Below the pieces are notes generated by a model, which made no database searches, was not told the DNA's origin, and worked only from the letters and a program-made list of their open reading frames with translations. Shown here in pieces: positions 1-64,000 of a stretch of DNA of 64,000 nucleotides. The stretch is from Truepera sp. GTDB taxonomy: Bacteria; Deinococcota; Deinococci; Deinococcales; Trueperaceae. The translations under genes and the position numbers were made by a program. Within the stretch, counting starts at the first letter, position 1; each line of letters starts with the position of its first letter. The stretch spans positions 2,464,001 through 2,528,000 of the forward strand of contig CBDCKW010000009.1 in NCBI GenBank assembly GCA_965218435.1. Direction: 5' to 3'.

Positions 1-51
1 CATGAGGGTCGCAGGGTCGAACATTTGGGTTTGGGCCAGAGTCGTGCTCAT
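1..51 (-). CDS. 5' end of an unidentified gene running off the window (MSTTLAQTQMFDPATLM...)
   Basis: ATG at 51 preceded by GGAAAGGA SD-like sequence on the minus strand; open to the window edge. Confidence 0.5.
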   Translation of the reverse strand, partial: MSTTLAQTQMFDPATLM

Positions 52-386
52 CGTCAATCCTTTCCAACGTGGTTGCATTGTCAGCCGACACGGTGGCTGT
101 TCGTAACGCCAGGTTGTGTACATAATACTCGGTACGTGCCAGCATTGATAGTGGGAACGCGCCAAGGTCATGAGATTTCGGGGGGTAGCCGTTTTATGAC
201 GCCCAATTGTCTAAATGAGAATGTAGCGGTAGCGGCCGTGAATGTCACGTACAAGCTGACATCATAGAGACAAAACGATGATGTTTCTTATCTTTTAGCT
301 GCTAGCTCAGACACACATATTGCGCCAGAAGCAGCCGATAAGTACAGTTTATAAGTTCAAAACGAGACACTGAGATGACGCTAACG

Positions 387-640
387 TCAGTCGGGCGGGT
401 CAGTTTCAAATAATCCCACTACGCGGTCGAAAATCTTTTCAGCCACCGCCCGTCTACTCATTTGGAGCCGTTCGGCCGCGTCACCCTCCGGCGGTTACCT
501 GATTAGCTGTTAGCTGATTGTCGTCGCCACCGAATGCCGACCCCGCGCGTCGGGTAGTTAAGGCAGATGAACTCGAGCTCTTTACGCCGCGCTTTGTCCG
601 CTGCCCGCTCGACTCCCTGACACGCCTCCACCGCAAACCC
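387..640 (-). pseudogene. coaBC: Frameshifted C-terminal fragment of CoaBC (PPC synthetase domain)
   Basis: Three frames read [32 protein letters not shown] / [10 protein letters not shown] / QMSRRAVAEKIFDRVV, matching the CoaB tail GFAxET...RK...N...FGxDxN...MSK..VA..I. Confidence 0.75.
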
Positions 641-897
641 GGCTGCTCCGCCGACCTTACCGTGACGCCATGCAAAAGCCGTGCAAAAGGAGAGGCGCTG
701 GTGGAAGCTGGGGGTAAAACTCAGCTCGAAAACGCGTGTCTCACGCTTGGCTAGACTCGCAGCTTAATCCGGCAACAGTATCTACCCAATAGTGTTACGT
801 TTATCTTTGGATCACTCATTTTGCAAACCTGACTTGTAACCTCCTGACCAAAAACAATGTCCAAGTCAAGGTTGCCCTGATTCACACGGTACTGGCT

Positions 898-1485
898 TCA
901 GCTGCGCGTAATAAAAAGATCACGGAGTTTTCTGAGAGCGGTTGGCTGGACGCATTTTAGTAAATGCTCTTTGATTTGCTCTGCCATCTCTACCGGGTTT
1001 TGAGCGGTCGTGTCAATCTCGAGATCATAAAGCCCATGAGCGTGAACGCGTTCTTGCGCATTTGATAAGGCAGCTTTACTGAAGGTCTTCTCTCGGTCCT
1101 GACGTTGTAACTCTCTACGTTCTAACTCTTCAGGACTACAGCTTAGACCGATAAAGAGCACGTCGCTATGCGCAAGCAGATAGGCGAGTTCAGCAAGGTA
1201 GTAACCTTCGAGGCCGTCCATCATTACATGATCGACAATGATGTTGTTGCCAATGGACGCCATCATCGCTATGGATTGGTGCCAGCCTGAGACGGCCTTA
1301 AACACGGTCTCGTGATGTTCGGGTTGTTCCCAAGCTCTACTGATACGTTCTGGGAGCATCCGGCCTACGTCGTCAAGGCTCATATAAAGAAAAGGCGCTT
1401 CAAGTGTGTTCCTTAAAGCTTTAGCTAAACTACTTTTGCCAGAACTTGGGCTTCCGTTAATCAAGATGACCTTTCCTTTGCCCAT
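898..1485 (-). CDS. Chloramphenicol phosphotransferase-like P-loop kinase
   Basis: VILINGSPSSGKSS P-loop, NIIVDHV, ELERRE..R.DR, VH....YDLEIDTT; GGAGG SD. Confidence 0.85.
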   Translation of the reverse strand: MGKGKVILINGSPSSGKSSLAKALRNTLEAPFLYMSLDDVGRMLPERISRAWEQPEHHETVFKAVSGWHQSIAMMASIGNNIIVDHVMMDGLEGYYLAELAYLLAHSDVLFIGLSCSPEELERRELQRQDREKTFSKAALSNAQERVHAHGLYDLEIDTTAQNPVEMAEQIKEHLLKCVQPTALRKLRDLFITRS

Positions 1486-1646
1486 GCGTATAGCCTCCTA
1501 TAGTAAGGAAATACACCATCATAAGCTAAGCAACTTGGAGTGAATTAGAGAACGATATAGGCGAAAGTGTCGTACGTCGCTAGCTGTTCGAATTTCACGT
1601 ACACTCGAGAGGCACGCTTCTTCTCCGATGGCCTTACAATAGCCCC

Positions 1647-3941
1647 GTGAGCCTTCCCCCGAATCCCGACGCCGTAACGCCCAACCTCCGTGACCGCGCC
1701 GCCACTTTCGGCCTTTCTGACGACGAGTTTACGCAGGTTGTCAAACACTTGGGCCGTGAACCCAACACGCTCGAGGCCGGGATGTTCGGCGCGTTATGGA
1801 GCGAGCACTGCGGCTACAAAAACTCGAGACCACTCCTTAAAAAATTACCGACCGAAGGCAAAGCCGTGTTGCAAGGGCCAGGTGAAAACGCGGGCGTGGT
1901 GGATATCGGGGAGGGTTGGGCGGTCGCTTTTAAGATGGAGTCGCACAACCATCCTTCAGCGGTTGAACCCGTGCAGGGCGCGGCGACAGGCGTCGGCGGG
2001 ATTTTACGCGACATCTTTGCGATGGGCGCACGGCCCTTCGCGGTACTCGATTCGTTGCGGTTTGGTGAGCTGACAAGCGCCCGTACTCGCCACCTCTTAA
2101 ACGGCGTGGTAGACGGGATTGCCCACTACGGCAACGCCATCGGTGTACCCACGGTCGGCGGTGAAATCACCTTTAGCGCATGCTATGAAGAAAACCCACT
2201 GGTCAATGTGATGGCGCTCGGGCTGATGCGGCACGAGGCGTTGCAATCGGGAACCGTCGGCGAGGTCGGGAACAAGCTTATCTATGTCGGCTCGAAAACG
2301 GGGCGTGACGGGCTCGGCGGGGCGGTGTTCGCCTCGGCTGACCTGTCTGAAACCAGTCAGGCCGACCGTCCGGCAGTGCAGGTCGGCGACCCGTTTATGG
2401 AGAAACTCTTGCTCGAGGCGTGTCTGGAAGCTATCGCCCAGGATTTAGTCATCGGCGTGCAAGACATGGGCGCGGCGGGCCTCACCAGCAGCGTCGCGGA
2501 GATGGCGTACCGTGCGGGGCGCGGCGTAGACCTGTGGCTTGACGCGGTGCCGAGGCGTGAAACCGGGATGACGCCTCTGGAAGTTCTCTTGTCCGAATCA
2601 CAAGAGCGGATGGTGTTAAGTGCGCGTCCGGGCCGTGAGGCGGAACTTCTTACCCTGTTAGAGAGGTGGGAACTCGACGCCGTAGAGATCGGAGAGGTTG
2701 CGTCACACGACTTTTTTAGGATTTTGGAAAATGGTGAGACTGTTGGGGAGATGCCGGTCGCCGCGCTGAACGAAGCGCCGACCTATACCCGTGAAGGTGT
2801 AGAATCCGCCGAGGTTCGGGCGGCTCGAGAAACCCCTATCAACGTACCTATACCAGCAGACTTGGGTGCGGCGCTGCTTAAGTTGCTCTCGAGCCCCACC
2901 ATCGCCTCCAAACGCCCAGTATTTCGGCGCTACGACCAGCAGGTGATGACCAACACGGTTGTCTTACCCGGTCAGGCCGACGCAGCGGTGATGCGGGTTA
3001 AGGGGACAGGACGGGGCGTTGCCGCGACGACCGATTGCAACCCACGTTACGTCTACCTCTCGCCTAAACTCGGGGCGATGCACGCGGTCGCTGAGGCCGC
3101 CCGCAACCTCGCGTGCGTCGGCGCGACGCCCTTGGCGATTACCAACAACCTCAACTTCGGCAACCCAACCCGGAATGATGTGTATTTTGAACTCTCCGAA
3201 GCCGTGGACGGCTTGAGTGAAGCGTGCTTGGCGCTCTCGACGCCCGTCACCGGCGGCAACGTCAGCCTGTACAACCAGTACAAGGCCGGTTCCGGCGTTA
3301 AGGCCATCTATCCGACGCCGACGGTCGGCATGGTCGGGGTGTTACCGGACGTCACAAAACGCGCCACCGTAAACCTCAAGCGCGAAGGCGACGTGATGTT
3401 GCTCGTCGGGAAAAATATAGACGAACTCGGCGCGTCGGAATATCTGGCGCAGGTTCACGGGCTGGAGATTGGACAGCCGCCCCAGCTAGATTTAGCACGG
3501 GCAAAGGCGCTCAACCAGGGCGTTTCAACCTTGATTCAAGCAGGGTTATGCGACACCGCCCACGACCTCTCGGACGGTGGCCTTGCGGCCGCGTTAGTTG
3601 AAATGATGCTTGCCGGAAACCAGGGTGCTAAAGTGACGCTGGGAGACGCGCTGCGTCCCGACGCGCTTTTATTTGGCGAAGCGGCCTCGAGAGTTCTCCT
3701 CGCTGTTCCAGCCTCAGAAACCGACCAAGTGACCCAATATCTCAGCACCTACAATTTGCCCGTAACGCCTATCGGCAGCGTTGAAGGCGAGGGGCTCGAG
3801 CTGACCCTCACCGCCCACGACCAAACGCTCACTCTCAGCCTGAGCGACCTCCGCACTGCTTTTGAAACGCCGCTCCAAGCCGCGCTCGAGGGGGAACTTG
3901 TGACTGATATCTTGTTATTGCCAACCGATGACCCAGCCTGA
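1647..3941 (+). CDS. purL: Phosphoribosylformylglycinamidine synthase subunit PurL
   Basis: WSEHCGYK, ESHNHPS, GAATGVGGILRDI, DMGAAG, SESQERM, GGNVSLYN motifs. Confidence 0.98.
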   Translation: MSLPPNPDAVTPNLRDRAATFGLSDDEFTQVVKHLGREPNTLEAGMFGALWSEHCGYKNSRPLLKKLPTEGKAVLQGPGENAGVVDIGEGWAVAFKMESHNHPSAVEPVQGAATGVGGILRDIFAMGARPFAVLDSLRFGELTSARTRHLLNGVVDGIAHYGNAIGVPTVGGEITFSACYEENPLVNVMALGLMRHEALQSGTVGEVGNKLIYVGSKTGRDGLGGAVFASADLSETSQADRPAVQVGDPFMEKLLLEACLEAIAQDLVIGVQDMGAAGLTSSVAEMAYRAGRGVDLWLDAVPRRETGMTPLEVLLSESQERMVLSARPGREAELLTLLERWELDAVEIGEVASHDFFRILENGETVGEMPVAALNEAPTYTREGVESAEVRAARETPINVPIPADLGAALLKLLSSPTIASKRPVFRRYDQQVMTNTVVLPGQADAAVMRVKGTGRGVAATTDCNPRYVYLSPKLGAMHAVAEAARNLACVGATPLAITNNLNFGNPTRNDVYFELSEAVDGLSEACLALSTPVTGGNVSLYNQYKAGSGVKAIYPTPTVGMVGVLPDVTKRATVNLKREGDVMLLVGKNIDELGASEYLAQVHGLEIGQPPQLDLARAKALNQGVSTLIQAGLCDTAHDLSDGGLAAALVEMMLAGNQGAKVTLGDALRPDALLFGEAASRVLLAVPASETDQVTQYLSTYNLPVTPIGSVEGEGLELTLTAHDQTLTLSLSDLRTAFETPLQAALEGELVTDILLLPTDDPA

Positions 3942-5373
3942 GCCTACTGAACTGGACGACAAACTGCACGAGGAGTGCGGCGTCTTTGCGGTCTACCAAC
4001 CTGAACCCGCCGACATCGTGCGGTTTTGTCACCTAGGGATTTTTGCTTTGCAGCACCGGGGCCAAGAGTCGTGTGGGATTGCGGTCTCAAACGGCGACGA
4101 ACTCATCATCGAAAAAGATATGGGCCTCGTCGCTGAAGTCTTTGACGAGGCGCGGCTAGAAAAGTTGCAGCGTCCGGGCCTCCGGGTCGGTCTGGGGCAC
4201 ACCCGTTACGCCACGACGGGCGCGTCTTTACGGTTTAACGCGCAGCCGCTGACTGTGCGCTCGAATAAAGGCATTCTGGCGCTGGCGCATAACGGCAATT
4301 TTACCAACGCAAAGTCCATGCGGCAAAAGATGCTCGACGAAGGCGCGGTTTTTAACACCACGAATGACACCGAAGTGATGATCAACCTGATTGCGCGGTA
4401 TAGCAAGCTCTCTTTAGAAGACGCGACCGCGCAGGTCATGAGCGAGTTCGAGGGCGGCTTTGCGGTCGTCATTATGGACAAACAGAAGATTTTGGGTCTC
4501 CGTGACAGCCACGGCGTCCGGCCTTTAGTCATCGGAGAGCTAAACGGCGGCTATGTGTTCGCTTCGGAACCCTCGGCGCTGCATGTCATCGGCGCGACGT
4601 TTTTGCGTGATGTGCGCCCCGGTGAGCTGGTGATTGCCGATGAGCGTGGGCTCCACTCGAGGCAAGTCCTCAAACCCAAACCGACCCCGTGCGCGTTTGA
4701 ATGGATTTACTTTGCTAGGGGTGATTCGGTTTTAGACGGGGTAGATGTTCACGCTTCACGCCTCAGGATGGGTGAAGTTTTAGCTGCAGAAGCGCCGGTA
4801 GACGCCGATGTGGTCGTTGGTGTCCCCGAGTCTGGCTTAACGGCGGCGGTCGGTTACGCGAGGGCGTCAGGCATTCCTTACGATTTGGGTCTTTATAAAT
4901 CACCGTACACGGGCCGAACCTTTATCAACCCGACCCAAGACCTGCGCAAACTCAAGGTGCTCTTAAAACTTGCGCCGACCGGCGCAGTGCGGGGCAAACG
5001 TGTGGTGCTCGTAGACGACTCCATCGTTCGCGGGACGACCTCCGGGCATATCGTCCAGCTGTTGCGGAGCGCAGGCGCAACCGAGGTACATTTCCGGGTC
5101 TCATCTCCACCGATTCGTCACCCGTGTTACTACGGGATTGATACGGCTGCCCGTAAAGAGTTAGCCGCCGCCACGATGAGCACCGAGGAAATCCGCGATC
5201 TCATCGGCGCAGACTCGCTCGCGTATATCTCCGAACCGGGGTTAGCGAGGGCAATTGGCCTCGCGACCACCTGTTTGGCGTGCTTTAACGGGTCGTATCA
5301 GGCAGGTCATCCCGGTGAGGGCGCGGCAGACGAAGAACAGCTCGCGTTGCCGGTTTTTAATGCTATTGCTTAG
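3928..5373 (+). CDS. purF: Amidophosphoribosyltransferase
   Basis: EECGVF, LQHRGQES, HTRY, VLVDDSIVRGTT, PCYYGID. Confidence 0.98.
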   Translation: MTQPEPTELDDKLHEECGVFAVYQPEPADIVRFCHLGIFALQHRGQESCGIAVSNGDELIIEKDMGLVAEVFDEARLEKLQRPGLRVGLGHTRYATTGASLRFNAQPLTVRSNKGILALAHNGNFTNAKSMRQKMLDEGAVFNTTNDTEVMINLIARYSKLSLEDATAQVMSEFEGGFAVVIMDKQKILGLRDSHGVRPLVIGELNGGYVFASEPSALHVIGATFLRDVRPGELVIADERGLHSRQVLKPKPTPCAFEWIYFARGDSVLDGVDVHASRLRMGEVLAAEAPVDADVVVGVPESGLTAAVGYARASGIPYDLGLYKSPYTGRTFINPTQDLRKLKVLLKLAPTGAVRGKRVVLVDDSIVRGTTSGHIVQLLRSAGATEVHFRVSSPPIRHPCYYGIDTAARKELAAATMSTEEIRDLIGADSLAYISEPGLARAIGLATTCLACFNGSYQAGHPGEGAADEEQLALPVFNAIA

Positions 5374-5382
5374 GTCGAGGTG

Positions 5383-5423
5383 ACCAGCAAATCACCCAGC
5401 GTTCTGCTGGGCGATTTGCTGGT
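5383..5423. terminator. Long hairpin between convergent purF and aldo-keto reductase genes
   Basis: accagcaaatcacccagc-gttct-gctgggcgatttgctggt inverted repeat. Confidence 0.7.
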
Positions 5424-5434
5424 TGCTCGGTGGC

Positions 5435-6283
5435 TTAGTCGGGAATGTAGTCGAACACATCCGGGTTCGGCCCGGTACGACCATCTTCACCCTTGTCGAG
5501 CGCCGTAATTTTCTCTACGTCGGCAGCGTCAAGCTCGAAGTCAAAGATGTTAAAGTTTTCCTCAATCCGTGAGGGCGTGACCGATTTGGGAAACACGATG
5601 TCGCCGCGCTGAACGTGCCACCGTAAAACGACCTGCGCGGTCGTCTTACCGACCTTTTCAGCAATCTGAGTGATCGTCGCGTCATCTAAAACTTCGCCCT
5701 GCGCGATGGGTGACCACGCTTCGGTAGCAATTCCGTGCTCCTGACCGTAGTGACGCACCTCATCGTTGACGAAATAAGGGTGGACTTCTATCTGGTTGAC
5801 GGCGGGTACCGTATCGGTTTCTCGAGCTAACCGCTCGAGGTGCGCAACTTGAAAGTTCGACACACCGATAGACTTGGAGCGGCCCTCTTTTTGAAAGGAC
5901 TCGAGCACCTGCCACGTCGAAACATAGTCGCCGTCGTACTTCGTCGGCAACGGCCAGTGGATTAAAAACAGGTCTACATAATCAAACCCGAGTTCAGAAA
6001 GCGTCTTATCAAAGGCTTTTTTCGCGTCGTCGGGACGGTGAAAGCCGTTGTTGAGCTTGCTGGTGATAAAAACGTCTTCACGCTTGAGACCGGCGGCGCG
6101 AATCGCTTCACCAACCTCTTTTTCATTGCCGTACATCTCGGCGGTGTCAATATGCCGGTAACCGACCTCGAGCGCCTTGCCCATCGCCTCAGCCATCTCT
6201 CTGGGTTTAATCTGAAACACGCCGAACCCAAGTTGAGGAATTATGTTGCCGTCGTTTAAGGTGATATCAGGAACTGTAGCCAT
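5435..6283 (-). CDS. Aldo/keto reductase (2,5-diketo-D-gluconate reductase A-like)
   Basis: GYRHIDTAEMYGNE, LIHWP, IGVSNF, VFPKS; start at MATVPDI after GAAGGGA. Confidence 0.93.
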   Translation of the reverse strand: MATVPDITLNDGNIIPQLGFGVFQIKPREMAEAMGKALEVGYRHIDTAEMYGNEKEVGEAIRAAGLKREDVFITSKLNNGFHRPDDAKKAFDKTLSELGFDYVDLFLIHWPLPTKYDGDYVSTWQVLESFQKEGRSKSIGVSNFQVAHLERLARETDTVPAVNQIEVHPYFVNDEVRHYGQEHGIATEAWSPIAQGEVLDDATITQIAEKVGKTTAQVVLRWHVQRGDIVFPKSVTPSRIEENFNIFDFELDAADVEKITALDKGEDGRTGPNPDVFDYIPD

Positions 6284-6411
6284 CGTTATTTTCCCTTCAT
6301 TAAACATCAAGGCACTACTTAATTGCCTGCAAACAGTTGTCATCGTTACACGGTTATCCAAAAAAGAACGTCAACCTCGCCACGCTTTAGCTTTTATTGT
6401 GCCCGTTCAGT

Positions 6412-8181
6412 TCAGGCAGCGGACGCGTTTTCCTGCCAAGCTAAGGCCGGTTCCGGATGGTCTTGTGTTTTAGCTAACTGGGCGTAAAGGCCGTTTTGCC
6501 GTAAAAGTTCGTGGTGGGTACCGCGCTCTAAAATCCCGCCTTGGCCAAGTACGGCAATCTGGTCGGCTTTACGCACAGTTGAAAGTCTGTGTGCAATCAC
6601 CAGCGTCGTGCGGCCAACCATGAGGCGCTCGAGCGCCTCTTGAATCAGCCGTTCGGTCTGCGTATCTACCGCTGACGTGGCCTCGTCTAAAATCAAGATG
6701 GGCGCGTCACGCAACACCGCTCGAGCAATCGCCAACCGCTGCTTCTGGCCACCCGAAAGTTTGACGCCGCGCTCACCGATTAAAGTGTCGTAACCTTCGG
6801 GTAAGCTTTCGATAAAGTCCGTGGCGTTGGCGACCCTTGCCGCCTCCCTAACCTCGGCGTCCGACGCGTCTGCACGCCCGAACAAGATGTTGCCTTTCAC
6901 CGTGCCGTGAAATAAAAACACGTCTTGCAGCACGATGCTGATCTGGCTTCTGAGGCTGGAGAGCTCGAGGTCACGCACATCATATCCGTCTAAGGTGATA
7001 CGTCCGCCTACCACATCATAAAACCGGGGAATGAGGCTGGCGAGCGTCGTCTTTCCTGCTCCGGTCGGCCCGACAAGCGCGAGCATCGACCCTGCCGGAA
7101 CGTCTAAGTTGATGTTTTCAAACACCGGTTGTTCGGGTTGATACGCAAAGCTGACGTTTTCAAAGCGGAGGTGTCCTTTGGCGCGGCCCGGTAACGTCAC
7201 AGCGCCCGGTGCGTCGGCGATGTCGGGCGTTTCAGCTAGCAAGTCGGTAACCCGCTCGGCTCCGGCGACGGCTTCTTGCAGCTGCTCCCAGGCATTGCTG
7301 AGCTGCCGCACAGGTTGGTAAAAGAGCTCGAGAAATAAAAAGAAGGTTACCAAATCGGCGACCGGCAACGTCCCGGCGAGCGCCATCCGGCCGCCGAAAA
7401 AGATCACGATGATGACCCCGGCTCCGGCTGCTAAGTTGACGAACGGTTCAAACGTCGCCATCAGCTTGAGCGCCTGCAAGTTCGAGTCGCGGTAGCGGTA
7501 AATCCGCGTTCCGACCCTTTCAGACTCGGCGTGTTCGCGGGTAAAGGTCATGATCTCGCGCATTCCCGAAAGGTTATCTTGTAGCGTCGCGTTGAGTTCA
7601 CCCAAGTCCTGCTGCCGCCGCCCGAACGCCGGATGCACAAAAACCGCAAACCCCCACATGGACAGGATAATCAGCGGAATTGGCAGCAGCGTTAAAAACA
7701 TCAGGGTCGGACTCATCCAAAAAAGCGCCACGCTGACCCCGATGAGCATAAAGACGTTGACGAGTACGTCCGGGAGGGCGTGGGCGATCAGGCGCTCGAG
7801 CAAATCCGAATCGTTGACGGTGCGCGACATCAGCTGCCCGGTCTGCTTATCTTCGTAGAATCTAAGTGAGAGCTTTTGCAGGTGGTTATACATGGTGCGG
7901 CGCACATCGGCGACGACGCCCCAGCCCGCGACGTGTGCCATGTACGAGCGGATGAACTCGAGCCCCGCTCGCGCTAGATAAATCGTGAGGGCTGCGAGTG
8001 CAAGCTGTGTGACGAGGCGGTAGGAAGAAGGGCTCGAGTCGCCACTTTGAATGGTCGTAATCAGCTGCCGAATCAGAAACGGCGCGGCGAGCTGCACCCC
8101 GACGAGGAGCATCATGCTGAGGACGGTCCAGATAAGGGCGGTGCGGTAGGGGCGGGCAAAGGTCAGAAACGATTTGAGCAT
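6412..8181 (-). CDS. ABC exporter, fused TMD-NBD (MsbA/Sav1866-like)
   Basis: Six TM segments, GPTGAGKT, LSGGQKQR, LILDEATS, IAHRLST. Confidence 0.93.
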   Translation of the reverse strand: MLKSFLTFARPYRTALIWTVLSMMLLVGVQLAAPFLIRQLITTIQSGDSSPSSYRLVTQLALAALTIYLARAGLEFIRSYMAHVAGWGVVADVRRTMYNHLQKLSLRFYEDKQTGQLMSRTVNDSDLLERLIAHALPDVLVNVFMLIGVSVALFWMSPTLMFLTLLPIPLIILSMWGFAVFVHPAFGRRQQDLGELNATLQDNLSGMREIMTFTREHAESERVGTRIYRYRDSNLQALKLMATFEPFVNLAAGAGVIIVIFFGGRMALAGTLPVADLVTFFLFLELFYQPVRQLSNAWEQLQEAVAGAERVTDLLAETPDIADAPGAVTLPGRAKGHLRFENVSFAYQPEQPVFENINLDVPAGSMLALVGPTGAGKTTLASLIPRFYDVVGGRITLDGYDVRDLELSSLRSQISIVLQDVFLFHGTVKGNILFGRADASDAEVREAARVANATDFIESLPEGYDTLIGERGVKLSGGQKQRLAIARAVLRDAPILILDEATSAVDTQTERLIQEALERLMVGRTTLVIAHRLSTVRKADQIAVLGQGGILERGTHHELLRQNGLYAQLAKTQDHPEPALAWQENASAA

Positions 8182-8308
8182 AAAGTCTCCCGAGAAAGCT
8201 AAACTCACCTTACCGTAAGGCTTCTTGGAAAGCGTGTCGCTACTCTCACAAACCCTAGTAAGACCTATTGATAGCGGCCTTGGTGCTCAGTTGAGATTGT
8301 TATTTTAG

Positions 8309-9070
8309 TTATGGCGCAGGTGAAACCTTTGAAACGTTATCTGAAACTAAATTGCAAACATGCTCGACAATAGGCATATGTTGCGGTAAAAGTTTTTCTC
8401 GGTATAGTGCTGCGCTCCTCGAGTATAAATACAGCGCAGATTTCGCCCGCAACGTTACACTTTCACCACTAAAGCCAAGGGCTGTCCAGTAGAGCGTTTT
8501 CCATTCGCTGTCAGCTTCACTGTCCCGCACCATGCTCCAGAACCGGTTTTCAGAATTACACAACACGCCATTGACAAGTGCAGAGACGTTGGTAAGGTTT
8601 TGCAGCAGATACACAGTCGCGCTGAGGGTTTTCTCGAAGTCATTACGACTTAAGCCACTCAGGATTTTCTGGGCAATTTCAGCATTTTCAGCTAATACCC
8701 AACTCACTGCAATATCAGCGTCTTTAGCGACAAGTGGCCAGGTAAAAGCTTTCGCACGTTGTTGTAAGTTCGTATACCAACCGTCCGGATCGAAGAGTAT
8801 CTGTGCCTCTCGAGCTGCGGCTACGTTCCAGATAGCTTTCCAGGGGTCAGTGAGCATAGATTCACGGTTTTCTTTGTCTAAAAAGTTGATGTTGACCAAC
8901 CGGTCTAGGTAAAACATCCGGTCGGCAGGACGTTTACCGCGTACAACTATGTGAATGTCAAGGTCGCTGAAAACATCTAGTTCCCCACGAGAGCCACTGC
9001 CAATTAAGACAATACTGAGCGTGTTTGGGTCGTCCTGATGTTCGGCTATTATATCTTTAATAAGGTTCAC
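8309..9070 (-). CDS. Nucleotidyltransferase domain protein (KNTase-like architecture)
   Basis: IGSGSRGE...SDLD motif; AT-richer than flanks; start (GTG 9070) uncertain. Confidence 0.7.
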   Translation of the reverse strand: MNLIKDIIAEHQDDPNTLSIVLIGSGSRGELDVFSDLDIHIVVRGKRPADRMFYLDRLVNINFLDKENRESMLTDPWKAIWNVAAAREAQILFDPDGWYTNLQQRAKAFTWPLVAKDADIAVSWVLAENAEIAQKILSGLSRNDFEKTLSATVYLLQNLTNVSALVNGVLCNSENRFWSMVRDSEADSEWKTLYWTALGFSGESVTLRAKSALYLYSRSAALYREKLLPQHMPIVEHVCNLVSDNVSKVSPAP

Positions 9071-9137
9071 AGTGAACTCGAGTTTAGAGAAACAGCTGCT
9101 TTTACACAAGTGCTGCTCTATCCAGCTTGCATCTTTC

Positions 9138-9265
9138 GCCACTGAGTCTTAGCCACATGTTTCTACTTTAGCCTGCTGCGCTTCAGTCGCCCGCACTCCG
9201 CATCGTCCGAATTTACGGGCTAACTCGAGTTCGTCTGGAACGAGCACCGTCCACGCGGACACGTC
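9138..9265 (-). pseudogene. mutL: Decayed duplicate of the mutL 3' end
   Basis: tgcgcttcagtcgcccgcactccgcatcgtccgaatttacgggctaactcgagttcg aligns with tgcgcttcggtagcccgcactccgcgccgcccgaatttacgggccagctcgagttcg at about 10381-10437. Confidence 0.85.
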
Positions 9266-9275
9266 TGCAGCTCGC

Positions 9276-9542
9276 CTAAGCAGCGTCTTGGTCGGTAAGC
9301 TCGAGTTTTTCTTCGAGCCACGTCTGAATAAGCACTTCGGGTGACACTTTTTTGTCTTTGGCTATTTTGGCAACCCGCTCTGCTAAGGCTTCCTCAATAG
9401 CCACGAGTCTGGTTTTTTTAGCAAGGGTAATTTCAAACTCGACTTCCGGCATCGTTGGCCAGTAATCGCCCATGTCATTGGCGTCAAAGAACTCGGTCAG
9501 CTCTTCTAAAGTGTCAAAGGTAGGTAGCTTATTTTCTGCCAT
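9276..9542 (-). CDS. CopG/BrnA-like antitoxin (orphan)
   Basis: MAENKLPTFDTLEELTEFFD..D..DYW...IAK.K.VS...LI..WL.EKL pattern. Confidence 0.75.
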   Translation of the reverse strand: MAENKLPTFDTLEELTEFFDANDMGDYWPTMPEVEFEITLAKKTRLVAIEEALAERVAKIAKDKKVSPEVLIQTWLEEKLELTDQDAA

Positions 9543-9801
9543 ACTGACGCCTAAACTCGACTGAAGGTCTACCTGCCAGAAGCCCCGATACTGAAATATC
9601 TTCATCAATTTGCGGCCAGTGGATACCTTCACCGTTACCCAGTAACTCGTAATCGGCCCTTTCTGAAGTGGTTGCCTTCGCCAAGCGGGGAAACCAGACG
9701 ATAGGAACAGATAAACTCCGTCCATCCGTCAGTAAGACAGTGATTTCATCGTCGGTGCACGCAATGCTGCTTGCACGTGCAGGACTGATTGTGAGAGTCA
9801 T
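9529..9801 (-). CDS. DUF2442 family antitoxin-like protein (orphan)
   Basis: L.DGR.LSVP..WFPRL..AT...R....L.G.G.GIHWP.IDEDISV.GLL; AGGAGG SD. Confidence 0.88.
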   Translation of the reverse strand: MTLTISPARASSIACTDDEITVLLTDGRSLSVPIVWFPRLAKATTSERADYELLGNGEGIHWPQIDEDISVSGLLAGRPSVEFRRQYGRK

Positions 9802-9824
9802 TCCACGCCTCCTTAGACCGCAAC

Positions 9825-10094
9825 TTACAGCTGTGACAGAAGTTTATCGTACTCGTCATGTGTGCCAATCCAGAACCACAGAACGCCTTTTTCGTCACGC
9901 TTACAAACAGCTCGGTACCCTTTACTTACACGCGCCGAGTAAATAGGTAGGCTCGGATGCACGCTTTTGAATTGCAGACTGTTGTGTTGAGGGTTCTGTT
10001 TGAACAGACGATACTGCTTATGTGCTTGTTCCTGAGCGTCTTCAGGGAGTAAGGCAAGCTGTTTGCGGAACTGCTTAGTGGTTCGTGACCTCAC
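9825..10094 (-). CDS. RelE/ParE-superfamily toxin
   Basis: F.KQL..LP...Q......LFKQNP.H.SLQFK......YSARV..GYRA......WFWIG.HDEYDKLL. Confidence 0.85.
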   Translation of the reverse strand: MRSRTTKQFRKQLALLPEDAQEQAHKQYRLFKQNPQHNSLQFKSVHPSLPIYSARVSKGYRAVCKRDEKGVLWFWIGTHDEYDKLLSQL

Positions 10095-10318
10095 AAGGTT
10101 TTGGCATCGTCACAGTCTTGTGTTAAACCTGCTTCGTCTTCCCCTTCAGCCTCAGCGAGTAGTTTCTCGAGCAGTATAGGTGACTTCGGATGAGCAAAGG
10201 CGGCGTCCCAACGCCTTTCATCCTCGAGTTCTGCCAAAATAAAGTGGGCTATGGCATCTTGGTCTACTTCAGAAAGCTGCCGCACTTCAGCAATAGCTTT
10301 TTCCAGCATTTTGGTCAT
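10091..10318 (-). CDS. Antitoxin cognate to the downstream RelE-like toxin
   Basis: MTKMLEKAIAEV..L....QDAIA..IL.ELEDE.RWD..F; 4-nt overlap with toxin; TATAAT at 10324-10329. Confidence 0.8.
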   Translation of the reverse strand: MTKMLEKAIAEVRQLSEVDQDAIAHFILAELEDERRWDAAFAHPKSPILLEKLLAEAEGEDEAGLTQDCDDAKTL

Positions 10319-10334
10319 GATGCATTATACGAGG

Positions 10335-11999
10335 TCAATCAGCTACCGGGTCTTGCACCGGTATTTCGATTTTGGCTCCCTGCGCTTCGGTAGCCCGCAC
10401 TCCGCGCCGCCCGAATTTACGGGCCAGCTCGAGTTCGCTTAAAACGAGCGCCGTAGGCCGCCCGTGTGGACACGCCCACGGGGTCTCACACGCTGCTAAC
10501 GCCTCAAGCAATCCCTGTGCATCTTTATGTACCAGCGCGTGACCCGCTTTTAACGCGGGCAAACATGCCAAGCGGCCCAATACCGCTCGCCAAGCTTCTT
10601 CGGCGCTGCCGCGCCCGAGGGCGTCGGTGACAACGCCGGCTAAGAGTTCAGGGTGTCCAAGTAAAAACGCCGGAACGGTTCGCACCCGCCAGCGGCCCCC
10701 GCCGAAGGGCTCGAGCACCAACCCTTTCGCCGCCAGCTCCCCCTGCCGAGCCAAATACGTCGCCTCATCTTCAGGCATCAGCGGTAAGAGTTCGGCGTGC
10801 GGCAGTTCACGCGGCGGCTCGAGTCGGTAACGCCTCTCTAAGTCCTCAAACAAGATACGTTCGTGCGCTGCGTGTTGGTCAACCACCCAGAGCTGCGCTG
10901 CGCCCTCGGCGAGGAGATAAAGTTCGCGGTAACGGCCCAGATAGGTGAGTGCCGGAAAATTATGACGGGGCGCTGCCGTAACGCCTTGCGCCACGCTAAA
11001 GTCAGGCAGGGCCGGAGCGAGTGAAACCGTGCTGAGAGCTGAGCTGACCGCTTCTTGAACAAACGCCGTGACTTCACCGAGCTGTAAGAACCTGACTCGA
11101 GCCTTGTCAGGCGACGTATTGACCAGAACGGTTTCCGGGGGAACGTTTAGATTAAACACGCCGACCGGGTAGTGTCCGGCGGGCAAAAGTTCTTTGTAAG
11201 ACGCTAAAACTGCCCTAAGCAATCCTTCGTCCCACTCGACCGGGCGACCGTTCACCGCAAGTAAAAGTCGGTCGCGGCGCGGGCGGGTCAGTTCGGGGCG
11301 GGACAAGAGTCCCTCGAGCTGATACGCGCCGGTTTGGTGCTCGAGCGGCAAAAGCCGGTTCGCCGTCACCGGCCCCCAGACAAACTTCGCCGCCTCGACA
11401 AACGACCCGCCCGCATAGCTCCAGCGCGGTTCACTGTCGGTTTCTAAACTCAGCTGCAGCCCCGGATGATGCAGTAAGTAGCGGTTGAGCAGGGTGACAG
11501 CGCGTTTATTTTCAGCAGCGGGGGACTCGAGCGCCTCGTACCGCGCGGGCAGCCGCGCAAACAGCCCAGTCACCTCCGCGCAAGTCCCGTTCGGGGCTGG
11601 GTGACTACGGACGTTTACGGCGTCGCCTTCAGCTAAAAGCGTCACGCCACCGAGTTGACCGGCAGGGCGACTGGTTAAGGAAAGTGTCGCAGCGTGACGC
11701 ACCGCGTAAAGCCCTTCACCGCGAAAGCCGAGCGTGCGAATATCTGTGAGGGACGCGAGTTTTGAGGTGCTGTGCGCGTCTACGGCGAGCGGCAGTTCGG
11801 CCTCGGGAATCCCTGCGCCGTTGTCTCTTACCGTCATGCGGCGGACGCCCCCAGCCTCGAGCCCTACCGAAAGCCGCGTCGCTCCGGCGTCGAGTGCGTT
11901 TTCGACAAGTTCTTTAAGCACGTCTACCGGGGCAGTGACGACCTCACCGGCGGCAATTTCACGGATGAGTTCCGGGGGGAGCTGACGAATTGCGGCCAT
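10335..11999 (-). CDS. mutL: DNA mismatch repair endonuclease MutL
   Basis: IAAGEVV, KELVENALDAG, LGFRGEGL, DQHAAHERI, CPHGRP. Confidence 0.97.
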   Translation of the reverse strand: MAAIRQLPPELIREIAAGEVVTAPVDVLKELVENALDAGATRLSVGLEAGGVRRMTVRDNGAGIPEAELPLAVDAHSTSKLASLTDIRTLGFRGEGLYAVRHAATLSLTSRPAGQLGGVTLLAEGDAVNVRSHPAPNGTCAEVTGLFARLPARYEALESPAAENKRAVTLLNRYLLHHPGLQLSLETDSEPRWSYAGGSFVEAAKFVWGPVTANRLLPLEHQTGAYQLEGLLSRPELTRPRRDRLLLAVNGRPVEWDEGLLRAVLASYKELLPAGHYPVGVFNLNVPPETVLVNTSPDKARVRFLQLGEVTAFVQEAVSSALSTVSLAPALPDFSVAQGVTAAPRHNFPALTYLGRYRELYLLAEGAAQLWVVDQHAAHERILFEDLERRYRLEPPRELPHAELLPLMPEDEATYLARQGELAAKGLVLEPFGGGRWRVRTVPAFLLGHPELLAGVVTDALGRGSAEEAWRAVLGRLACLPALKAGHALVHKDAQGLLEALAACETPWACPHGRPTALVLSELELARKFGRRGVRATEAQGAKIEIPVQDPVAD

Positions 12000-12001
12000 C
12001 C

Positions 12002-14527
12002 TTAGCTCACAGGCGTTAGGCCGCGTGCGCGGTCTTTAAGCTCGTGCAAGAGAGCGAGGGCCTCGAGCGGAGACAGACGGTTCAAGTCTTGAGTTAAAAG
12101 CTGTTCGATAACCTCTGTGGCGGCGTCTTGACCGCGGGCCTCGAGCCCGGATAACACCGTCCGCGCCCTCTCCAAAACACTCCCCGGAACCCCTGCGAGT
12201 TTGGCTACCTCTAAGCCATACGCCTTCGACGCTGGCCCCGGTAGAATTTGATGGTAAAAGGTCAACCCGCCCGCCTCTTCTTTCGCGGCGACGTGAAAGT
12301 TACGCACCGCGCCGAGTTTGCCTTCTAACGCGGTCAGTTCAAAGTAGTGTGTGGCAAATAAGACATATGAGCTGGTACACGCTTCTAAGTGTTCAGCCGC
12401 TGCCCACGCCAGTGCTAAGCCGTCAAAGGTGCTCGTCCCGCGTCCGATTTCATCTAACAGCACCAAACTTTTTGGCGTCGCGTGCTGCAAAATGGTCGCT
12501 AACTCGCTCATCTCGACCATAAAGGTGCTGCGCCCCCCGGCAATATCATCCGACGCGCCGATCCGGGTATAGATGCGTTCAAAGAGTGGCAACACCGCGC
12601 GTTCCGCCGGGACGAACGAGCCGATCTGTGCGAGGAGCGCGATCAGCGCCGCCTGCCGCAAATAGGTAGACTTGCCCGACATATTCGGCCCGGTCAGGAT
12701 AATCAGGCGTTCGCTCTTTGAGAGCTGCAAATCGTTTGGGATAAACGGATAAAACCGCTCGACCACCGGGTGACGGCCCCCTTGGATGCTCAGAGCGCCC
12801 TCGGAAAAGCTCGGGCGGCAGTAGCGGCCCTCGGCGGCAACTTCGGCGAGGGCGCTGTAGGTGTCCAACTCGGCTAAGGCCGCGCCGAGTTCGCGCACCG
12901 CGTCGGCAGCCGGGGCGAGGCCAGCCCGCAACTCGCCAAACACAGCGTATTCTCGGCCTCTAGCGGCAGTTTCGGCCCGTAAAATTTCGCGTTCGCGTTC
13001 GCGCAGGTCGGGCCGGACATAACGCTGGCGGTCTTTTAAGGTTTGCACGGCGCGGTAACTTTCCGGCACCTCGTCGTAGTACGGGCGGGTGACCTCGAGG
13101 TAATAGCCAAACACGCCGTTAAAGCCGATTTTTAAGGTTGGAATCCCGGTTGCGGCGCGTTCACCGGACTCTAACGCCGCAATCCACGCCCGCCCCGATT
13201 CGGCAGCGGCGCGGAGCGTATCGAGCTCGCTGTCAAAGCCGCTTTGAATCAGGCCACCTTCGGTGAGTTTGAGCGGTGGGTTTTCTACAAGTGCGGCGCT
13301 GATGCGTTCTTCGGTACTGCTGAGTCCCTGCAGACGTTCAGCTAACGCTTGCAGCGCCCCTTCACTGCGTCCTGCAAGCAAACTTTTAAGCTCCGGGACG
13401 AGGGCCAGACTCCGCGCTAAAGCGCAGAGGTCTCGAGCGTTCGCGCGGCCCGTCACCAGTTTCGAGGCGAGGCGCTCTAGGTCATGCAGTTTGTAAAGTG
13501 CTTTTCTGACCTCACGCCGTAAAACAGTGTCGCGGACAAACGCTTCTACGGCGTCCTGACGGCGGTTAATCAGCGGCTCTTCTAGTAAGGGATGCCGGAG
13601 CCACGCCCGTAAAAGCCTGCGTCCGGGCGCGGTGCGGGTCGTGTCTAAGATGCTTAGCAGCGTGCGAGCTTCGCTACTCGCCGTGGGCGTATTGGCCGAG
13701 AAAACCTCGAGTGTCGCCAAGGCCGTTTCTCCAACCTGCATATAGGCGCTCGGGTCATAGCGTAAAAAACGGGTGACTTGTCCGAGTTGCCCGCGCTGCG
13801 TCGTAAGCGCATACGACAAAACGGCACCGGCAGCGCGTAACACGGCGGCCTCAGCTCCCGGTGGCACGGTGCCAAAGTGAGCCTCGAGCGCACCCTGCGC
13901 CTCGTCTTCCCCAAAACGCCCGCGTGTGACCATCACCGAGAAGCGTTCGCTACACGCTTCGCGGAAATCCTCTTGCGCGTAGAGTTCAGGGGCGAGCAGC
14001 AGTTCAGCGGGGCGGTAGCGGCGAAGCTCGTCAAACAAGGCGCTTTTGCTATATAAGAGCGTGCCGCGGAACTCGCCGGTTGAAACATCTAAAAAGGTCA
14101 GTCCGTAACCCTCGCCGGTGGCGACCGCCGCTAGGTAGTTCGCGTCGGGGCGTAAGAGTTTTTCGTCTGTGACTGTACCGGGCGTGATGAGCTGCGTCAC
14201 CTCACGTTTGACAAGGCCGTCGGCCGTTGCGGGTGTTTCGGTCTGGTCGGCAACCGCCACACAGATATTTTGTTTAAGGAGTCTCTCGAGGTAGGCGTCG
14301 GCGCTCCGCACCGGAATCCCCGACATCGGGGTCGTGAAATCTTTGCTGGTTTTATGCGTCAGGGTGATGTTGATCGCCCGCGCAAACCGCTCGGCGTCTT
14401 CGCCAAACGTTTCGTAAAAGTCGCCGACTTGAAATAAGAGTAGATAGTCCGGGTAACGTTCGCGCAGCTCGACGTACTGCACGAGCAGTGGCGGTAGCGG
14501 CCCGGTTCCCTCCCCCTTAAGCGTCAT
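12002..14527 (-). CDS. mutS: DNA mismatch repair protein MutS
   Basis: FQVGDFYETF, TGPNMSGKST, STFMVEM, DEIGRGTST, FATHYFEL. Confidence 0.98.
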   Translation of the reverse strand: MTLKGEGTGPLPPLLVQYVELRERYPDYLLLFQVGDFYETFGEDAERFARAINITLTHKTSKDFTTPMSGIPVRSADAYLERLLKQNICVAVADQTETPATADGLVKREVTQLITPGTVTDEKLLRPDANYLAAVATGEGYGLTFLDVSTGEFRGTLLYSKSALFDELRRYRPAELLLAPELYAQEDFREACSERFSVMVTRGRFGEDEAQGALEAHFGTVPPGAEAAVLRAAGAVLSYALTTQRGQLGQVTRFLRYDPSAYMQVGETALATLEVFSANTPTASSEARTLLSILDTTRTAPGRRLLRAWLRHPLLEEPLINRRQDAVEAFVRDTVLRREVRKALYKLHDLERLASKLVTGRANARDLCALARSLALVPELKSLLAGRSEGALQALAERLQGLSSTEERISAALVENPPLKLTEGGLIQSGFDSELDTLRAAAESGRAWIAALESGERAATGIPTLKIGFNGVFGYYLEVTRPYYDEVPESYRAVQTLKDRQRYVRPDLREREREILRAETAARGREYAVFGELRAGLAPAADAVRELGAALAELDTYSALAEVAAEGRYCRPSFSEGALSIQGGRHPVVERFYPFIPNDLQLSKSERLIILTGPNMSGKSTYLRQAALIALLAQIGSFVPAERAVLPLFERIYTRIGASDDIAGGRSTFMVEMSELATILQHATPKSLVLLDEIGRGTSTFDGLALAWAAAEHLEACTSSYVLFATHYFELTALEGKLGAVRNFHVAAKEEAGGLTFYHQILPGPASKAYGLEVAKLAGVPGSVLERARTVLSGLEARGQDAATEVIEQLLTQDLNRLSPLEALALLHELKDRARGLTPVS

Positions 14528-14595
14528 AGGTTTATGATACCGTCTCTTACGAGGTGCTGGTGAAAGGTATTATTGGTAGTTATAGTTGGCTTACC

Positions 14596-15252
14596 ATGCG
14601 CCCGAAAAAAGCACGGAACGCTGAACTGATTAGCACGTATGACGCAGTCGCTGAGCCTTATGCGGACGCGTATTTTGACGAATTGTCGCGTAAACCTTTT
14701 GATTGCGCCCTGCTAGAGCGTTTCGCGGCCTCGCTACCGTCTCGAGGATTGGTCGCTGATATAGGTTGCGGCCCCGGTCAGATTGCACGGTTTCTTAGTG
14801 AGCCTCTTAGTGGGCGCGGTCTCGAGGTGACAGGTTTCGACTTGTCACCCCAGATGGTGGCGGTGGCGCGGCGTCTAAACCCCGAGCTGAACTTCGCTGT
14901 CGGAGATATGCGGAAGCTCGAGGTCGCAGCCGGTACGTTCTCCGGAATCGTTGCCTTTTATTCGATGATTCATCTGCCACGCGCCGAAGTCAGCGACGTT
15001 TTTAGAGAGCTGGGCCGTGTTTTGCGACCCGGCGGCCTTCTACTCGTATCCTTTCATCTAGGCCGCGGCGAAACGCACGCCGAGAACTGGTTTGATAAGG
15101 CAGTATCTGTAACAGCAACATTTTTTGAGGTCGAAGAAGTCGCTGGCTATCTAAGTAGTACGGGCTTTTCAGCAGTTGAGATGCAGGTGCGCCCGCCTTA
15201 CGCCTCCGAGTTGCAGACAGAACGGGGGTACATCATGGCTAAGAAGCTATAA
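14596..15252 (+). CDS. Class I SAM-dependent methyltransferase
   Basis: ADIGCGPG, GFDLS, GDMR, RVLRPGG. Confidence 0.88.
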   Translation: MRPKKARNAELISTYDAVAEPYADAYFDELSRKPFDCALLERFAASLPSRGLVADIGCGPGQIARFLSEPLSGRGLEVTGFDLSPQMVAVARRLNPELNFAVGDMRKLEVAAGTFSGIVAFYSMIHLPRAEVSDVFRELGRVLRPGGLLLVSFHLGRGETHAENWFDKAVSVTATFFEVEEVAGYLSSTGFSAVEMQVRPPYASELQTERGYIMAKKL

Positions 15253-15289
15253 CTCTCTGCCTGAGACTTATCATCTTCTTTGTTGCAGT

Positions 15290-16150
15290 TCAAACTGTCT
15301 CGGTGAGCGGTGAGACGCCCTTACGCACCTCGACGACGACCTCGAGCCCTGCCCCACCCCCACCACGCCGGAGCCCCCGCACCGGCGGCAGGTCGTCATA
15401 GTCGCGGCCACAGCCGATTTTGACGTGCGCCTCCGTGACCGGGCAGCCGTTGGTCGGGTCAAAACCGACCCAACCGTTTCCGGGCAAAAACGCCTCGACC
15501 CAGGCGTGCGACGCTTCCGCGCCGATCAGCGTCTCGTCGCCCCACGGGTTCGCGTGGATATAACCCGACACGTAACGTGCCGGGATGCCGGAGGCGCGGC
15601 ACAAGGCGAGCATGGCGTGGGCAAAGTCTTGACACACGCCCGAACTGTGCCGCGCAAACTCAGTTAGCGGCGTGTTGACGTCCGTGGCTGAAGGTGAGTA
15701 GCGAAAGCGCCCATGCAGATAGATGTTCATCGCGTTTAGATAGTTTAAGAGTCCCGCTCCGGAAGTAAGCGGCAGCGCCCCGAACGCGCGGTGCCAGTTT
15801 TCGTTAAGCGGGACGCGCAGCGTCGGGGCGAGATATTCGAAAAAGCGGTGACGCAGGTCGGGTAGCGCGTCGGCTGAGACTTCACGCGGAACCGGAACCG
15901 GATAGGTCACGACGGCTGAAGTCGCCTCGATGACGAGTTCGGCGTGGTCATTCGGCAGGTGAAAGTGATAGATTAGGTTGCCGGACTGGTCACGGCGCTC
16001 TCTGACGGTCGCTTTGGGTGAAATTTGTAACTCGAACGCTAAGAGCGTCTGCCGGTAATCGTCAGCGGGGCGCAGCCATACTTCGTTAAACGAGTCCCAA
16101 GCGGGCCGCGCGTAGCTGTAGGTCGTCGTATGGCGGATATTTAGATACAT
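15290..16150 (-). CDS. Transglutaminase-like protein with bacterial N-terminal domain
   Basis: IRHTTTYSY N-domain; GVCQDFAH, PARYVSGY, SHAWVE, GFDPTN. Confidence 0.9.
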   Translation of the reverse strand: MYLNIRHTTTYSYARPAWDSFNEVWLRPADDYRQTLLAFELQISPKATVRERRDQSGNLIYHFHLPNDHAELVIEATSAVVTYPVPVPREVSADALPDLRHRFFEYLAPTLRVPLNENWHRAFGALPLTSGAGLLNYLNAMNIYLHGRFRYSPSATDVNTPLTEFARHSSGVCQDFAHAMLALCRASGIPARYVSGYIHANPWGDETLIGAEASHAWVEAFLPGNGWVGFDPTNGCPVTEAHVKIGCGRDYDDLPPVRGLRRGGGGAGLEVVVEVRKGVSPLTETV

Positions 16151-16304
16151 AGCTCTGCGGAGTATAGCAAGGGTTTTCGGGTTGACTGTGCAATCTGCAC
16201 GTAGCTCCAGCCCTCGTCCGACCTCATTTAGATGAACCTTCAACGTCTATAAATCCGACTTCTTTACTGGTTGTTAATCGGAATCATTCCGATTAAGCTA
16301 AAGC

Positions 16305-16862
16305 ATGACTACGGAATCTACTGCCTCTAAATCAGACAACCAGACCACTGCCCCCGAAACCCTCGCTCCCGAACCCCGCGACGATTCTCACGATTTCGTC
16401 TTACGCGTCGTCCAACCCGGACTGCTCGGGCTGATGGACGGCTCCGTCTCGACGCTCGCACCGATTTTTGCGGCGGCTGAACTGACCGGGCGACCCTTCG
16501 CCGCCTTTATCGTCGGGGTCGCAGCGGCGCTCGGGGCGGGCGTCAGCATGGGCCTCGCCGAAGCACTTTCAGACGACGGCAAGGTTTCCGGACGCGGCAA
16601 CCCGTGGCTCCGTGGCGGCGTCACGGGGCTTGCCACGATGCTCGGCGGGCTGCTCCATACGTTGCCCTTTTTGCTGCCGAACCTGCGGACTGCGCTGACG
16701 CTGGCGTATGTGGTAGTAGGGCTCGAGCTGCTCGCCATCGCCTATATCCGCTACCACTTTATGAAAAGCCCACTCGGGCAGACGATTTTGCAGGTTATCG
16801 TCGGCGGCGGGATTGTCTTCGGGATTGGGATTTTGCTCGGGCAATTAGGCGCAGGTGCGTAA
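16305..16862 (+). CDS. VIT1/CCC1 family membrane protein (MbfA C-terminal-like Fe/Mn exporter)
   Basis: [41 protein letters not shown]. Confidence 0.85.
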
Positions 16863-16917
16863 ACGTTCAGTTTTGGCTGGTTTGACAATTATACCAAGAT
16901 ACCTTAAAATTTAAGGT

Positions 16918-17319
16918 ATGTGTTCTACAAATTATTTCAATACCCTGATTGAAATTGCCGAGGATTGCACCGCTACGAGCAGCGAAATCCCTCCCATCAA
17001 AGGAAATAAAAAATCGGTAGCGAATCTGACTTATGAGATTCTAATTGGACACCCCTACAAGTTCACTTCGGATGACGTTTTGTTCTCTGTCTTTGCCGCA
17101 AGGCAAAAGCTACCTAAAGAAAGTCTAGCAAAGGAAAGAGAACGTTTTTTTTCAAAAGGGCAACCTTGTTTCCGCGCTTCACCGCTAACCAAAAGATATG
17201 GCTGGGGTGTTCACAGCAACGAAGAAGGCAAAATCGCTATGTACGGCGTCGAGTCGGCAGAATATCAGAAGCTCGTTACAGACACATCGGTCACGAAGAA
17301 AAAAGCCATGCGTTCGTAA
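16918..17319 (+). CDS. DUF6157-like conserved hypothetical protein
   Basis: TNYFNT.I.IAEDC, FFSKGQPCFRASPL.KRYGWG; AT-rich. Confidence 0.7.
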   Translation: MCSTNYFNTLIEIAEDCTATSSEIPPIKGNKKSVANLTYEILIGHPYKFTSDDVLFSVFAARQKLPKESLAKERERFFSKGQPCFRASPLTKRYGWGVHSNEEGKIAMYGVESAEYQKLVTDTSVTKKKAMRS

Positions 17320-17378
17320 AGAGCCAAATAGCTTCGGCAAAAGTATTTCATAGATATGCCTGCGAGTAAGATGGACTT

Positions 17379-18179
17379 ATGGAACTCTATCTGGGCACGG
17401 GCGGCTACAGCAACGACGATTGGAACGGTATCTTTTACCCCGAAGACGCCAAATCGTCGCAGTACTTGGGACTCTACGCCGAACACTTTAACGCGGTTGA
17501 ACTTAACAGCAGTTTTTACAACATCCCCGGCACTAAAGCGTTCGCCGGGATGGTTAAAAAAAGTGACGGTAAGGTGCGTTTTGCGATCAAGCTGCCGAGT
17601 GCCATGACGCACAGCCGCGACGCCGACGCTGAACTCTATAAGCGGCTCTTTGAATCGGTGGAGCCACTCCGCGAGGCGGGGATGCTGGGGCCGTTTTTGG
17701 CGCAGTTTCCCTATTCGTTTCACCGGACACCGGACAACCGCGTCTATCTAAAATCGCTGACTGACCGTTTTACCGAAGCGGGGGAGGCGCTCGCGGTTGA
17801 GTTTCGCACTGCTGACTGGCACCTGCCCGGAGTCTACGACGCGCTTGCAAAATCCGGTTTGATTGCCGTAAGTGTAGACTATCCGCAGCTACCGAATATG
17901 CCTAAACCTGTGCTGCTGCAAACCTCGAGCACCGCCTACATCCGGCTCCACGGGCGCAACGAAAAAACTTGGTACGGCGGTAAAAGTGCGGCTGAGCGGC
18001 ACGACTACTTATACAGCAAAGATGAACTGCAGCCGTGGGTTCGGGCGGTGGTGGGGAGTGAGCTCGAGCAGGTCTACCTCATGTTCTTAAACACCACTAA
18101 GGGCCACGCGCTTAAAAACCTCAAGATGATAGATGAGCTTTTCGCTGAAGCAGGCATAGAAGCGCCGATGTCTCTATGA
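17379..18179 (+). CDS. DUF72 (YecE-like) TIM-barrel protein
   Basis: GTGGYS...W.G.FYP, VELNSSFY, QFPYSF, YIRLHGRN, DYLYS..EL. Confidence 0.9.
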   Translation: MELYLGTGGYSNDDWNGIFYPEDAKSSQYLGLYAEHFNAVELNSSFYNIPGTKAFAGMVKKSDGKVRFAIKLPSAMTHSRDADAELYKRLFESVEPLREAGMLGPFLAQFPYSFHRTPDNRVYLKSLTDRFTEAGEALAVEFRTADWHLPGVYDALAKSGLIAVSVDYPQLPNMPKPVLLQTSSTAYIRLHGRNEKTWYGGKSAAERHDYLYSKDELQPWVRAVVGSELEQVYLMFLNTTKGHALKNLKMIDELFAEAGIEAPMSL

Positions 18180-18283
18180 GACGTGTCTGTGATAAGACAG
18201 CCTACCTGCTCACGGGCTCGAGAAAGCAAGTTTGAGCCAAAAAGCGGATAGCTCAGGGTCAGCGTCCGGGGTAGCGTAGGGCT

Positions 18284-19357
18284 ATGCAAGAAACGACCTT
18301 AATCTCTGCTGACACGCTGGCGTGGCGAGCGTTGCAGACGCGGCGCTATCTGCCCGGCATCTTTTATGCGGTACGCTCGACCGGGATTTACTGCCGCACC
18401 GACTGTCCCTCGAGGCGTCCGGCGGCGTCTCAGGTGCAGTTTTTTAGCCGTAGCGAAGAAGCTGAAGCTGCGGGCTACCGGCCCTGCTTGCGGTGCCGTC
18501 CGCAAGCTGTGCTCGAAGAGGCGACCGACCTCAAACGGGTGCTGGCGTTATTTGACGCCGAGCTTTCAGCAGGTGACTCGAGCTGCCTGACACTCCCTAA
18601 GTTAGCGGGGCGTACCGGCTTTGAGCTGAGCTATATTAGACGACTTTTTCGCCGCGACGTGGGACTTAGCCCGAGAGCCTACGGGGAGGTTCGGCGTACG
18701 GAACGGCTCCGTACTGAGTTGCGCACGGGCGCACCGGTAACAGCGGCACTTTACGCCGCCGGGTACGGCTCGAGCCGAGCACTCTACGCGTCGGCAGACC
18801 AAGCCCTCGGCATGACGCCGGGGGCGTACCGCAAAGGTGGGGCTGGGCTGACCATCTGGTTTGCTCACTTTGAAAGTGATTTGGGGCCAGGACTTTTGGC
18901 CACGACCGAGCGGGGCGTGTGTGCGCTCCGTTTTGGTGACGGCTTGCTAGAAGAACTTAAAAACGAATTCAAGAACGCTCAGGTTAAAGAAGATGACACT
19001 GTAGTCGCTCCTTATATCGAGGCGGTGCGGGCCTATCTTACCGGTAAGCCGCTTACGCTACCCCTTCACCTATCGCCAAGTGCATTTCAAGCCAGGGTGT
19101 GGACGGCGCTGCAAGGGATTCCTTACGGTGAAACGCGCTCTTACGGAGAGCTTGCGCAGGCTATCGGTAACCCCGCCGCGGTGCGGGCCGTGGCAGGGGC
19201 GTGCGCCAAAAATCCGGTGGCGCTGGCGGTGCCGTGTCACCGGGTCGTTCGCGCCGACGGCAGTTTGAGCGGTTACCGTTGGGGTATCGCACGTAAAAAA
19301 GTGTTGCTGGGGCGGGAGGCTGCGGCTAAAGAGGACAATAACGGCAAGTCAATATAA
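18284..19357 (+). CDS. ada: Bifunctional transcriptional activator/O6-methylguanine-DNA methyltransferase Ada
   Basis: TGIYCR..CPSR...RPCLRC Zn site, AraC-type HTH, PCHRV active site. Confidence 0.93.
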   Translation: MQETTLISADTLAWRALQTRRYLPGIFYAVRSTGIYCRTDCPSRRPAASQVQFFSRSEEAEAAGYRPCLRCRPQAVLEEATDLKRVLALFDAELSAGDSSCLTLPKLAGRTGFELSYIRRLFRRDVGLSPRAYGEVRRTERLRTELRTGAPVTAALYAAGYGSSRALYASADQALGMTPGAYRKGGAGLTIWFAHFESDLGPGLLATTERGVCALRFGDGLLEELKNEFKNAQVKEDDTVVAPYIEAVRAYLTGKPLTLPLHLSPSAFQARVWTALQGIPYGETRSYGELAQAIGNPAAVRAVAGACAKNPVALAVPCHRVVRADGSLSGYRWGIARKKVLLGREAAAKEDNNGKSI

Positions 19358-19560
19358 CGCCGGAAGTGAAATCGGTAGACAAGAGCTGGAGCCATGTATC
19401 AATCAGTTCCCTAGCCCGTTCTCTAAGCTCCGTATGGGCGTTTGTAAGAGCTATTGTCCAGTCTGAGCAAACTTAAGCACAGCCCAAACCCTTTATTTAG
19501 CAATGGTACTCGCAAGTTTCAAGCTTGCTGACCATAAAAATTGCTACGAGTGCGCATGAT

Positions 19561-19942
19561 CTAAACTGAAGTAAGGAAGGTTGACCTTAGACTCGAACCA
19601 TAGTCAGAGATAGCAAAACAGAAAATTAGGACTCTGGGAAGAAGATAAACAAAAGACCTCGAGCACGTCCTTTTCGGACGACCCTGATAATGAACCGTCT
19701 GACCGTCGGTTTTACGGCAACGGCGTGTTGTTTTGACGCTCGGACTATTTTGCTCGCTAGTGACCTCGAGGCTGCCCTTATCAACGTCGGATAGGTCGAG
19801 ATAGGGGTACAAGCCTTCGCTTATCTTCAACCACGTCGGTTGGGGACACCCGGCTCATGGTCTCGTCGGAGCGGACGGCGCAACCCGAGCGGCGCTGCAT
19901 CTCCTCCGATTCTTGCCGCGGATTCCAACTTTGTAGCGTCAC
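19561..19942 (-). pseudogene. Decayed small heat-shock protein (Hsp20) gene
   Basis: GGGAGG SD + GTG: MTLQSWNPRQESEEMQRR...PTDVVED, frameshift near 19820, then EGLYPYLDLSDVDKGSLEVTSEQN...GRPKRTCSRSF; C-terminus not recognisable. Confidence 0.7.
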
Positions 19943-20082
19943 CGCCTCCCTTTTTGCAAAACAGGATAAACCTTAGTATATTGTTAGGTATTCTTACTAC
20001 AGCAGATTTATCTGGTTTATTTTGACGACATGATGGTTAGGGTGTTCGGGGCACACTGCAGTGACAAGGTACGATTAAAGGT

Positions 20083-20979
20083 ATGAGCGCCCCATCACCT
20101 TCGCGCCTGACGCTGGTAATGGGCGTCGGACTCGTCGCCGTCAGCCTCTCCGCCATTTTTATCCGCCTCGCTGACGCCCCCGGCGTGGTGGTGGCAGCCT
20201 ACCGGATGCTTTTGGCAAGTCTCGTGCTACTCCCGTGGACACTTCGGGCGCTCCGTCAAACCCCGCTGACCCGCCACAACGCCGGGTACGCCGTCGCTGC
20301 CGGACTCCTCTTAGGACTGCACTTTGCTACCTGGATCAGTTCGCTCTCTTACACGACGGTTGCCGCGAGCACGAGTTTAGGAACGACGACGCCGGTTTGG
20401 GTCGCGCTCTCGAGCTGGGTCTTTCTCGGGTTAGCGCCACCCTTTAGCGCGATGCTGGGGATGCTCGTCGCGGTATTGGGCGGGGCGCTGATCGGGTTTG
20501 GTGGCGCAGTCGGCGAGGCGAGCAGCGCTCCATTTTTGGGCAACGTACTCGCGCTCGTGGGCGCAGTCGCGGCAGCCGCTTACTTGCTGCTCGGCCGCTC
20601 GGCGCAGCGCCGGGGTCTCAACTTACAAGCCTATATCGGCGTCGCTTACGGCGTCGCGGCGCTGAGCCTCTTGCCCCTCCCCTTTTTTTTGGGTTACAGC
20701 TATACCGGTTACAGCCCAGAGAGCTACTTTTGGATTTTGCTGTTGGCGCTGATTCCGCAGCTTATCGGTCATACCTCGTACAACTACGCGGTTAAACACA
20801 TGAACCCGACCGTGGTGGCGACCGTGATTTTGCTCGAGCCTATCGGCGCAAGCCTGTTAGCGTTGATCCTTTTTACCGAGGTTCCGCCACTCCTTACCCT
20901 GTTCGGCGCAGTGACGCTTCTCTCCGGCGTTGCCATTACTACCCGCAACAGCCGGATGATCCCTGAAGAGCCGGTATAA
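20083..20979 (+). CDS. DMT/EamA family transporter
   Basis: About 10 TM segments, HFATWISSL.YTTVA, PQLIGHT, LLEPIGA. Confidence 0.9.
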   Translation: MSAPSPSRLTLVMGVGLVAVSLSAIFIRLADAPGVVVAAYRMLLASLVLLPWTLRALRQTPLTRHNAGYAVAAGLLLGLHFATWISSLSYTTVAASTSLGTTTPVWVALSSWVFLGLAPPFSAMLGMLVAVLGGALIGFGGAVGEASSAPFLGNVLALVGAVAAAAYLLLGRSAQRRGLNLQAYIGVAYGVAALSLLPLPFFLGYSYTGYSPESYFWILLLALIPQLIGHTSYNYAVKHMNPTVVATVILLEPIGASLLALILFTEVPPLLTLFGAVTLLSGVAITTRNSRMIPEEPV

Positions 20980-21203
20980 CACTCTAAATACAAAACGTCT
21001 CTAAAAACTGCGTTTGCTATCTCAGGACTAGTAAAAAGCAGCAAAATCTGCTAAGATATACGGCGTGCTTGTGTCAGTACCACTTCGATACCTATTATCA
21101 CTGACACCAAGAACTCTCTCCATAAAACATCATCACCTTACAGATTAGTCCTCTGCCGGGGGGTAGGGACGATTGTGGCGTTATGGCCTGAAGGAGTGCC
21201 GCC

Positions 21204-21710
21204 TTGAAAGATACTCAAAAAACCTACAAAAATGGCGACCAAGTCGTCCTGCCACCTTACGGCGTCGGGATCGTTGAGGGGACGACCACGCGCACCATCG
21301 CCGGTGCCGACCTCCAATACTACGAAGTCGCGTTTCCCAACGGGACCTCGAAGGCGTTTGTACCGGTCGCTGCGCCGCAAGCTGCCGGCCTCCGTCCGGC
21401 GCTGACGAAAACAGAAGTTCATAATGTTTTGGAGCGCCTCAGCAACGGCCGGGTCAACCTGCCCAAACAGTGGGCCGCCCGTCACCGCCGCGTCACCGAA
21501 ATCTTATCTTCCGGTGATCCCTATCAGATTGCGACGCTCGGGAGCGAGTTGCGCCGCTGGGATTTAGAACGCGGTCTCCCCGACCTTGACCGGCAAGCGT
21601 ACCGCCGCGCCCTCCGCCTATTAGCCGGTGAAATCAGCGCCGTTTTAGGGATTGATACCAAGGAAGCGCGCGCCATGATGGACGCGGGCGACGACGACGA
21701 GCTGAACTAG
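21204..21710 (+). CDS. carD: CarD/CdnL family RNA polymerase-binding transcription factor
   Basis: GDQVVLPPYGVG, FVPV.....GLR, conserved W (KQWAAR); AAGGAG SD before TTG. Confidence 0.9.
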   Translation: MKDTQKTYKNGDQVVLPPYGVGIVEGTTTRTIAGADLQYYEVAFPNGTSKAFVPVAAPQAAGLRPALTKTEVHNVLERLSNGRVNLPKQWAARHRRVTEILSSGDPYQIATLGSELRRWDLERGLPDLDRQAYRRALRLLAGEISAVLGIDTKEARAMMDAGDDDELN

Positions 21711-21729
21711 TATCTAATTTATATGATTG

Positions 21730-21756
21730 AGGTCGGAGATTTCTCCGGCCTTTTTT
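21730..21756 (+). terminator. Rho-independent terminator after carD
   Basis: aggtcggaga-tt-tctccggcct followed by T-run. Confidence 0.8.
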
Positions 21757-21783
21757 GGTTGAGCTCACCGTATACACTGAGAC

Positions 21784-22299
21784 ATGATTCGCCCTGCAAC
21801 AGTTGATGACGCCCCAGACATTGCGAGGGTTCACGTCGAGAGCTGGCGCACGACTTACCCTGGGCTAATGCCGGACGCCGTGCTAGACAAGCTTTCAGTA
21901 TCTGGGCGAGAGAAGTTTTGGTATCAGGTTTTGGGGCGAGATAAATCACAGGTTGCTTTTGTTGCAACAGACGCACAAGGTAAAGTAGTCGGTTTCGTCA
22001 ACGGCGGCTTAGAGCGTGAAAAAGACCCCGTTCACACCGCTGAGCTTTATGCGCTTTATCTTTTTAAGGAAAGCCAGGGTTACGGCTACGGCGAGGCTTT
22101 GTTTGAGGCTATGGTAGAGAAGTTTTTGGAGCAAAACCACACGGCGATGCTGCTGTGGGTGCTCTCGAGCAATCCTTCACGCGGGTTCTACGAAAAAATG
22201 GGCGGGCGTTACCTCAAAATCAAAGCTATTGACATCGGCGGCGAAACTTTAGAAGAGGTCGCCTACGGTTGGGCCGATCTGCCCAACTTAGCGAGATAA
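21784..22299 (+). CDS. GNAT family N-acetyltransferase
   Basis: IRPAT.DDA..IARVHV.SW, QG.G.G, N.SRGFYEKMG. Confidence 0.9.
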   Translation: MIRPATVDDAPDIARVHVESWRTTYPGLMPDAVLDKLSVSGREKFWYQVLGRDKSQVAFVATDAQGKVVGFVNGGLEREKDPVHTAELYALYLFKESQGYGYGEALFEAMVEKFLEQNHTAMLLWVLSSNPSRGFYEKMGGRYLKIKAIDIGGETLEEVAYGWADLPNLAR

Positions 22300-22661
22300 G
22301 CTAAAGCCAGCGCGTAAGCCGCATAATCATCAATGAGTTCGGGCGGGGTTCTTAATCCCTGCGGTAAAAGACGTTGTAGACCCCTCGGTGGCCGGTCACG
22401 AAAGTAGAGGTTGCGGGCAGTGAGGCTCGAGCCCCATTCGTCTACGACTTCAAACTTTATTCCTCTCCCAGTAAGCAGGTTTTTTACGGTGTCGCTACCG
22501 GTTCCGTCACCGACTAAGACGGTGGCGGTTGGGGGGAACTCGAGAGCTTTTAGCTGTACCAAATCTAAAACATCATGAAACCCCAGCGTCCCAGCTTCTG
22601 AAACAAACGCCACGCCGATATTGCGGCCTGGGTCTAGTGCGACAATAAAGGCTTCAGGCAC
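22263..22661 (-). CDS. YqgF/RuvX-like RNase H-fold protein
   Basis: IVALDPG, VGDGTGS, VDE.GSS..AR, DDYAA; GTG start inferred from upstream TATGCT. Confidence 0.8.
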   Translation of the reverse strand: MPEAFIVALDPGRNIGVAFVSEAGTLGFHDVLDLVQLKALEFPPTATVLVGDGTGSDTVKNLLTGRGIKFEVVDEWGSSLTARNLYFRDRPPRGLQRLLPQGLRTPPELIDDYAAYALALAYLAKLGRSAQP

Positions 22662-22693
22662 AGCCCCAAGCATACCGCTGACAAAGACACAGT

Positions 22694-22733
22694 AAAAAAA
22701 GAGCCGGACACTTACACCTGTGTCCGACTCTTT
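22694..22733 (-). terminator. Rho-independent terminator after rpoC
   Basis: gagccggacac/gtgtccgactc stem with A7 on + strand (U7 on transcript). Confidence 0.8.
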
Positions 22734-22745
22734 GACTAGAAAGGT

Positions 22746-27323
<4,578 letters not shown>

Positions 27324-27331
27324 ATTCCCCC

Positions 27332-30300
27332 TTACTTTCCTCTGCCCGATTCGTCGAAGATGCTGATCGGCTGTGCGTCGTCCATGACCTGAACATCGAG
27401 CCCAAGCGAGTGAAGCTCTTTGACCAAAACCTTAAACGATTCGGGGATGGTGGGTTCTAACACGTCGTTTCCTTTGACGATGGCCTCGTACGAGGTGTTG
27501 CGCCCGTCGATGTCATCGGACTTGATGGTAAGCATCTCTTGGAGCGTGTGCGCCGCGCCGTGCGCTTGCAGCGCCCAGCACTCCATCTCACCTAAGCGTT
27601 GCCCACCGAACTGCGCTTTACCGCCGAGCGGTTGCTGCGTGATGAGCGAGTACGGGCCAGTCGAACGGGCGTGCATCTTGTCCTCGACCATGTGGTAGAG
27701 CTTCATGACGTACATCACGCCGACGACGATAGGAGCGTCTACAGCTTCGCCGGTGTGACCGTCAAAGAGCACGGTTTTACCGGTGCGGGCAAGTGCGAGC
27801 CGCGCCGCTTCATCGTCCATATCGCGGTCAATGATGCCGAGCTTGGCGGCGCGCTCGATCACCCGCGCTTCGCGCACGTCGGTGCTAAAGCCAGCTTCCT
27901 TATCGGCGGTGAGTTCTTCACGGGTGGCGTCCTCGAGCAGATCTTTAATCTGCTCTTCGCGGGCACTGTCAAAGACCGGCGTCACGTAAGAGACGTTGTT
28001 TTTGTATGCGGCCAGTCCTAAGTGCGTTTCCAAAATCTGGCCCAAGTTCATCCGGGACGGTACCCCGAGCGGGTTAAATACGAGGTCAACCGGCGTGCCG
28101 TCGGGCATATACGGCATGTCTTCGGGCGGTAGGATTTTGGCCACCACACCTTTGTTCCCGTGCCGGTTCGCTAACTTATCGCCTTCGATCAAGCGGCGCT
28201 TTTGCGCGATATAAACGCGGACCATCTCCTGCACACCGGGTTTGAGTTCAACCCCGGCGTCGCCACGGCGAAAACGCACCGTCCGGAGGATGATGCCGCC
28301 GTCGCCGGGGGGCACGCGGAGCGAGGTGTCTTTGACCTCCCTGGCTTTTTCCCCGAAGATCGAGCGCAGGAGCCGCTCTTCGGGGGTCGGTTCGGTCTCA
28401 CCCTTAAACGAAGTGTGACCGACCAGGATGTCGCCCTGCTTGACCTCGGCACCGATCCGCACCACACCGTCTTCGTCGAGGTCGCGTAAGGCGGCTTCGG
28501 AAAGGCCGGGGATATCCCGAGTGATCTTTTCCGGGCCGAGTTTAGTGTCGCGGGCTTCTTTTTCGTACTTCTCGATGTGGACGCTCGTATATGAATCCGA
28601 CCGCACCAGCCGCTCGGACAAGACGATGGCGTCTTCAAAGTTATAGCCGTCGAAAGGCATGATGGCGATCAGGACGTTTTGACCGAGCGCCAACCGTCCA
28701 TTTTGCGAGGCGGGGCCGTCCGCGATCACTTGACCGCTGGTTACGGCGTCACCGACGTTGACGAGCGGGCGCTGGTCTAAGTTCGTATTCTGGTTTGAAC
28801 GCTGAAACCGGGTCAGCTGATACTCATGCTCGACCTTGCGGTCGTTTTCAGTAATGATACGTTTGGCGTCCACGTACGTGACGGTGCCATCTTCCGTTGC
28901 CAAAAGAACTGTGCCTGAGTCTCTCGAGACCCGCTCTTCTACCCCTGTCCCGACATACGGCGCGTCGGGTTTGATCAGCGGCACTGCTTGCGACTGCATG
29001 TTCGAGCCCATCAGTGCGCGGTTGGCGTCATCGTGTTCTAAAAAGGGGATAAGGGAAGTGGGAACGGAGATAATCTGCTTCGGCGACACGTCCATAAAGT
29101 CAACTGTTTCCGGCTCGACGTAAAAAGGGTCACCCAGACGGCGGGTCAACACGCTGTCGTTCGCAAACCCGTTGGTGTCGTCTAGCACAGTGTTGGCCTG
29201 CGCGATGACGTACTTATCTTCTTGGTGTGCGGTCATGTACTGCACGTCGTTAGTCACTTTGCCGTCAACCACGCGGCGGTAGGGCGCTTCGATAAACCCG
29301 AGCGGGTTGACCTGCGCAAACGACGCTAAAGACGTGATCAAACCGATGTTCGCACCTTCCGGCGTTTCAATCGGGCAGATGCGGCCGTAGTGAGTACGGT
29401 GCACGTCACGCACATCAAACCCGGCGCGTTCCCTGGTCAGACCACCCGGCCCGAGGGCTGAAATACGGCGTTTGTGACGGAGTTCAGAAAGCGGGTTGAC
29501 CTGATCCTTAAACTGACTGAGCTGGCTGCGACCGAAAAACTCACGTAAGGCCGCCACGATCGGACGGTTATTGACGAGTTTTTGCGGTGTGGCAGCGTCC
29601 GGGTTGCCGAGGAGCATCCGCTCGCGAACCCCACGGGCCATCCGGCCCAGGCCGACGCGAATCTGATCGGCGACGAGTTCACCAACGGTGCGAATACGGC
29701 GGTTGCCGAGGTGGTCAATGTCGTCTTCTTCGTAAGGTTCAATGCCCGCTTGGAGGTTGACGAGGTACTGAATCGCCGGGACAAGACCGTAATCAATAAA
29801 GCGGTCGTTTTCGTTGTCAAACCCGAGCAGGGTGCTCTGTTCAAACTCGAGCCCCAACTTGGTATTCATCTTGTAACGGCCCGCGTCACCGAGGTCATAA
29901 CGGCGTGGATCGGCTAAGAGGCTAAAGAGGTACGACTTGGCTTTGTCAACTTTAGGCGGATCGCCGGGGCGCAGCACGGTAAAGAGCTTGAGGAGCGCCT
30001 CTTCAACCGACGCACCGGTCGTCGTATCTTCTTCAAAGGTCGCGTCAATCAGGGCTTCGTTACCGGCAAATAAACCACGAATTTCGGCGTCGCTGTAACC
30101 TAACACACGCAAAATCAGCGTAAAGGGAAACTTCTTCTTGTTGACCTTCATCCACAAGACGTTTGAGTTGTCGAACTCGAGCTCGATCCACGGCCCGCGT
30201 TTGGGCATCGGGATAACACTCGCCATATAGGTTTTACCGAGACCTTTGGGGGCGCTCGTAAAGTAAGTACCGGGTGAGCGGTGAATCTGCGAGACGATCA

Positions 30301-30715
30301 CCCGGTCGGCCCCGTTGATGACAAACGAGCCGTCTTCAGTCATGAGCGGCAAGTCGCCCAAAAACACCTGGTCTTCTTTGATCAGGCCGGTGTCTTTATG
30401 AACGAGTTGCAGTTTGGCAAATAATCCCGAGTGGTACGAAAGGTCTTTTTCACGGCACTCTTCGGGCGTAAATTCGGGAGGCTGCAGGGTGTACTCGAGA
30501 AAATCAAGCACGAGTCCTGTCTGCCGCCCGCGTTCGGTTTCGTCTATCGGAAAAACTTCTCTAAACGCGCTTTGCAACCCGATGTCAGCTCGTTCCGGGG
30601 CGCTTTTTCCCAGCTGCAAAAACGTGTTGTAAGATTTGATCTGAATGTCAGTCAGGTTCGGGAGTTCGATCACTTCTTCGATCGTCCCAAATTTGCGAAT
30701 CTCGCGCATCGTCAC
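27332..30715 (-). CDS. rpoB: RNA polymerase beta subunit
   Basis: [39 protein letters not shown]. Confidence 0.99.
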
Positions 30716-31068
30716 CTCTCTAAAAAACGTGTTTCTCCGTGCGGTTTATTACTTAGCAGCCACTTATCTGCGGCGGTCTTGCTCTTAAAAGGTCAGCGTT
30801 GTAAAGTGTGCGTTATAAGGTCTTTGAGTATGAGCTGCGCAACCGTAGCTGACAGCAAAAGGCTCCAAGCCTAAGCTTGGATGGACTTATCTATATTGTA
30901 AACCGGCCTGAACAGTGCGTGGAACTCTTTCTTTTTACACTAAGTTCGAAATGCGTTAGATCGTCTGCTGGGGGTGTTCTACTGAGTTGCCCGAGCTAAA
31001 CCCGAAGCTCACCTCCTGGTGCGGTCTAGCAAACAACTATACTAGCATAAAGCGTCGTCAATAGATAG

Positions 31069-31092
31069 AGGGTAGGCCATAAGACCTACCCT
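31069..31092 (-). terminator. Hairpin after rplL (possible attenuator before rpoB)
   Basis: agggtagg...cctaccct inverted repeat; weak U-tract. Confidence 0.5.
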
Positions 31093-31114
31093 GTTGCATC
31101 TGGTGCTGAGAACC

Positions 31115-31501
31115 TTATTTGACTTCGACGGTTGCGCCTGCGGCCTCGAGCTTGCCGCGAATCTCGTCAGCTTCGTCTTTAGCGATGCCTTCTTTGACGA
31201 CGCCGCCCGCTTCAACCAAGTCTTTGGCTTCTTTAAGGCCGAGGCTCGTAATCGCGCGGACTTCTTTAATGACGTTGAGCTTTTTGTCGCCAGCCGTTTT
31301 GATGCTGACGGTAAACTCGGTCTGCTCTTCGGCGGCGGGCGCAGCGCCGGCTGCGCCGCCAGCGGGCATCATCATCCCGGCGGGCATCGCGGCGGCGGCT
31401 TCAACGCCCCACGTTTCTTTTAGACCTTCTACTAGGTCAACGAGCTCGAGCACGGTCAGACCACCGAGCTGATCAATCAGGGCTTGTTTATCGTACGCCA
31501 T
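31115..31501 (-). CDS. rplL: 50S ribosomal protein L7/L12
   Basis: Ala-rich hinge, [26 protein letters not shown]. Confidence 0.98.
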
Positions 31502-31502
31502 C

Positions 31503-32030
31503 TTAGGCCTCCTTCAATTTTTCTGAGTAGTTCGTAATTACTGATACCAGGTTCTGCGGGGCAGCTTCTAGCACACCTACGGCTTGCTGCAGTGGCGCTT
31601 GGAGCGCGCCCACAAGCTCGCTTAAGAGCTGGTCGCGGGTCGGCAGCTTGGCAACCCTTGAGACCGCGTCAGCTTCAATCACCGCGCCCTCTAACAGTCC
31701 GCCTTTTGCTGTGGGCAGGTCTTTTGCGTTGTCGTCGGCAAAATCGGTGATCGCTTTGGCCGGGGCAACAGGGTCGTCGCCGACCAAAATGAGGGCGGTG
31801 GGGCCAGTGAGCTTGGTGCCTAAGTCGGCTGCACCCTGCTCTTTTAAGACCACGCTGACCAGCGTGTTTTTCGCCACCAGCATCCGCCCACCGGCGTCAC
31901 GTACTTTCGTCCGCAACTTACCGATCTGATCTGCAGAAAGCCCCTGGTAATCTACGAGGAAAAACGTTTTGGCGTCGCCTAAAAGAGTACGCAACTCTTC
32001 GACCGACGCGGTGTTCCTCTTATTCGCCAT
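31503..32030 (-). CDS. rplJ: 50S ribosomal protein L10
   Basis: VDYQGL, LR..VR......[14 protein letters not shown]. Confidence 0.97.
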
Positions 32031-32049
32031 CAGGTACCTTCCTAAAAAG

Positions 32050-32160
32050 TGAGAACGTCAACCGCGAAGCACAACTAGCTCGGTAGTCTTAACCTTAAAA
32101 CCGAACTAGCGCCTCGGCAGGGTCTTTAAGCTTGGCAGCCCCTGCTGTCTCCAACGCCAA
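32050..32160 (-). promoter_or_regulatory. L10 leader (autoregulatory RNA)
   Basis: Minus strand GAGACAGCAGGG...TTAA...CCCTGCCGAGG upstream of rplJ; boundaries approximate. Confidence 0.75.
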
Positions 32161-32229
32161 AAAGGTGCTTCGCACCGAGATGCTTATCTAGTATTATCTC
32201 GTTTCAGAACGAGATAATTTGCTTACTGC

Positions 32230-32913
32230 TCAGCTACTGACCTGAACGCTCGGCCCCATTGTCGAGCTCAAGAAAACCGTGCGGACAAAAACGCCTCTAG
32301 CCGTTTCAGGCTTCGCCGCTTCGACCGCGCTGCGAAACGCGCTCAGGTTTTCTTGCAACTTGGCTGCGTCAAAACTCGCTTTACCGATGGGGGCGTGAAC
32401 GACGCCGGTTTTGTCGTTACGAAACTCGATCTGACCGGCTTTAAGGGCGCGGACTAACTCACCGATGTTTGGACCGACGGTGCCGGAACGCGGGTTCGGC
32501 AGCAAACCACGTGGACCGAGGATACGGCCGAGTTTGCTCCCGACCGCGGCCATCATATCGGGCGTCGCAACCACAGCGTCAAACTCGAGCCACCCTCCCT
32601 GAATCCGCGTGATCATTTCGTCGCCACCGACAACATCCGCGCCCGCCGCCTCCGCGTCGCCGACCTTTTCACCTTGCGTCAGTGCCAGCACACGAACCGT
32701 ACGGCCGGTGCCGTGCGGCAAGGCGACCGTACCGCGCACGTTTTGATCCGACTTGCGGGGATCAATCCCGAGGCGGACGTGCGCTTCAACCGTTTCGTCA
32801 AATTTAGCCGTTGCCAGTTCTTTCACGAGTGAGGTGGCTTCGTCACTCGAGTACACCTTGTCGGCGTCAACTTTTTCCAGCAGGCTCCGGTAGCGTTTGC
32901 CGTGTTTAGGCAT
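32230..32913 (-). CDS. rplA: 50S ribosomal protein L1
   Basis: [31 protein letters not shown]. Confidence 0.98.
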
Positions 32914-33343
32914 CGGGTGCCCCCTCGATCGTCACACCCATCGAACGCGCTGTCCCGGCAATCACCTTGGCCGCAGCCGTTTCATCCGCCGCGTTGAGGT
33001 CTTTCATCTTGGTGCGGCCGAGTTCTAAGCACTGATCCCAGGTAAGTTTGCCGACCTTTTGCTTGTTCGGTACCCCTGAACCTTTAGCGATCCCCGCTGC
33101 TTGCTGAATGAGATAGCTCGCAGGCGGCGTTTTGGTAATAAAGGTAAAGGTTCGGTCGGCGAAGATGGTGATTTCAACCGGGACGATTGCGCCCGTTTGC
33201 GACGCGGTGACCGCGTTATATTCTTTGACGAACCCCATAATGTTGGCCCCATATTGACCAAGCGCCGGCCCGACGGGGGGGGCGGGTGTCGCCTTCCCTG
33301 CGGGCAGCTGGAGTTTTACGATGCCAGCAACTTTTTTTGCCAT
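32906..33343 (-). CDS. rplK: 50S ribosomal protein L11
   Basis: [23 protein letters not shown]. Confidence 0.98.
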
Positions 33344-33422
33344 ACTTCCTCCTTCTCCCCAACCGTGTGGCGCACGCGGGGTTCAAACGCAGGTTAGAGC
33401 TCTAGTTATGTCGTAACCGAAG

Positions 33423-33980
33423 CTAGCTTTTAATGACCTGTGAAAAGTCGAGTTCGACGGGCGTCTCGCGGCCAAAGATAGAGACGAGCACCTTGACCTT
33501 ACCGCGCTCCGGATTGAGTTCAGAGACGACGCCGGTAAAGTCGGCAAACGGCCCTGAGGTGACCTGGACGATGTTACCGACAGCGAAGCTGACTTTGACC
33601 TTGGGCGTTTCTTTAGTTCCGGTCAGCCCCATTGTCCCGAGCATCCGCGCCTCTTCTTCTTGGGTGAGCGGTACCGCGCGCGTCGCCGTCCCGACGAATC
33701 CCGTCACACCGGGTGTGTTACGAACAACTTCCCAGGCTTCGTTGGGCTCATCGGGGTTGTCGCCCATATCCATCTGAACGAAAACGTAACCAGGAAAAAG
33801 CTTGCGCCGCACGACCTCTTTTTTGCCGCCGCCTGCATGTTCAACAGTCTCTTCTGAAGGTACGATGACCTGGTAGATGAGGTCGGCGATCCCCAGCGAG
33901 CGGGCACGCTGCATCATGTTGGTACGAACCTTTTCCTCATGACCGACGTAGGTATGAACGGCGTACCATTCGATGCTCAT
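33423..33980 (-). CDS. nusG: Transcription factor NusG
   Basis: [33 protein letters not shown]. Confidence 0.98.
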
Positions 33981-34027
33981 GCTAGCTCTATTTGTGGCAG
34001 TGCGCTCGTCATAAAAATCCTAAATTA

Positions 34028-34207
34028 CTAGAGAATTGCAGTGATGAGGTTGCCGAAAATCGCGTCAACCACGAGTAAAAACGCTACGGTAATCAGCACG
34101 AACACGAGCGTCGCCTGCGTTGACTGAATGACCTCTTCACGGGTCGGCCAGGTGACGCGGCCGAGTTCAGCGCGCGAATTCCGCAGGTAACGCAGCAAGC
34201 CTTTCAT
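34028..34207 (-). CDS. secE: Preprotein translocase subunit SecE
   Basis: EL.RVTWPTREE plus one TM; ATG overlaps rpmG stop (TGATG). Confidence 0.95.
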   Translation of the reverse strand: MKGLLRYLRNSRAELGRVTWPTREEVIQSTQATLVFVLITVAFLLVVDAIFGNLITAIL

Positions 34208-34371
34208 CAGGCTTTGACTTCGCGGTGTGGGGTATGTTTGCGGTCCCACGGACAGTATTTTTTGAGCTCGAGCTTTGCCTGGGTGTTGCGGCGGTTTTTA
34301 CTCGTCGCGTAGTTACGGCGTTTGCACTCTTGACACTCGAGCAGCAGCCTGATTCTTACATCACTCGCCAT
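34207..34371 (-). CDS. rpmG: 50S ribosomal protein L33 (absent from ORF track)
   Basis: [61 protein letters not shown]. Confidence 0.97.
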
Positions 34372-34414
34372 AATTCTCCTCTAAGGGGTGGCGTAACCAC
34401 CCCTAGTTACTGCG

Positions 34415-35632
34415 TTACTTGGTCACCTGACTAACGACACCAGCTCCAACGGTTCTGCCCCCTTCACGAATGGCAAAGCGCAAGCCCTCTTCCATCGCAA
34501 TGGGTTTGATCAGGTCCACGTCTAACTCGATGTTGTCGCCCGGCATCACCATCTCCACGCCGTCAGGCAAGGTGCACACCCCGGTGACGTCGGTGGTGCG
34601 GAAGTAAAACTGCGGCCGGTAGCCGGTAAAGAACGCGCTGTGCCGTCCGCCTTCTTCTTTTTTCAAGATGTACACCGAGCCCTTAAAGCCCGTGTGCGGG
34701 GTGATCGAGCCAGGCTTGGACAAGACCTGCCCACGTTCGATGTCGTCACGTTGCACCCCCCGGAGCAAGACGCCGACGTTATCCCCGGCAATCCCGGAGT
34801 CGAGCGTTTTCCGGTGCATCTCGACGCCGGTTACGATGCTCTTGCGGGTGTCCGTCAGACCGACAATCGCAATCTCTTCGCCGGTTTTAACCTGACCACG
34901 TTCGACCCGGCCGGTGGCGACTGTGCCGCGGCCGGTAATGGTAAACACGTCTTCTACCGGCATCAAGAAGGGGCGGTCGATGTCGCGTTCGGGGGTAGGG
35001 ATGTACGAGTCAACGGCGTCTAAGAGTTCCCAGATATGATCCACCCATTCGTTTTCGCCGCGTTGGGTGTTAGGGTTGGCGGTCAGGGCGTCCAAGGCTT
35101 TAAGGGCGGAGCCTTTGATCACCGGGATGTCGTCGCCGGGAAAGTCGTAAGACGACAAGAGCTCACGGACTTCCATCTCAACGAGTTCTAACAGTTCTTC
35201 GTCGTCGACCATATCGGTCTTGTTCATAAACACGACGATGTACGGCACGCCGACCTGACGGGCCAACAAGATATGTTCTCTCGTTTGCGGCATCGGGCCG
35301 TCGGCGGCTGAAACGACCAAGATCGCGCCGTCCATCTGGGCGGCTCCGGTAATCATGTTCTTCACGTAGTCGGCGTGACCGGGGCAGTCCACGTGCGAGT
35401 AGTGCCGCGCGGCTGTTTGGTACTCGACGTGCGAGGTGTTGATCGTAATGCCGCGAGCTTTCTCTTCGGGCGCTTTGTCGATCATGTCGTACGAGAGGGT
35501 CTCGATCGTCGGATCGGACGCTGCTGCCGTAAACGTAATCGCTGCGGTGAGGGTGGTCTTGCCGTGGTCGACGTGCCCCACTGTCCCAATATTCACGTGC
35601 GGCTTAGTCCGCGTAAAGGTCGCTCTTGCCAT
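34415..35632 (-). CDS. tuf: Elongation factor Tu
   Basis: [30 protein letters not shown]. Confidence 0.99.
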
Positions 35633-35721
35633 GCTTTTCTATTCCTCTCTTCGGCTTGCCACAGCCGGAACCGACCAGCCCGTCTGTTTGGGTCTGGTCG
35701 TATTTTAAGTTTGCCCGACGT

Positions 35722-35796
<75 letters not shown>

Positions 35797-35870
35797 CTAA
35801 CCGAGCTTGATCCAGAGTGAGCCGTTAAACTGCCAGCTGAACGTATCAGCCTTAAGCAATTCTAAACACC

Positions 35871-35946
<76 letters not shown>

Positions 35947-36110
35947 ACATCAGAGGTACCATCGGTGAAAACGATTCCTCGTTACAAGCAATACTACCGA
36001 TTAGCCAACGCTATTCGCGTAACCCGTAAGCAAGGCGTCTATTTTTCAGACGGCTTTGCCCCATCGCCATGATCATCTTTCGGACTGCTCCATAGATGAT
36101 ACTTGTGGTG

Positions 36111-36195
36111 TGGTGGGTAGGGCTGGATTTGAACCAGCGTAGGCGTAGCCAACGGATTTACAGTCCGTCCCCTTTAACCACTCGGGCACCTACCC
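36111..36195 (-). tRNA. tRNA-Tyr(GTA)
   Basis: GGGTAGG acceptor, ACGGA-CT-GTA-AA-TCCGT arm, long variable arm, CCA. Confidence 0.96.
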
Positions 36196-36258
36196 GCGTA
36201 CACTCTAAAAATTTTATAGCATTCCTCTATAAATCTATAGATGATGCCTATAAAATTC

Positions 36259-36334
<76 letters not shown>

Positions 36335-38164
36335 CTAGTCGTCATCGGTCAGAACACGCGCTCTCGCAGCCGCGTCCGAATATGCAGGGTAGCACGCGCT
36401 CAGGAGGGTGTCAACACGCCCTGTTGCAGCTGCAGAAAATGAGCTGGGCAGGTTGGGCTTGGCAGCTAAACGCGCCAAAAAAGCCTCGGCGTTAGGCGCG
36501 GTATTGACCACCTCGGCGGCGGTTAAACCAGCCTTACGCGCCATCATCACACCGTAACGGAGGTCGCGGTAACCGTCCGGATGGTGGGCGTCGGGGTCTA
36601 TAGAGAAGCGGCAACCGAGCTCGCGGGCGCGGATCACTTCACGCCAGTCGAGGTCGAGACGGTAGGGATTTGCGTTGAGCTCAACAACGGTTCCGGTTTC
36701 GGCGCACGCCTGTAAAACTGCCTCGACGTCTAGCTCATAGCTCGGGCGACGGAGGAGTAAACGGCCGGTCATATGCGCTAAAATGTTCGCGTAAGGGTTT
36801 TGCACCGCGCGAATGACGCGCTCGGTTTGTTTGGCTTTGTCTAATGTAAAGTGTTGATGGACGCTCACGACCGCGTAGTCGAGGGTAGCGAGTACCTCGT
36901 CGGGGTAGTCGAGCGAGCCGTCAGGCATGATGTCAACCTCGAGCCCGTGCGACACCCGAAAGTCCGAGCCCTCGTCTTGCAGCTCCCGCTGAATCGCCCC
37001 AATCTCTTTGGCTTGGGCAAACACCCGCTCGACGCTGAGGCCGTTGGCGTAGTACGAGGTCTTCGAGTGGTCGGCCGTCGCCAGGTAGCTGTAACCCAGC
37101 GCACGCGCTTTTGCGACCATCTCACGAAGCGGCGCGGCCCCATCCGACCAGCTCGAGTGGTTATGCACGAGGCCGCGAATATCTGCGAGCGTAAGCAAAT
37201 TTTCAGCGGGCAACCCAAGCGGCACGTCACGGCGCTCGGGCGGCGTGTAGGGCAGCTCCAAAAGCCTAAAAACGTCGGTTTCGCTGGGGGTAGCGAGGCG
37301 CTCGTCTTTTCGGAAGAGCCCTGCTCGTATAAGCTCGAGCCCCTGCTCCTCAGCTCGAGCCTGAAGCGCCGCAGCGAAGGTTGCGTCGCCGGTTTCAAGC
37401 ACCAAAGTCGTCCCTAAAGCTGAAGCTTGAACGGGGATAAGCTCGAGCTTTCTCTCACCAAACACGACCCGAAAACCGGTTTCGGCCCTGTCAACTTCAC
37501 GGCAAAAGGTCGTCAGGCCCCGCCCCAGCGCGTCCGCCGTCACGCCCGTGACGAGCGCCTGAAGGGTTCCCACCGTTTCTAAAGAGCGCCGCAGTTCACC
37601 CGTCCAGGTCAAGGTCGCGTCCGGCAGGGCGGCGACGAAGGCGTCACCAAAAGTTGCCGCTATCACCTCGGCCTCGTCGAGCCGGAGCCGCGCCGCCGAA
37701 CGGAGCGCAAACTTCGCCGCTCCCAAGATCGTCTTGGCACTTTTAGCGCCGAACCCTCTCAGTTTAGCGACGCGCCCGTCTTCTATAGCGGCGACGAGTT
37801 CAGTGATGTTTTCAATTCCGCCGAGCCAGAGTAACCGTGCTTTTTTCGGACCCAAGCCCGAAATCTGCAAAAGCCCGCGCACACCCTCGGGAACCTGCGC
37901 GTAAAGCTCATCTAAAATGGCCAGCCGAGGCCGCGTCTGCAAGGCGTACAGCTCAGCAGCCAGCCCATTCCCGATACCGCGCAGCTCGTTTAGCCGCCGC
38001 TCATTAAACAGTTCGGCAAAACTGCCGGAAAAGGCGTCGAGTTGCCGCGCCGCGCCCGCGTAGAGGTTGACGCGGTAGCCGGGTGCGCCGAGCAACTCTA
38101 AAAGCCTCGAGGCTTCACCCAGCTGCCGAACCAACTCTTTTTGACCGACCAGCGGTGGCATCAT
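36335..38164 (-). CDS. polX: PolX-PHP protein, non-canonical (polymerase aspartates replaced)
   Basis: HhH motifs GIG/GLGPKK/GFGAKS, GELRR; intact PHP motifs HNH, DHS, EVDI, H, AH, DAH. Confidence 0.92.
   Translation of the reverse strand: MMPPLVGQKELVRQLGEASRLLELLGAPGYRVNLYAGAARQLDAFSGSFAELFNERRLNELRGIGNGLAAELYALQTRPRLAILDELYAQVPEGVRGLLQISGLGPKKARLLWLGGIENITELVAAIEDGRVAKLRGFGAKSAKTILGAAKFALRSAARLRLDEAEVIAATFGDAFVAALPDATLTWTGELRRSLETVGTLQALVTGVTADALGRGLTTFCREVDRAETGFRVVFGERKLELIPVQASALGTTLVLETGDATFAAALQARAEEQGLELIRAGLFRKDERLATPSETDVFRLLELPYTPPERRDVPLGLPAENLLTLADIRGLVHNHSSWSDGAAPLREMVAKARALGYSYLATADHSKTSYYANGLSVERVFAQAKEIGAIQRELQDEGSDFRVSHGLEVDIMPDGSLDYPDEVLATLDYAVVSVHQHFTLDKAKQTERVIRAVQNPYANILAHMTGRLLLRRPSYELDVEAVLQACAETGTVVELNANPYRLDLDWREVIRARELGCRFSIDPDAHHPDGYRDLRYGVMMARKAGLTAAEVVNTAPNAEAFLARLAAKPNLPSSFSAAATGRVDTLLSACYPAYSDAAARARVLTDDD
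36386..36414 (-). promoter_or_regulatory. Sigma-A promoter of the tRNA-tuf operon, inside the polX 3' end
   Basis: TTGACA (36414-36409), 17-bp spacer, TG-C-TACCCT (36391-36386). Confidence 0.75.
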
Positions 38165-38211
38165 CACCAAACTATAACGCGCTCATAGCGCCCCTACGGT
38201 ACACTGCGCTC

Positions 38212-38757
38212 ATGCGCGCCGCTCTCGTGCCCCTCGTCTTCGTTTTTGGTTTCCTCTTCGGCATTGTCCCTGCACAGGCGCAAGTTACTACAAAGATGAC
38301 TCAAACTCAGCCCCCGCAAACTGCTAAAGATATAGGCCCGACTGAAGACAACCGAGCACCGACGCTGTGGCTCGAGTCGGGTCTCGGGTATCGGCCCGGC
38401 ACGGAGGAAGCACTCGTGCCGCACCTGCGGATCGGCTTTCGCGGGATTCAGCCGCTAACCGACACCGCCGCCGTCTACGCGGCCTTTGCTGTAGACGGTG
38501 ACCTTACCCTCGATATGGGCGGTTGGTTCAGCTTTTTGCCCGGCGAGGGCGACGTGTTCGGTTTTCGCAGCTACGCCGGAACGGGCCTCAGCTTCGTCGC
38601 CGGGTCGTTTGGAATTGCGCTCAGCGCGGCGCTCAGCTACGAGCTTTCAGCGGACACCTCGCTGATCCTCGTCTATACGCACCGCCCGCTGTTTTTCCCC
38701 GAACGCGGCCAGTCGTTCGACGTCTCGCTCGGCGTTTCGTTCCAGGCACCTGAGTGA
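38212..38757 (+). CDS. Exported protein, probable small outer-membrane beta-barrel
   Basis: Signal peptide ending AQA; alternating amphipathic strands ending [14 protein letters not shown] 6 nt upstream of ATG. Confidence 0.6.
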
Positions 38758-38788
38758 GTATGGGCGTGAGCAGGGTAGACTTCGGCGT

Positions 38789-39337
38789 ATGAGCATTAAA
38801 CCCGATTGGTGGATTCGGCAAGAAGCGCACAAAGGGATGATCGAGCCCTTTGAAGACCGCTTAGTCCGGCAGGGCGTCATCTCGTACGGGCTTTCGTCGT
38901 TTGGTTACGACCTCCGCGCCGCCCCTGAATGGCGCATTTTCGTCAACGTCTTTAACACCGTCGTAGACCCGAAAAACTTCGATTTGCGCGGACTTGTCGA
39001 GGCAGAAGGTGACACCTGTATCATCCCGCCTAACTCGTTTGTGTTGACGCGCTCGGTCGAGTATCTGCGGATTCCAGACGACGTGATGGTCGTGGCGCTC
39101 GGCAAATCATCTTACGCACGCTGCGGTATTGTGGCGAACGTGACGCCGCTCGAGCCCGGTTGGGAAGGGCACGTGACTTTGGAGCTGTCAAACACGACGC
39201 CGCTCCCCGCCAAGGTTTACGCGAACGAAGGTATCGTGCAACTGCTCTTTTTTCAGGGCGATAAACCCGAAGTCAGCTACGCGTCAAGGCAAGGAAAGTA
39301 TCAGGGGCAGCGCGGCGTCACCTTGCCCAAACTGTAA
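38789..39337 (+). CDS. dcd: dCTP deaminase
   Basis: [37 protein letters not shown]. Confidence 0.96.
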
Positions 39338-39770
39338 AGACCTAGCTCCTGTTGCCTCAATTCATTTAAGGTGGTTCTCAACTATGTGCCAAAAAAGAGC
39401 AAGCACCGAGAAAGTTTCGGAATATCAGCACTTACCTCGTTTCCAATAAGCTTAATAAGGACAATACCATACTTGATGCGCCTAACCCCGTAACAATTTG
39501 CTTCAAAGGGGCTGGCATTATCACGGGTAGAAGCAAAGACGCTGTAGGTCAACTGAGCTGCTTACACGTTGTAACGGGCCGGAATGCTGCGATAGCCATA
39601 TAGCCTCTTTCGCGAAATCTTTCTACCTTGCTTTACTAGCGCGCGAGTTTGACCACAAAAAGCGGATAGTAAAGTCTAGCCACGAACCGATAAGGTAAGC
39701 GTCGTTGCGGTGAGCAGGTCTAACTAGGTAGACGCTCGACTTACACGCGATAAACGACAGGAGCAGCGAT

Positions 39771-40511
39771 ATGGAACAAGTTGAAGCTAAAGTGGCGCTC
39801 GTCATGGGCGGCTCGCGCGGCATCGGCGCAGCCATTGTCAAACGCCTCGCCAGGGACGGGATCAGGGTTGCGCTCACCTATCTTAATAGCCCAGCCGACG
39901 CCGAAATGGTGGCAGGTGAGATCAACACCTCAGTACAGGAAGCCAAAGCGTACCAAACCGATAGTGCCGACCCACAAGCCGTACAGAAGGTAATCGAACA
40001 GGTCATCGCGGATTTCGGGCGGCTCGACATCCTGGTGAACAACGCTGGGATAGGGATTCTCAAACCACTCGACCAACTCACCCTTGACGATTTTGACAAG
40101 CTTGTGAATACAAACGTCCGCGCGGTGTTCGTCGGCGTTCAGGCAGCCGCACGGCATATGTCCGAGGGCGGACGGATCGTCACCATCGGGAGCTGCAACG
40201 CCGAGCGCGTCCCGGAGCCCAACATGAGCCTCTACGCCATGAGCAAGTCGGCGCTCGTCGGCTTGACGAAAGGGCTGGCGCGCGACCTCGGGCCGCGCGG
40301 CGTCACGGTCAACTTAGTCCAGCCCGGCCCCACAGACACCGACATGAATCCGGCAATCGGCCCGTTTGCCGAGCCGCAGCGCAGTCTACTCGCTACGGGA
40401 CGTTTTGGGGACCCGGACGAGGTAGCTGGGCTCGTGTCGTATCTCACCCGTTTTGAAAGCTCATCCATAACCGGGGCGACGCTCAACACTGACGGTGGCT
40501 ACACGGCTTAG
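39771..40511 (+). CDS. SDR family oxidoreductase
   Basis: GGSRGIG, NNAG, YAMSK, PGPTDT; AGGAG SD. Confidence 0.93.
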   Translation: MEQVEAKVALVMGGSRGIGAAIVKRLARDGIRVALTYLNSPADAEMVAGEINTSVQEAKAYQTDSADPQAVQKVIEQVIADFGRLDILVNNAGIGILKPLDQLTLDDFDKLVNTNVRAVFVGVQAAARHMSEGGRIVTIGSCNAERVPEPNMSLYAMSKSALVGLTKGLARDLGPRGVTVNLVQPGPTDTDMNPAIGPFAEPQRSLLATGRFGDPDEVAGLVSYLTRFESSSITGATLNTDGGYTA

Positions 40512-40563
40512 GCAAAAAAACGCACGCTACGCTGGCCGGGTTGATTGCAAAACCAACATTGTG

Positions 40564-40594
40564 GGGGCTAGCCCAGAGGGTCTAGCTCCTTTTT
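40564..40594 (+). terminator. Rho-independent terminator after SDR gene
   Basis: ggggctag...ctagctcc followed by T-run. Confidence 0.6.
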
Positions 40595-40789
40595 CTATGC
40601 CAGACTGCAATAGCAGTATTAGCACTAGGGTGGACGGTCATGCCGTTGTACAGCGGTATTAGCGCCGTAGCGGTGAGACTTTGAGCGAAGAGATACTCAC
40701 TAAAAGTTCTTAGCGCATTAAGTATGTTGCCCTTAAAGTTATCTATTAAACTGTAGCTGTAAGCGCACTACAGTTGTAAGTACTGTCTG

Positions 40790-41254
40790 CTAGTCTTCCT
40801 CTTCAACAGCAGGCAGAGTAACGCGAAACGTCGTCCCGCGCTCCTTAAAGCTTTCAACCAAGAGCGTCCCGCCGTGTGCGTCAGCAATCTGCTTGGCAAT
40901 CGCTAAACCGAGGCCCGCGCCGCCCACGCCTTTATGAAACTTTTCAAAGATGTGCGGGAGCAGCTCTTCAGGGATGCCGGGACCACGGTCGCGTACGAGC
41001 AGCACCACGTGCTCGTCGGTAGTAAAGAGGCCCAAGGTAACCTTGCGCGGGTTGTCGGTCGCACGCACCGCGTTGGCGGTGAGGTTACGGACGAGCTGTT
41101 TGAGGCTGTCGGGATCGCCGAGGAGCAGGTGACCGGCCTGGGCCTCGAGCCTGACTCCCGGAAACTCTTCGGCGACGGGTTTGAGGATGTCGGTCGCGGG
41201 GTCTAACAGGTGCGGCGTGTAGTCGCGGACGAGCTGCCCCCGGGTCAGTTGCAA
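40790..41254 (-). pseudogene. Histidine kinase remnant (HATPase_c only; H-box and sensor missing)
   Basis: NL..NA, D.GPGI, F.KF, GAGLGLAIA, GTTF boxes without HisKA. Confidence 0.75.
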
Positions 41255-41385
41255 CGCTTTGAATGACGGAGCGTTGGAGCAGCAGGTACCAGATAAAGAC
41301 CGGTAAAGCGGTAAAAGCCGCGCCCGCCATAAGTTATCCGTACTGAACCTAGTCGAAGGTATTGACGAGGTTCGTCATAAACTGT
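41248..41385 (-). pseudogene. Carbohydrate ABC permease C-terminal remnant with in-frame stops
   Basis: VNTFD*VQYG*LMAGAAFTALPVFIWYLLLQRSVIQSVA resembles the MalG-type tail. Confidence 0.65.
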
Positions 41386-41590
41386 CGGTTAGGCCCACTA
41401 AAGCCGTTCCAAAAGAGAATTTTCTGTCCCTGCCGCTGCAGTGCAAGTCGTCTGGAATTGGGCCAGACTGCCGCTGCTGCCAAGCAAAAGCGCGGCTACG
41501 CCTGCTGCTTTAATGGCTGTTTTTTATGGCTGTCTTCTCCTTGACCAGCTGGTTTTGCTGCTACGAGTAAGCGTTAGCTGCTAACTGACT

Positions 41591-43399
41591 TCAGCGCCAC
41601 GTCCTTTCCCCAGGCTTGAGTTTTGACACTCGGACTTCAGCAAAGGTCGCTGTAAAGTCCGACCCGCCCATCGCCACGAGGCCGAGACGAGCTTCGCCCA
41701 ACGTGTGCGTCCAGGTACCGCCGCGAACCCAGGACTTTCCGTCTTGCCGGGTATAAGCCGTGTAGTACTCCTGGTCTCCTTCGCTGCGCCGCACAATTCT
41801 CAGGTCGGTCCAGTCACCGACAGGGCCGACCACCGTATTGCCGTAACGCGGGAACCCTGCCTTAACGGGAAACAGCTCTTTGGCAAACTCGGTCTGCCGC
41901 GTCTCGAAGATGGAGGTGGTAGCGAGCTTGATAAAGTTGTCGTCGTCGCCATAAACGACCAGCCCCGCTTGGACGAAGTTAAAGCAGCACCCTTCAGCCG
42001 GAACATCGAGCTTGACGCGGGTCTCCAGCACCAAATCACCGGAGGGCAGTGCGTGGGTCAGCACCGAAGCGGTGTTGCTGTCTTCAAAGAGGTCGGCAGC
42101 TTGCGTCGCAATGCTCAAGGTGCCGTTCGCCACCTTGTAGGTGTCCGCTGCAGGTTTACGAACCCAGCTCCAGCTGGAGTCCAGCGCACTGCCACGAAAC
42201 GAATCACGAAAGAGTTCCTTGCCTACACGGTTGTCCCTCAAGGGGCGCGCTTTAACGTGCGACTTTTGTCCCGGTTGCGCCGCCGGTGCTTCTTGCCGCT
42301 CGTCCGACGCCCAGCGGCCTGCCCGGACGCTCGGCCAACCGTCGACCCACTCGAGCGGGTCCAGCAAAACAGGGCGTTTAGTAAAGCCTACCGCGCCCTC
42401 GAAGTACGGATCATTACGGTCAACTGCGTGGTAGACGAGCCACTCCTGACCCGAAAAGTCGGTGATCGTATCGTTGTGGCCGGTGCCGACCCAGCGGTTG
42501 CCGTTCATGCTGACAACCGGCGTTCCGCCGACGCGCCCGGCGAGTAGCGACGCGCCGTCTTTATCTACAAACGGACCTAGTGGGCTCCGCGAACGTCCGG
42601 CAAAGACGCTGTAGCCGGTCAGCGGTCCACGGCAACAGTCCGTCGCCGAGGCTAACAGATAGTAGTAGCCGCTGTGCTCTACGATCTGGGTCCCTTCGTA
42701 GCGGTTGGCGATAGTGATCCGGGTTTCGGTGTCGGGCAGCGTCCTTAGCCCGTCTTTAGAAAGCTCACGAACGAATACGCCGCCGTAGTACGACCCGAAG
42801 TAAAGGTAGCGTTTACCCTGCGCCTCGAGCACTTCGGGGTCAAAGGTCCAAAAAAAGCCGTCGCCGTTCGGGTCTTTCCTCGGCGCAACAACCGGCCCGC
42901 CCGCGTCCGTCCACGGTCCGGTGGGGCTGTCGCTCGTCGCCACCCCGATGGCGCTACCACCCACGTCCGTTTCCGGAGCCGTGTAGTAGAGGTAGTATTG
43001 ACCGTTGAAGTACCTAACTTCAGGTGCCCAGAGACCGGCGGCGTCGCCAACCCAACCCGGCCGCTCGCTAAAGGCGTTGCCTTGATAGTCCCAGTTCACC
43101 AGGTCGAGCGAACGGTAGGTAGGGATGAGGTTGAAGTTAAATTCGCCGTTCTCCGCCCGGTCGTTGCCGTTTAGCGGGTCGGTGGTGCAGTAGAGATACC
43201 AGTAGCGGTCGCCTTTAGTTTGTCCGTGAATCACCACAGGGTCGGCGCACGACTCGGCTGTCTCACCTTTAGCGACGTTAAGCGTAAGCGGATTTTGAAA
43301 CTTTCCCGGATTAGCCGTAGGCCCCTGCAGCTCGAGACTCTCCAACTGCTGACAAGCGGCCAAGAACAGCACTAAACAGCAACCTAGCATTCGTTTCAT
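41591..43399 (-). CDS. GH43 glycoside hydrolase lipoprotein with C-terminal beta-sandwich
   Basis: LAAC lipobox, ADP, WAPE, FDP, YEG, GTGHN; GAGGAGG SD. Confidence 0.9.
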   Translation of the reverse strand: MKRMLGCCLVLFLAACQQLESLELQGPTANPGKFQNPLTLNVAKGETAESCADPVVIHGQTKGDRYWYLYCTTDPLNGNDRAENGEFNFNLIPTYRSLDLVNWDYQGNAFSERPGWVGDAAGLWAPEVRYFNGQYYLYYTAPETDVGGSAIGVATSDSPTGPWTDAGGPVVAPRKDPNGDGFFWTFDPEVLEAQGKRYLYFGSYYGGVFVRELSKDGLRTLPDTETRITIANRYEGTQIVEHSGYYYLLASATDCCRGPLTGYSVFAGRSRSPLGPFVDKDGASLLAGRVGGTPVVSMNGNRWVGTGHNDTITDFSGQEWLVYHAVDRNDPYFEGAVGFTKRPVLLDPLEWVDGWPSVRAGRWASDERQEAPAAQPGQKSHVKARPLRDNRVGKELFRDSFRGSALDSSWSWVRKPAADTYKVANGTLSIATQAADLFEDSNTASVLTHALPSGDLVLETRVKLDVPAEGCCFNFVQAGLVVYGDDDNFIKLATTSIFETRQTEFAKELFPVKAGFPRYGNTVVGPVGDWTDLRIVRRSEGDQEYYTAYTRQDGKSWVRGGTWTHTLGEARLGLVAMGGSDFTATFAEVRVSKLKPGERTWR

Positions 43400-43753
43400 C
43401 TTTCCTCCTCAATTGCCGACGACGCTTTGGATCAACCGAGATTGGCATTTACAGCTGGTCTGGCAGTTGGTCCGGGCGGATGTACGCAGCTCCGTTATTT
43501 TGCCCCCTTTACTAGCGGCTGCTCTTTGCTGACAACCTGCTACTGACAACCTGCTTTTGCAACATCTTATATTTAGCTGTATTTCGCAAAAGCAGTCTAC
43601 GCCAAACAACCACCTCTGTCAAACCAAAAACAGTAGATATTTGTCGTGTCGCAGACGTTTTTCTGTAGCCTTTTACGACATCTTTTTTGATACTACTTAG
43701 CGTAAGTGATTCTATAAAATGTGAGTCATCTGTGGACTGTTCTCTTAGATACT

Positions 43754-43933
43754 GTGAAAGTGAACCTTGCCGACGACAGCTTCCCGACTTCACTCCCTGC
43801 CCGGCTCCGCATCTTGGCGCTACGCAGCGACCAGCTCTTAAAAGCCAGCGAGATCGCTAAAAAGCTCTCTATCCCGCTGACGACAACGGTGCAGCTCGAG
43901 GTTGTAGAAGATATCAACCTGATCGTCAGTTAG
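43754..43933 (+). pseudogene. Probable decayed ArsR/SmtB-family HTH regulator
   Basis: PARLRILAL.......SEIAKKLSIPLTT...LEVVEDINLIVS* resembles the ArsR wHTH, truncated by TAG. Confidence 0.5.
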
Positions 43934-43963
43934 GTAAGGTGGGGCCATGAGCGGCCTTAGCGG

Positions 43964-45493
43964 ATGAGCCGTAAAAAACCTGCAGTCTCAGCACAACCAC
44001 GCATGGGTTCGGGCGACCTCGCCGCCGGCTTTACCGTTGCGTTAGTGCTTATTCCCCAGTCCTTGGCCTACGCCGAACTCGCGGGACTGCCGGCCCATGT
44101 CGGGCTCTACGTCGCCGCCTTGCCGCCCATCGCCGCTGCCTGGTTTGCCTCGAGCCCCTTTTTGCAAACCGGCCCTACCGCCCTGAGCGCGATTTTGTCG
44201 TTTGGGATTCTGTCGGCGCATTTTACAGTGGGCTCGAGCAGCTACCTCGGAGCCGCTGCGCTCCTGGCGCTCTTGGTCGGGATTTTCCGGATACTGCTGG
44301 GTGTGTTGCGGCTGGGCTCACTCGCTTACTTTATGAGTCAACCGGTCTTGCAAGGCTTTACCAGCGCGGCGGGCGTTTTAATTCTTAGCTCACAACTCCC
44401 GAACGTCCTCAGCGTTACCCTGCCGTCCGGGGCGGCTCAGGGCGTTTTTGCTCAGCTTGGGTGGACGCTCAGCCATTTGGGAGCGGTCAGCGGAACTGCA
44501 GTTCTTTTGAGCGTGGTCACGCTCGGGATTGTTTTTTTCGGTCGGCGTTGGTCACCCCTGTTTCCCGGCGTGCTGCTCGCCGTCCTCGGCGGCCTCGGCT
44601 TCGTCCGCGTATTCGGGTACGGCGGCCCGACGCTCGGCGCTGTGCCTTCGGGGTTGCCGCTGCCGAGTTTGCACTTCCCTTGGGCGACGCTGCCGAGTTT
44701 GCTCATCGGGGCGCTGGTGATCGCCGCAGTGGGGTTTGCCGAGCCCGCCGCGATTGCCCGCACCTTTGCCCGAGAGGGACAGCTGCGCTGGAACCCAGAC
44801 CGTGAGTTTGTCAGTCAGGGCGTCGCCAACCTCGCGGTGGGGCAGTTTCAGGGATTTCCGGTCGGGGGCAGTTTCTCGAGGAGCAGCTTAAACAAACTAG
44901 CCGGGGCCAAAAGTCGCTGGAGCAGCCTGGTCACGGGCCTGGTCACTCTGGCCTTTCTCCCTTTTGTCACCGTGCTGTCAAATCTGCCCAAAGCTGTGCT
45001 GGGCGCGGTTATCGTCACCGCCGTGGTTAACCTCATAAGGGTTGACGAGCTGACAAAGCTCTGGCGGGTCGCGCACTTTCAGGCGCTCACCTCTTAGGCC
45101 ACCTTTGCGCTGACGCTTTTGCTCGCCCCCCGAATTGACTACGCAGTGCTGCTCGGCGTCGGTTCGGCGGTCGCGCTGCATCTGTACCGCGAAACGCAGC
45201 TCGGCGTTCACCGTTACCGCAGCGACGACGCGCTCGTGTTGGAGCTTTCCGGCGTGCTTTATTTCGGCTCGGTGTATCAGCTCGAGGCTCAAACAGGCGA
45301 CTTGACCAGCGCCCTGAGTACGGTTTCGGACATCGCCGAAGTCGTCATTGACGCGGCGCAACTCGGGCGCGTGGACCTGAGTGGGGCGGTAGCATTAGAC
45401 GAACTGCGTAAACGGCTCGAGGCTGAAGGAGTCAGCGTGCGTATCATCCATTTGCGGCCTCACGTTCGTCATATGTTGGAACAGTTGCGGTAG
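43964..45493 (+). pseudogene. SulP/SLC26 anion transporter with STAS domain, interrupted by one in-frame TAG (45095-45097)
   Basis: DL.AG.TVA.VLIPQSLAYA.LAG, GSFSRS; same frame continues *ATFALTLL...LYFGS...D.SG. Confidence 0.88.
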
Positions 45494-45574
45494 CGCGTGC
45501 GGCGCTAAAACTGCAGCTTCTAAACCGGGACAGCTTGTAGCGTCGTAGCGTTACAAACGGCGTTGATAGCGTAG

Positions 45575-45770
45575 GTTGTTAGCCACCTGCTTCTTCATTC
45601 TTACTCCTCACTCCTTGCACGACGAGCCGCCGGTGGCGCAGAGCCGCCCTCACTTCAGGAACGTCTTTTCAGGGACGCCTTTAGCACACCGTGGCAAGAC
45701 GCAAACTTTTACAAGCTCTTACTCTTCGGCGTCTACCGGTACTCGGTTTTTATCGCCGCACCCAAGCATA
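45575..45770 (+). pseudogene. Possible internal fragment of an MFS transporter
   Basis: HDEPPVAQSRPHF then in another frame TPWQDANFYKLLLFGVYRYSVFIAAP, like the central loop/TM7 of MFS proteins. Confidence 0.4.
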
Positions 45771-46049
45771 CCGGTCGGCGCGGGAGCGGGTTTTTTACAG
45801 GGCAGCCGCAAAGTCCAAAATGCCCACTGCATCTAAAGCGTTACTAAAACAAACTCGAGGTGTAAAGACCGGCTCATCAGCGTTTTGAACGCAACTCGAG
45901 CTACCGCACTTTCCGCCCGAAGGTCTTTCGGCCCTTTTGCTTATTCCGACCCTTTTGCTTATCAGAGTGCAGGGTACCGACTTTGCGGTAGCCCTGGGTT
46001 TTTTTACGTGGCGCGTCACGTGCCCCATCACTTAGGCGTAGCATGAGGG

Positions 46050-46712
46050 ATGGCCGGAGAGCTGCGTTCACGTCTCGTTTCAGCGCGTGTACGTCTGCTC
46101 GTCTTGTTGGGGGTAACCTTCGCGGCCTTTTTGGTGCAACCGCGCACGCTGCCGCTCGCGCTGCGCAGCTTGGTTGCTTGGAACGGCGGCGTCGCCTGCT
46201 TTTTAGGCTTGGCGCTCTGGCTGATTATGACTACCGACGCCAACGCGACCCGGCGGCACTGCTCACAGCAAGACGACAATTGGGCCGTCTTTGACGTGCT
46301 GCTCCTCTGTGCGAGCGTCGCTAGTTTGGCGGGCGTCGTCGCCGCGCTTATCGCCGCAAGCGAAGCTCAAGGTTTTTTGGCCTTTGCGCTCACGGGAACG
46401 GCAATTTTAGCAGTTGTGCTTTCATGGAGCCTGACGCACACACTTTTTACCTTTCACTACGCGCGCCTTTTTTATTATGAGGATCACGGCGGAATGGACT
46501 TTCACAGCAGTGAAAAACCCGATTACCGAGATTTTCTCTACGTTGCAGTGACGATTGGGGTGACGTTCGGCGTCTCGGACACCGACCTTACAGCGCACAA
46601 AATGAGGCGCGCGGTAACGGGGCATTCGCTGCTATCATTTTTATTCGGCACCGTGATTATCGCGCTGTCACTAAACGTGATCACCAGCTTGCTGTCGCCG
46701 GGCTCGAGCTAA
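46050..46712 (+). CDS. DUF1345 family membrane protein
   Basis: LSW...HTLF..HYA..FY, G.DF....PDY.DF.Y....IG.TF.VSD. Confidence 0.88.
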   Translation: MAGELRSRLVSARVRLLVLLGVTFAAFLVQPRTLPLALRSLVAWNGGVACFLGLALWLIMTTDANATRRHCSQQDDNWAVFDVLLLCASVASLAGVVAALIAASEAQGFLAFALTGTAILAVVLSWSLTHTLFTFHYARLFYYEDHGGMDFHSSEKPDYRDFLYVAVTIGVTFGVSDTDLTAHKMRRAVTGHSLLSFLFGTVIIALSLNVITSLLSPGSS

Positions 46713-46753
46713 CTAACCCCTTAAAGAGGCCAGCGGCTACCGTTGCACGATGC

Positions 46754-46798
46754 GCAACTGTAGGGCGAGCAACTGTAGGGCGAGCAACTGCAGGATGA
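46754..46798 (+). repeat. Tandem repeat, 3 x 15 bp (GCAACTGTAGGGCGA)
   Basis: Two perfect units plus gcaactgcaggatga. Confidence 0.9.
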
Positions 46799-46846
46799 GT
46801 AACAGCGCCGTAAGTGGAGGCGGTAGGATAAGTTTAGGAGGCAGCT

Positions 46847-47035
46847 ATGTCAAACCCAGAACAGCTTAAAGATGAACCCGTTGCAAAACCGGGCGTCGAG
46901 AGTAACGTCCCGGTGCAAAACGGTTCCGACGAGGTTTACGACCGGCCTGAAGCCAAAGGCAGAAATACCATTTTGCTGGTAAGCTTGGTGCTCGTCGTTA
47001 TCGCGGTGATTATCGTAGCTCGGTATCTTTTTTAG
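46847..47035 (+). CDS. Small protein with C-terminal TM helix
   Basis: AGGAGG SD, hydrophobic tail. Confidence 0.65.
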   Translation: MSNPEQLKDEPVAKPGVESNVPVQNGSDEVYDRPEAKGRNTILLVSLVLVVIAVIIVARYLF

Positions 47036-47108
47036 GCGACTGTAAGCTGAGCGAGCAGAGATTGCACCGGCAGAGGTGGCGTGTCAGGCTGTTGCCAGGA
47101 GGCCCTTT

Positions 47109-47408
47109 ATGCAGCGTACCAAAGAAGACCTCGAGAGGATGAATCAGGCTGAACTCGTCGCACGGGTGTTAGAGCTGCAAGACCTGCTGCGCGAGGGGCT
47201 CGAGGTTCGTAACGCCCTGCACCGCGTCTTAAACGACATCTTAAAAGTCAAAGCCGACGAGGTGAGCCGTTACGCCGACGTCTCTGAAACCAGCTTAGAC
47301 CCGGACGAGTGCGAACTTAAAGAGGCGTGGGCGCACGTTCGGCACGCGGTCGCCAACCCTTCGGGGGCGGCGACGATGATGCCCGACATCCGGGGTGAGG
47401 ACGAGTAA
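47109..47408 (+). CDS. Hypothetical helical protein
   Basis: AGGAGG SD at 47097-47102, ATG 47109. Confidence 0.65.
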   Translation: MQRTKEDLERMNQAELVARVLELQDLLREGLEVRNALHRVLNDILKVKADEVSRYADVSETSLDPDECELKEAWAHVRHAVANPSGAATMMPDIRGEDE

Positions 47409-47425
47409 GGTGAAGATAAGTAAAA

Positions 47426-48382
47426 ATGGCTGAGCGTTACCCGGCAGCAGAGCCTTATGAAACCGGAATGCTGGGGGTTGGTGACGGCCACACGCTGTAT
47501 TGGGAGACCGTAGGTAGTCCTGAGGGCACCCCGGCGGTCTACCTGCACGGTGGTCCCGGCAGCGGCACTACCCCCGGCGCACGCCGCAACTTCGACCCGG
47601 ACGCCTACCGCGCGGTGCTCTTTGATCAGCGTGGCTGTGGGCGCAGCCGCCCGTTAGCTTCCGAACCTGACGCTGACCTGAGCACCAATACAACGGATGA
47701 TCTTATGGCCGACCTCGAGCGACTCCGTAAGCACTTAGGGATCGAGCAGTGGGTTGTCGTCGGCGTCTCGTGGGGCGTCACTCTCGGATTAATTTACGCC
47801 GAACGCTATCCTGAACGGGTCATGGGGCTGGTGCTGAGCGCGGTGACGAGCGGCTCGCGGCGTGAAATAGAGTGGATCACCCGTGACATGGGCCGCATCT
47901 TTCCGCGCGAGTGGGAGCGGTTCGTCGCCGCCGTCCCTAAGGCTGAGCGCAGCGGTGACTTGTCGGCAGCTTACGCGCGGCTCCTCACTAACCCTGACCC
48001 TCGAGTGTGTGAGCACGCGGCGCTCGAGTGGTGTCGCTGGGAAGATGTCCACGTTTCGCTGCTGCCGGGGTGGGAACCGAGTCCTCGCTTTGAGAACCCG
48101 CAGTTTCGGCTCGTCTTCGCGCGGCTGGTTACGCACTACTGGAGTCGCGGCTGTTTTTTGGCGGACGGCGAGATAGTGGCGGGGGCGCACCGCCTAGCTG
48201 GTATTCCCGGCGTCCTCATTCACGGACGTTGGGACGTTTCCGGCCCGCTAGACGTAGCTTGGGCGCTCCACCGCGCTTGGCCCGGTAGCCAGCTGGTCGT
48301 CTTAGAAGACGCCGGTCACGGTGGCGCTGGTTTTCCTGAAAAGGTGACTGCTGCGCTCAACCGTTTTCGTGAGTTGCGTTAA
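47426..48382 (+). CDS. pip: Proline iminopeptidase
   Basis: LHGGPGSG, FDQRGCGRS.P, GVSWG, HGRWD, AGH. Confidence 0.92.
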   Translation: MAERYPAAEPYETGMLGVGDGHTLYWETVGSPEGTPAVYLHGGPGSGTTPGARRNFDPDAYRAVLFDQRGCGRSRPLASEPDADLSTNTTDDLMADLERLRKHLGIEQWVVVGVSWGVTLGLIYAERYPERVMGLVLSAVTSGSRREIEWITRDMGRIFPREWERFVAAVPKAERSGDLSAAYARLLTNPDPRVCEHAALEWCRWEDVHVSLLPGWEPSPRFENPQFRLVFARLVTHYWSRGCFLADGEIVAGAHRLAGIPGVLIHGRWDVSGPLDVAWALHRAWPGSQLVVLEDAGHGGAGFPEKVTAALNRFRELR

Positions 48383-48572
48383 AGCCTTCTCAAGGCTGCT
48401 TTAAACTGCGTCAGTAACTGACGTTTACGTGAACTTTCGACCTTACGACAATAGGTAAAACCAGCAGCGTTTCAAAGCCTTCCCGACACTTGCTTCTTAC
48501 TCCTTACTGCTTTTACAAACCACGGCACGCCAGGTCCCACATGATTTGAAGTGCCAACAGAACCCAAGTTAG

Positions 48573-48588
48573 TGACACTCTCGTGACA
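48573..48588 (+). promoter_or_regulatory. TGACA-N6-TGACA direct repeat (HemR-like OmpR/PhoB box) upstream of the hemA promoter
   Basis: TGACActctcgTGACA; -10 TACCAT at 48610-48615. Confidence 0.7.
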
Positions 48589-48620
48589 GTTATTCAGAAC
48601 GGTTCCGATTACCATAGGGT

Positions 48621-49817
48621 GTGGAACGACTTGCACTTATCGGGGTCTCGCACCGGCGCGGCGGCGCGGCGGCGCTCGAGGCGTGGCAAAACGCCTTTAG
48701 CCCTAAAGTTAACCCCCGGCAGACCCTCTCCCCCGCCGGTTTTACCGAGTGGGTCCCGATTATTACCTGTAACCGCTGTGACCTCGTGGTGGCGCTGCCT
48801 AAAGGAATGGACGCGCTGGGGGCGCGGCAGGCTCTAGCGGCGTACGCCCCCGAGTTTCGCCCCTACGCCTACACCGGTGACGGCGCGTTAGAGCAGCTCA
48901 TCCGCATTGCTACCTCGCTCGACTCACTGAATCCCGGTGAAGACCAGATTATGGCGCAGGTGCGGAGCGCGTTCTCGGCGGCGCAAGCTCTGGGGAGCAC
49001 CGGCCCGACGACGAACTTCGCCTTTCAGACGGCCCTTAAAATCGCCAAAAAAGTCCGCCGTGAGGTGGCGCTCGCGCCGCTGAACACGTCGCTCTTTAGT
49101 CTGGCAAGGCCCGAGTTGGAGCGCCGGTTGCCCCGTGGCGGCACCGTCGCAGTTCTCGGAGCCGGTGAGATGGGGTCACTGGCAGCGAAGGCTCTCGCAG
49201 CTCAGGAAAATATAGACCTCATCATCGTCAACCGCAGTGTAGAACGGGCACGGCAGCTCGCCAAGCTCTTGAGGGCAAAAAGCTCGTCGCTGGGGGCGTT
49301 TTTGGCGGCCCCGCCCCCGCTGGACGCGCTGGTCTGCGCCACGCCGGTACGCGGTCTGATTGACCGGGCGCTCGTTCAAAACCTGCCCGACCTCAAACTT
49401 ATCGTTGACCTGGGCGTTCCCCGTAACGTCGAAGAGGAGGTGTCGGGACTGCCCAACCTGAGCGTCCTCGATATTGACACCTTGCAAGACGCGGGCAAAC
49501 TGCGCCGCGAAACGCTGACTCACCGTCTGGCCGAAGCTGAAACGCTGCTTCAGCGAGAGTTAGAGCTGGCGCTGAGCGGCTGGGCTGAGCGGCAGCTCGG
49601 GCCGTCTATCCAAAAGTTACGGCAACAGTACCTAAACGCCGTTCACGACACGTTGCCCGGACTTTCACCGGCAGAGGCCGAACGTCTAGCCAACCGTTTT
49701 GTCCGTGTCCCGGTGCAGGGGCTGCGAGCTGTGGCGCGGACGCACGGTTTTGAGGCGGCCGAGACGTTTCTGGCTGAAACCGGAGTTCTTACGCAGGTGA
49801 CGCCCTATGACGCCTAG
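48621..49817 (+). CDS. hemA: Glutamyl-tRNA reductase
   Basis: GVSHR, TCNR, SLDS...GE.QI..QV, GAGEMG, VNRS, DLGVPRN. Confidence 0.93.
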   Translation: MERLALIGVSHRRGGAAALEAWQNAFSPKVNPRQTLSPAGFTEWVPIITCNRCDLVVALPKGMDALGARQALAAYAPEFRPYAYTGDGALEQLIRIATSLDSLNPGEDQIMAQVRSAFSAAQALGSTGPTTNFAFQTALKIAKKVRREVALAPLNTSLFSLARPELERRLPRGGTVAVLGAGEMGSLAAKALAAQENIDLIIVNRSVERARQLAKLLRAKSSSLGAFLAAPPPLDALVCATPVRGLIDRALVQNLPDLKLIVDLGVPRNVEEEVSGLPNLSVLDIDTLQDAGKLRRETLTHRLAEAETLLQRELELALSGWAERQLGPSIQKLRQQYLNAVHDTLPGLSPAEAERLANRFVRVPVQGLRAVARTHGFEAAETFLAETGVLTQVTPYDA

Positions 49818-50724
49818 CGGCCCCGTTCGGATTGCCACACGTAAAAGCGACCTCGCGCTCTGGCAGGCGAACTGGGTCAAGGCGCGGCTGGGGGCGCTCG
49901 GGCACCCTGCCGAACTCGTTTTGATCGAAACGCAGGGCGACCGCACGCAAATAGACGGCACCCCGTTTCGGCTAATGCCGGGGCAAGGGTTTTTTACCAA
50001 AGCGGTGCAAGACGCCGTGCTGGGGGGTCACGCGGACGTAGCGGTGCATTCACATAAAGACTTGCCCTCGGCGCGGCTGGCCGGACTCGAGCTGGCCGCT
50101 GTCTCTGAACGGGCCGACCCCAGAGACGTGCTGTTAGTTAAACCCGAAGCGTTTGACGCCGACGCCCCCGCACTGCCACTGCGAGAAGGCGTCACCGTCG
50201 GTACGAGCGCGGCGCGGCGGCGGGCACAGCTTGCGCATTTGAGGGGTGACCTGGAGGTTCAAGAACTACGCGGCAACGTGCCGACACGCGTACAAAAACT
50301 TCGTGACGGCGACTACGACGCAGTTTTGTTGGCGGCGGCAGGGCTTGCGAGATTGGGGCTTGATCTTTCGGGCTTGGAGGTCATCCCGTTAGACCCACAG
50401 CTGTTCGTCCCGGCCCCGGCGCAGGGTGCGCTGGCCCTCGAAATCCGCGCTACCAACTATGAATTAGCTTCACTTCTAACCGACCTGCACAACCCGGCAG
50501 CGTACAAAGCCGTCGCCGCCGAACGCGGGTTGATGGCAATGCTAGAAGGCGGCTGTCAGCTCGCGCTCGGCGCGTATGCAGCCCTAAAAGACGGTCAATT
50601 GGAGCTTACGGCGTGGTACGACGGCAACCGCGTGACGGTCTCGAATCCATCGTCGGAAGCGGCGGCGATGCTCGCCTATGACGCGCTGGGTCGCCCCGCC
50701 CCTATCTCTACGGCGCTCAAATGA
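49807..50724 (+). CDS. hemC: Hydroxymethylbilane synthase
   Basis: IATRKS.LALWQA, AVHS.KDLP, LRGNV.TR, LEGGC. Confidence 0.96.
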   Translation: MTPSGPVRIATRKSDLALWQANWVKARLGALGHPAELVLIETQGDRTQIDGTPFRLMPGQGFFTKAVQDAVLGGHADVAVHSHKDLPSARLAGLELAAVSERADPRDVLLVKPEAFDADAPALPLREGVTVGTSAARRRAQLAHLRGDLEVQELRGNVPTRVQKLRDGDYDAVLLAAAGLARLGLDLSGLEVIPLDPQLFVPAPAQGALALEIRATNYELASLLTDLHNPAAYKAVAAERGLMAMLEGGCQLALGAYAALKDGQLELTAWYDGNRVTVSNPSSEAAAMLAYDALGRPAPISTALK

Positions 50725-51407
50725 ACGTCTTGCTGACTCACAGCGAAGGACGGCTAGAGGGTCTAGCCCCCGCTTTGCAGGCACATAGGTTTAGCGTGAC
50801 GCATCAGCCCCTCATTTACACCGAGTTTTTACCCGCGCGTGAGGCTTACGAAGCGGCTGAAAAACTGTGCGGCGCAGACTGGCTGCTGTTCTCGAGCCGC
50901 ACCGCCGTTCAAGCGTGGGCCGCTTTAGGGCTATCTTTAGACACGTATACCATCGGCGTCGTTGGGCAGAAAACCGCTGACGAAGTAAAAAAATCAGGCA
51001 GGCTGGTCTCAATGTCAGCCAAACCCGAAAACGCTGAAGGGTTACTCGAGACCTTTTTGACGCAGGTTTCGCCGCCTTTAGGGGTCGGTCTCCCCTGCGG
51101 TGAGCAAGCCTTACCGACGCTCTCGATAGGCTTAGCCGACGCCGGTTTTACAGTGACCAAAGCCGCGCTTTACCGCACCGTCACGCGGCCCCTCACCCGG
51201 CTGGACGCCGACCTTATCGTGTTGGCGAGTCCGTCGGCAGTGGCCGCACTGCCCGAAACAATCGGTCGAACGCGGCTCGTCGCCCTTGGACCCAGTACCT
51301 ATCAGGCTGTCAGAAAACGCGGTTGGCACGCGGCTGAGGCTCAAACACCCGACGTTAGCGGCGTCGTTCGGGCAGTGCTCGCTACTACTGCACTCGAGAC
51401 CCGTTAG
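50721..51407 (+). CDS. hemD: Uroporphyrinogen-III synthase
   Basis: VLLT, FSS..AV, VG.KTA, Y.T, ASPSAV, LGPST; operon position. Confidence 0.88.
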   Translation: MNVLLTHSEGRLEGLAPALQAHRFSVTHQPLIYTEFLPAREAYEAAEKLCGADWLLFSSRTAVQAWAALGLSLDTYTIGVVGQKTADEVKKSGRLVSMSAKPENAEGLLETFLTQVSPPLGVGLPCGEQALPTLSIGLADAGFTVTKAALYRTVTRPLTRLDADLIVLASPSAVAALPETIGRTRLVALGPSTYQAVRKRGWHAAEAQTPDVSGVVRAVLATTALETR

Positions 51408-51414
51408 GAGATTT

Positions 51415-52470
51415 ATGATTCAGGATAAGACCGTTTCGCTCATCCAACGCCCCCGGCGACTCCGCACGACCGCCGCCCTGCGTGACCTCATCGCCCAGAC
51501 ACAAGTACGCCCGCAAGACCTGATTGCGCCTTATTTTGTCGTGTCGGGAACGGACGTCACGCAGCCTATTGGGTCACTTCCGGGCGTGTTGAGGCTGAGT
51601 CCGGATTTATTGCTGCGAGAGCTCGAGCGCGGCCTTAACCAAGGCGTCAAAGCAGCGATGCTCTTCGGCGTCGTTCCGGGAGAGCTTAAAGACGGCGGCG
51701 GCACGCACGCGCACGACCCGAACGGCCCCGTCGCGCAGGCACTCCGAGCTGCTCGCCGCGCCTTCGGCAACGATCTTGTTTTAATGAGCGACGTGTGTTT
51801 GTGCGGCTATACCGATCACAGACACTGTGGTCTGCTGCGTACGACCCCGCGCGGCGTGGTCATTGACAACGACCCCAGCTTGGCGGCTCTAGCAGAGATG
51901 GCCCTCGTTCACGCCGAAGCTGGCGTAGATATGGTCTCACCCTCAGACATGATGGACGGGCGCGTCGGCTATTTGCGCGGGGCGCTCGACCGGGCGGGGT
52001 TTCAACATACCGGTATTTTGGCCTACACGGTCAAATATGCGTCGGCCTTTTACGGCCCCTTCCGTGACGCGGCGGGTTCAACACCTAAAGGCGGCGGAGC
52101 TGAAGACGATACGGAGAACAACCTGCAGCCCCCGAAAGACCGTAAAACCTATCAGATGGATTTTCGCAACCCGCGTGAGGCTAGGCTCGAGGTCGCTCTG
52201 GACGAAGCCGAAGGTGCCGATATGCTGATGGTCAAACCGGCGTTGGCTTACCTTGACATCTTGTATCAGATGCGGAGGGCCAGCGACTTACCTTTGGTTG
52301 CGTACCACGTCTCAGGCGAGTACGCCGCGCTCAAAGCGGCGGCAGCGGCGGGCGCGCTCGACGAGGCAGCAGCGGTTTTTGAAAGTTTAACGGCGATCAA
52401 ACGGGCCGGGGCTGACCTGATCATCAGCTACTACGCGCTCGAGGCGACCCAAAAAGGTTGGTTAGGGTAA
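51415..52470 (+). CDS. hemB: Porphobilinogen synthase (Zn type)
   Basis: RPRRLR, DVCLC.YT.H.HCG, SDMMDGRV, MVKPAL.YLD. Confidence 0.97.
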   Translation: MIQDKTVSLIQRPRRLRTTAALRDLIAQTQVRPQDLIAPYFVVSGTDVTQPIGSLPGVLRLSPDLLLRELERGLNQGVKAAMLFGVVPGELKDGGGTHAHDPNGPVAQALRAARRAFGNDLVLMSDVCLCGYTDHRHCGLLRTTPRGVVIDNDPSLAALAEMALVHAEAGVDMVSPSDMMDGRVGYLRGALDRAGFQHTGILAYTVKYASAFYGPFRDAAGSTPKGGGAEDDTENNLQPPKDRKTYQMDFRNPREARLEVALDEAEGADMLMVKPALAYLDILYQMRRASDLPLVAYHVSGEYAALKAAAAAGALDEAAAVFESLTAIKRAGADLIISYYALEATQKGWLG

Positions 52471-52548
52471 CGACTTAGCGCCGTAGCCCACAGCGGATGC
52501 CGGTTTGAGACAACATCAGGGACAGCCGGAGCGTGAGAAAATAGCGGT

Positions 52549-53730
52549 GTGAAGCGTTCTCGTATTACCTCTAGACGTGTAACCCGGATCGCTTTCGTCG
52601 TTGTCGTGGTGTTTTTGCTCGCACAGGTGGCGTGGTGGTTGATCTTTCAGGGGCGCTACATCGAACGGGTCACCCAAACGACCGTCACTTCTTGGGAGCG
52701 TGACGCGAGCACAGCAAGTCAGCTCTATCAGGCGCAGCCGAAACCACCGGTTAAAGTGCAACTCTTAAAGGTGTACCCACAGCTAAAGTTTACGGCAGGG
52801 CGTTTCGTTGTCAATCCGGTACAGCTGAGCACCTTCCGCAACGAACAGCTGGGCCACTTGCGAATGTTCGCCTTTGAAGGCCCCTTTTACGCGCTGGTGA
52901 TTTTGGCCGGGCTCTATATCATCGGGCTGAGTCTGCGGGCTGAACGCGAGCTTAAAAAGCAGCAGAAAAACTTCTTAAATGCGGTGTCGCACGAGTTCAA
53001 AACGCCGATCAGCACGCTCCGGCTGCTCGTCGAAACGGCGCTCTACCGACCCCTAAAACCCGAAAAACAGCGCGACTACTTAGGCCGGATGGAGCGCGAG
53101 GTCACTCGTTTGGAGGCGCTGAGCGAGCAAATTTTAGCCTCAGCGCGGCTCGAGCACGCTCCGATGGTCCAAACGCTGACGCCTACCGACTTAAACAGTG
53201 TCGTCAAAAGAGCGGTCGAACGCGAACGGAGCGGCCTCGAGGCGCGCGGCGCACGGCTCGAAGTTTCTTATACCCCGGACGCTCTTAACGTCGCCCTCGA
53301 CCCTTCGGCGTTTGGAACGATTCTGGGCAATTTGCTCGACAACGCCGTCAAGTACAGCCCCGGCCCGGATAAAGTGGTGCGGGTCAGGCTCGAGGCGCAG
53401 CGCCATCTCGCGTTGGTTCACGTCGAAGATGAGGGCATTGGCCTAAGCGAGAGTGAAAAAGCACACATCTTTGACCCCTTTTACCGCGTCGGCGACGAGC
53501 TGACGCGCGCGACTTCAGGCGTCGGCTTAGGGCTGCATCTGGTGCGCTCGATGACCGAAGCGATGAACGGCTGGGTCCGCTGTGACGCGCCGCTCGACGC
53601 GCAAACCGGGCGCGGCAGCCGTTTTAGTATCGTTTTGCCGAGGCGTTCGGAGCAACCTGCACCTGCCCATCCCTTACCTGTAGATTCACCCGAAACGCGC
53701 TCCACACAACCGCGCACCCTGGAAAGCTGA
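52549..53730 (+). CDS. Membrane sensor histidine kinase (Leptospira HemK-like)
   Basis: Two TMs (WW; MF..EG), SHEFKTP H-box, NLLDNAVKY, G.GLGL. Confidence 0.92.
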   Translation: MKRSRITSRRVTRIAFVVVVVFLLAQVAWWLIFQGRYIERVTQTTVTSWERDASTASQLYQAQPKPPVKVQLLKVYPQLKFTAGRFVVNPVQLSTFRNEQLGHLRMFAFEGPFYALVILAGLYIIGLSLRAERELKKQQKNFLNAVSHEFKTPISTLRLLVETALYRPLKPEKQRDYLGRMEREVTRLEALSEQILASARLEHAPMVQTLTPTDLNSVVKRAVERERSGLEARGARLEVSYTPDALNVALDPSAFGTILGNLLDNAVKYSPGPDKVVRVRLEAQRHLALVHVEDEGIGLSESEKAHIFDPFYRVGDELTRATSGVGLGLHLVRSMTEAMNGWVRCDAPLDAQTGRGSRFSIVLPRRSEQPAPAHPLPVDSPETRSTQPRTLES

Positions 53731-53739
53731 GTCCCCCCT

Positions 53740-54471
53740 ATGTTGACCCCGATGTCCTCCACCCCACCCCCGACCGTGTTGATTATCGAAGACGAAACGT
53801 CTATCGCCGACATCTTAGCGGACAACTTGCAAGACGAGGGCTACACGACGCTTTACGCCGCCGACGGGAGCAGCGGCCTGCGCTGCTGGCAAACCGAGCG
53901 GCCGAACCTGGTCATTTTAGACGTGATGTTGCCGCATCTTTCGGGCTATGAGGTCTGCCGCACCATGCGGGGGCGCGGCGACACCACACCGGTGCTTTTT
54001 TTAAGCGCCAAAGGTCAAGCCGATGACCGCGTGCAGGGTCTCCGGGCCGGGGGTGACGATTACCTCCCTAAACCCTTTCACCTCCCCGAATTTTTGCTCC
54101 GCGTTGAAAATATGCTGAGGCGTCAGCGTTGGGGTAGCAGGGGAGCCGCCCAGACGGGCGACGCACTTTATTTTGGGGGCCACAAGGTCAACTTTCGAAC
54201 CTGGACGGCGACGCTCTCGAATGGTCAAGACGAGCCTTTAAGCGAACGCGAGCTTAAAATCCTCAAACTGCTCAGTCAGCGGCGCGGCGAGGTCGTCAGC
54301 CGTGACGACATTTTAGATACTGTCTGGGGCGACGACGCGTTTCCGAGCAGCCGGACGGTGGATAATTTTGTGGTGCGGCTCCGGCGACTCTTTGAGCCCG
54401 ACCCGGCAGAGCCCCGCTATTTTCATACGGTGTGGGGTGTCGGCTACCGTTTTACCCCAGAGGGCACCTGA
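53740..54471 (+). CDS. OmpR/PhoB-family response regulator (Leptospira HemR-like); start may be 53752
   Basis: IEDE, LDVMLP, KPF, RTVDNFV.RLR, TVWGVGYRF. Confidence 0.94.
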   Translation: MLTPMSSTPPPTVLIIEDETSIADILADNLQDEGYTTLYAADGSSGLRCWQTERPNLVILDVMLPHLSGYEVCRTMRGRGDTTPVLFLSAKGQADDRVQGLRAGGDDYLPKPFHLPEFLLRVENMLRRQRWGSRGAAQTGDALYFGGHKVNFRTWTATLSNGQDEPLSERELKILKLLSQRRGEVVSRDDILDTVWGDDAFPSSRTVDNFVVRLRRLFEPDPAEPRYFHTVWGVGYRFTPEGT

Positions 54472-54484
54472 AAAAGATTAATTA

Positions 54485-54503
54485 TCTATACCCGAAGTAT
54501 AGA
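54485..54503 (+). promoter_or_regulatory. Probable vapBC operator palindrome
   Basis: TCTATAC-N5-GTATAGA just upstream of -10 TACACT (54513-54518). Confidence 0.65.
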
Positions 54504-54524
54504 CTTTAGTGCTACACTCTCTTT

Positions 54525-54761
54525 ATGGATACTGCAAAGCTTTTTAAGAACGGTCAGAGTCAAGCGGTAAGGTTGCCCAAAGCGTACCGCTTTGAGGGTG
54601 AACAGGTTTATGTCAAAAAGCTCGGCAACGCTGTAGTGCTCATCCCCTACGATGATCCCTGGGAACTGATGCTTAACAGTTTAGACAAGTTTGAGGGTGA
54701 CCTGTTCCCCAACGGACGCGAACAACCCGAGAAGGCTGAGCAGCGGGAAGGCTTCGAGTAG
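54525..54761 (+). CDS. vapB: VapB antitoxin (AbrB/MazE fold)
   Basis: AKLFKNGQSQAVRLPK.YRF. Confidence 0.93.
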   Translation: MDTAKLFKNGQSQAVRLPKAYRFEGEQVYVKKLGNAVVLIPYDDPWELMLNSLDKFEGDLFPNGREQPEKAEQREGFE

Positions 54762-55166
54762 GTGCCCTACCTGCTCGACACGAACATCTGCGTCTATATC
54801 ATCCGCGGTCGGCGGCGGGAGGTCGTCGAGCGGTTTCAGCAAAGTGCACTGAGTGACCTGCTGATCTCGAGCGTTACGACCGCTGAACTTTACTTCGGTA
54901 TTGAAAAGAGCGAGCGACGAGAACATAACCTGGAAGTTTTGGAGGCTTTCCTTTTACCCATCACGGTGCAGCCTTTTGAGGGCGGCGCGCCTAAGGTCTA
55001 CGGCAAGCTCCGGGCAACCCTCGAGCGCCAAGGCACACCCATCGGCCCACTCGATACCCTTATCGCGGCTCACGCGCTGAGTTTAGGGGCGACGCTCGTG
55101 ACCAACAACACCCGCGAATTTGAACGCGTCCCTGAGCTAAAGCTCGAGGACTGGACACGTTCGTAG
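54762..55166 (+). CDS. vapC: VapC PIN-domain toxin
   Basis: YLLDTNI, AEL.FG, D.LIAAHA, LVTNN.REF.RV. Confidence 0.94.
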   Translation: MPYLLDTNICVYIIRGRRREVVERFQQSALSDLLISSVTTAELYFGIEKSERREHNLEVLEAFLLPITVQPFEGGAPKVYGKLRATLERQGTPIGPLDTLIAAHALSLGATLVTNNTREFERVPELKLEDWTRS

Positions 55167-55206
55167 CGCCTACGGACACGAGGCGTAGCGGCCCGTACAA
55201 TAAAGC

Positions 55207-56232
55207 ATGAGCCTCTTTTTAGACGCCGCGAACGGCGAGAACACCGCCCATGCTCCCATCTGGATTATGCGCCAAGCCGGACGCTACTTGCCCGAATACC
55301 GCGCACTCAAAGAAAAACATACCTTCTGGGAGCTGTGCCGCACACCGGAATTAGCTGCGGAGATTACCCTGCAACCCATCCGCCGGTTTGGGCTCGACGC
55401 CGCGATCTTATTCCAAGACATCATGACGCCCCTGCCGCCGATGGGTTTAGACATTGACTTTACCCCCGGCCCGGTTTTTAAGACGCCGGTCCGCAGCGCC
55501 GACGCCGTAAACAAGCTCGTCGTTCCTGAGCAAAACGAGATTGCGCCGTATGTTGCTGAGGCCATCCGGCTGATTCGCGCCGAAAGTCCGGTGCCTTTAA
55601 TCGGCTTCGGCGGCGCACCGCTGACGCTCGCAACTTACGTCGTGCAAGGCGGCAGCAGCAAAGACTACGACGAGTTTCGGCAGTTTTTACGCTACGCGCC
55701 TGAGACGGCGCACAAACTTTTGGGAAAACTTACCGAAGTCTCGATTCGTTACCTCGAGATGCAAATAGAAGCTGGCGCACAGGCGGTTCAACTGTTCGAC
55801 TCGTGGGCCGGACTTCACGACGCCCGCACCTACAGGGAGTTTGCTAAACCCTACAACACCCGTATCTTTGAAGCTCTGGCTGACTACGGCGTCCCCCGTT
55901 TGTACATTGCGGTAGACGCGCTGCACCTTTACGGCGAAATTAAAGACCTACCGTGTGAAGTCGTCAGTGTGGACTGGCGCGTGCCGCTCTCGCAGGTGCG
56001 CCCGCTCCTGCCCGGAAAGGTGCTCCAAGGCAACCTCGACCCGGCGGTGTTGCTCGCGCCGGAGAAAGTCATGCAAAGGGAGACCGAACGCGTTTTACGC
56101 GAAGGGTTGGGCGGGCCGCATATCTTTAACTTGGGTCACGGCATCATGCGGCAGACCAACCCGGAACGTGTAACGCAGCTTCTCGAGGTCGTGCGGGCGT
56201 TTGACCGAGCTGAGGTGGCCGAACGTGTCTAG
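55207..56232 (+). CDS. hemE: Uroporphyrinogen decarboxylase
   Basis: PIWIMRQAGRYLPEY, QLFDSW, QGNLDP, FNLGHG. Confidence 0.97.
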   Translation: MSLFLDAANGENTAHAPIWIMRQAGRYLPEYRALKEKHTFWELCRTPELAAEITLQPIRRFGLDAAILFQDIMTPLPPMGLDIDFTPGPVFKTPVRSADAVNKLVVPEQNEIAPYVAEAIRLIRAESPVPLIGFGGAPLTLATYVVQGGSSKDYDEFRQFLRYAPETAHKLLGKLTEVSIRYLEMQIEAGAQAVQLFDSWAGLHDARTYREFAKPYNTRIFEALADYGVPRLYIAVDALHLYGEIKDLPCEVVSVDWRVPLSQVRPLLPGKVLQGNLDPAVLLAPEKVMQRETERVLREGLGGPHIFNLGHGIMRQTNPERVTQLLEVVRAFDRAEVAERV

Positions 56233-57154
56233 GCGTGAACGTGTAGTAGAAGTCTTTCAAAAAGGTCAAGCTGAGCTGATTGCGGCATTTGAGTCTTTGG
56301 ACAGCACGGCGAGCTTTGGCCTGCACAGCTGGGAGCGGCCTGGGGGCGGGGGGGGAACAGCAAGGGTTTTAGAAGGCGGGTGCGTCCTCGAGCGCACCGG
56401 GATCAATTTCTCCGCTGTTCACGGCGACGCCGTACCCTCGAGTCTCGCCGCAGCTCACCCCGGCAGTGAAGGCAAACCCTATTTTGCCACCGGTTTATCC
56501 ATGGTCTTTCACCCGCGCAACCCCTACGCCCCGGCGTTTCACGCGAACTACCGCTACTTTGAAGTCGGCAGCGAGGCGGACGAGAGCGACATCTGGTGGT
56601 TCGGCGGTGGCGCGGATATGACGCCGAACTACCCTTTTGCCGAGGATATTATTCACTTTCACCGAACGCTCAAAGCGCAGTGTGACCGGCACCTGGTTGG
56701 TGATTACAGCACACTTAAAAAGACCTGCGACGATTACTTTTACATCAAACACCGCCGTGAGATGCGCGGCGTCGGCGGGATTTTTTTCGATGAACTTTCG
56801 CCCGTCGGCCAAAACGACTTCGAGACCGACTTTGCCTTTATCCAAGACGGCGTGCAGACGCTGCTCGAGCTTTATCTGCCCATCCTCGAGCGCCGCAAAG
56901 ATACCGTTTACGGCGAACGCGAACGGCAGTGGCAACTTTTACGGCGCGGACGCTACGCTGAATTTAACTTGGTGTACGACCGGGGGACGACCTTCGGCCT
57001 GCAAACCGGTGGGCATATCGAAGCGATCTTGATGTCACTGCCGCCCTACGCGCACTGGGCCTTTGATGTTCAGCCCGAAGCAGGGTCGCCCGAAGCGGAG
57101 ATGCTGAATTACCTACAACCACGGGATTGGGTGGGCGAAACCGAACTTGTTTAA
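56225..57154 (+). CDS. hemF: Oxygen-dependent coproporphyrinogen III oxidase
   Basis: W.RP.GGGG, HP.NP..P..H.NYRYF, WWFGGG.D, RGVGGIFFD, RRGRY.EFNLVYDRGT.FGL. Confidence 0.96.
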   Translation: MSRRERVVEVFQKGQAELIAAFESLDSTASFGLHSWERPGGGGGTARVLEGGCVLERTGINFSAVHGDAVPSSLAAAHPGSEGKPYFATGLSMVFHPRNPYAPAFHANYRYFEVGSEADESDIWWFGGGADMTPNYPFAEDIIHFHRTLKAQCDRHLVGDYSTLKKTCDDYFYIKHRREMRGVGGIFFDELSPVGQNDFETDFAFIQDGVQTLLELYLPILERRKDTVYGERERQWQLLRRGRYAEFNLVYDRGTTFGLQTGGHIEAILMSLPPYAHWAFDVQPEAGSPEAEMLNYLQPRDWVGETELV

Positions 57155-57214
57155 GCCCAAAAGATTGGTCTGCTAAAGGGCATACGTCCTGTAGGGCGGC
57201 GGGTAAAATACGGT

Positions 57215-58357
57215 ATGGATCAGAGCAGCACGACTCAAGGCCCCACTGGAATCGTAATGATGAACTTGGGCGGCCCGAAGACGCTTGACGACGTAAGGCC
57301 GTTTTTACTCAAGCTCTTTGAAGACCGCGAAATTATTCAGCTCCCCGCGCAGCGATTTCTAGGGCCGTATATCGCCAAACGGCGGACTAAAAGCGTTCAG
57401 CAAAAGTACGATGAGATCGGCGGCGGCTCGCCTATCTTGGCGTGGACGGAGGAGCAGGGGCGCGGCATGTGTGAACGCCTCGATAAGCTGTCGCCGGAGA
57501 CCGCGCCGCATAAATTTTACGTGGCGTTTCGTTACGTGCATCCGTTTAGCGAAGACGCACTTCGGCAGATGAAAGCCGACGGGATCAAACGGGCCGTCGC
57601 CTTTACGCAGTACCCACAATTTTCGTGTTCGACGACCGGCTCGTCACTCAACGAACTCTGGCGGGCGGCGAAAAATGTCGGTTTGCAAAACGACTTCGAG
57701 TGGAGCGTCATAGACCGCTGGCCGACGCACCCACGTTTTATCGAAGCGATGACGGAGACCGTCAAACAGGGATTGAGTCAGTTTACCGAAGCTGAACGCG
57801 ACGACGTTTTGATCCTCTTTAGCGCCCACTCGCTGCCCCTAGACGTCATCAACCGGGGCGACGCCTACCCCGCCGAAATCGGCGCGAGCGCCCACGAAGT
57901 GATGAAACGCCTTGGCTACAGTCACGAGTACATGGTCAGCTATCAGTCGGATGTGGGGCCGGTACCGTGGCTCGGGCCGAGTACGGAAAAAGTCATCGAA
58001 TCTTTGGGTGAGAAGAAACGGCGGAATGTGCTGGTCGTCGGCATCGCGTTTACCAGTGACCACATCGAAACGCTGCACGAACTCGACATCGAATACGGCG
58101 AAGTCGCGCACAAAGCCGGAATCACCAACTTCAAGCGGGCACCGGCCTTAAACGGGTTGCCGGTTTTTCAAGACGCTTTAGCCGAAGTTGTTCTTGAACA
58201 TCTGCAGAGCGGCGAGGCGTGCAACAAGCAGTACGGGCTGCGCTGCGCGGGCTGCGTCAATCCGCAGTGCCGCAATATCTTAAATCCGGTGGCACCGTAC
58301 AAACGCACCAATGTGAGTATGTCCAAAGAAACCAAGCAGTATAAAGCTGCACTTTAA
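57215..58357 (+). CDS. hemH: Ferrochelatase, animal/fungal-like with [2Fe-2S] Cys motif
   Basis: NLGGP, IGGGSPI, YPQFSCSTTGSS, FSAHSLP, WLGP, FTSDHIETL.ELDIEY, C-terminal CAGCVNPQC. Confidence 0.96.
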   Translation: MDQSSTTQGPTGIVMMNLGGPKTLDDVRPFLLKLFEDREIIQLPAQRFLGPYIAKRRTKSVQQKYDEIGGGSPILAWTEEQGRGMCERLDKLSPETAPHKFYVAFRYVHPFSEDALRQMKADGIKRAVAFTQYPQFSCSTTGSSLNELWRAAKNVGLQNDFEWSVIDRWPTHPRFIEAMTETVKQGLSQFTEAERDDVLILFSAHSLPLDVINRGDAYPAEIGASAHEVMKRLGYSHEYMVSYQSDVGPVPWLGPSTEKVIESLGEKKRRNVLVVGIAFTSDHIETLHELDIEYGEVAHKAGITNFKRAPALNGLPVFQDALAEVVLEHLQSGEACNKQYGLRCAGCVNPQCRNILNPVAPYKRTNVSMSKETKQYKAAL

Positions 58358-58413
58358 CAAGTTCTAAACGTTCGGGCTCGAGCCTCTCCCTTTATCGTCG
58401 GCTAGAATAGGGG

Positions 58414-58968
58414 ATGCTCGAGTTTTCTTTACCTACCATGTCGGTCGAAGAATACCTGGCGTGTGAACAAAAAGGCGACGTTCGCCATGAATACGTCAAT
58501 GGTTATGTCTACGCTTTGGCAGGTGGCACCAGTCGCCATAACCGTATCTCTCTAAACATTGCTGCCCACTTTTTGCAGCTGGCACAGAGCAAACCGTGCC
58601 GCGTCTACCAAGAAGGCATGAAACTTCGCACCGAAGACAACGTTTTTTACTATCCGGACGTGATGGCAGTCTGCGGCAAACCTGAACCCGACCCTTTTTT
58701 TGAAACCGAACCGTGCGTGTTGGTCGAAGTTTTGTCACCGAGCACCAAAAACACCGACCTACGCGAAAAACTGACCGCGTACAAAAGCTTGCCGAGTGTG
58801 CAGACCTATCTGATTGTCGAGGCTGAGCGGCTGGCGGTGCGGCGGTTTTGGGTAGATGATACGCGCCGCTGGCAGCAAGAAGACCTGACCGGCGACGGCG
58901 ATATCCCGCTGCCTTGTCTGGACGGGGTGCTGAGTTTGCCGCAGATTTACCGAAATGTTTTTAGCTAG
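58414..58968 (+). CDS. Uma2 family endonuclease
   Basis: RHEYVNG...A.AG....H, YYPDV, VEVLSPST...D..EK. Confidence 0.92.
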   Translation: MLEFSLPTMSVEEYLACEQKGDVRHEYVNGYVYALAGGTSRHNRISLNIAAHFLQLAQSKPCRVYQEGMKLRTEDNVFYYPDVMAVCGKPEPDPFFETEPCVLVEVLSPSTKNTDLREKLTAYKSLPSVQTYLIVEAERLAVRRFWVDDTRRWQQEDLTGDGDIPLPCLDGVLSLPQIYRNVFS

Positions 58969-58976
58969 CAGCGTGT

Positions 58977-59390
58977 TCAGCTAAAAGGGTTTTGTACCTG
59001 TACCCCTGCAACGACCTGACCTGCATTTAGGTCTTCCGAGTACAGAACCTCACACCCTAAACGTGCCGCACTGGTGAGAATCATTGCGTCCCAGAACGAA
59101 ATAAGTGTCTCTTGGTGGAGTTTGATAGCGCTTATTACATCCAAGGCTGTCGGCTCGTGAACAGTCCAGTGCGTGTAGCGTTCTACAAGTTGACTTGCAG
59201 CTACCGGCGTGAGCAACTGTTTTCCGGTCGTAACCGTGTAGAATTCTTGCAGTACTTGTACGCTTAAACCGCCCTCAAATGACTCCCAGAGGTTACGCAC
59301 GAGCGCTGCAGCCTGTTCACGCTTTTCTCCTGCAGAAGTGTCGTGCGCGTAAACCAGTACATTGCTATCAATGAACGCCTTAGCGCTCAT
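58977..59390 (-). CDS. PIN-domain toxin
   Basis: FIDSNVLVYA.D, QVLQEF, SFWDA.I, LYSEDL..GQ...NPF. Confidence 0.9.
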   Translation of the reverse strand: MSAKAFIDSNVLVYAHDTSAGEKREQAAALVRNLWESFEGGLSVQVLQEFYTVTTGKQLLTPVAASQLVERYTHWTVHEPTALDVISAIKLHQETLISFWDAMILTSAARLGCEVLYSEDLNAGQVVAGVQVQNPFS

Positions 59391-59622
59391 GCAGTTCGTC
59401 CCTCGTCCAGCTCGCTTTGCCGTAAGTGCCTAGATTATAGCCCTGCTCGAGCGCAGCCAGCGCCTCTCTTTTAGCACGGGCGTAGTCGCTCTCGTCGGCG
59501 ACGAGCGCCTCGAGCTTCTCCCGCAACATCGCCGAAACCGATGTACCCCGCTTCGCCGCAATAACTTTAACCTCTCGGAGCGTTTCTTCGGGCAGTGCTA
59601 GGGTAATATTTCGCATCGCCAT
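59380..59622 (-). CDS. RHH/CopG-type antitoxin
   Basis: RNITLAL.......K..AA..GTSVS, WTRDELHER; upstream TTACGTG direct repeats flank a TACACT -10. Confidence 0.85.
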   Translation of the reverse strand: MAMRNITLALPEETLREVKVIAAKRGTSVSAMLREKLEALVADESDYARAKREALAALEQGYNLGTYGKASWTRDELHER

Positions 59623-59673
59623 ACTTCACCTCACGTAAAAGAGTGTAACACGTAAGTTTGTGTGTTTACGGCA

Positions 59674-62311
59674 CTACAAATCCCCGAAGAGCCCGGACTG
59701 CGCGCCTGCTTCCCTCACTTCAGGCGCTTTACGCTCCGCGTCCGTTGGGATAGGAAAATCCGCCGCCGCAAACACCTCGCCGGAGACGACCGCCGCCAGT
59801 TTTTCCGAAAGTTCAGGCCACGCCGCTACCGTCGCCTCGAGCACCCACAAAAGTTCTAAGAGTTCCCGCGTCAGCTCCGCCGTCCAGCGTTCGGGGCGAA
59901 TTTTATCGAGGTCAGAGGACGAGCGCCCCGCCCGCTCCCGCATCCGGTAGCCGAGCCAGCTTTTTACCACGCTCAAGCCCGATACCGAGAATGCCCACAC
60001 CTCCGGCGAGACCGGGCCAAACTCACCCGCGCCCACGTGCAGCGTTTTGCTCTCCGGGTCATACGAAAAATCGTTGGGATACGCTTCCGGCGCGTTCGGC
60101 ACCGCCACTGTGTTACGCGCTTCACCTCGCGGCACGCTGCCGCCGAACCGTTCGCCGCCCAGCCTTTCACCATAGGTGTGTAGCCCGATGAGCGAACGCC
60201 CAAGTGCCGCCACTTCACCAAAGAGCGCCGCATCTTTTGTCACCGGCAGACGCGGCCCCGGCAGCACCAGCTCTTCAGAAAATGTTTCGACGTAAGACGG
60301 CGAGGCCAAAAGCCTGTAAGCGTAGGCGAAAAAGTCTTCGGGAGAGACCGCAAAGTCATACGTTTCTGCCAGCACGTCTAAAAGCCCCGCTGTAACGTTC
60401 GGTTCAGAGGCCGCCGCATCCCGCCAGAGGGGAACTGCTCGACCATTACGACCATGAAAATAGTTCATGTCGGGAACGTAAGCAGATACGGAAGCACCAG
60501 GGCCGACACCTAGAACTTCAGTAAACAGAGTCGTCATGAAAACCTGCTTTGCACTGTATGTGTACCAAAGGTCATTACGAAAACGGTCAGCAAAGCGCGT
60601 ATCTGCATATATCCATTGCTTATCAAAACTGCGAAAGCCATAGCACGTTATCGGCGGAGGCGGGGCATCTTGCGGCAACGAAGCTAAAGCAGGCGCTCTC
60701 GAGCCGTCCAGATTTTCGTAAACACCGCTCACTTTGCGGGCACCTGTTTCACGGAATAGTTGGGCTCGTCTTTCCGTGGAAGCTGACAAAAATGTCTTCC
60801 AACGTTGCACCAGAACGTCTTTTATCTCAGAAATCGGCCAACTACACTTAAGCTGTGACCCTGAGTGCTGCCACGGAAACAAATCGGTTAAAAAAGGCCA
60901 ACTATGGTAATCGCCTGTACCTTCTGGCAAAAACGGAGCTTTCCAGTCTAAAAAGCAGTCTTGCCACGTCACATTACTGAAGCTTTGAATCTGGGTGAGT
61001 TGCTCGAGCTTTCCTTCTTTCGTTCCTTCTAATTTCGCGTAATGCACCTTCGCAGGTTCATCCGGTTTCGGTTTCCCGTACCGCACACCTACGGCAATCG
61101 CCACGGGCGTCTGGATGTTAAAGACGTTTTGCGTCTTGCATGCGCCTAAGCTGTCGCCTTCCAAATCCAAAATCCACAGCTCGTCGAAGGTGCGGCGCAG
61201 GTGTTCGCGCATCCCGACAAAACCGGGGCCGCGCAGGTAGCTGGCGGCGGTAATAAACGAGATGATGCCCGCGTCCTGCGGCTGCTCAAAGACTTTCCAA
61301 AGCGCCCAACGCCAAAAGTAGACATAATCGTTGTACAAGTTTTTGATGTGCCCGCCCTGACCGGCGTCCACGGCGGGTTGCGTAAAGTCTTTTAAGATGC
61401 CGTTCGTTTGGTCGTTTAGGTTTTGCTGACCAAAACGCACCCAACCGCCTTTAAGTGCCACTTTATTTTTGAGGTCGTCTTTATCGCGCGTTTGCCGGTC
61501 GTATGGCGGATTGCCGATGCAGACCAAAACGCGAGTGTCTTGTTTGACCTCTCTAGCGCGGCGGTGTTCTTCGGTCAGGCGGCGGTACATGAGGCCGTGC
61601 TGCTCCAAGTCTCTGGCTTCGGGGGACTCGAGGGTGTCCGCCAGATAGACATGCACCCCGTCGGCGGGTAGTTCGCCGCCCTCTTCCATCACCTTTTGCG
61701 TCACGCGCAGGTGCGCCACCGCGTAGGGGCCGACGAGAAACTCTAACGCGTGCAGGTTTTGCGCGACCTTCGTGGCGTACTGGCTCCGCATTCCGGGGCC
61801 GTAAAACTCGGCGACGTTCTCTAAGGCGTGTTGCAACACTGCGAGCGGATACGCGCCGGTTCCGGCTGCCGGGTCGAGCACCACGACATCATCTTCAGCG
61901 TAGGCCAGGGGTTTGTCGAAACGGGTTTCTAAAAGTTCAGCGACGAGTCGCACCTGCGCTTGAATGACCGGCGCGGGCGTGTAATAGACGCCGTAATCGT
62001 TGCGGAGACGGCGGTCATAGGCAGCCAAAAAGTCTTCGTAAAAATAGAGCTATAGGTCAGGGCCATTAGGCCCAGGCACTGAGTGCCTAACCTGGGGGTC
62101 GTTGCCTTCTTTGCTCAGGGCTGCCGGGTCTACGGCGGTGATGGTCCGAATCAACGTCTAAACCGACACCCACGTCGCGGCGGGCCTCACGGTCGCTTAA
62201 AATCACCAGCGTTTGGGCGAGGAGACCGTGACCGGACTCGAGGGTTTCGGCGGCCCGTTCGGGCCGGACGTTCTCCGCGCCGCTAAAGCGGGTCAAAAGG
62301 AGCGCGTAGGT
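59674..62311 (-). pseudogene. Fused restriction-modification enzyme (Type IIG/ISP-like N6-adenine MTase plus TRD), 5'-truncated with frameshift and TAG
   Basis: GVYYTP, LDPAAGTG, IGNPPY; upstream DL*LYFYEDFLAAYD with TAG at 62050-62052, frameshift near 62150, similarity ends at TYALLL near 62311. Confidence 0.85.
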
Positions 62312-62617
62312 CGAGTGAACACGCCATGCCCTACTATGCTGCTATATCAAGGCTAACGCAATTCGCTGTACTAGACTCAAAAAAGCTGATACTGTGCGGT
62401 CTCGCAAAGACGTTGCGAAAAAGAAGGTTTTCCTTGCAACCAACTTAGCCGCCAGGGAGGCGTACACTTCCTTTAGCCAAAGCCGATACTATAGTCAAGT
62501 CGCTCAAGGGAAAGCTTTAGGAGTTTAATACCAAAATGACTGCAGCCGTAAGTTTTCGCTTGTCTGCTTTTGAATAGATATAGCTTAGAAGACCCAATCT
62601 TGGCTTAGGAAATTACC

Positions 62618-63151
62618 GTGTCCATAACCATCAAGCAGGAGGGTGCCGCCGACGCAAAGACCATAGCGGCACTAGTAATGCGTGCATATCAAGCTGTTCC
62701 ATACAGCGATCATCGCGAGCAAGTCATGATCGAGCGGCTCCGCATGTCCGACGCCTTCATCCCCGAACTGTCTCTGCTGGCTGAAATCGATGATGAGCCG
62801 GTCGGTCACATTCTGCTAACCAAGATTGAGGTGCGTAATGAGCGATTCTCTACAGCCTCGCTTTCACTTGCCCCACTTTCTGTTGTACCGAATTATCAGC
62901 GAATGGGGGTAGGAGCCGCTCTTGTTCGAGAAGCTCATTGGAGAGCCGTCCAACTAGGTTTCCGGTCGGTCATTCTAATCGGTATCCCGGATTATTACGA
63001 ACGTTTCGGCTACCAGCCTATGAGCCGTTACCCCATTACTGTGCCGTTCACGGTACCAGAGCGGAACTGCATGGTTATCGCGCTCGTGCCAGATGGCCTT
63101 GTTGGTATGAGCGGGACAGTCATATATCCGCCCGTATGGATGACTGCCTAA
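62618..63151 (+). CDS. GNAT acetyltransferase (YhbS-like)
   Basis: IERLR.S.AFIPELSL.A, LAPLSV.P.YQ..GVG, G.PDYY.RFG. Confidence 0.88.
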   Translation: MSITIKQEGAADAKTIAALVMRAYQAVPYSDHREQVMIERLRMSDAFIPELSLLAEIDDEPVGHILLTKIEVRNERFSTASLSLAPLSVVPNYQRMGVGAALVREAHWRAVQLGFRSVILIGIPDYYERFGYQPMSRYPITVPFTVPERNCMVIALVPDGLVGMSGTVIYPPVWMTA

Positions 63152-63253
63152 ACTGACTGACGGCTTTTCGGCAATGCCAAGCGCAGCGGGGAAGCGTCAG
63201 CTGGTTCGTCACAGGTATTTATAATTTATACTTGGGCGTATTCCGTCAAACAT

Positions 63254-63478
63254 TTAGTCGCCTAACCTGGCTTTGAGTTCTCTCTCAGCTTCAGCCCAGG
63301 TTCGGCCCGCAGCAATCATCAAACTGGTATGTTCTGCAAGCTTATCCGCACGGTCCAGTTGGTGACGCCCGAGTTCAGCTTTGTCGAGGTCGCGGTACTC
63401 GCCTAAAGGCTCAATTTTGCGTACCGCCTCGTCATAGTTGGCGTAAATACTGGCGATAAAGTAGCGTTTTTGGAGCAT
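63254..63478 (-). CDS. Hypothetical protein
   Basis: 74-aa ORF with protein-like composition; no family recognised. Confidence 0.45.
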   Translation of the reverse strand: MLQKRYFIASIYANYDEAVRKIEPLGEYRDLDKAELGRHQLDRADKLAEHTSLMIAAGRTWAEAERELKARLGD

Positions 63479-63520
63479 ACTCTATTTAACTCGTTTGAGC
63501 ATATCCTTACCCCGGTTCTA

Positions 63521-63559
63521 AACGACAAACAGCCCCTAGCGTGAGGACTGTTTGTCGTT
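63521..63559. terminator. Hairpin downstream of the CBM32-domain gene
   Basis: aacgacaaacag...ctgtttgtcgtt inverted repeat. Confidence 0.65.
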
Positions 63560-63607
63560 AGCTGTTAGGTTTTTCTCAGTTACCAATGACGCCTCGCTCC
63601 CAGCAGC

Positions 63608-64000
63608 TTAACGCCGGTAGACGCCGAACTCGTACAAAGCGTAACCGTAGCTGCTCCCGCGCACTGTCCCTTCTAAACGGACGTAGCGGCCCGAAGCGTT
63701 GACGTCAACGTCGTCCGTATTCCCATCACCGGTCGTTGTCTCGTAAACGGTTCGCCAGCTGTTCCCGTCGTCGGAGACCCCAATCTTGTAGGCTTTGCCG
63801 TAGGCCGTCTCCCAGACGAGCTGAACGTGGTTAAACGCTTGAACCGAGCCTAAGTCAACTTGAAGCCACTGCGGGTCGCTCCACTCACTGCCCCAATTGG
63901 TCGCGGCGTTGCCGTCGGTCGCGTAACGCGGGAAAAAGGTCTTGCCGTTATATTCGGGCTGGTACGACGAAGCGGTTGTGGGTTTATTGAGCGCGAGGTT
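63608..64000 (-). CDS. 3' end of a protein with a C-terminal F5/8 type C (CBM32/discoidin) domain
   Basis: NLALNKPTTASS...ATDGN..T.W.S..SDPQWLQVDLGS......L.WE.AY...Y.I.VSDDG..W...GRYVR...EFGVY. Confidence 0.88.
   Translation of the reverse strand, partial: NLALNKPTTASSYQPEYNGKTFFPRYATDGNAATNWGSEWSDPQWLQVDLGSVQAFNHVQLVWETAYGKAYKIGVSDDGNSWRTVYETTTGDGNTDDVDVNASGRYVRLEGTVRGSSYGYALYEFGVYRR

Follow-up and report, generated by a model that had tools for sequence, protein, structure and literature searches.

The CTCGAG palindrome in the window and along the genome

The window, a stretch of 64,000 bases of the Truepera sp. genome with a GC content of 57.0%, contains purL, mutL and mutS (10335..14527, minus strand), rpoC-rpoB (22746..30715, minus strand), tuf, hemH, an SDR gene, a DUF6157 gene, and the gene of a 784-aa type ISP/IIG methyltransferase-specificity protein (59674..62028, minus strand), which lacks the N-terminal part of the family profile. 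The latter protein is context only; the enzymes known to methylate CTCGAG are of type II, a kind to which it does not belong. The mutL and mutS genes, which include 15 CTCGAG sites, show that mismatch repair is present; they are likewise context only. The rpoB sequence places the genome in the Trueperaceae, the nearest named records being 80-97% identical. The assembly comprises nine contigs and is 100% complete by markers.

The palindrome CTCGAG is dispersed over the window in 132 copies (572..62242, without strand), a 64-kb sample of a genome-wide word, compared to 19.5 copies expected from base composition and 24.7 from an order-2 Markov model. An earlier note on this DNA had estimated about 130 copies against about 20 and a span of 572..62232; the estimate was accurate and the first site does lie at 572, but the last one starts at 62237, a few bases beyond the given end. 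The whole assembly contains 9,883 copies in 4,805,864 bases, i.e., 2.06 per kb (2,056 per Mb, or about one per 490 bases). Genome-wide counting, which the note had proposed, gave observed/expected (O/E) ratios of 6.7, 5.2, 3.4, and 1.24 with Markov models of order 0, 2, 3, and 4, respectively, the order-4 value being damped because the word inflates its own 5-mers. At order 2, CTCGAG ranked first of the 4,096 hexamers and every other palindromic hexamer had an O/E of ≤1.13; nearly all other palindromes are avoided in this genome. A bias for the tetramer TCGA is without power to explain the excess: TCGA occurred 357 times in the window compared to 324 expected, and TTCGAA (O/E 0.21), GTCGAC (0.15), and ATCGAT (0.25) were all depleted in the genome.

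CTCGAG was spread very evenly along contig C9, with 191 to 246 copies per 100 kb, and its occupancy was homogeneous from gene to gene (chi2/df 1.02) and varied by degrees with the flanking base (0.68 following G, 0.17 following T). Very short gaps between sites were slightly scarce. A Fourier test of C9 over 4 to 200 kb, which is not the spacing method of Xu et al., revealed no significant period (best peaks at 72 and 10.6 kb, p=0.16). No 500-bp window of the chromosome rose above chance in the manner of an origin-type cluster (maximum on C9, 6 CTCGAG per 500 bp; dnaA was not located), and strand polarity was absent, asymmetric flanks of CTCGAG being balanced between the two GC-skew arms. The local densities given in the earlier note, about one site per 360 bp in the first 22.7 kb of the window and about one per kb in rpoBC, were confirmed with 63 and 8 sites, respectively; before correction for multiple looks, the former count is mildly high (P 0.014) and the latter, in 7.97 kb with 17 sites expected, mildly low (P 0.011). 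The lack of CTCGAG in tuf, hemH, the SDR gene, and the DUF6157 gene and past 62.3 kb was also found as described, and the gene-level zeros fit chance (Poisson P0 0.08 for tuf, 0.09 for hemH, and 0.20 for the SDR gene).

CTCGAG was absent from 3,852 bp of five multicopy IS families, regarded as young, and stood at 1.61 per kb in the 10% of genes that are most atypical. The proposal that site density dates gene acquisition holds weakly and in bulk on these counts, but it disagrees with the homogeneous occupancy among genes, with the core status of the zero-site genes tuf and hemH, and with small plasmid-like contigs that are richer than the chromosome. One of these, C6, held 65 CTCGAG in 13.0 kb (5 per kb), compared to a mean of 28 and a maximum of 42 in chromosomal 13-kb windows, and another, C8, held 33 in 10.3 kb; their assignment to the Truepera host is based on binning, shared avoided words, and chromosomal homologues. 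A scan of 16 proteins of the small plasmid-like contigs revealed no relaxase. The Meiothermus phage MMP17 contained 87 CTCGAG in 33 kb (O/E 7.7). A scan of viral contigs for triple CTCGAG yielded 131 loci, mostly local repeats, and CRISPR spacers, a very small sample, had 1 CTCGAG in 544 bp. Between contigs of two runs, no CTCGAG site was altered among 40 listed of 1,037 differences (about 0.7 expected), a number too small to be informative.

Frame independence and retention of CTCGAG between genomes

In purL, CTCGAG occurs on the plus strand in all three codon phases, exactly as claimed earlier: in frame 0 at 2412..2417 (Leu-Glu, CTC GAG), in frame 1 at 2824..2829 (Ala-Arg-Glu, with the rare CGA codon forced), and in frame 2 at 2888..2893 (Leu-Ser-Ser, TCG). 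When synonymous codons were shuffled within genes (4,035 CDS, 10 shuffles), the excess did not vanish, the observed/shuffled counts being 6309/1954 (3.2x) in frame 0, 494/70 (7.0x) in frame 1, and 1304/253 (5.2x) in frame 2. Conditioning the shuffle on the neighbour base gave 2.5x, 10.7x, and 3.6x, respectively. By codon shuffle, CTCGAG was the top word of frames 1 and 2 and the seventh of frame 0; with the frames summed, TTTAGA (3.69x) stood slightly above CTCGAG (3.56x). CGA made up 6% of Arg codons overall and 42% in the frame-1 context of CTCGAG. Codon choice is skewed in this genome and Leu-Glu pairs are in excess. The survival of the excess in all frames, together with 1,488 CTCGAG in uncalled (intergenic) DNA (O/E 5.7), bears out the earlier statement that Leu-Glu usage alone is insufficient.

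Site gain and loss, a further check suggested in the note, were followed in coding DNA of 761 genes (735 kb) orthologous with the congener G203, covering 1.17 Mb of about 3.7 Mb of G203, a genome whose TTA use is unlike that of the Truepera sp. assembly. Where the two shared a Leu-Glu pair (1,728 pairs), CTCGAG was kept in 0.81, compared to 0.14-0.61 for 13 control dicodons. At identical residues, the kept fraction was 0.81 in frame 0, 0.81 in frame 2, and 0.23 in frame 1, each higher than that of usefully sized controls. A 12-state codon model assigned CTCGAG a 29- to 38-fold weight and the Leu-Asp control one of about 0.8, with faster gain and slower loss than for control words. This pattern of gain plus retention is as under selection or biased repair, which the model, with its assumed steady state, cannot separate. 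The earlier note had left open whether the sites are created or maintained; maintenance at the DNA level is supported, and creation alone is disfavoured, because the pure gain model (-lnL 5415.5) fitted worse than the mixed gain-and-retention model (5393.3 at h=0.5, 5395.7 at h=0.25); loss only gave 5407.9.

Distribution across the Deinococcales and candidate methyltransferases

Among 201 Deinococcales genomes, CTCGAG density ranged from 0.01 to 6.7 per kb. It was high in the Meiothermus group and many Trueperaceae, weak in a Thermus-like genus, and low in a Deinococcus-like family. The carriers of the word include many relatives from hot springs and soil. All 16 genomes of the uncultured family f5 had 4.3-6.7 CTCGAG per kb, and all four of genus g41 had 2.5-3.4. 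The named genome of C. chliarophilus contained 16,086 CTCGAG; for Allomeiothermus silvanus the named count is that of plasmid pMESIL01, with 599 CTCGAG versus 99 GAGCTC. ComEC was present in 19 of 20 genomes checked, including the Truepera sp. assembly. A literature search that took in few subscription journals and not REBASE found no report of a CTCGAG excess in Deinococcota; the accessible part of a preprint on hot-spring genomes (bioRxiv 10.64898/2026.06.24.734251) includes CTCGAG among methylated motifs, without an abundance claim.

The orphan XhoI/PaeR7I-like methyltransferase envisaged in the earlier note did not emerge from the Truepera sp. genome: in six-frame ORFs of the assembly, profiles of PaeR7I-like methyltransferases (13 proteins) and of TaqI orthologues (20 proteins) gave distant matches only (best E 2e-9 and 1e-8, respectively). 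An XhoI-family nuclease and Vsr were not found in this genome and occurred in 5 and 15 of the 201 genomes, respectively, Vsr in none of the 16 of f5. The genome does encode a conserved 564-aa orphan m6A gamma-class enzyme (C9:3672240-3673934), here termed family A and distinct from the PaeR7I-like family B; it has a CamA/BseCI/TaqI fold, which shows class, not specificity. Family A adjoins dnaG in 7 of 29 relatives' loci and, outside Deinococcota, a conserved probable endonuclease. At 72 family-A loci outside Deinococcota, CTCGAG had an O/E of 0.97 and CAGCTG was the most depleted of the 4,096 hexamers (0.44), at every distance from the gene (0.39-0.57, compared to 1.32 in controls that were not taxon-matched). 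Within the same family-A genes and the partner genes, CTCGAG was low as well (0.64). When family-A genes were shuffled internally, the lowest word was GGGCCC, followed by CAGCTG. Judged from word counts, the target of family A is more likely CAGCTG than CTCGAG; family A had been the first choice as CTCGAG methylase and was downgraded on the counts at the loci outside Deinococcota.

Family B is 64% identical to annotated paeR7IM and is present in the named C. chliarophilus genome. In genus g35, families A and B were mutually exclusive (14 A, 4 B of 18), and in genome G163 a B-bearing insert splits the family-A gene. An orphan family A or B enzyme occurred in 16 of 17 strongly enriched Trueperaceae versus 16 of 39 weakly enriched ones; this comparison includes related genomes, which are not independent, and part of the "strong" score comes from avoidance of the control words. 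These two observations, mutual exclusion in g35 and the unequal occurrence, hint that methylation matters there. Of 26 Trueperaceae with family A alone, 15 were only weakly enriched; M. hypogaeus has A only. The f5 and g41 genomes had no full-length close match to either family, and family searches (N6_Mtase in 60 genomes, three families in 5 genomes; D12, MT-A70, and EcoRI-type enzymes lay outside their scope) gave no methyltransferase common to both. Three C5 enzymes of f5 that were compared were ≤35% alike. Two other candidates were rejected as explanations, namely, a solitary C5 enzyme at C9:679783, which is sporadic (4 of 201 genomes at E 1e-40), and TaqI orthologues, of whose 31 carriers among the 201 genomes 30 belong to the weakly enriched Thermus-like group. 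In the available part of a SMRT survey (PMC4752239, S3), m6A in CTCGAG is attributed to solitary enzymes in M. ruber, M. chliarophilus, and Marinithermus hydrothermalis, and the A. silvanus methylome as given there (S3/S4) has five motifs, none of them CTCGAG; as SMRT misses most m5C, this negative covers m6A and m4C only. The link between methylase and CTCGAG abundance is loose.

Explanations and comparison with known systems

We favour, at a little under even confidence, the reading that CTCGAG is a highly iterated palindrome (HIP) of much of the Deinococcales, held by a DNA-level force: DNA maintenance in the host would favour CTCGAG when intact. A host protein of DNA maintenance or recombination would recognise intact CTCGAG, and wherever a replication error or recombination with incoming DNA leaves only one strand with CTCGAG and the other with a one-base variant, the CTCGAG strand would be kept. 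At Leu-Glu sites this strand bias would be equivalent to selection with S of about 3.5, and it would affect any DNA with a long residence in these cells. Solitary PaeR7I-like enzymes methylate CTCGAG (m6A) in several lineages, a modification that looks accessory or replaceable, not required. The excess under codon shuffling and between genes, the retention relative to the congener, the enrichment of f5, g41, and A. silvanus without a detected CTCGAG enzyme or methylation, the even spread over chromosome, plasmids, and phage, and the absence from newly arrived IS elements speak for this; against it, no trans-acting protein was found, and plasmids richer than the chromosome fit self-mark selection at least as well. 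Of the earlier note's central proposal, the HIP-like, frame-independent genome-wide word kept at the DNA level is supported; an orphan XhoI/PaeR7I-like methyltransferase in this genome is not.

That CTCGAG is instead a selected self mark, raising uptake, survival, or recombination of incoming DNA, so that molecular drive builds it up in chromosomes and plasmids and temperate phages acquire it in order to establish themselves, is possible but on the unlikely side. It would leave the same signature of gain plus retention, and the density peak on small plasmid-like contigs without a relaxase seen, the enriched phage MMP17, and the common occurrence of ComEC agree with it, as does the precedent of Synechococcus PCC 7002, in which HIP1 is reported to have such an effect on incoming DNA (bioRxiv 10.1101/2024.09.10.611283; PMC13756078). 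Uptake sequences and Chi act comparably. Rather improbable is an Elhai-type ratchet, in which a resident orphan m6A methyltransferase, family A here and PaeR7I-like family B elsewhere, marks CTCGAG and methyl-directed repair builds and keeps the sites. The solitary enzymes of the three SMRT-typed relatives, the paeR7IM likeness of family B and its presence in C. chliarophilus, the fold of family A and its place beside dnaG, the complementarity of A and B in g35 and the enriched Trueperaceae, the split gene of G163, and the low CTCGAG within family-A genes and partners (control loci not taxon-matched) favour it, but the word counts around family-A loci outside Deinococcota, the weakly enriched A-only Trueperaceae, and the enrichment of f5, g41, and A. 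silvanus without A or B do not.

A further reading, modelled on that of HIP1 by Xu, Lawrence, and Durand, takes the CTCGAG sites as bound by a nucleoid- or chromosome-organising protein, with selection for even or periodic spacing. It would account for the conservation with the congener, the very even 100-kb density, and the slight lack of very short gaps; the absence of a significant period in the Fourier test, the range of densities inside one order, and the enrichment of plasmids and phage make this a very unlikely explanation. Scarcely credible is that codon use, TCGA bias, or a general avoidance of the other palindromes yields the CTCGAG excess as a side effect; the codon shuffles refute this for the Truepera sp. 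genome, and it conflicts with retention above control words, with the absolute O/E, and with off-frame O/E values of 6-17 in enriched lineages. In its favour are the near-general avoidance of other palindromes and the in-frame excess of high-GC Trueperaceae, which is close to that of unrelated GC-rich controls (odds 1.8 versus 1.5), so that CTCGAG in those genomes may be mostly codon use.

A broader picture, to which we give limited credence, is that most non-Deinococcus Deinococcales share CTCGAG as an old, methylation-independent "self" word read by a protein at DNA entry or recombination; codons and proteins would have been rewritten, small plasmids and phages would load up, and orphan methyltransferases would be later, replaceable passengers protecting the sites. 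If so, this would be a second phylum-scale HIP, with cultured strains having the word with and without a methylase. The role of HIP1 has been a question for three decades, and CTCGAG offers a second, independent HIP in cultured, SMRT-typed strains. Natural controls among them, namely, M. ruber and C. chliarophilus (word and m6A enzyme), A. silvanus (word, no detected CTCGAG methylation), M. hypogaeus (A only), the weakly enriched Thermus-like genus, and the Deinococcus-like family with almost no CTCGAG, make it directly testable whether the methylase is cause or passenger and whether repair bias or a self mark is at work. In practice, CTCGAG can also serve to bin Deinococcota contigs and to match plasmids and phages with their hosts.

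CTCGAG is the recognition sequence of PaeR7I/XhoI restriction-modification, and family B is a PaeR7I-type methyltransferase; in contrast to that system, neither a PaeR7I-like methyltransferase nor an XhoI-family nuclease was found in the Truepera sp. genome. As a rule, genomes avoid restriction sites. DNA uptake sequences (Neisseria DUS, Haemophilus USS) and Chi resemble CTCGAG as genome-wide abundant words kept against coding pressure and shaping proteins, but they are longer and non-palindromic, and Chi is strand-polarised, whereas CTCGAG is palindromic and without polarity. DUS are mentioned in PMC6561018. The sections of Blow et al. 2016 (PMC4752239) available to us describe orphan m5C CTCGAG enzymes with Vsr and origin clusters in Nocardia; the word is the same, and solitary enzymes occur in close relatives of the Truepera sp. 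genome, in which itself neither an origin cluster nor Vsr was found, and those sections report methylation and the Nocardia origin cluster, not a genome-wide excess in Deinococcota.

HIP1 (GCGATCGC) and alternative HIPs are cyanobacterial (Elhai 2015, PMC4390886; Xu et al. 2018, PMC5861425). HIP1 itself promotes natural transformation, dependent on methylation. CTCGAG differs from HIP1 in phylum and word (with an O/E of 0.15, CGATCG is depleted in the Truepera sp. genome), in its length of six bases, G/C flanks being preferred only softly, in its fold excess (5-7x versus 15-300x for HIP), and in the m6A gamma-class of the associated enzymes. Fourier analysis gave no significant periodicity; the periods described by Xu et al. 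are of 10-90 kb. Its density of 2,056 per Mb falls within the HIP range of 500-2,500 per Mb (Elhai 2015, PMC4390886). Like HIP1, it is palindromic, frame-independent, clade-wide, and the top outlier hexamer, and it is loosely tied to orphan methyltransferases, some enriched genomes lacking them, as S. elongatus is HIP-enriched without the methyltransferase (Elhai 2015, PMC4390886). Like HIP, it is kept between genomes beyond control words in coding DNA (Xu et al. 2018, PMC5861425), and the likeness to cyanobacterial HIP1 seen in the earlier note, that of an abundant, phase-independent palindrome, extends to conservation between genomes.

Abundance and sequence context of CTCGAG

The earlier note had described CTCGAG as a highly iterated palindrome (HIP) in the window, and the recount bore this out: 132 sites were present, compared to 19.5 expected from base composition or 24.7 under an order-2 Markov model, and its reading-frame examples and regional densities were reproduced. 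The whole assembly, G000, which rpoB assigns to the Trueperaceae (Deinococcota), contained 9,883 sites in 4,805,864 bases on 9 contigs (2.06/kb), and their order-2 ratio of 5.2 was the highest among all 4,096 hexamers. Other palindromes were mostly avoided, with extremes of 0.02 for GGCGCC, 0.03 for GGGCCC, and 0.04 for TTTAAA; AGGCCT, GCATGC, and RGATCY were also extremely avoided genome-wide. GCTCGAGC was the top 8-mer, yet the two flanks of CTCGAG were independent; the word itself is six bases long, with a soft preference for certain flanking bases.

Genes were called with a self-trained model, and 4,035 coding sequences were shuffled synonymously, preserving each protein and codon use. As the earlier note had proposed, the excess went beyond Leu-Glu usage: it persisted in all three frames (observed/shuffled 6309/1954, 494/70, and 1304/253) and in uncalled DNA (observed/expected [O/E] 5.7). 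CTC encoded 70% of Leu residues preceding GAG, compared to 35-39% of those preceding GAC/GAT and 11% of those preceding GAA, and the CGA share of Arg rose from 6% to 42% at positions completing CTCGAG. The dipeptide Leu-Glu occurred at 1.26 times expectation (Val-Glu, 0.81; Ile-Glu, 0.88). The excess in G000 is neither a coding nor a TCGA effect, and the chance that it is an artefact is negligible. A TTT-TTA/TTTAGA codon-pair bias was strong across the genome; a TTTTAG/TTTAGA bias, separate from the CTCGAG excess, equals that excess in size once frames are summed.

Mobile DNA and distribution across Deinococcales

Five multicopy IS families had no CTCGAG in 3,852 bp (P = 2e-4 versus the genome rate). 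The most atypical tenth of genes carried 1.61 sites/kb, the most typical 1.78, and genes with at least three avoided words 1.49. Density was highest on contigs C6 and C8, tandem read-outs of plasmid-like units (200-13181, 12,981 bp, and 200-10532, 10,332 bp) with 65 dispersed sites (5.0/kb within and outside genes) and 33 sites, respectively; larger accessory contigs were lower (1.3-2.2/kb). Genes on the units are of primase/helicase, integrase (on C6 a tyrosine recombinase), and toxin-antitoxin type, the toxin being PemK or ParE with an HTH gene. C6 shares its avoided words with the host and has homologues on the chromosome, but its tetramer profile fits no reference well, so its host assignment is not certain. 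On the 3.94-Mb contig, 6,287 of 11,727 Leu-Glu pairs carried CTCGAG, with an among-gene chi2/df of 1.02. That contig had 191-246 sites per 100-kb bin (gap CV 0.95), no clusters above chance, and no significant periodicity (p = 0.16), and we found no promoter enrichment, no polarity between chromosome arms, and zero sites in the 16S stretch. The layout of IS, atypical genes, and small contigs thus indicates that density, which the earlier note had offered as a clock for acquisition, marks very new arrivals in bulk and dates no single gene. Probable pseudogenes with CTCGAG were a histidine-kinase fragment (window 40790-41254, minus strand) and a two-piece sulfate permease (43964-45493, plus strand). 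Meiothermus phage MMP17 had 87 sites in 33 kb; at 26062-27388 its annotated D12-class adenine methyltransferase adjoins a Vsr-like gene.

In 201 genomes of the order, surveyed with GAGCTC as control word, CTCGAG reached 4.3-6.7/kb in family f5 (16 genomes), 1.4-3.5/kb in genera g35, g41, and g42 (25), 0.7-2.9/kb in family f3 (17), 0.3-2.6/kb in Trueperaceae (56), 0.6-1.6/kb, near the control, in genus g32 (29), and 0.01-0.27/kb in family f2 (56); g32 and f2 appear 'Thermus-like' and 'Deinococcus-like', respectively, judging among other things from the TaqI orthologue. Off-frame O/E was 16-17 in f5 and 6-10 in G139, G051, G180, and G105; Trueperaceae had 6-10 in low-GC and 1.8 in high-GC members, and unrelated GC-rich controls had 0.5. 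This comparison drew on 5-82 kb of coding DNA framed by homology in each group, and several groups had too few off-frame sites for a judgement. Leu-Glu was 1.8-2.0-fold in f5. Named genomes included C. chliarophilus (16,086 sites), C. roseus (11,307), M. taiwanensis (7,001), and M. rufus (5,827), and A. silvanus plasmid pMESIL01 had 599. Among 75 rpoB loci, no comparable excess was found outside Deinococcota. In one Myxococcota-titled record, possibly a misbinned Deinococcota contig, 45 sites in 12 kb (8 expected) surrounded a family-A gene.

Candidate enzymes and maintenance of sites

The consulted part of PMC4752239 lists m6A CTCGAG for M. ruber, M. chliarophilus, and Marinithermus, with enzymes lacking a listed nuclease, and five motifs, all other than CTCGAG, for M. 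silvanus. For METHYLTRANSFERASES, three gamma-class methyltransferase families were found. Family B, PaeR7I-like (64% to paeR7IM), had close matches in 14 of 201 genomes and none in G000, where the earlier note had proposed to search for such an orphan; family C is the TaqI orthologue. Family A, the orphan of G000 near dnaG, had strong matches in half of the Trueperaceae (28 of 56) and, within g35, in 14 of 18 genomes. XhoI nuclease occurred in 5 of 201 genomes and Vsr in 15, mainly CTCGAG-poor ones. Four f3 genomes (G018, G033, G083, G003) with 1,400-3,900 sites each and no family-B match carried XhoI-family endonuclease genes without an adjoining methyltransferase; these enzymes would be inactive, retargeted, or otherwise protected against. 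In G016 a PaeR7I-like methyltransferase precedes an XhoI-family nuclease broken by a frameshift: here a restriction system is on its way to becoming an orphan methylase. In G163 (C4:627000-645000) the family-A gene is split by an insert of ~8.5 kb, which holds two transposase-like ORFs along with a PaeR7I-like gene. The window encodes a type ISP/IIG restriction-modification protein (59674-62028, minus strand) without ~300 N-terminal residues of its best profile.

Across 761 orthologues (735 kb) shared with the congener G203, CTCGAG was retained at 0.81 of common Leu-Glu pairs (controls, 0.14-0.61), and a 12-state model needed a 29-38-fold weight on the word. In the best fit the effect was shared, sites being gained faster and also lost more slowly; placing it all on gain or all on loss was worse by 22 and 15 log-likelihood units, respectively. 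Of the earlier note's idea of a system that creates or maintains sites, gain and retention together survive, and the less favoured version is one in which mutation generates sites that then decay neutrally. Weak selection of the fitted size would give a split of ~0.36 (standard fixation formula), and biased mismatch resolution, including Elhai's repair model (PMC4390886), predicts the same shape.

A per-site, context-graded bias at the DNA level favours intact CTCGAG in chromosomal, plasmid, and phage DNA. The sites may be maintained by a host factor of repair or recombination which retains the strand with CTCGAG, a reading we hold tentatively at a little under even. Selection as a self mark at DNA entry is conceivable but rather unlikely. 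We doubt somewhat more that a methylase drives a ratchet, family A supplying the enzyme in G000: A alternates with B, and A or B was present in 16 of 17 strongly enriched Trueperaceae versus 16 of 39 weak ones, but the CTCGAG-richest lineages have neither, a fast-method tree intermixed Deinococcota copies with relatives from elsewhere that are paired with a probable nuclease, and those relatives' loci are depleted of CAGCTG, not CTCGAG. In our judgement CAGCTG has an even chance of being the family-A target, CTCGAG about one chance in three, and another site little chance. Most family-A loci outside Deinococcota (L244-L323, L169-L172) showed a conserved 230-340 aa partner without Pfam/PADLOC match, probably an unnamed type II nuclease family, with CAGCTG its likely site. 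A function as nucleoid sites is highly improbable.

Relation to known iterated palindromes

Our literature searches found no report of a CTCGAG excess in Deinococcota. This analysis adds the Trueperaceae case, a map of the word across the order, cultured strains of known methylome that either have or lack a CTCGAG enzyme, the enrichment on plasmids and a phage, and a gain/loss estimate. As far as the consulted parts of PMC4390886, PMC5861425, PMC13756078, and bioRxiv 2024.09.10.611283, and further of PMC6561018 and bioRxiv 2026.06.24.734251, allow comparison, CTCGAG in G000 acts like a cyanobacterial HIP in frequency, frame, and conservation, whereas the system is distinct from HIP1 itself.

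Follow-up and report, generated by a model that had tools for sequence, protein, structure and literature searches.

Only in a small number of bacterial lineages has the transcriptional control of heme synthesis been worked out closely. Two-component control of heme homeostasis is exerted by HssRS in Staphylococcus and Bacillus, and by ChrSA/HrrSA in Corynebacterium. The kinases of these systems sense heme; they control efflux or heme oxygenase (HrrA acts on heme-synthesis genes too) and use operators other than the one presented below. They are not known to be encoded within a hem operon. In the case of PhoR/PhoB, a dimer of the OmpR/PhoB-family regulator binds to the direct repeats of the pho box, which have an 11-bp periodicity and replace the -35 element, and activates transcription; the signal is phosphate, sensed through PstSCAB/PhoU.

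The closest known system is HemK/HemR (also Hklep/Rrlep; LEPBIa1423/1422 in L. biflexa and LB014/LB015 in L. interrogans), which has been studied in Leptospira alone. There, hemA is activated by the phosphorylated form of HemR (P~HemR), whose site, established by experiment, is the hem-box TGACA[N6]TGACA, in agreement with a sequence-only reading of the present locus (PMC11426443, which also describes the roles of the HemK residues H98 and T102 and of HemR D53). In addition, HemR represses hmuO, and in L. biflexa 5-aminolevulinate (ALA) shuts HemKR down via the phosphatase activity of HemK (PMC11426443). The response of HemK to ALA stated by the same reading thus stands as a shutdown, ALA itself being only a putative ligand of HemK (PMC11426443). 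Similarly, the position of the pair given by that reading, within the hem operon and ahead of hemE, holds for pathogenic Leptospira but not for L. biflexa, where hemK and hemR lie elsewhere, according to the available part of PMC2266917.

The stretch of DNA analysed here (the window) comprises 64,000 nucleotides of Truepera sp. (GCA_965218435.1, CBDCKW010000009.1:2464001-2528000). NCBIfam and Pfam models confirmed the gene order proposed from the sequence alone, namely hemA, hemC, hemD, hemB, histidine kinase, response regulator, vapB, vapC, hemE, hemF and hemH, all on the plus strand. The first four genes encode glutamyl-tRNA reductase (hemA, 48621..49817; TIGR01035, 2e-48, below its cut-off, and Pfam GlutR_N plus Shikimate_DH), hydroxymethylbilane synthase (hemC, 49807..50724; TIGR00212, 263 bits, above cut-off), uroporphyrinogen-III synthase (hemD, 50721..51407; Pfam HEM4, 107 bits) and porphobilinogen synthase (hemB, 51286..52470; NF006762, 428 bits). 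The true start of hemB is probably near 51430, because the family match starts at about residue 52 of the ORF. They are followed by the genes of a HemK-like histidine kinase, P0001 (52549..53730; Pfam HisKA and HATPase_c), and of a HemR-like response regulator of the OmpR/PhoB family, P0002 (53740..54471; Pfam Response_reg and Trans_reg_C, tree and helix alignment). The last three genes encode uroporphyrinogen decarboxylase (hemE, 55207..56232; TIGR01464, 379 bits), oxygen-dependent coproporphyrinogen oxidase (hemF, 56201..57154; NF003727, 389 bits) and ferrochelatase (hemH, 57215..58357; TIGR00109, 362 bits). The pair thus has, within the hem cluster, the position ahead of hemE known from pathogenic Leptospira; hemL, unlike in the Leptospira locus L104 (hemB-hemL-HemK-HemR-hemE), is outside the Truepera cluster. 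Inserted between the regulator gene and hemE is a toxin-antitoxin pair, vapB (54525..54761; NF047862, 104 bits, above cut-off) and vapC (54762..55166; NF047863, 174 bits, above cut-off), which occurs in only three of the 40 loci of relatives and is outside the conserved circuit. The 'Leptosp' names of the vapBC models hinted at a transfer of the cluster from Leptospira, which we rejected because the kinase-regulator pair is conserved over four families of Deinococcota and L104 has no vapBC.

P0001 is the two-TM histidine kinase that had been noticed within the hem cluster, its hydrophobic segments being at about residues 10-36 and 106-131 (hydropathy). It comprises TM1, an outer loop of about 75 amino acids and TM2, directly followed by the DHp domain (H148, T152) and the ATPase domain; no domain stands between TM2 and the H-box, with neither HAMP nor PAS in Pfam or in the AF2 model (pLDDT 86.5, which served for the loop description only). 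Like Leptospira HemK, it is thus a two-TM HisKA kinase devoid of a cytoplasmic sensor domain, with a threonine at H+4, and H148 and T152 align with HemK H98 and T102. Residues W29, W30, M106, E110, H148 and T152 are invariant across the Deinococcota and Leptospirales kinases, and we speculate that the conserved juxtamembrane ones (WW in TM1 and R-M-x3-E before TM2) form a candidate signal-reading site. The N-terminal sensor region is longer in P0001 (about 130 amino acids versus the first 80 in Leptospira HemK), as is the outer loop (about 75 versus about 30), so that the signal may differ. An ESM Atlas search with residues 1-170 of P0001 returned generic HisKA clusters only (0.90-0.93). A word-based protein search with the sensor region of the kinase of a Leptospirales genome, G020, gave 19 matches, whose source names are only Leptospirales or 'bacterium'. 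Among the 150 best matches of an exhaustive profile search, many full-length look-alikes occur alongside multi-domain kinases; three of the ten that were looked up have a name ('Deltaproteobacteria', 'Thermoanaerobaculia' and a generic one). A 'Deltaproteobacteria' MAG has the locus hemA-hemC-HK-RR-hemE, with a different recognition helix, and no box was found there.

In P0002, the phosphate acceptor D61 aligns with HemR D53, and the recognition helix reads FPSSRTVDNFVVRLR. The helix alignment revealed the motif FP[ST]xRT[VI]DN in all 25 hem-linked regulators, Leptospira HemR included for its RT[VI]DN core; this core occurs in no paralog, and DN in 0 of the 22. The regulator tree tells the same story, as the 25 hem-linked proteins (22 from Deinococcota and three from Leptospirales) split from the 22 paralogs with a support of 99/99. 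In the tree of the kinase core, the paralogs fall on one side with moderate support (92/79), and long branches meet; in both trees the paralogs were drawn from four genomes only. The pair hence groups apart from unrelated OmpR-type pairs; grouping with them had been named by the sequence-only reading as an outcome that would refute its interpretation.

The L. biflexa HemK and HemR proteins used in the searches were located with published primers. (An exact scan with a published hemK primer of a contig set without Leptospira genomes gave no match, and a tblastn of HemB against plasmids returned no Leptospira chromosome II record among the 60 matches listed.) Searched against the Truepera genome, L. 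biflexa HemK best matched P0001 (78 versus 53 bits) and HemR best matched P0002 (123 versus 121 bits, the lead over two other Truepera regulators being 2-3 bits). P0001 and P0002 are also the best Truepera matches of the HemK/HemR of genome G070 and of the hem-linked pair of G020, which is reciprocal best (184.5 versus 129 bits for the regulator; 116 versus 94 bits for the kinase, with residues 14-373 aligned). The best-hit relation to Leptospira HemK and HemR thus holds in the reverse direction, but not in the forward direction into the genus, where HemK ranked 9th (58.7 versus 88.6 bits) and HemR 3rd (111 versus 156 bits) in G087 (L. biflexa); in G070 they ranked 7th and 2nd, respectively. 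The pairwise identity of P0001 and P0002 to HemK and HemR, 30-31%, is ordinary for the family.

Upstream of hemA, a perfect TGACACTCTCGTGACA direct repeat is found on the plus strand at 48573-48588, 48 nt upstream of the hemA GTG start codon (48621). Its TGACA half-sites (48573-48577 and 48584-48588) are separated by the 6-nt spacer CTCTCG, and its sequence and conservation make it the predicted operator of the in-operon regulator. A -10-like hexamer, TACCAT (48610..48615), stands 21 nt past the box and 5 nt ahead of the GTG, and the hemA transcript is probably leaderless. Both elements can be read directly in the sequence where they had been reported. The consensus scan found no sigma-70 -35/-10 pair at this promoter, and the positions 16-18 nt away from the -10 hold nothing recognisable as a -35. 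This layout resembles that of PhoB on the pho box in that an OmpR/PhoB-family dimer would occupy repeats of 11-bp period in place of the -35 element; the repeat sequence and the signal differ, PhoB is not known to be linked to heme, and P0002 scores below the cut-off of the PhoB model (165 versus 296 bits).

Exact TGACA-N6-TGACA matches number two in the window, versus 0.03 expected (100 dinucleotide shuffles), the second one being at 44965-44980 on the minus strand, within a SulP permease ORF. The whole 4.8-Mb genome contains 11 of them, for an expectation of about six by base composition or about two by scaling the window shuffle rate, and the hemA box is the sole one adjoining a heme gene. 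The other ten, which have unrelated neighbours (SBP/ABC transporter, LuxR-type protein, permease/methyltransferase pair, ABC exporter, sigma factor, DUF6463 protein and trpF) or fall within ORFs, were treated as chance occurrences. The box is absent, within two mismatches, at hemL and at the hemY-like gene of the Truepera genome, so that the set of controlled genes appears smaller than the one in Leptospira. In this genome we found no heme oxygenase gene and, unlike in Leptospira, no hmuO, exbBD or receptor targets with perfect boxes.

The operator is conserved, a lack of such conservation having been another refuting outcome named by the sequence-only reading. A perfect box precedes hemA in 29 of the 31 relatives' loci that hold this gene, over four families of the phylum, and 27 of these 29 boxes occur at one distance, 49-56 nt ahead of the start codon (about 150 nt upstream in the two others). 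The two damaged boxes have one mismatch (L068) or are degenerate (L071). The half-sites are invariant across the relatives and the spacer is variable. Of the 31 box-bearing promoters, window included, 20 have a TAnnnT hexamer past the box, 21 nt away in 18 loci and 20 nt away in two. TGACA-N6-TGACA also occurs upstream of hemA in four Leptospirales loci, likewise just ahead of the -10, with 19 nt between box and -10 and 6-12 nt between -10 and ATG, versus 21 nt and 5-9 nt in Deinococcota. As for the pair, the kinase gene follows hemB in 31 of the 40 loci, and hemE follows the regulator gene in 27 of them. Box and pair come and go together. The seven kinase-less genomes (five of family f2 and two of genus g36 of family f3) all have hemA without a box (400 nt searched, at most one mismatch), and the three genomes where the pair is unlinked from hemA all retain the box, at -50 to -52. 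Genome G393 has hemA-C-D-B-RR without the kinase, and a retained box. In G297, no hemA was found, and the pair follows a Peripla_BP_2/FecCD importer with a perfect box in front, which again ties the pair to heme or iron.

From the homology of the pair, its gene position, the conservation of the operator, the co-occurrence of box and pair, and the common helix motif, all observed here, we propose, with a probability of about 0.8, that P0001 and P0002 are relatives of HemK and HemR, and that the phosphorylated regulator, predicted to bind to TGACA-N6-TGACA as a dimer at about -49 to -34, is likely to activate the whole operon from the hemA promoter, which has no -35 element of its own. On the model of Leptospira, accumulating ALA or a later porphyrin would make the kinase act as a phosphatase, the regulator would be dephosphorylated, and less hemA would be transcribed, which amounts to a negative feedback. 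The pair would also regulate itself, because it is transcribed from the hemA promoter. These data support the interpretation of the sequence-only reading that a Leptospira-type circuit exists in Deinococcota and, as the pair is related to HemKR and the box is kept across the phylum, the heme feedback switch likely works there.

The sign of the regulation deserves attention, because the box overlaps the position of the -35 element, where sigma-70 region 4 is expected, so that repression is also possible: the regulator could block RNA polymerase there, with the signal either lifting this repression or bringing it about. HemR does repress hmuO in Leptospira (PMC11426443). However, no hexamer that could pass for a -35 lies 16-18 nt from the -10, the second half-site, 20-21 nt away from it, is too distant to serve as one, and the box has nearly the same position relative to the -10 as in Leptospira hemA, which is activated by P~HemR (PMC11426443). 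We regard repression as quite improbable. It is less probable still that the repeat belongs to the promoter itself or is bound by some other factor, the pair controlling other genes. GTGACA does look like the -35 consensus TTGACA, and ten other exact genomic boxes adjoin unrelated genes, but the two half-sites, in an 11-bp register, are both invariant, and the box occurs or is missing together with the pair; furthermore, experiments have identified this motif as the site of HemR (PMC11426443), and the hem-linked regulators of both phyla have the recognition helix in common.

A more serious question, though we find a positive answer somewhat unlikely, is whether the pair is HemKR-like by descent and responds through its larger loop to another cue (heme, iron, oxygen or envelope state), ALA having no part in it. 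The loop of about 75 amino acids has conserved motifs of its own in Deinococcota (YPHL and others) that are missing from Leptospira HemK, ALA is only a putative ligand in Leptospira itself (PMC11426443), and the G297 pair is on an importer operon. Nevertheless, the residues invariant over both phyla sit at the membrane edge, outside the loop, and a long loop occurs in the kinase of the Leptospirales genome G020 too.

Returning to the HemKR-type activating circuit, we tentatively put forward, at somewhat less than even odds, that HemKR and its hem-box are an old heme-homeostasis module spanning phyla. The operator, the promoter geometry and the DNA-reading helix would have been fixed from Leptospirales to Deinococcota, the long-loop kinase would be ancestral, helix and box would have changed jointly in one or more further lineages, and the module would have been rewired to a heme/iron importer where hemA was lost, the WW and R-M-x3-E residues at the membrane edge reading ALA or a porphyrin.

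Among the papers available to our literature search, none describes HemKR in Deinococcota, as the sequence-only reading had presumed, and the available part of Louvel 2008 mentions Bdellovibrio alone, as data not shown. The kinase is absent from all 112 sampled f2 genomes and from the two g36 genomes checked singly (G159 and G162). This absence would explain why HemKR went unnoticed in Deinococcota, as f2 and g36 probably include the model genera of the phylum. The occurrence of the pair, its operator and the promoter layout across much of Deinococcota gives an immediate phylogenetic footprint for the operator. In addition, it offers many natural variants of the kinase, probably including some thermophilic ones, which bear on what HemK senses and on how the signal is read by a kinase nearly devoid of a sensor domain.

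The histidine kinase-response regulator pair of the window (P0001-P0002) belongs, broadly defined, to the HemKR family; its operator is very probably the direct repeat TGACA-N6-TGACA (box). The pair lies in a one-strand cluster (48621-58357) of the source genome (G000; 4.8 Mb, 57% G+C), in the order hemA, hemC, hemD, hemB, kinase, regulator, vapB, vapC, hemE, hemF and hemH, with gene overlaps or gaps of no more than 78 nt. This is the gene order that the sequence-only reading had described, including the embedded two-TM kinase, the OmpR/PhoB regulator and vapBC. The kinase P0001 (52549-53730) combines two hydrophobic segments with HisKA and HATPase_c domains, and no domain was found between TM2 and the H-box; P0002 (53740-54471) is an OmpR/PhoB-type regulator.

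The vapBC genes (54525-55166), whose scores exceed the thresholds of the tRNA-fMet endonuclease-type NCBIfam equivalogs named "VapB/VapC Leptosp", also occupy the regulator/hemE junction in only three of 40 relatives' loci (L058, L060 and L065, from three genera). The junction is always identical, and the pattern reflects either an old insertion with many losses or repeated insertion. A promoter-like CGGACA-17-TACAAT (55173-55201) is located 3' of vapBC. The region 3' of hemH (58414-62028) carries a Uma2-family endonuclease gene and, on the minus strand, both a second PIN-domain gene (58977-59390) and one resembling Type ISP restriction enzymes (59674-62028).

The box TGACACTCTCGTGACA (48573-48588) and the -10-like TACCAT (48610-48615) stand before hemA as first read, the latter 21 nt after the box and 5 nt before the hemA GTG. 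A consensus scan found no -35/-10 pair at this hemA. Relative to the -10, the box occupies positions of about -49 to -34, at which PhoB-type activators substitute for a -35. The regulator would activate hemA transcription, and the pair would regulate itself. As the hemA start codon falls at the expected transcription start, the mRNA would be leaderless.

The window holds two exact boxes (0.03 expected from shuffles), and the genome-wide scan proposed by the sequence-only reading returned 11 in G000, the hemA box being the sole one adjoining a heme gene. No box was found at hemL or at the hemY-like gene of G000, and no heme oxygenase was found in this genome, so that the regulon appears limited to the hem operon. 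The second exact box of the window (44965-44980, minus strand) lies within a SulP sulfate-permease ORF (region 43964-45493); this gene is possibly split or frameshifted, because its STAS domain sits in a separate ORF (45119-45493). Another exact box, TGACACGTGCCTGACA, occurs with an identical ORF layout at 21881-26137 and 263959-268215 of contig C5, which also carries two nearly identical OmpR-type regulator/kinase pairs (around 403291 and 645375); this contig therefore has large duplications.

To obtain the Leptospira reference proteins, a Leptospira rrs primer (PMC7066766) was matched to one Leptospirales MAG; among 156 genomes searched from its order, the hemK primer was present in 33. A single locus of the L. 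biflexa reference (G087) contains exact matches to eight of ten published hemK/hemR primer strings and encodes HemK P0123 (295 aa; H98 and T102 as published) and HemR P0124 (227 aa). Pairwise identities to the window proteins, 30% for the kinase (TM2 onward) and 31% for the regulator, are not decisive alone. Searched against G000, the L. biflexa proteins retrieved the window pair as top matches (HemK, 78 versus 53 bits; HemR, 123 versus 121 and 120 bits), as did those of another Leptospira genome, G070 (75.5 versus 61 and 148 versus 114 bits). Reciprocity was lacking in the genus Leptospira: with the window proteins as queries, HemK ranked 9th and HemR 3rd in G087, and 7th and 2nd, respectively, in G070. 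Reciprocity was found with G020, a 6-Mb Leptospirales genome ordered hemA, hemCD, a 449-aa ORF, kinase, regulator and hemE. Its hem-linked regulator (184.5 versus 129 bits, 45% identity) and kinase (116 versus 94 bits, residues 14-373 aligned) were the top matches of the window pair, and vice versa.

Phylogeny set the hem-linked proteins apart from the paralogous OmpR-type pairs. A careful maximum-likelihood tree of 47 regulators included that of the window, 21 from the 40 relatives' loci (the other 19 were omitted for size), three hem-linked ones from Leptospirales and 22 paralogs (15 from G000 and the top seven from G087, G070 and G020); a 99/99 branch separated the 25 hem-linked regulators. 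In the kinase-core tree (43 rows, long branches flagged), the 18 paralogs fell on one side (92/79). All 25 hem-linked regulators share the recognition helix FP[ST]xRT[VI]DN, the DN of which is absent from all 22 paralogs. Among 16 kinases of both phyla, the N-terminal residues W29, W30, M106 and E110 are invariant and R105 nearly so, all five at the outer membrane edge. The outer loop is about 75 aa long in Deinococcota and G020, as compared with about 30 aa in Leptospira HemK; an AF2 model (pLDDT 86.5) predicts that the loop of P0001 is made up of a hairpin, a short helix and extensions of helices.

Of the 301 Deinococcota genomes sampled, 122 encode a full-length kinase homolog (E<=1e-40), G000 and G407 (marked unpublished, and entering no other result) being counted. 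Without G000, the five families f1 to f5 gave 89/102, 0/112, 24/62, 1/14 and 7/10 matches, respectively. Homologs of about 54-56% identity carry the source name "Trueperaceae bacterium". The kinase follows hemB in all 31 fetched relatives' loci (of 40) that bear hemA; the regulator follows the kinase in 30 (the exception is L061), and hemE lies downstream within the locus in 27. The box is conserved as well, being perfect in 29 of these 31 hemA promoters; L068 has one mismatch, the only departure in the ten half-site positions, save for the degenerate box of L071. Half-sites tend to extend to TGACAcT around a variable spacer resembling CTTTCG. In 20 promoters, the box is followed by TAnnnT at a distance of 20-21 nt, and f3-type promoters show, by eye, GATAAT at about 22 nt. 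The box precedes the start by 49-56 nt in 27 of the 29 and by about 150 nt in L080 and L085, which have either a long leader or a misplaced start. A metagenome contig with a Deinococcota-type cluster (L155) has its box 52 nt before hemA.

The box tends to be found where the pair is found. In seven of seven kinase-less genomes (five of f2, two of f3 genus g36), no box was detected within 400 nt of hemA (<=1 mismatch). In 11 of the 13 f1 genomes lacking a kinase match, hemA was also unmatched with the query used; in another, G447, a contig end falls too early for the locus to be read. In G393 (C1:1999000-2015000), hemA-C-D-B is directly followed by a 62%-identical regulator; the intervening kinase is missing, none was found genome-wide at E<=1e-40, and hemA retains a perfect box at -51. 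This regulator is an orphan HemR-like protein. In three of three genomes with the pair distant from hemA or located on a different contig, hemA retains the box at -50 to -52. In the single-contig genome G297, where hemA gave no match, a perfect box TGACAGTTCTATGACA lies 116 nt before the binding-protein gene of a Peripla_BP_2/FecCD importer, which is followed by kinase and regulator, with a divergent ABC ATPase at this locus (L074:5410-10446); the switch seems to have been re-wired from synthesis to uptake. Two genus g8 loci (L093 and L094) have the kinase directly upstream of hemH, with no adjoining regulator and no box within 400 nt; hemA gave no match in the L093 genome.

Outside Deinococcota, the box precedes hemA in all four Leptospirales loci examined. 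In three, it is followed after 19 nt by a -10-like TATAGT, TAGAAT or TACTAT and, 6-12 nt further, by ATG, a layout differing by 2 nt from that of Deinococcota; in L108, it stands 69 nt before the start. An exhaustive kinase profile search yielded many full-length look-alikes (356-415 aa) among the best 150; of ten checked for names, one is a "Deltaproteobacteria bacterium" and one a "Thermoanaerobaculia bacterium". The former (kinase P0182) lies on a metagenome contig with hemA, hemC, kinase, a 50%-identical regulator and hemE. No TGACA box (<=1 mismatch) was found upstream of this hemA, and the regulator has RAIERH instead of RT[VI]DN in its recognition helix; this is one isolated instance in which both helix and box have changed.

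PMC2266917 places the pair between hemL and hemE in pathogenic Leptospira and elsewhere in L. biflexa, and mentions a similar linkage in Bdellovibrio (data not shown). The HemR site was derived by SELEX (Morero 2014, as cited in PMC7318608). According to PMC11426443, the hem-box is TGACA[N6]TGACA and phosphorylated HemR activates hemA; exposure of L. biflexa to ALA, a trigger and not necessarily the ligand, leads HemK to dephosphorylate HemR, T102 being required. The signal of the window kinase would be ALA or a porphyrin. HemKR, so far regarded as leptospiral, becomes a widely conserved system with a clean operator footprint.

Follow-up and report, generated by a model that had tools for sequence, protein, structure and literature searches.

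Why should a bacterium of the Trueperaceae carry, at the end of its heme operon, a ferrochelatase that resembles the human mitochondrial enzyme far more closely than it resembles ordinary bacterial HemH? The gene, hemH, lies in a stretch of 64,000 nt of Truepera sp. DNA (the window), and the features of the locus are collected in Table 1. The initial annotation of this DNA described the product as a ferrochelatase of the animal or fungal type, and offered two origins for it: transfer from a eukaryote to a bacterium, or a place in a clade of bacteria that lies near the source of the opisthokont enzyme.

Table 1. Features of the hemH locus, in positions of the window.
Feature	Position	Strand	Basis or remark
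hemA-hemC-hemD-hemB block	48621..52470	+	hemC and hemB above cut-off; hemA and hemD best matches below cut-off
Sensor kinase and OmpR-type response regulator, within the hem operon	52549..54471	+	profile matches
PIN-like toxin gene (presumed), inside the hem operon	54762..55166	+	
hemE, uroporphyrinogen decarboxylase	55207..56232	+	TIGR01464 379 bits, over cut-off; 68% to HemE of G014
hemF (CgdC), oxygen-dependent coproporphyrinogen oxidase	56201..57154	+	NF003727 389 bits, cut-off 297
-10 element TAAAAT (TANNNT), 5 nt before ATG	57204..57209	+	conserved in orthologous loci; probable leaderless promoter (putative function)
hemH/ppfC, predicted eukaryote-type protoporphyrin ferrochelatase	57215..58357	+	380 aa with a C-terminal extension and without mitochondrial presequence
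Cys138, predicted internal cluster ligand (human C196)	57626..57628	+	PDB alignment
His205, catalytic histidine (human H263)	57827..57829	+	PDB alignment; invariant in 95-sequence alignment
Glu285, pi helix (human E343)	58067..58069	+	PDB alignment; invariant in 95-sequence alignment
C344-x2-C347-x4-C352, predicted C-terminal cluster ligands (human C403/C406/C411)	58244..58270	+	PDB alignment
Uma2-like gene (presumed), 3' of hemH	58414..58968	+	no NCBIfam match
Second PIN-like pair (presumed), 3' of hemH	58977..59622	-	
DNA methyltransferase-like ORF (presumed)	59674..62028	-	

The product belongs to the class II chelatases as a ferrochelatase (HemH), both by profile cut-off and by its catalytic His and pi-helix residues. 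It scores 361.9 bits against the TIGR00109 equivalog, for which the curated cut-off is 124.6, and 370 bits against PF00762, for which the genome (G000; 4.8 Mb, rated 100% complete) has no other full match. In a sequence search of the PDB, human FECH scores 449 bits over residues 10-354 with a single 1-residue gap, and yeast ferrochelatase 358 bits, whereas the CpfC proteins of Bacillus and Listeria reach 107-138 bits in alignments that begin only at residue 56-61. The N-terminal lip region is present in the hemH product and absent from the CpfC matches. The near-colinearity with human FECH noted in the initial annotation is borne out by these scores. An AlphaFold2 model built from a 95-sequence alignment (pLDDT 95.4) matches human FECH in Foldseek with a TM of 0.89, an rmsd of 1.3 Å and 55% identity, and a search of the ESM Atlas returns ferrochelatase clusters exclusively.

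When human numbering is anchored on the titles of PDB mutant entries (M76, H263, F337, H341, E343), the aligned residues of the hemH product and the human enzyme are N17/N75, R106/R164, Y133/Y191, H205/H263, F279/F337, H283/H341 and E285/E343, and the position of human M76 is occupied by Leu18. Every motif quoted in the initial annotation is found in the ORF, including the C-terminal CAGCVNPQCR, and C138, C344, C347 and C352 align to C196, C403, C406 and C411 of the human protein, which we take to be the [2Fe-2S] ligands of FECH. By alignment, then, the window's enzyme has the complete human ligand set of one internal and three C-terminal Cys positions. The available part of PMC9133952 describes this pattern of ligation and the catalytic residues. 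All four Cys occur in 119 of the 120 nearest homologs and in 78 of the best 80 of at least 579 matching GTDB stretches (75 by pattern and three by eye; one further locus is cut and one lacks them). In a set of 119 bacterial proteins related to that of Anaerolineaceae, the tail and the internal Cys occur together in 103 and are jointly missing from 11, one has the Cys alone and four were unparsed; the joint loss in the 11, which are close kin and possibly reflect one or two events, fits a common ligand role. The hemH product is thus predicted, from sequence, to bind a [2Fe-2S] cluster on C138/C344/C347/C352. P0283 (locus L124) and ten other Anaerolineaceae-related members of the clade, in which both this internal Cys and the tail are missing, would be natural cluster-less controls.

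The substrate of the enzyme is best approached through its operon. The hem cluster of the window runs hemA-C-D-B, kinase, regulator, hemE, hemF and, last, hemH, and many Trueperaceae loci have hemE-hemF-hemH, often followed by hemY. The hemA-hemC-hemD-hemB block is common to other Deinococcota and has the identical order in a locus of the neighbouring family f3 (L157, genome G014), which reads hemA-C-D-B-kinase-regulator-hemE-chdC-cpfC-hemY and in which the front genes are 39-67% identical to those of the window. Comparison of the two gene orders indicates that hemF and ppfC occupy the slot of chdC and cpfC in the same operon skeleton. Trueperaceae, L157 and two Myxococcota loci (L070 and L089) all have the kinase and OmpR-type regulator in this position, and the embedded pair may regulate heme synthesis. 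Both Myxococcota loci (L070, 1-5107, and L089), which come from bins, contain a Deinococcota-like hemC-kinase-regulator-hemE-hemH block at 56-62% identity, and either cassette transfer or mis-binning could account for it.

Gene content across the phylum agrees with a change of pathway. The genome of the window encodes HemF and HemY, the latter outside the hem cluster; a PF06778 search detected no ChdC/HemQ, with positive Thermus and Deinococcus controls, and no HemJ match was obtained. In a survey of 301 Deinococcota genomes, 102 from Trueperaceae and 198 from four other families, ChdC was found in 1/102 Trueperaceae versus 181/188 genomes of the neighbouring families f2-f4, and HemF in 71/102 versus 0/188; because the surveyed genomes are kin, these counts describe one or few events. 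A host that has CgdC and the protoporphyrinogen oxidase HemY and lacks ChdC must metalate protoporphyrin, so that the window's enzyme is, by the logic of the protoporphyrin- and coproporphyrin-dependent routes as given in the available part of PMC8529089, a PpfC. It has neither of the marks of CpfC, namely co-occurrence with ChdC and a short N-terminal region without the lip, and its substrate is most likely protoporphyrin IX. Taken together, the gene contents suggest that Trueperaceae replaced the coproporphyrin-dependent route to heme by the protoporphyrin-dependent one.

Two observations run against so simple a replacement. In genus g8 of the same family the eukaryote-type ferrochelatase is present in 9/14 genomes but HemF in 0/14, and ChdC also in 0/14. 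The one Trueperaceae genome with ChdC, G237, has an ordinary ferrochelatase in the operon chdC-hemE-hemY-cpfC and no HemF; its HemE is only 45% identical to that of the window, so that this pathway may be re-acquired rather than retained. In family f5 (G255, G272, G273, G188 and G243; L159-L163), ChdC is found in 0/10 genomes and HemF in 7/10, with a different ferrochelatase that is 24-28% identical, which is apparently a second, independent route switch in Deinococcota. Two loci of the actinomycete Streptantibioticus (L097 and L107) contain a hemC-hemA-hemF-hemE / hemH-hemY cassette for the protoporphyrin route, and G305 has ChdC elsewhere as well; both heme routes possibly exist within one Streptantibioticus genome.

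The gene shows the marks of its host. The -10 element proposed for it, TAAAAT, is present where it was described, and a TANNNT hexamer lies 5-7 nt upstream of an in-frame ATG at 24 of the 34 Trueperaceae loci that could be parsed, out of 36 examined (two have no ATG), versus 3.4% of random ATGs; a generic sigma-70 scan did not call the TAAAAT of the window. Because the conserved TANNNT follows the leaderless pattern of the Deinococcus-Thermus type, for which the -10 motif is described in the available part of PMC12340547, hemH probably bears a host expression signal. The initial annotation was also right that hemH contains no CTCGAG, but the absence is meaningless as a signal: 8% of random 1143-nt windows of the genome have none, the neighbouring response-regulator gene has none, and 12 orthologous hemH genes have 0-4 sites. 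Since the GC3 of hemH (0.685) equals that of its neighbours, these figures give no sign of recent arrival, and the missing CTCGAG was rejected as an indication of foreign origin. In the window and G000, CTCGAG itself behaves like a highly iterated palindrome: it is 6.1-fold above the dinucleotide expectation, with 9,883 sites or one per 486 bp, and the commonest 8-mer is GCTCGAGC. By contrast, only 2-8% of the expected number of sites is found for GGCGCC, GGGCCC, TTTAAA and AGGCCT.

The 120 nearest homologs, bar one arachnid sequence, are 77-99% identical to the window's enzyme, and those with a taxon label are Trueperaceae or Deinococcota, among them Truepera radiovictrix (82%). Of the 102 Trueperaceae genomes, 86 have a ferrochelatase match and 85 have the eukaryote-type enzyme (identity 66-98%; contig ends truncate some of them, and one of the 85, G251, is unpublished); G237 alone has an ordinary enzyme, 32% identical to that of the window, and 16 gave no match with the window's hemH as query. 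The best match in the four other Deinococcota families (198 genomes) was no better than E 8e-49. An enzyme found in 85 of 102 genomes of a family is neither a one-off nor a chimera, and a chimeric contig, which the initial annotation had wished to see excluded, was rejected because synteny is kept in many genomes; contigs of read set X1 also bridge the hemF-hemH and hemH-downstream junctions with no differences, although X1 and X2 are possibly the source sample itself.

Outside the family, the eukaryote-type enzyme occurs in several other groups, where it is patchy. The best 80 of at least 579 GTDB stretches, which are 60-93% identical to the window's enzyme, comprise 45 from Gemmatimonadota, 18 from Deinococcota, five from Chloroflexota (Ca. 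Chloroploca, Ca. Roseilinea and Anaerolineaceae), two from Myxococcota, two from Streptantibioticus and eight unlabelled; Alphaproteobacteria are absent from these 80. Counting the centre genome in each case, the type occurs in 20/151 Gemmatimonadota genomes (one of them, G358, unpublished) and in 5/201 genomes of the class of Ca. Roseilinea. In one Gemmatimonadota locus (L150; G435:C5:255500-264500), a ferrochelatase and hemY (46% identity) adjoin a chdC-hemE-cpfC-hemY operon. Oomycetes and other protists score like animals against the hemH product, so the type is pan-eukaryotic; the label of animal or fungal type holds in so far as the enzyme is of eukaryote type, and is too narrow beyond that.

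The phylogenetic position of the enzyme was assessed with eukaryotic sequences taken from a 50%-representative search and from one search with a protist-like query. Named eukaryotic rows are Cherax, Spodoptera, Naganishia, Aureobasidium, Fonticula and oomycetes; the others were assigned from presequence-like N-termini, intron read-through or tree position, and some rows grouped with Gemmatimonadota or Chloroflexota were assigned likewise. The outgroup consists mostly of bacterial sequences without a taxon name and includes no named alphaproteobacterium. In a FastTree analysis with sparse sampling, the hemH product already falls outside the ordinary HemH of Deinococcota. In the main tree (IQ-TREE, LG+C20 PMSF; 366 columns and a selection of 64 of the 311 rows, with a bootstrap that had not fully settled), mitochondrial FECH and its bacterial relatives form an in-group with support of 99/97 (SH 97 in quick runs), apart from other bacterial HemH. 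Within the in-group the eukaryotes are a single clade (95/94), with opisthokonts at 99/99 inside it, and this clade lies among bacteria. Ca. Roseilinea adjoins the eukaryotes at 89/65, and the same grouping has SH 94 and 95 in quick runs of 106 and 67 rows. Trueperaceae fall in a 97/96 clade with 11 rows of the Gemmatimonadota group, Myxococcota, Streptantibioticus and Ca. Chloroploca, and since they nest among Gemmatimonadota their immediate donor was most likely a bacterium. Three divergent bacterial-looking ferrochelatases with Cys tails (P0137, P0139 and P0147) vary in placement between trees, P0139 and P0147 standing at the base of the eukaryotic clade or inside it depending on the run.

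A clade of Trueperaceae with opisthokonts was rejected by AU tests on amino acids (p 1.6e-5 and 3.7e-6; 0.0025 and 0.009 with Fonticula; 0.0014) and not after recoding to four letters, under which no hypothesis is rejected. FastTree with sparse sampling placed Trueperaceae as sister to the eukaryotes, and that position for Trueperaceae, as sister of all eukaryotes, was rejected (AU p 7e-5 to 0.015) after the sampling had been widened with other bacteria. The constrained tree that groups eukaryotes with Ca. Roseilinea was the best in all three amino-acid AU sets containing that constraint. Constrained IQ-TREE runs were fast searches from one seed (three for recoded data) with noise of 5-20 log units, as in some cases a constrained tree had a higher likelihood than the free one.

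The joint reading that we regard as likely is that the window's enzyme is a PpfC of the FECH clade, acquired from a bacterial donor in a swap of pathways within the operon, and that the eukaryotic enzyme itself probably came from the bacterial radiation. The protein would be the working PpfC of its genome, in a clade of scattered bacterial enzymes and the mitochondrial ones of animals, fungi and many protists, and it would use the H205/H283/E285 network to metalate protoporphyrin IX with Fe2+ in the way that the human enzyme does. The ancestor of most Trueperaceae would have taken ppfC from another bacterium, related to Gemmatimonadota; ppfC and HemF would then have entered the native hem operon and displaced chdC and cpfC, and heme would be made from uroporphyrinogen through HemE, HemF, HemY and PpfC. 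The bacterial members in Chloroflexota, Gemmatimonadota, Myxococcota, Trueperaceae and Streptantibioticus would constitute a radiation that is most likely the source of the eukaryotic enzyme, and the Trueperaceae proteins would be cousins of eukaryotic FECH and not its closest kin. The root of eukaryotic FECH is therefore more likely to lie in bacteria, and we infer the direction of the transfers from the trees. A bolder proposal, which we advance tentatively, is that the mitochondrial enzyme of animals, fungi and most heterotrophic protists, with its four-Cys [2Fe-2S] site complete from the start, reached the eukaryotic ancestor from this mobile bacterial lineage (Chloroflexota, with Ca. Roseilinea closest, Gemmatimonadota, Myxococcota and Trueperaceae) and not from the alphaproteobacterial symbiont, and that the same gene drove the family-wide heme switch of Trueperaceae. 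The rarity of the type in the proposed source groups, as counted above for Gemmatimonadota and the class of Ca. Roseilinea, speaks against the preferred reading. Of the two origins offered initially, a bacterial clade near the origin of eukaryotic FECH, not specific to opisthokonts, has the better support, and transfer from a eukaryote gives way to a gene that is family-wide, ameliorated and most likely derived from another bacterium.

The same enzyme and the same swap would also follow if the bacterial clade arose by one ancient transfer from an early eukaryote, a protist, to a bacterium and then spread among Gemmatimonadota, Chloroflexota and Trueperaceae. This is unlikely but deserves weight, because the distribution is patchy in every phylum except within Trueperaceae, the bacterial branches are short, and trees with bacteria inside eukaryotes are not rejected: nesting all bacteria beside the sequences P0154 and P0487 never was (AU p 0.07-0.48), and placing them next to opisthokonts or to the oomycete-containing group could be rejected with one PMSF guide only (p 0.006-0.009; otherwise 0.06-0.15). 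FastTree with all 311 rows also placed the bacteria as one clade (support 0.95) beside P0154/P0487 (support 0.34). In addition, GARP content is 0.32-0.33 in the outgroup and most in-group bacteria versus 0.26 in eukaryotes, and this shared GC-rich amino-acid make-up could pull the root towards the bacteria. Against such an origin, every unconstrained IQ-TREE search, recoded or not, roots the in-group among bacteria, and the eukaryotes are one clade in the main tree (95/94), although the recoded free tree nests the eukaryotes in bacteria weakly (56/67) and changes their sister to Myxococcota; most in-group bacteria also have Leu at the position of human M76, which is conserved in eukaryotes according to the available part of PMC9133952.

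It is rather improbable that the bacterial and eukaryotic clades are sisters descended from an unsampled bacterial ancestor, in which case no living phylum could be named as donor. Bacterial monophyly is not rejected (p 0.08-0.57) and has the FastTree support just mentioned, and heavy transfer between bacteria blurs the donor, but the likelihood of this arrangement is below that of eukaryotes with Ca. Roseilinea, a grouping that recurs across runs. Direct transfer from an animal or fungus to Truepera can be dismissed as extremely improbable, and so can a chimeric contig with eukaryotic contamination, since the support from 55% identity and colinearity with human FECH and from recoded data is outweighed by AU p values below 0.01 on amino acids, 60-76% identity to other bacteria, the host-type promoter and GC3 and, above all, a distribution over most of the family, often in the same operon, that refutes both.

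The clade to which the preferred reading assigns the enzyme has been published. In the available part of Nagayasu et al. (2013; PMC3596385), a 'blue' clade unites Gemmatimonas aurantiaca with metazoans, fungi, Capsaspora, oomycetes, amoebozoans and ciliates. The window's clade is like it, in that loci labelled Gemmatimonas are 63-65% identical to the window's protein and share the four Cys, and differs from it in extent: the part seen of that study has a single bacterial member and no Truepera in its list, whereas here the clade reaches into five phyla or more and has become almost fixed in one family, along with a change of pathway. The Cys triad of the window fits the motif CX(1,11)CX(1,11)C of Weerth et al. 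(2021; PMC8529089), the available part of which reports a C-terminal motif in one of two Gemmatimonadetes and in none of five Deinococcus-Thermus species, with no Truepera sampled, calls the role of the cluster undefined and suggests that the eukaryotic motif came from the mitochondrial ancestor; the lack of Alphaproteobacteria among the best 80 of at least 579 GTDB stretches differs from that proposal. Neither Truepera nor Gemmatimonas is mentioned in the available parts of PMC4870792 and PMC13564367, and in that of PMC13468126 Myxococcota are given as a major donor to LECA and Chloroflexota as a minor one, with ferrochelatase treated only at the level of its pathway. The pathway swap of Trueperaceae and the wider bacterial radiation were not found in print, nor was any account of ferrochelatase or the heme pathway in Truepera or Trueperaceae, which may yet appear in tree figures or subscription papers. 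A review of the history of the haem pathway by Koreny and colleagues from 2022 reportedly may show these bacteria in its trees.

With the CpfC of Deinococcus and Thermus, which is only 25-37% identical, has no Cys tail and always occurs with ChdC, the window's enzyme shares the operon slot after hemE (as in L157). Trueperaceae would present a clean, family-wide swap of heme pathways inside one operon, with G237 keeping the old route or having regained it, and the five-phylum radiation supplies the sampling with which the origin of eukaryotic ferrochelatase can be rooted, and suggests a source other than the mitochondrial ancestor. A close known counterpart is human FECH (PDB 1hrk, 2qd3), with which the enzyme shares 55% identity, the fold including the tail, the catalytic residues and the pattern of one internal and three C-terminal Cys; it differs from the human protein in having no presequence, Leu at M76, a glutamate-route operon (HemA) and about 25 extra C-terminal residues, which are closer to protist than to animal tails. 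The named and cultured Truepera radiovictrix, with an 82% identical enzyme, would be a close bacterial stand-in for human FECH, and if the prediction is true, a culturable bacterium with a human-type cluster, together with natural relatives that lack it, would allow the purpose of the cluster to be tested.
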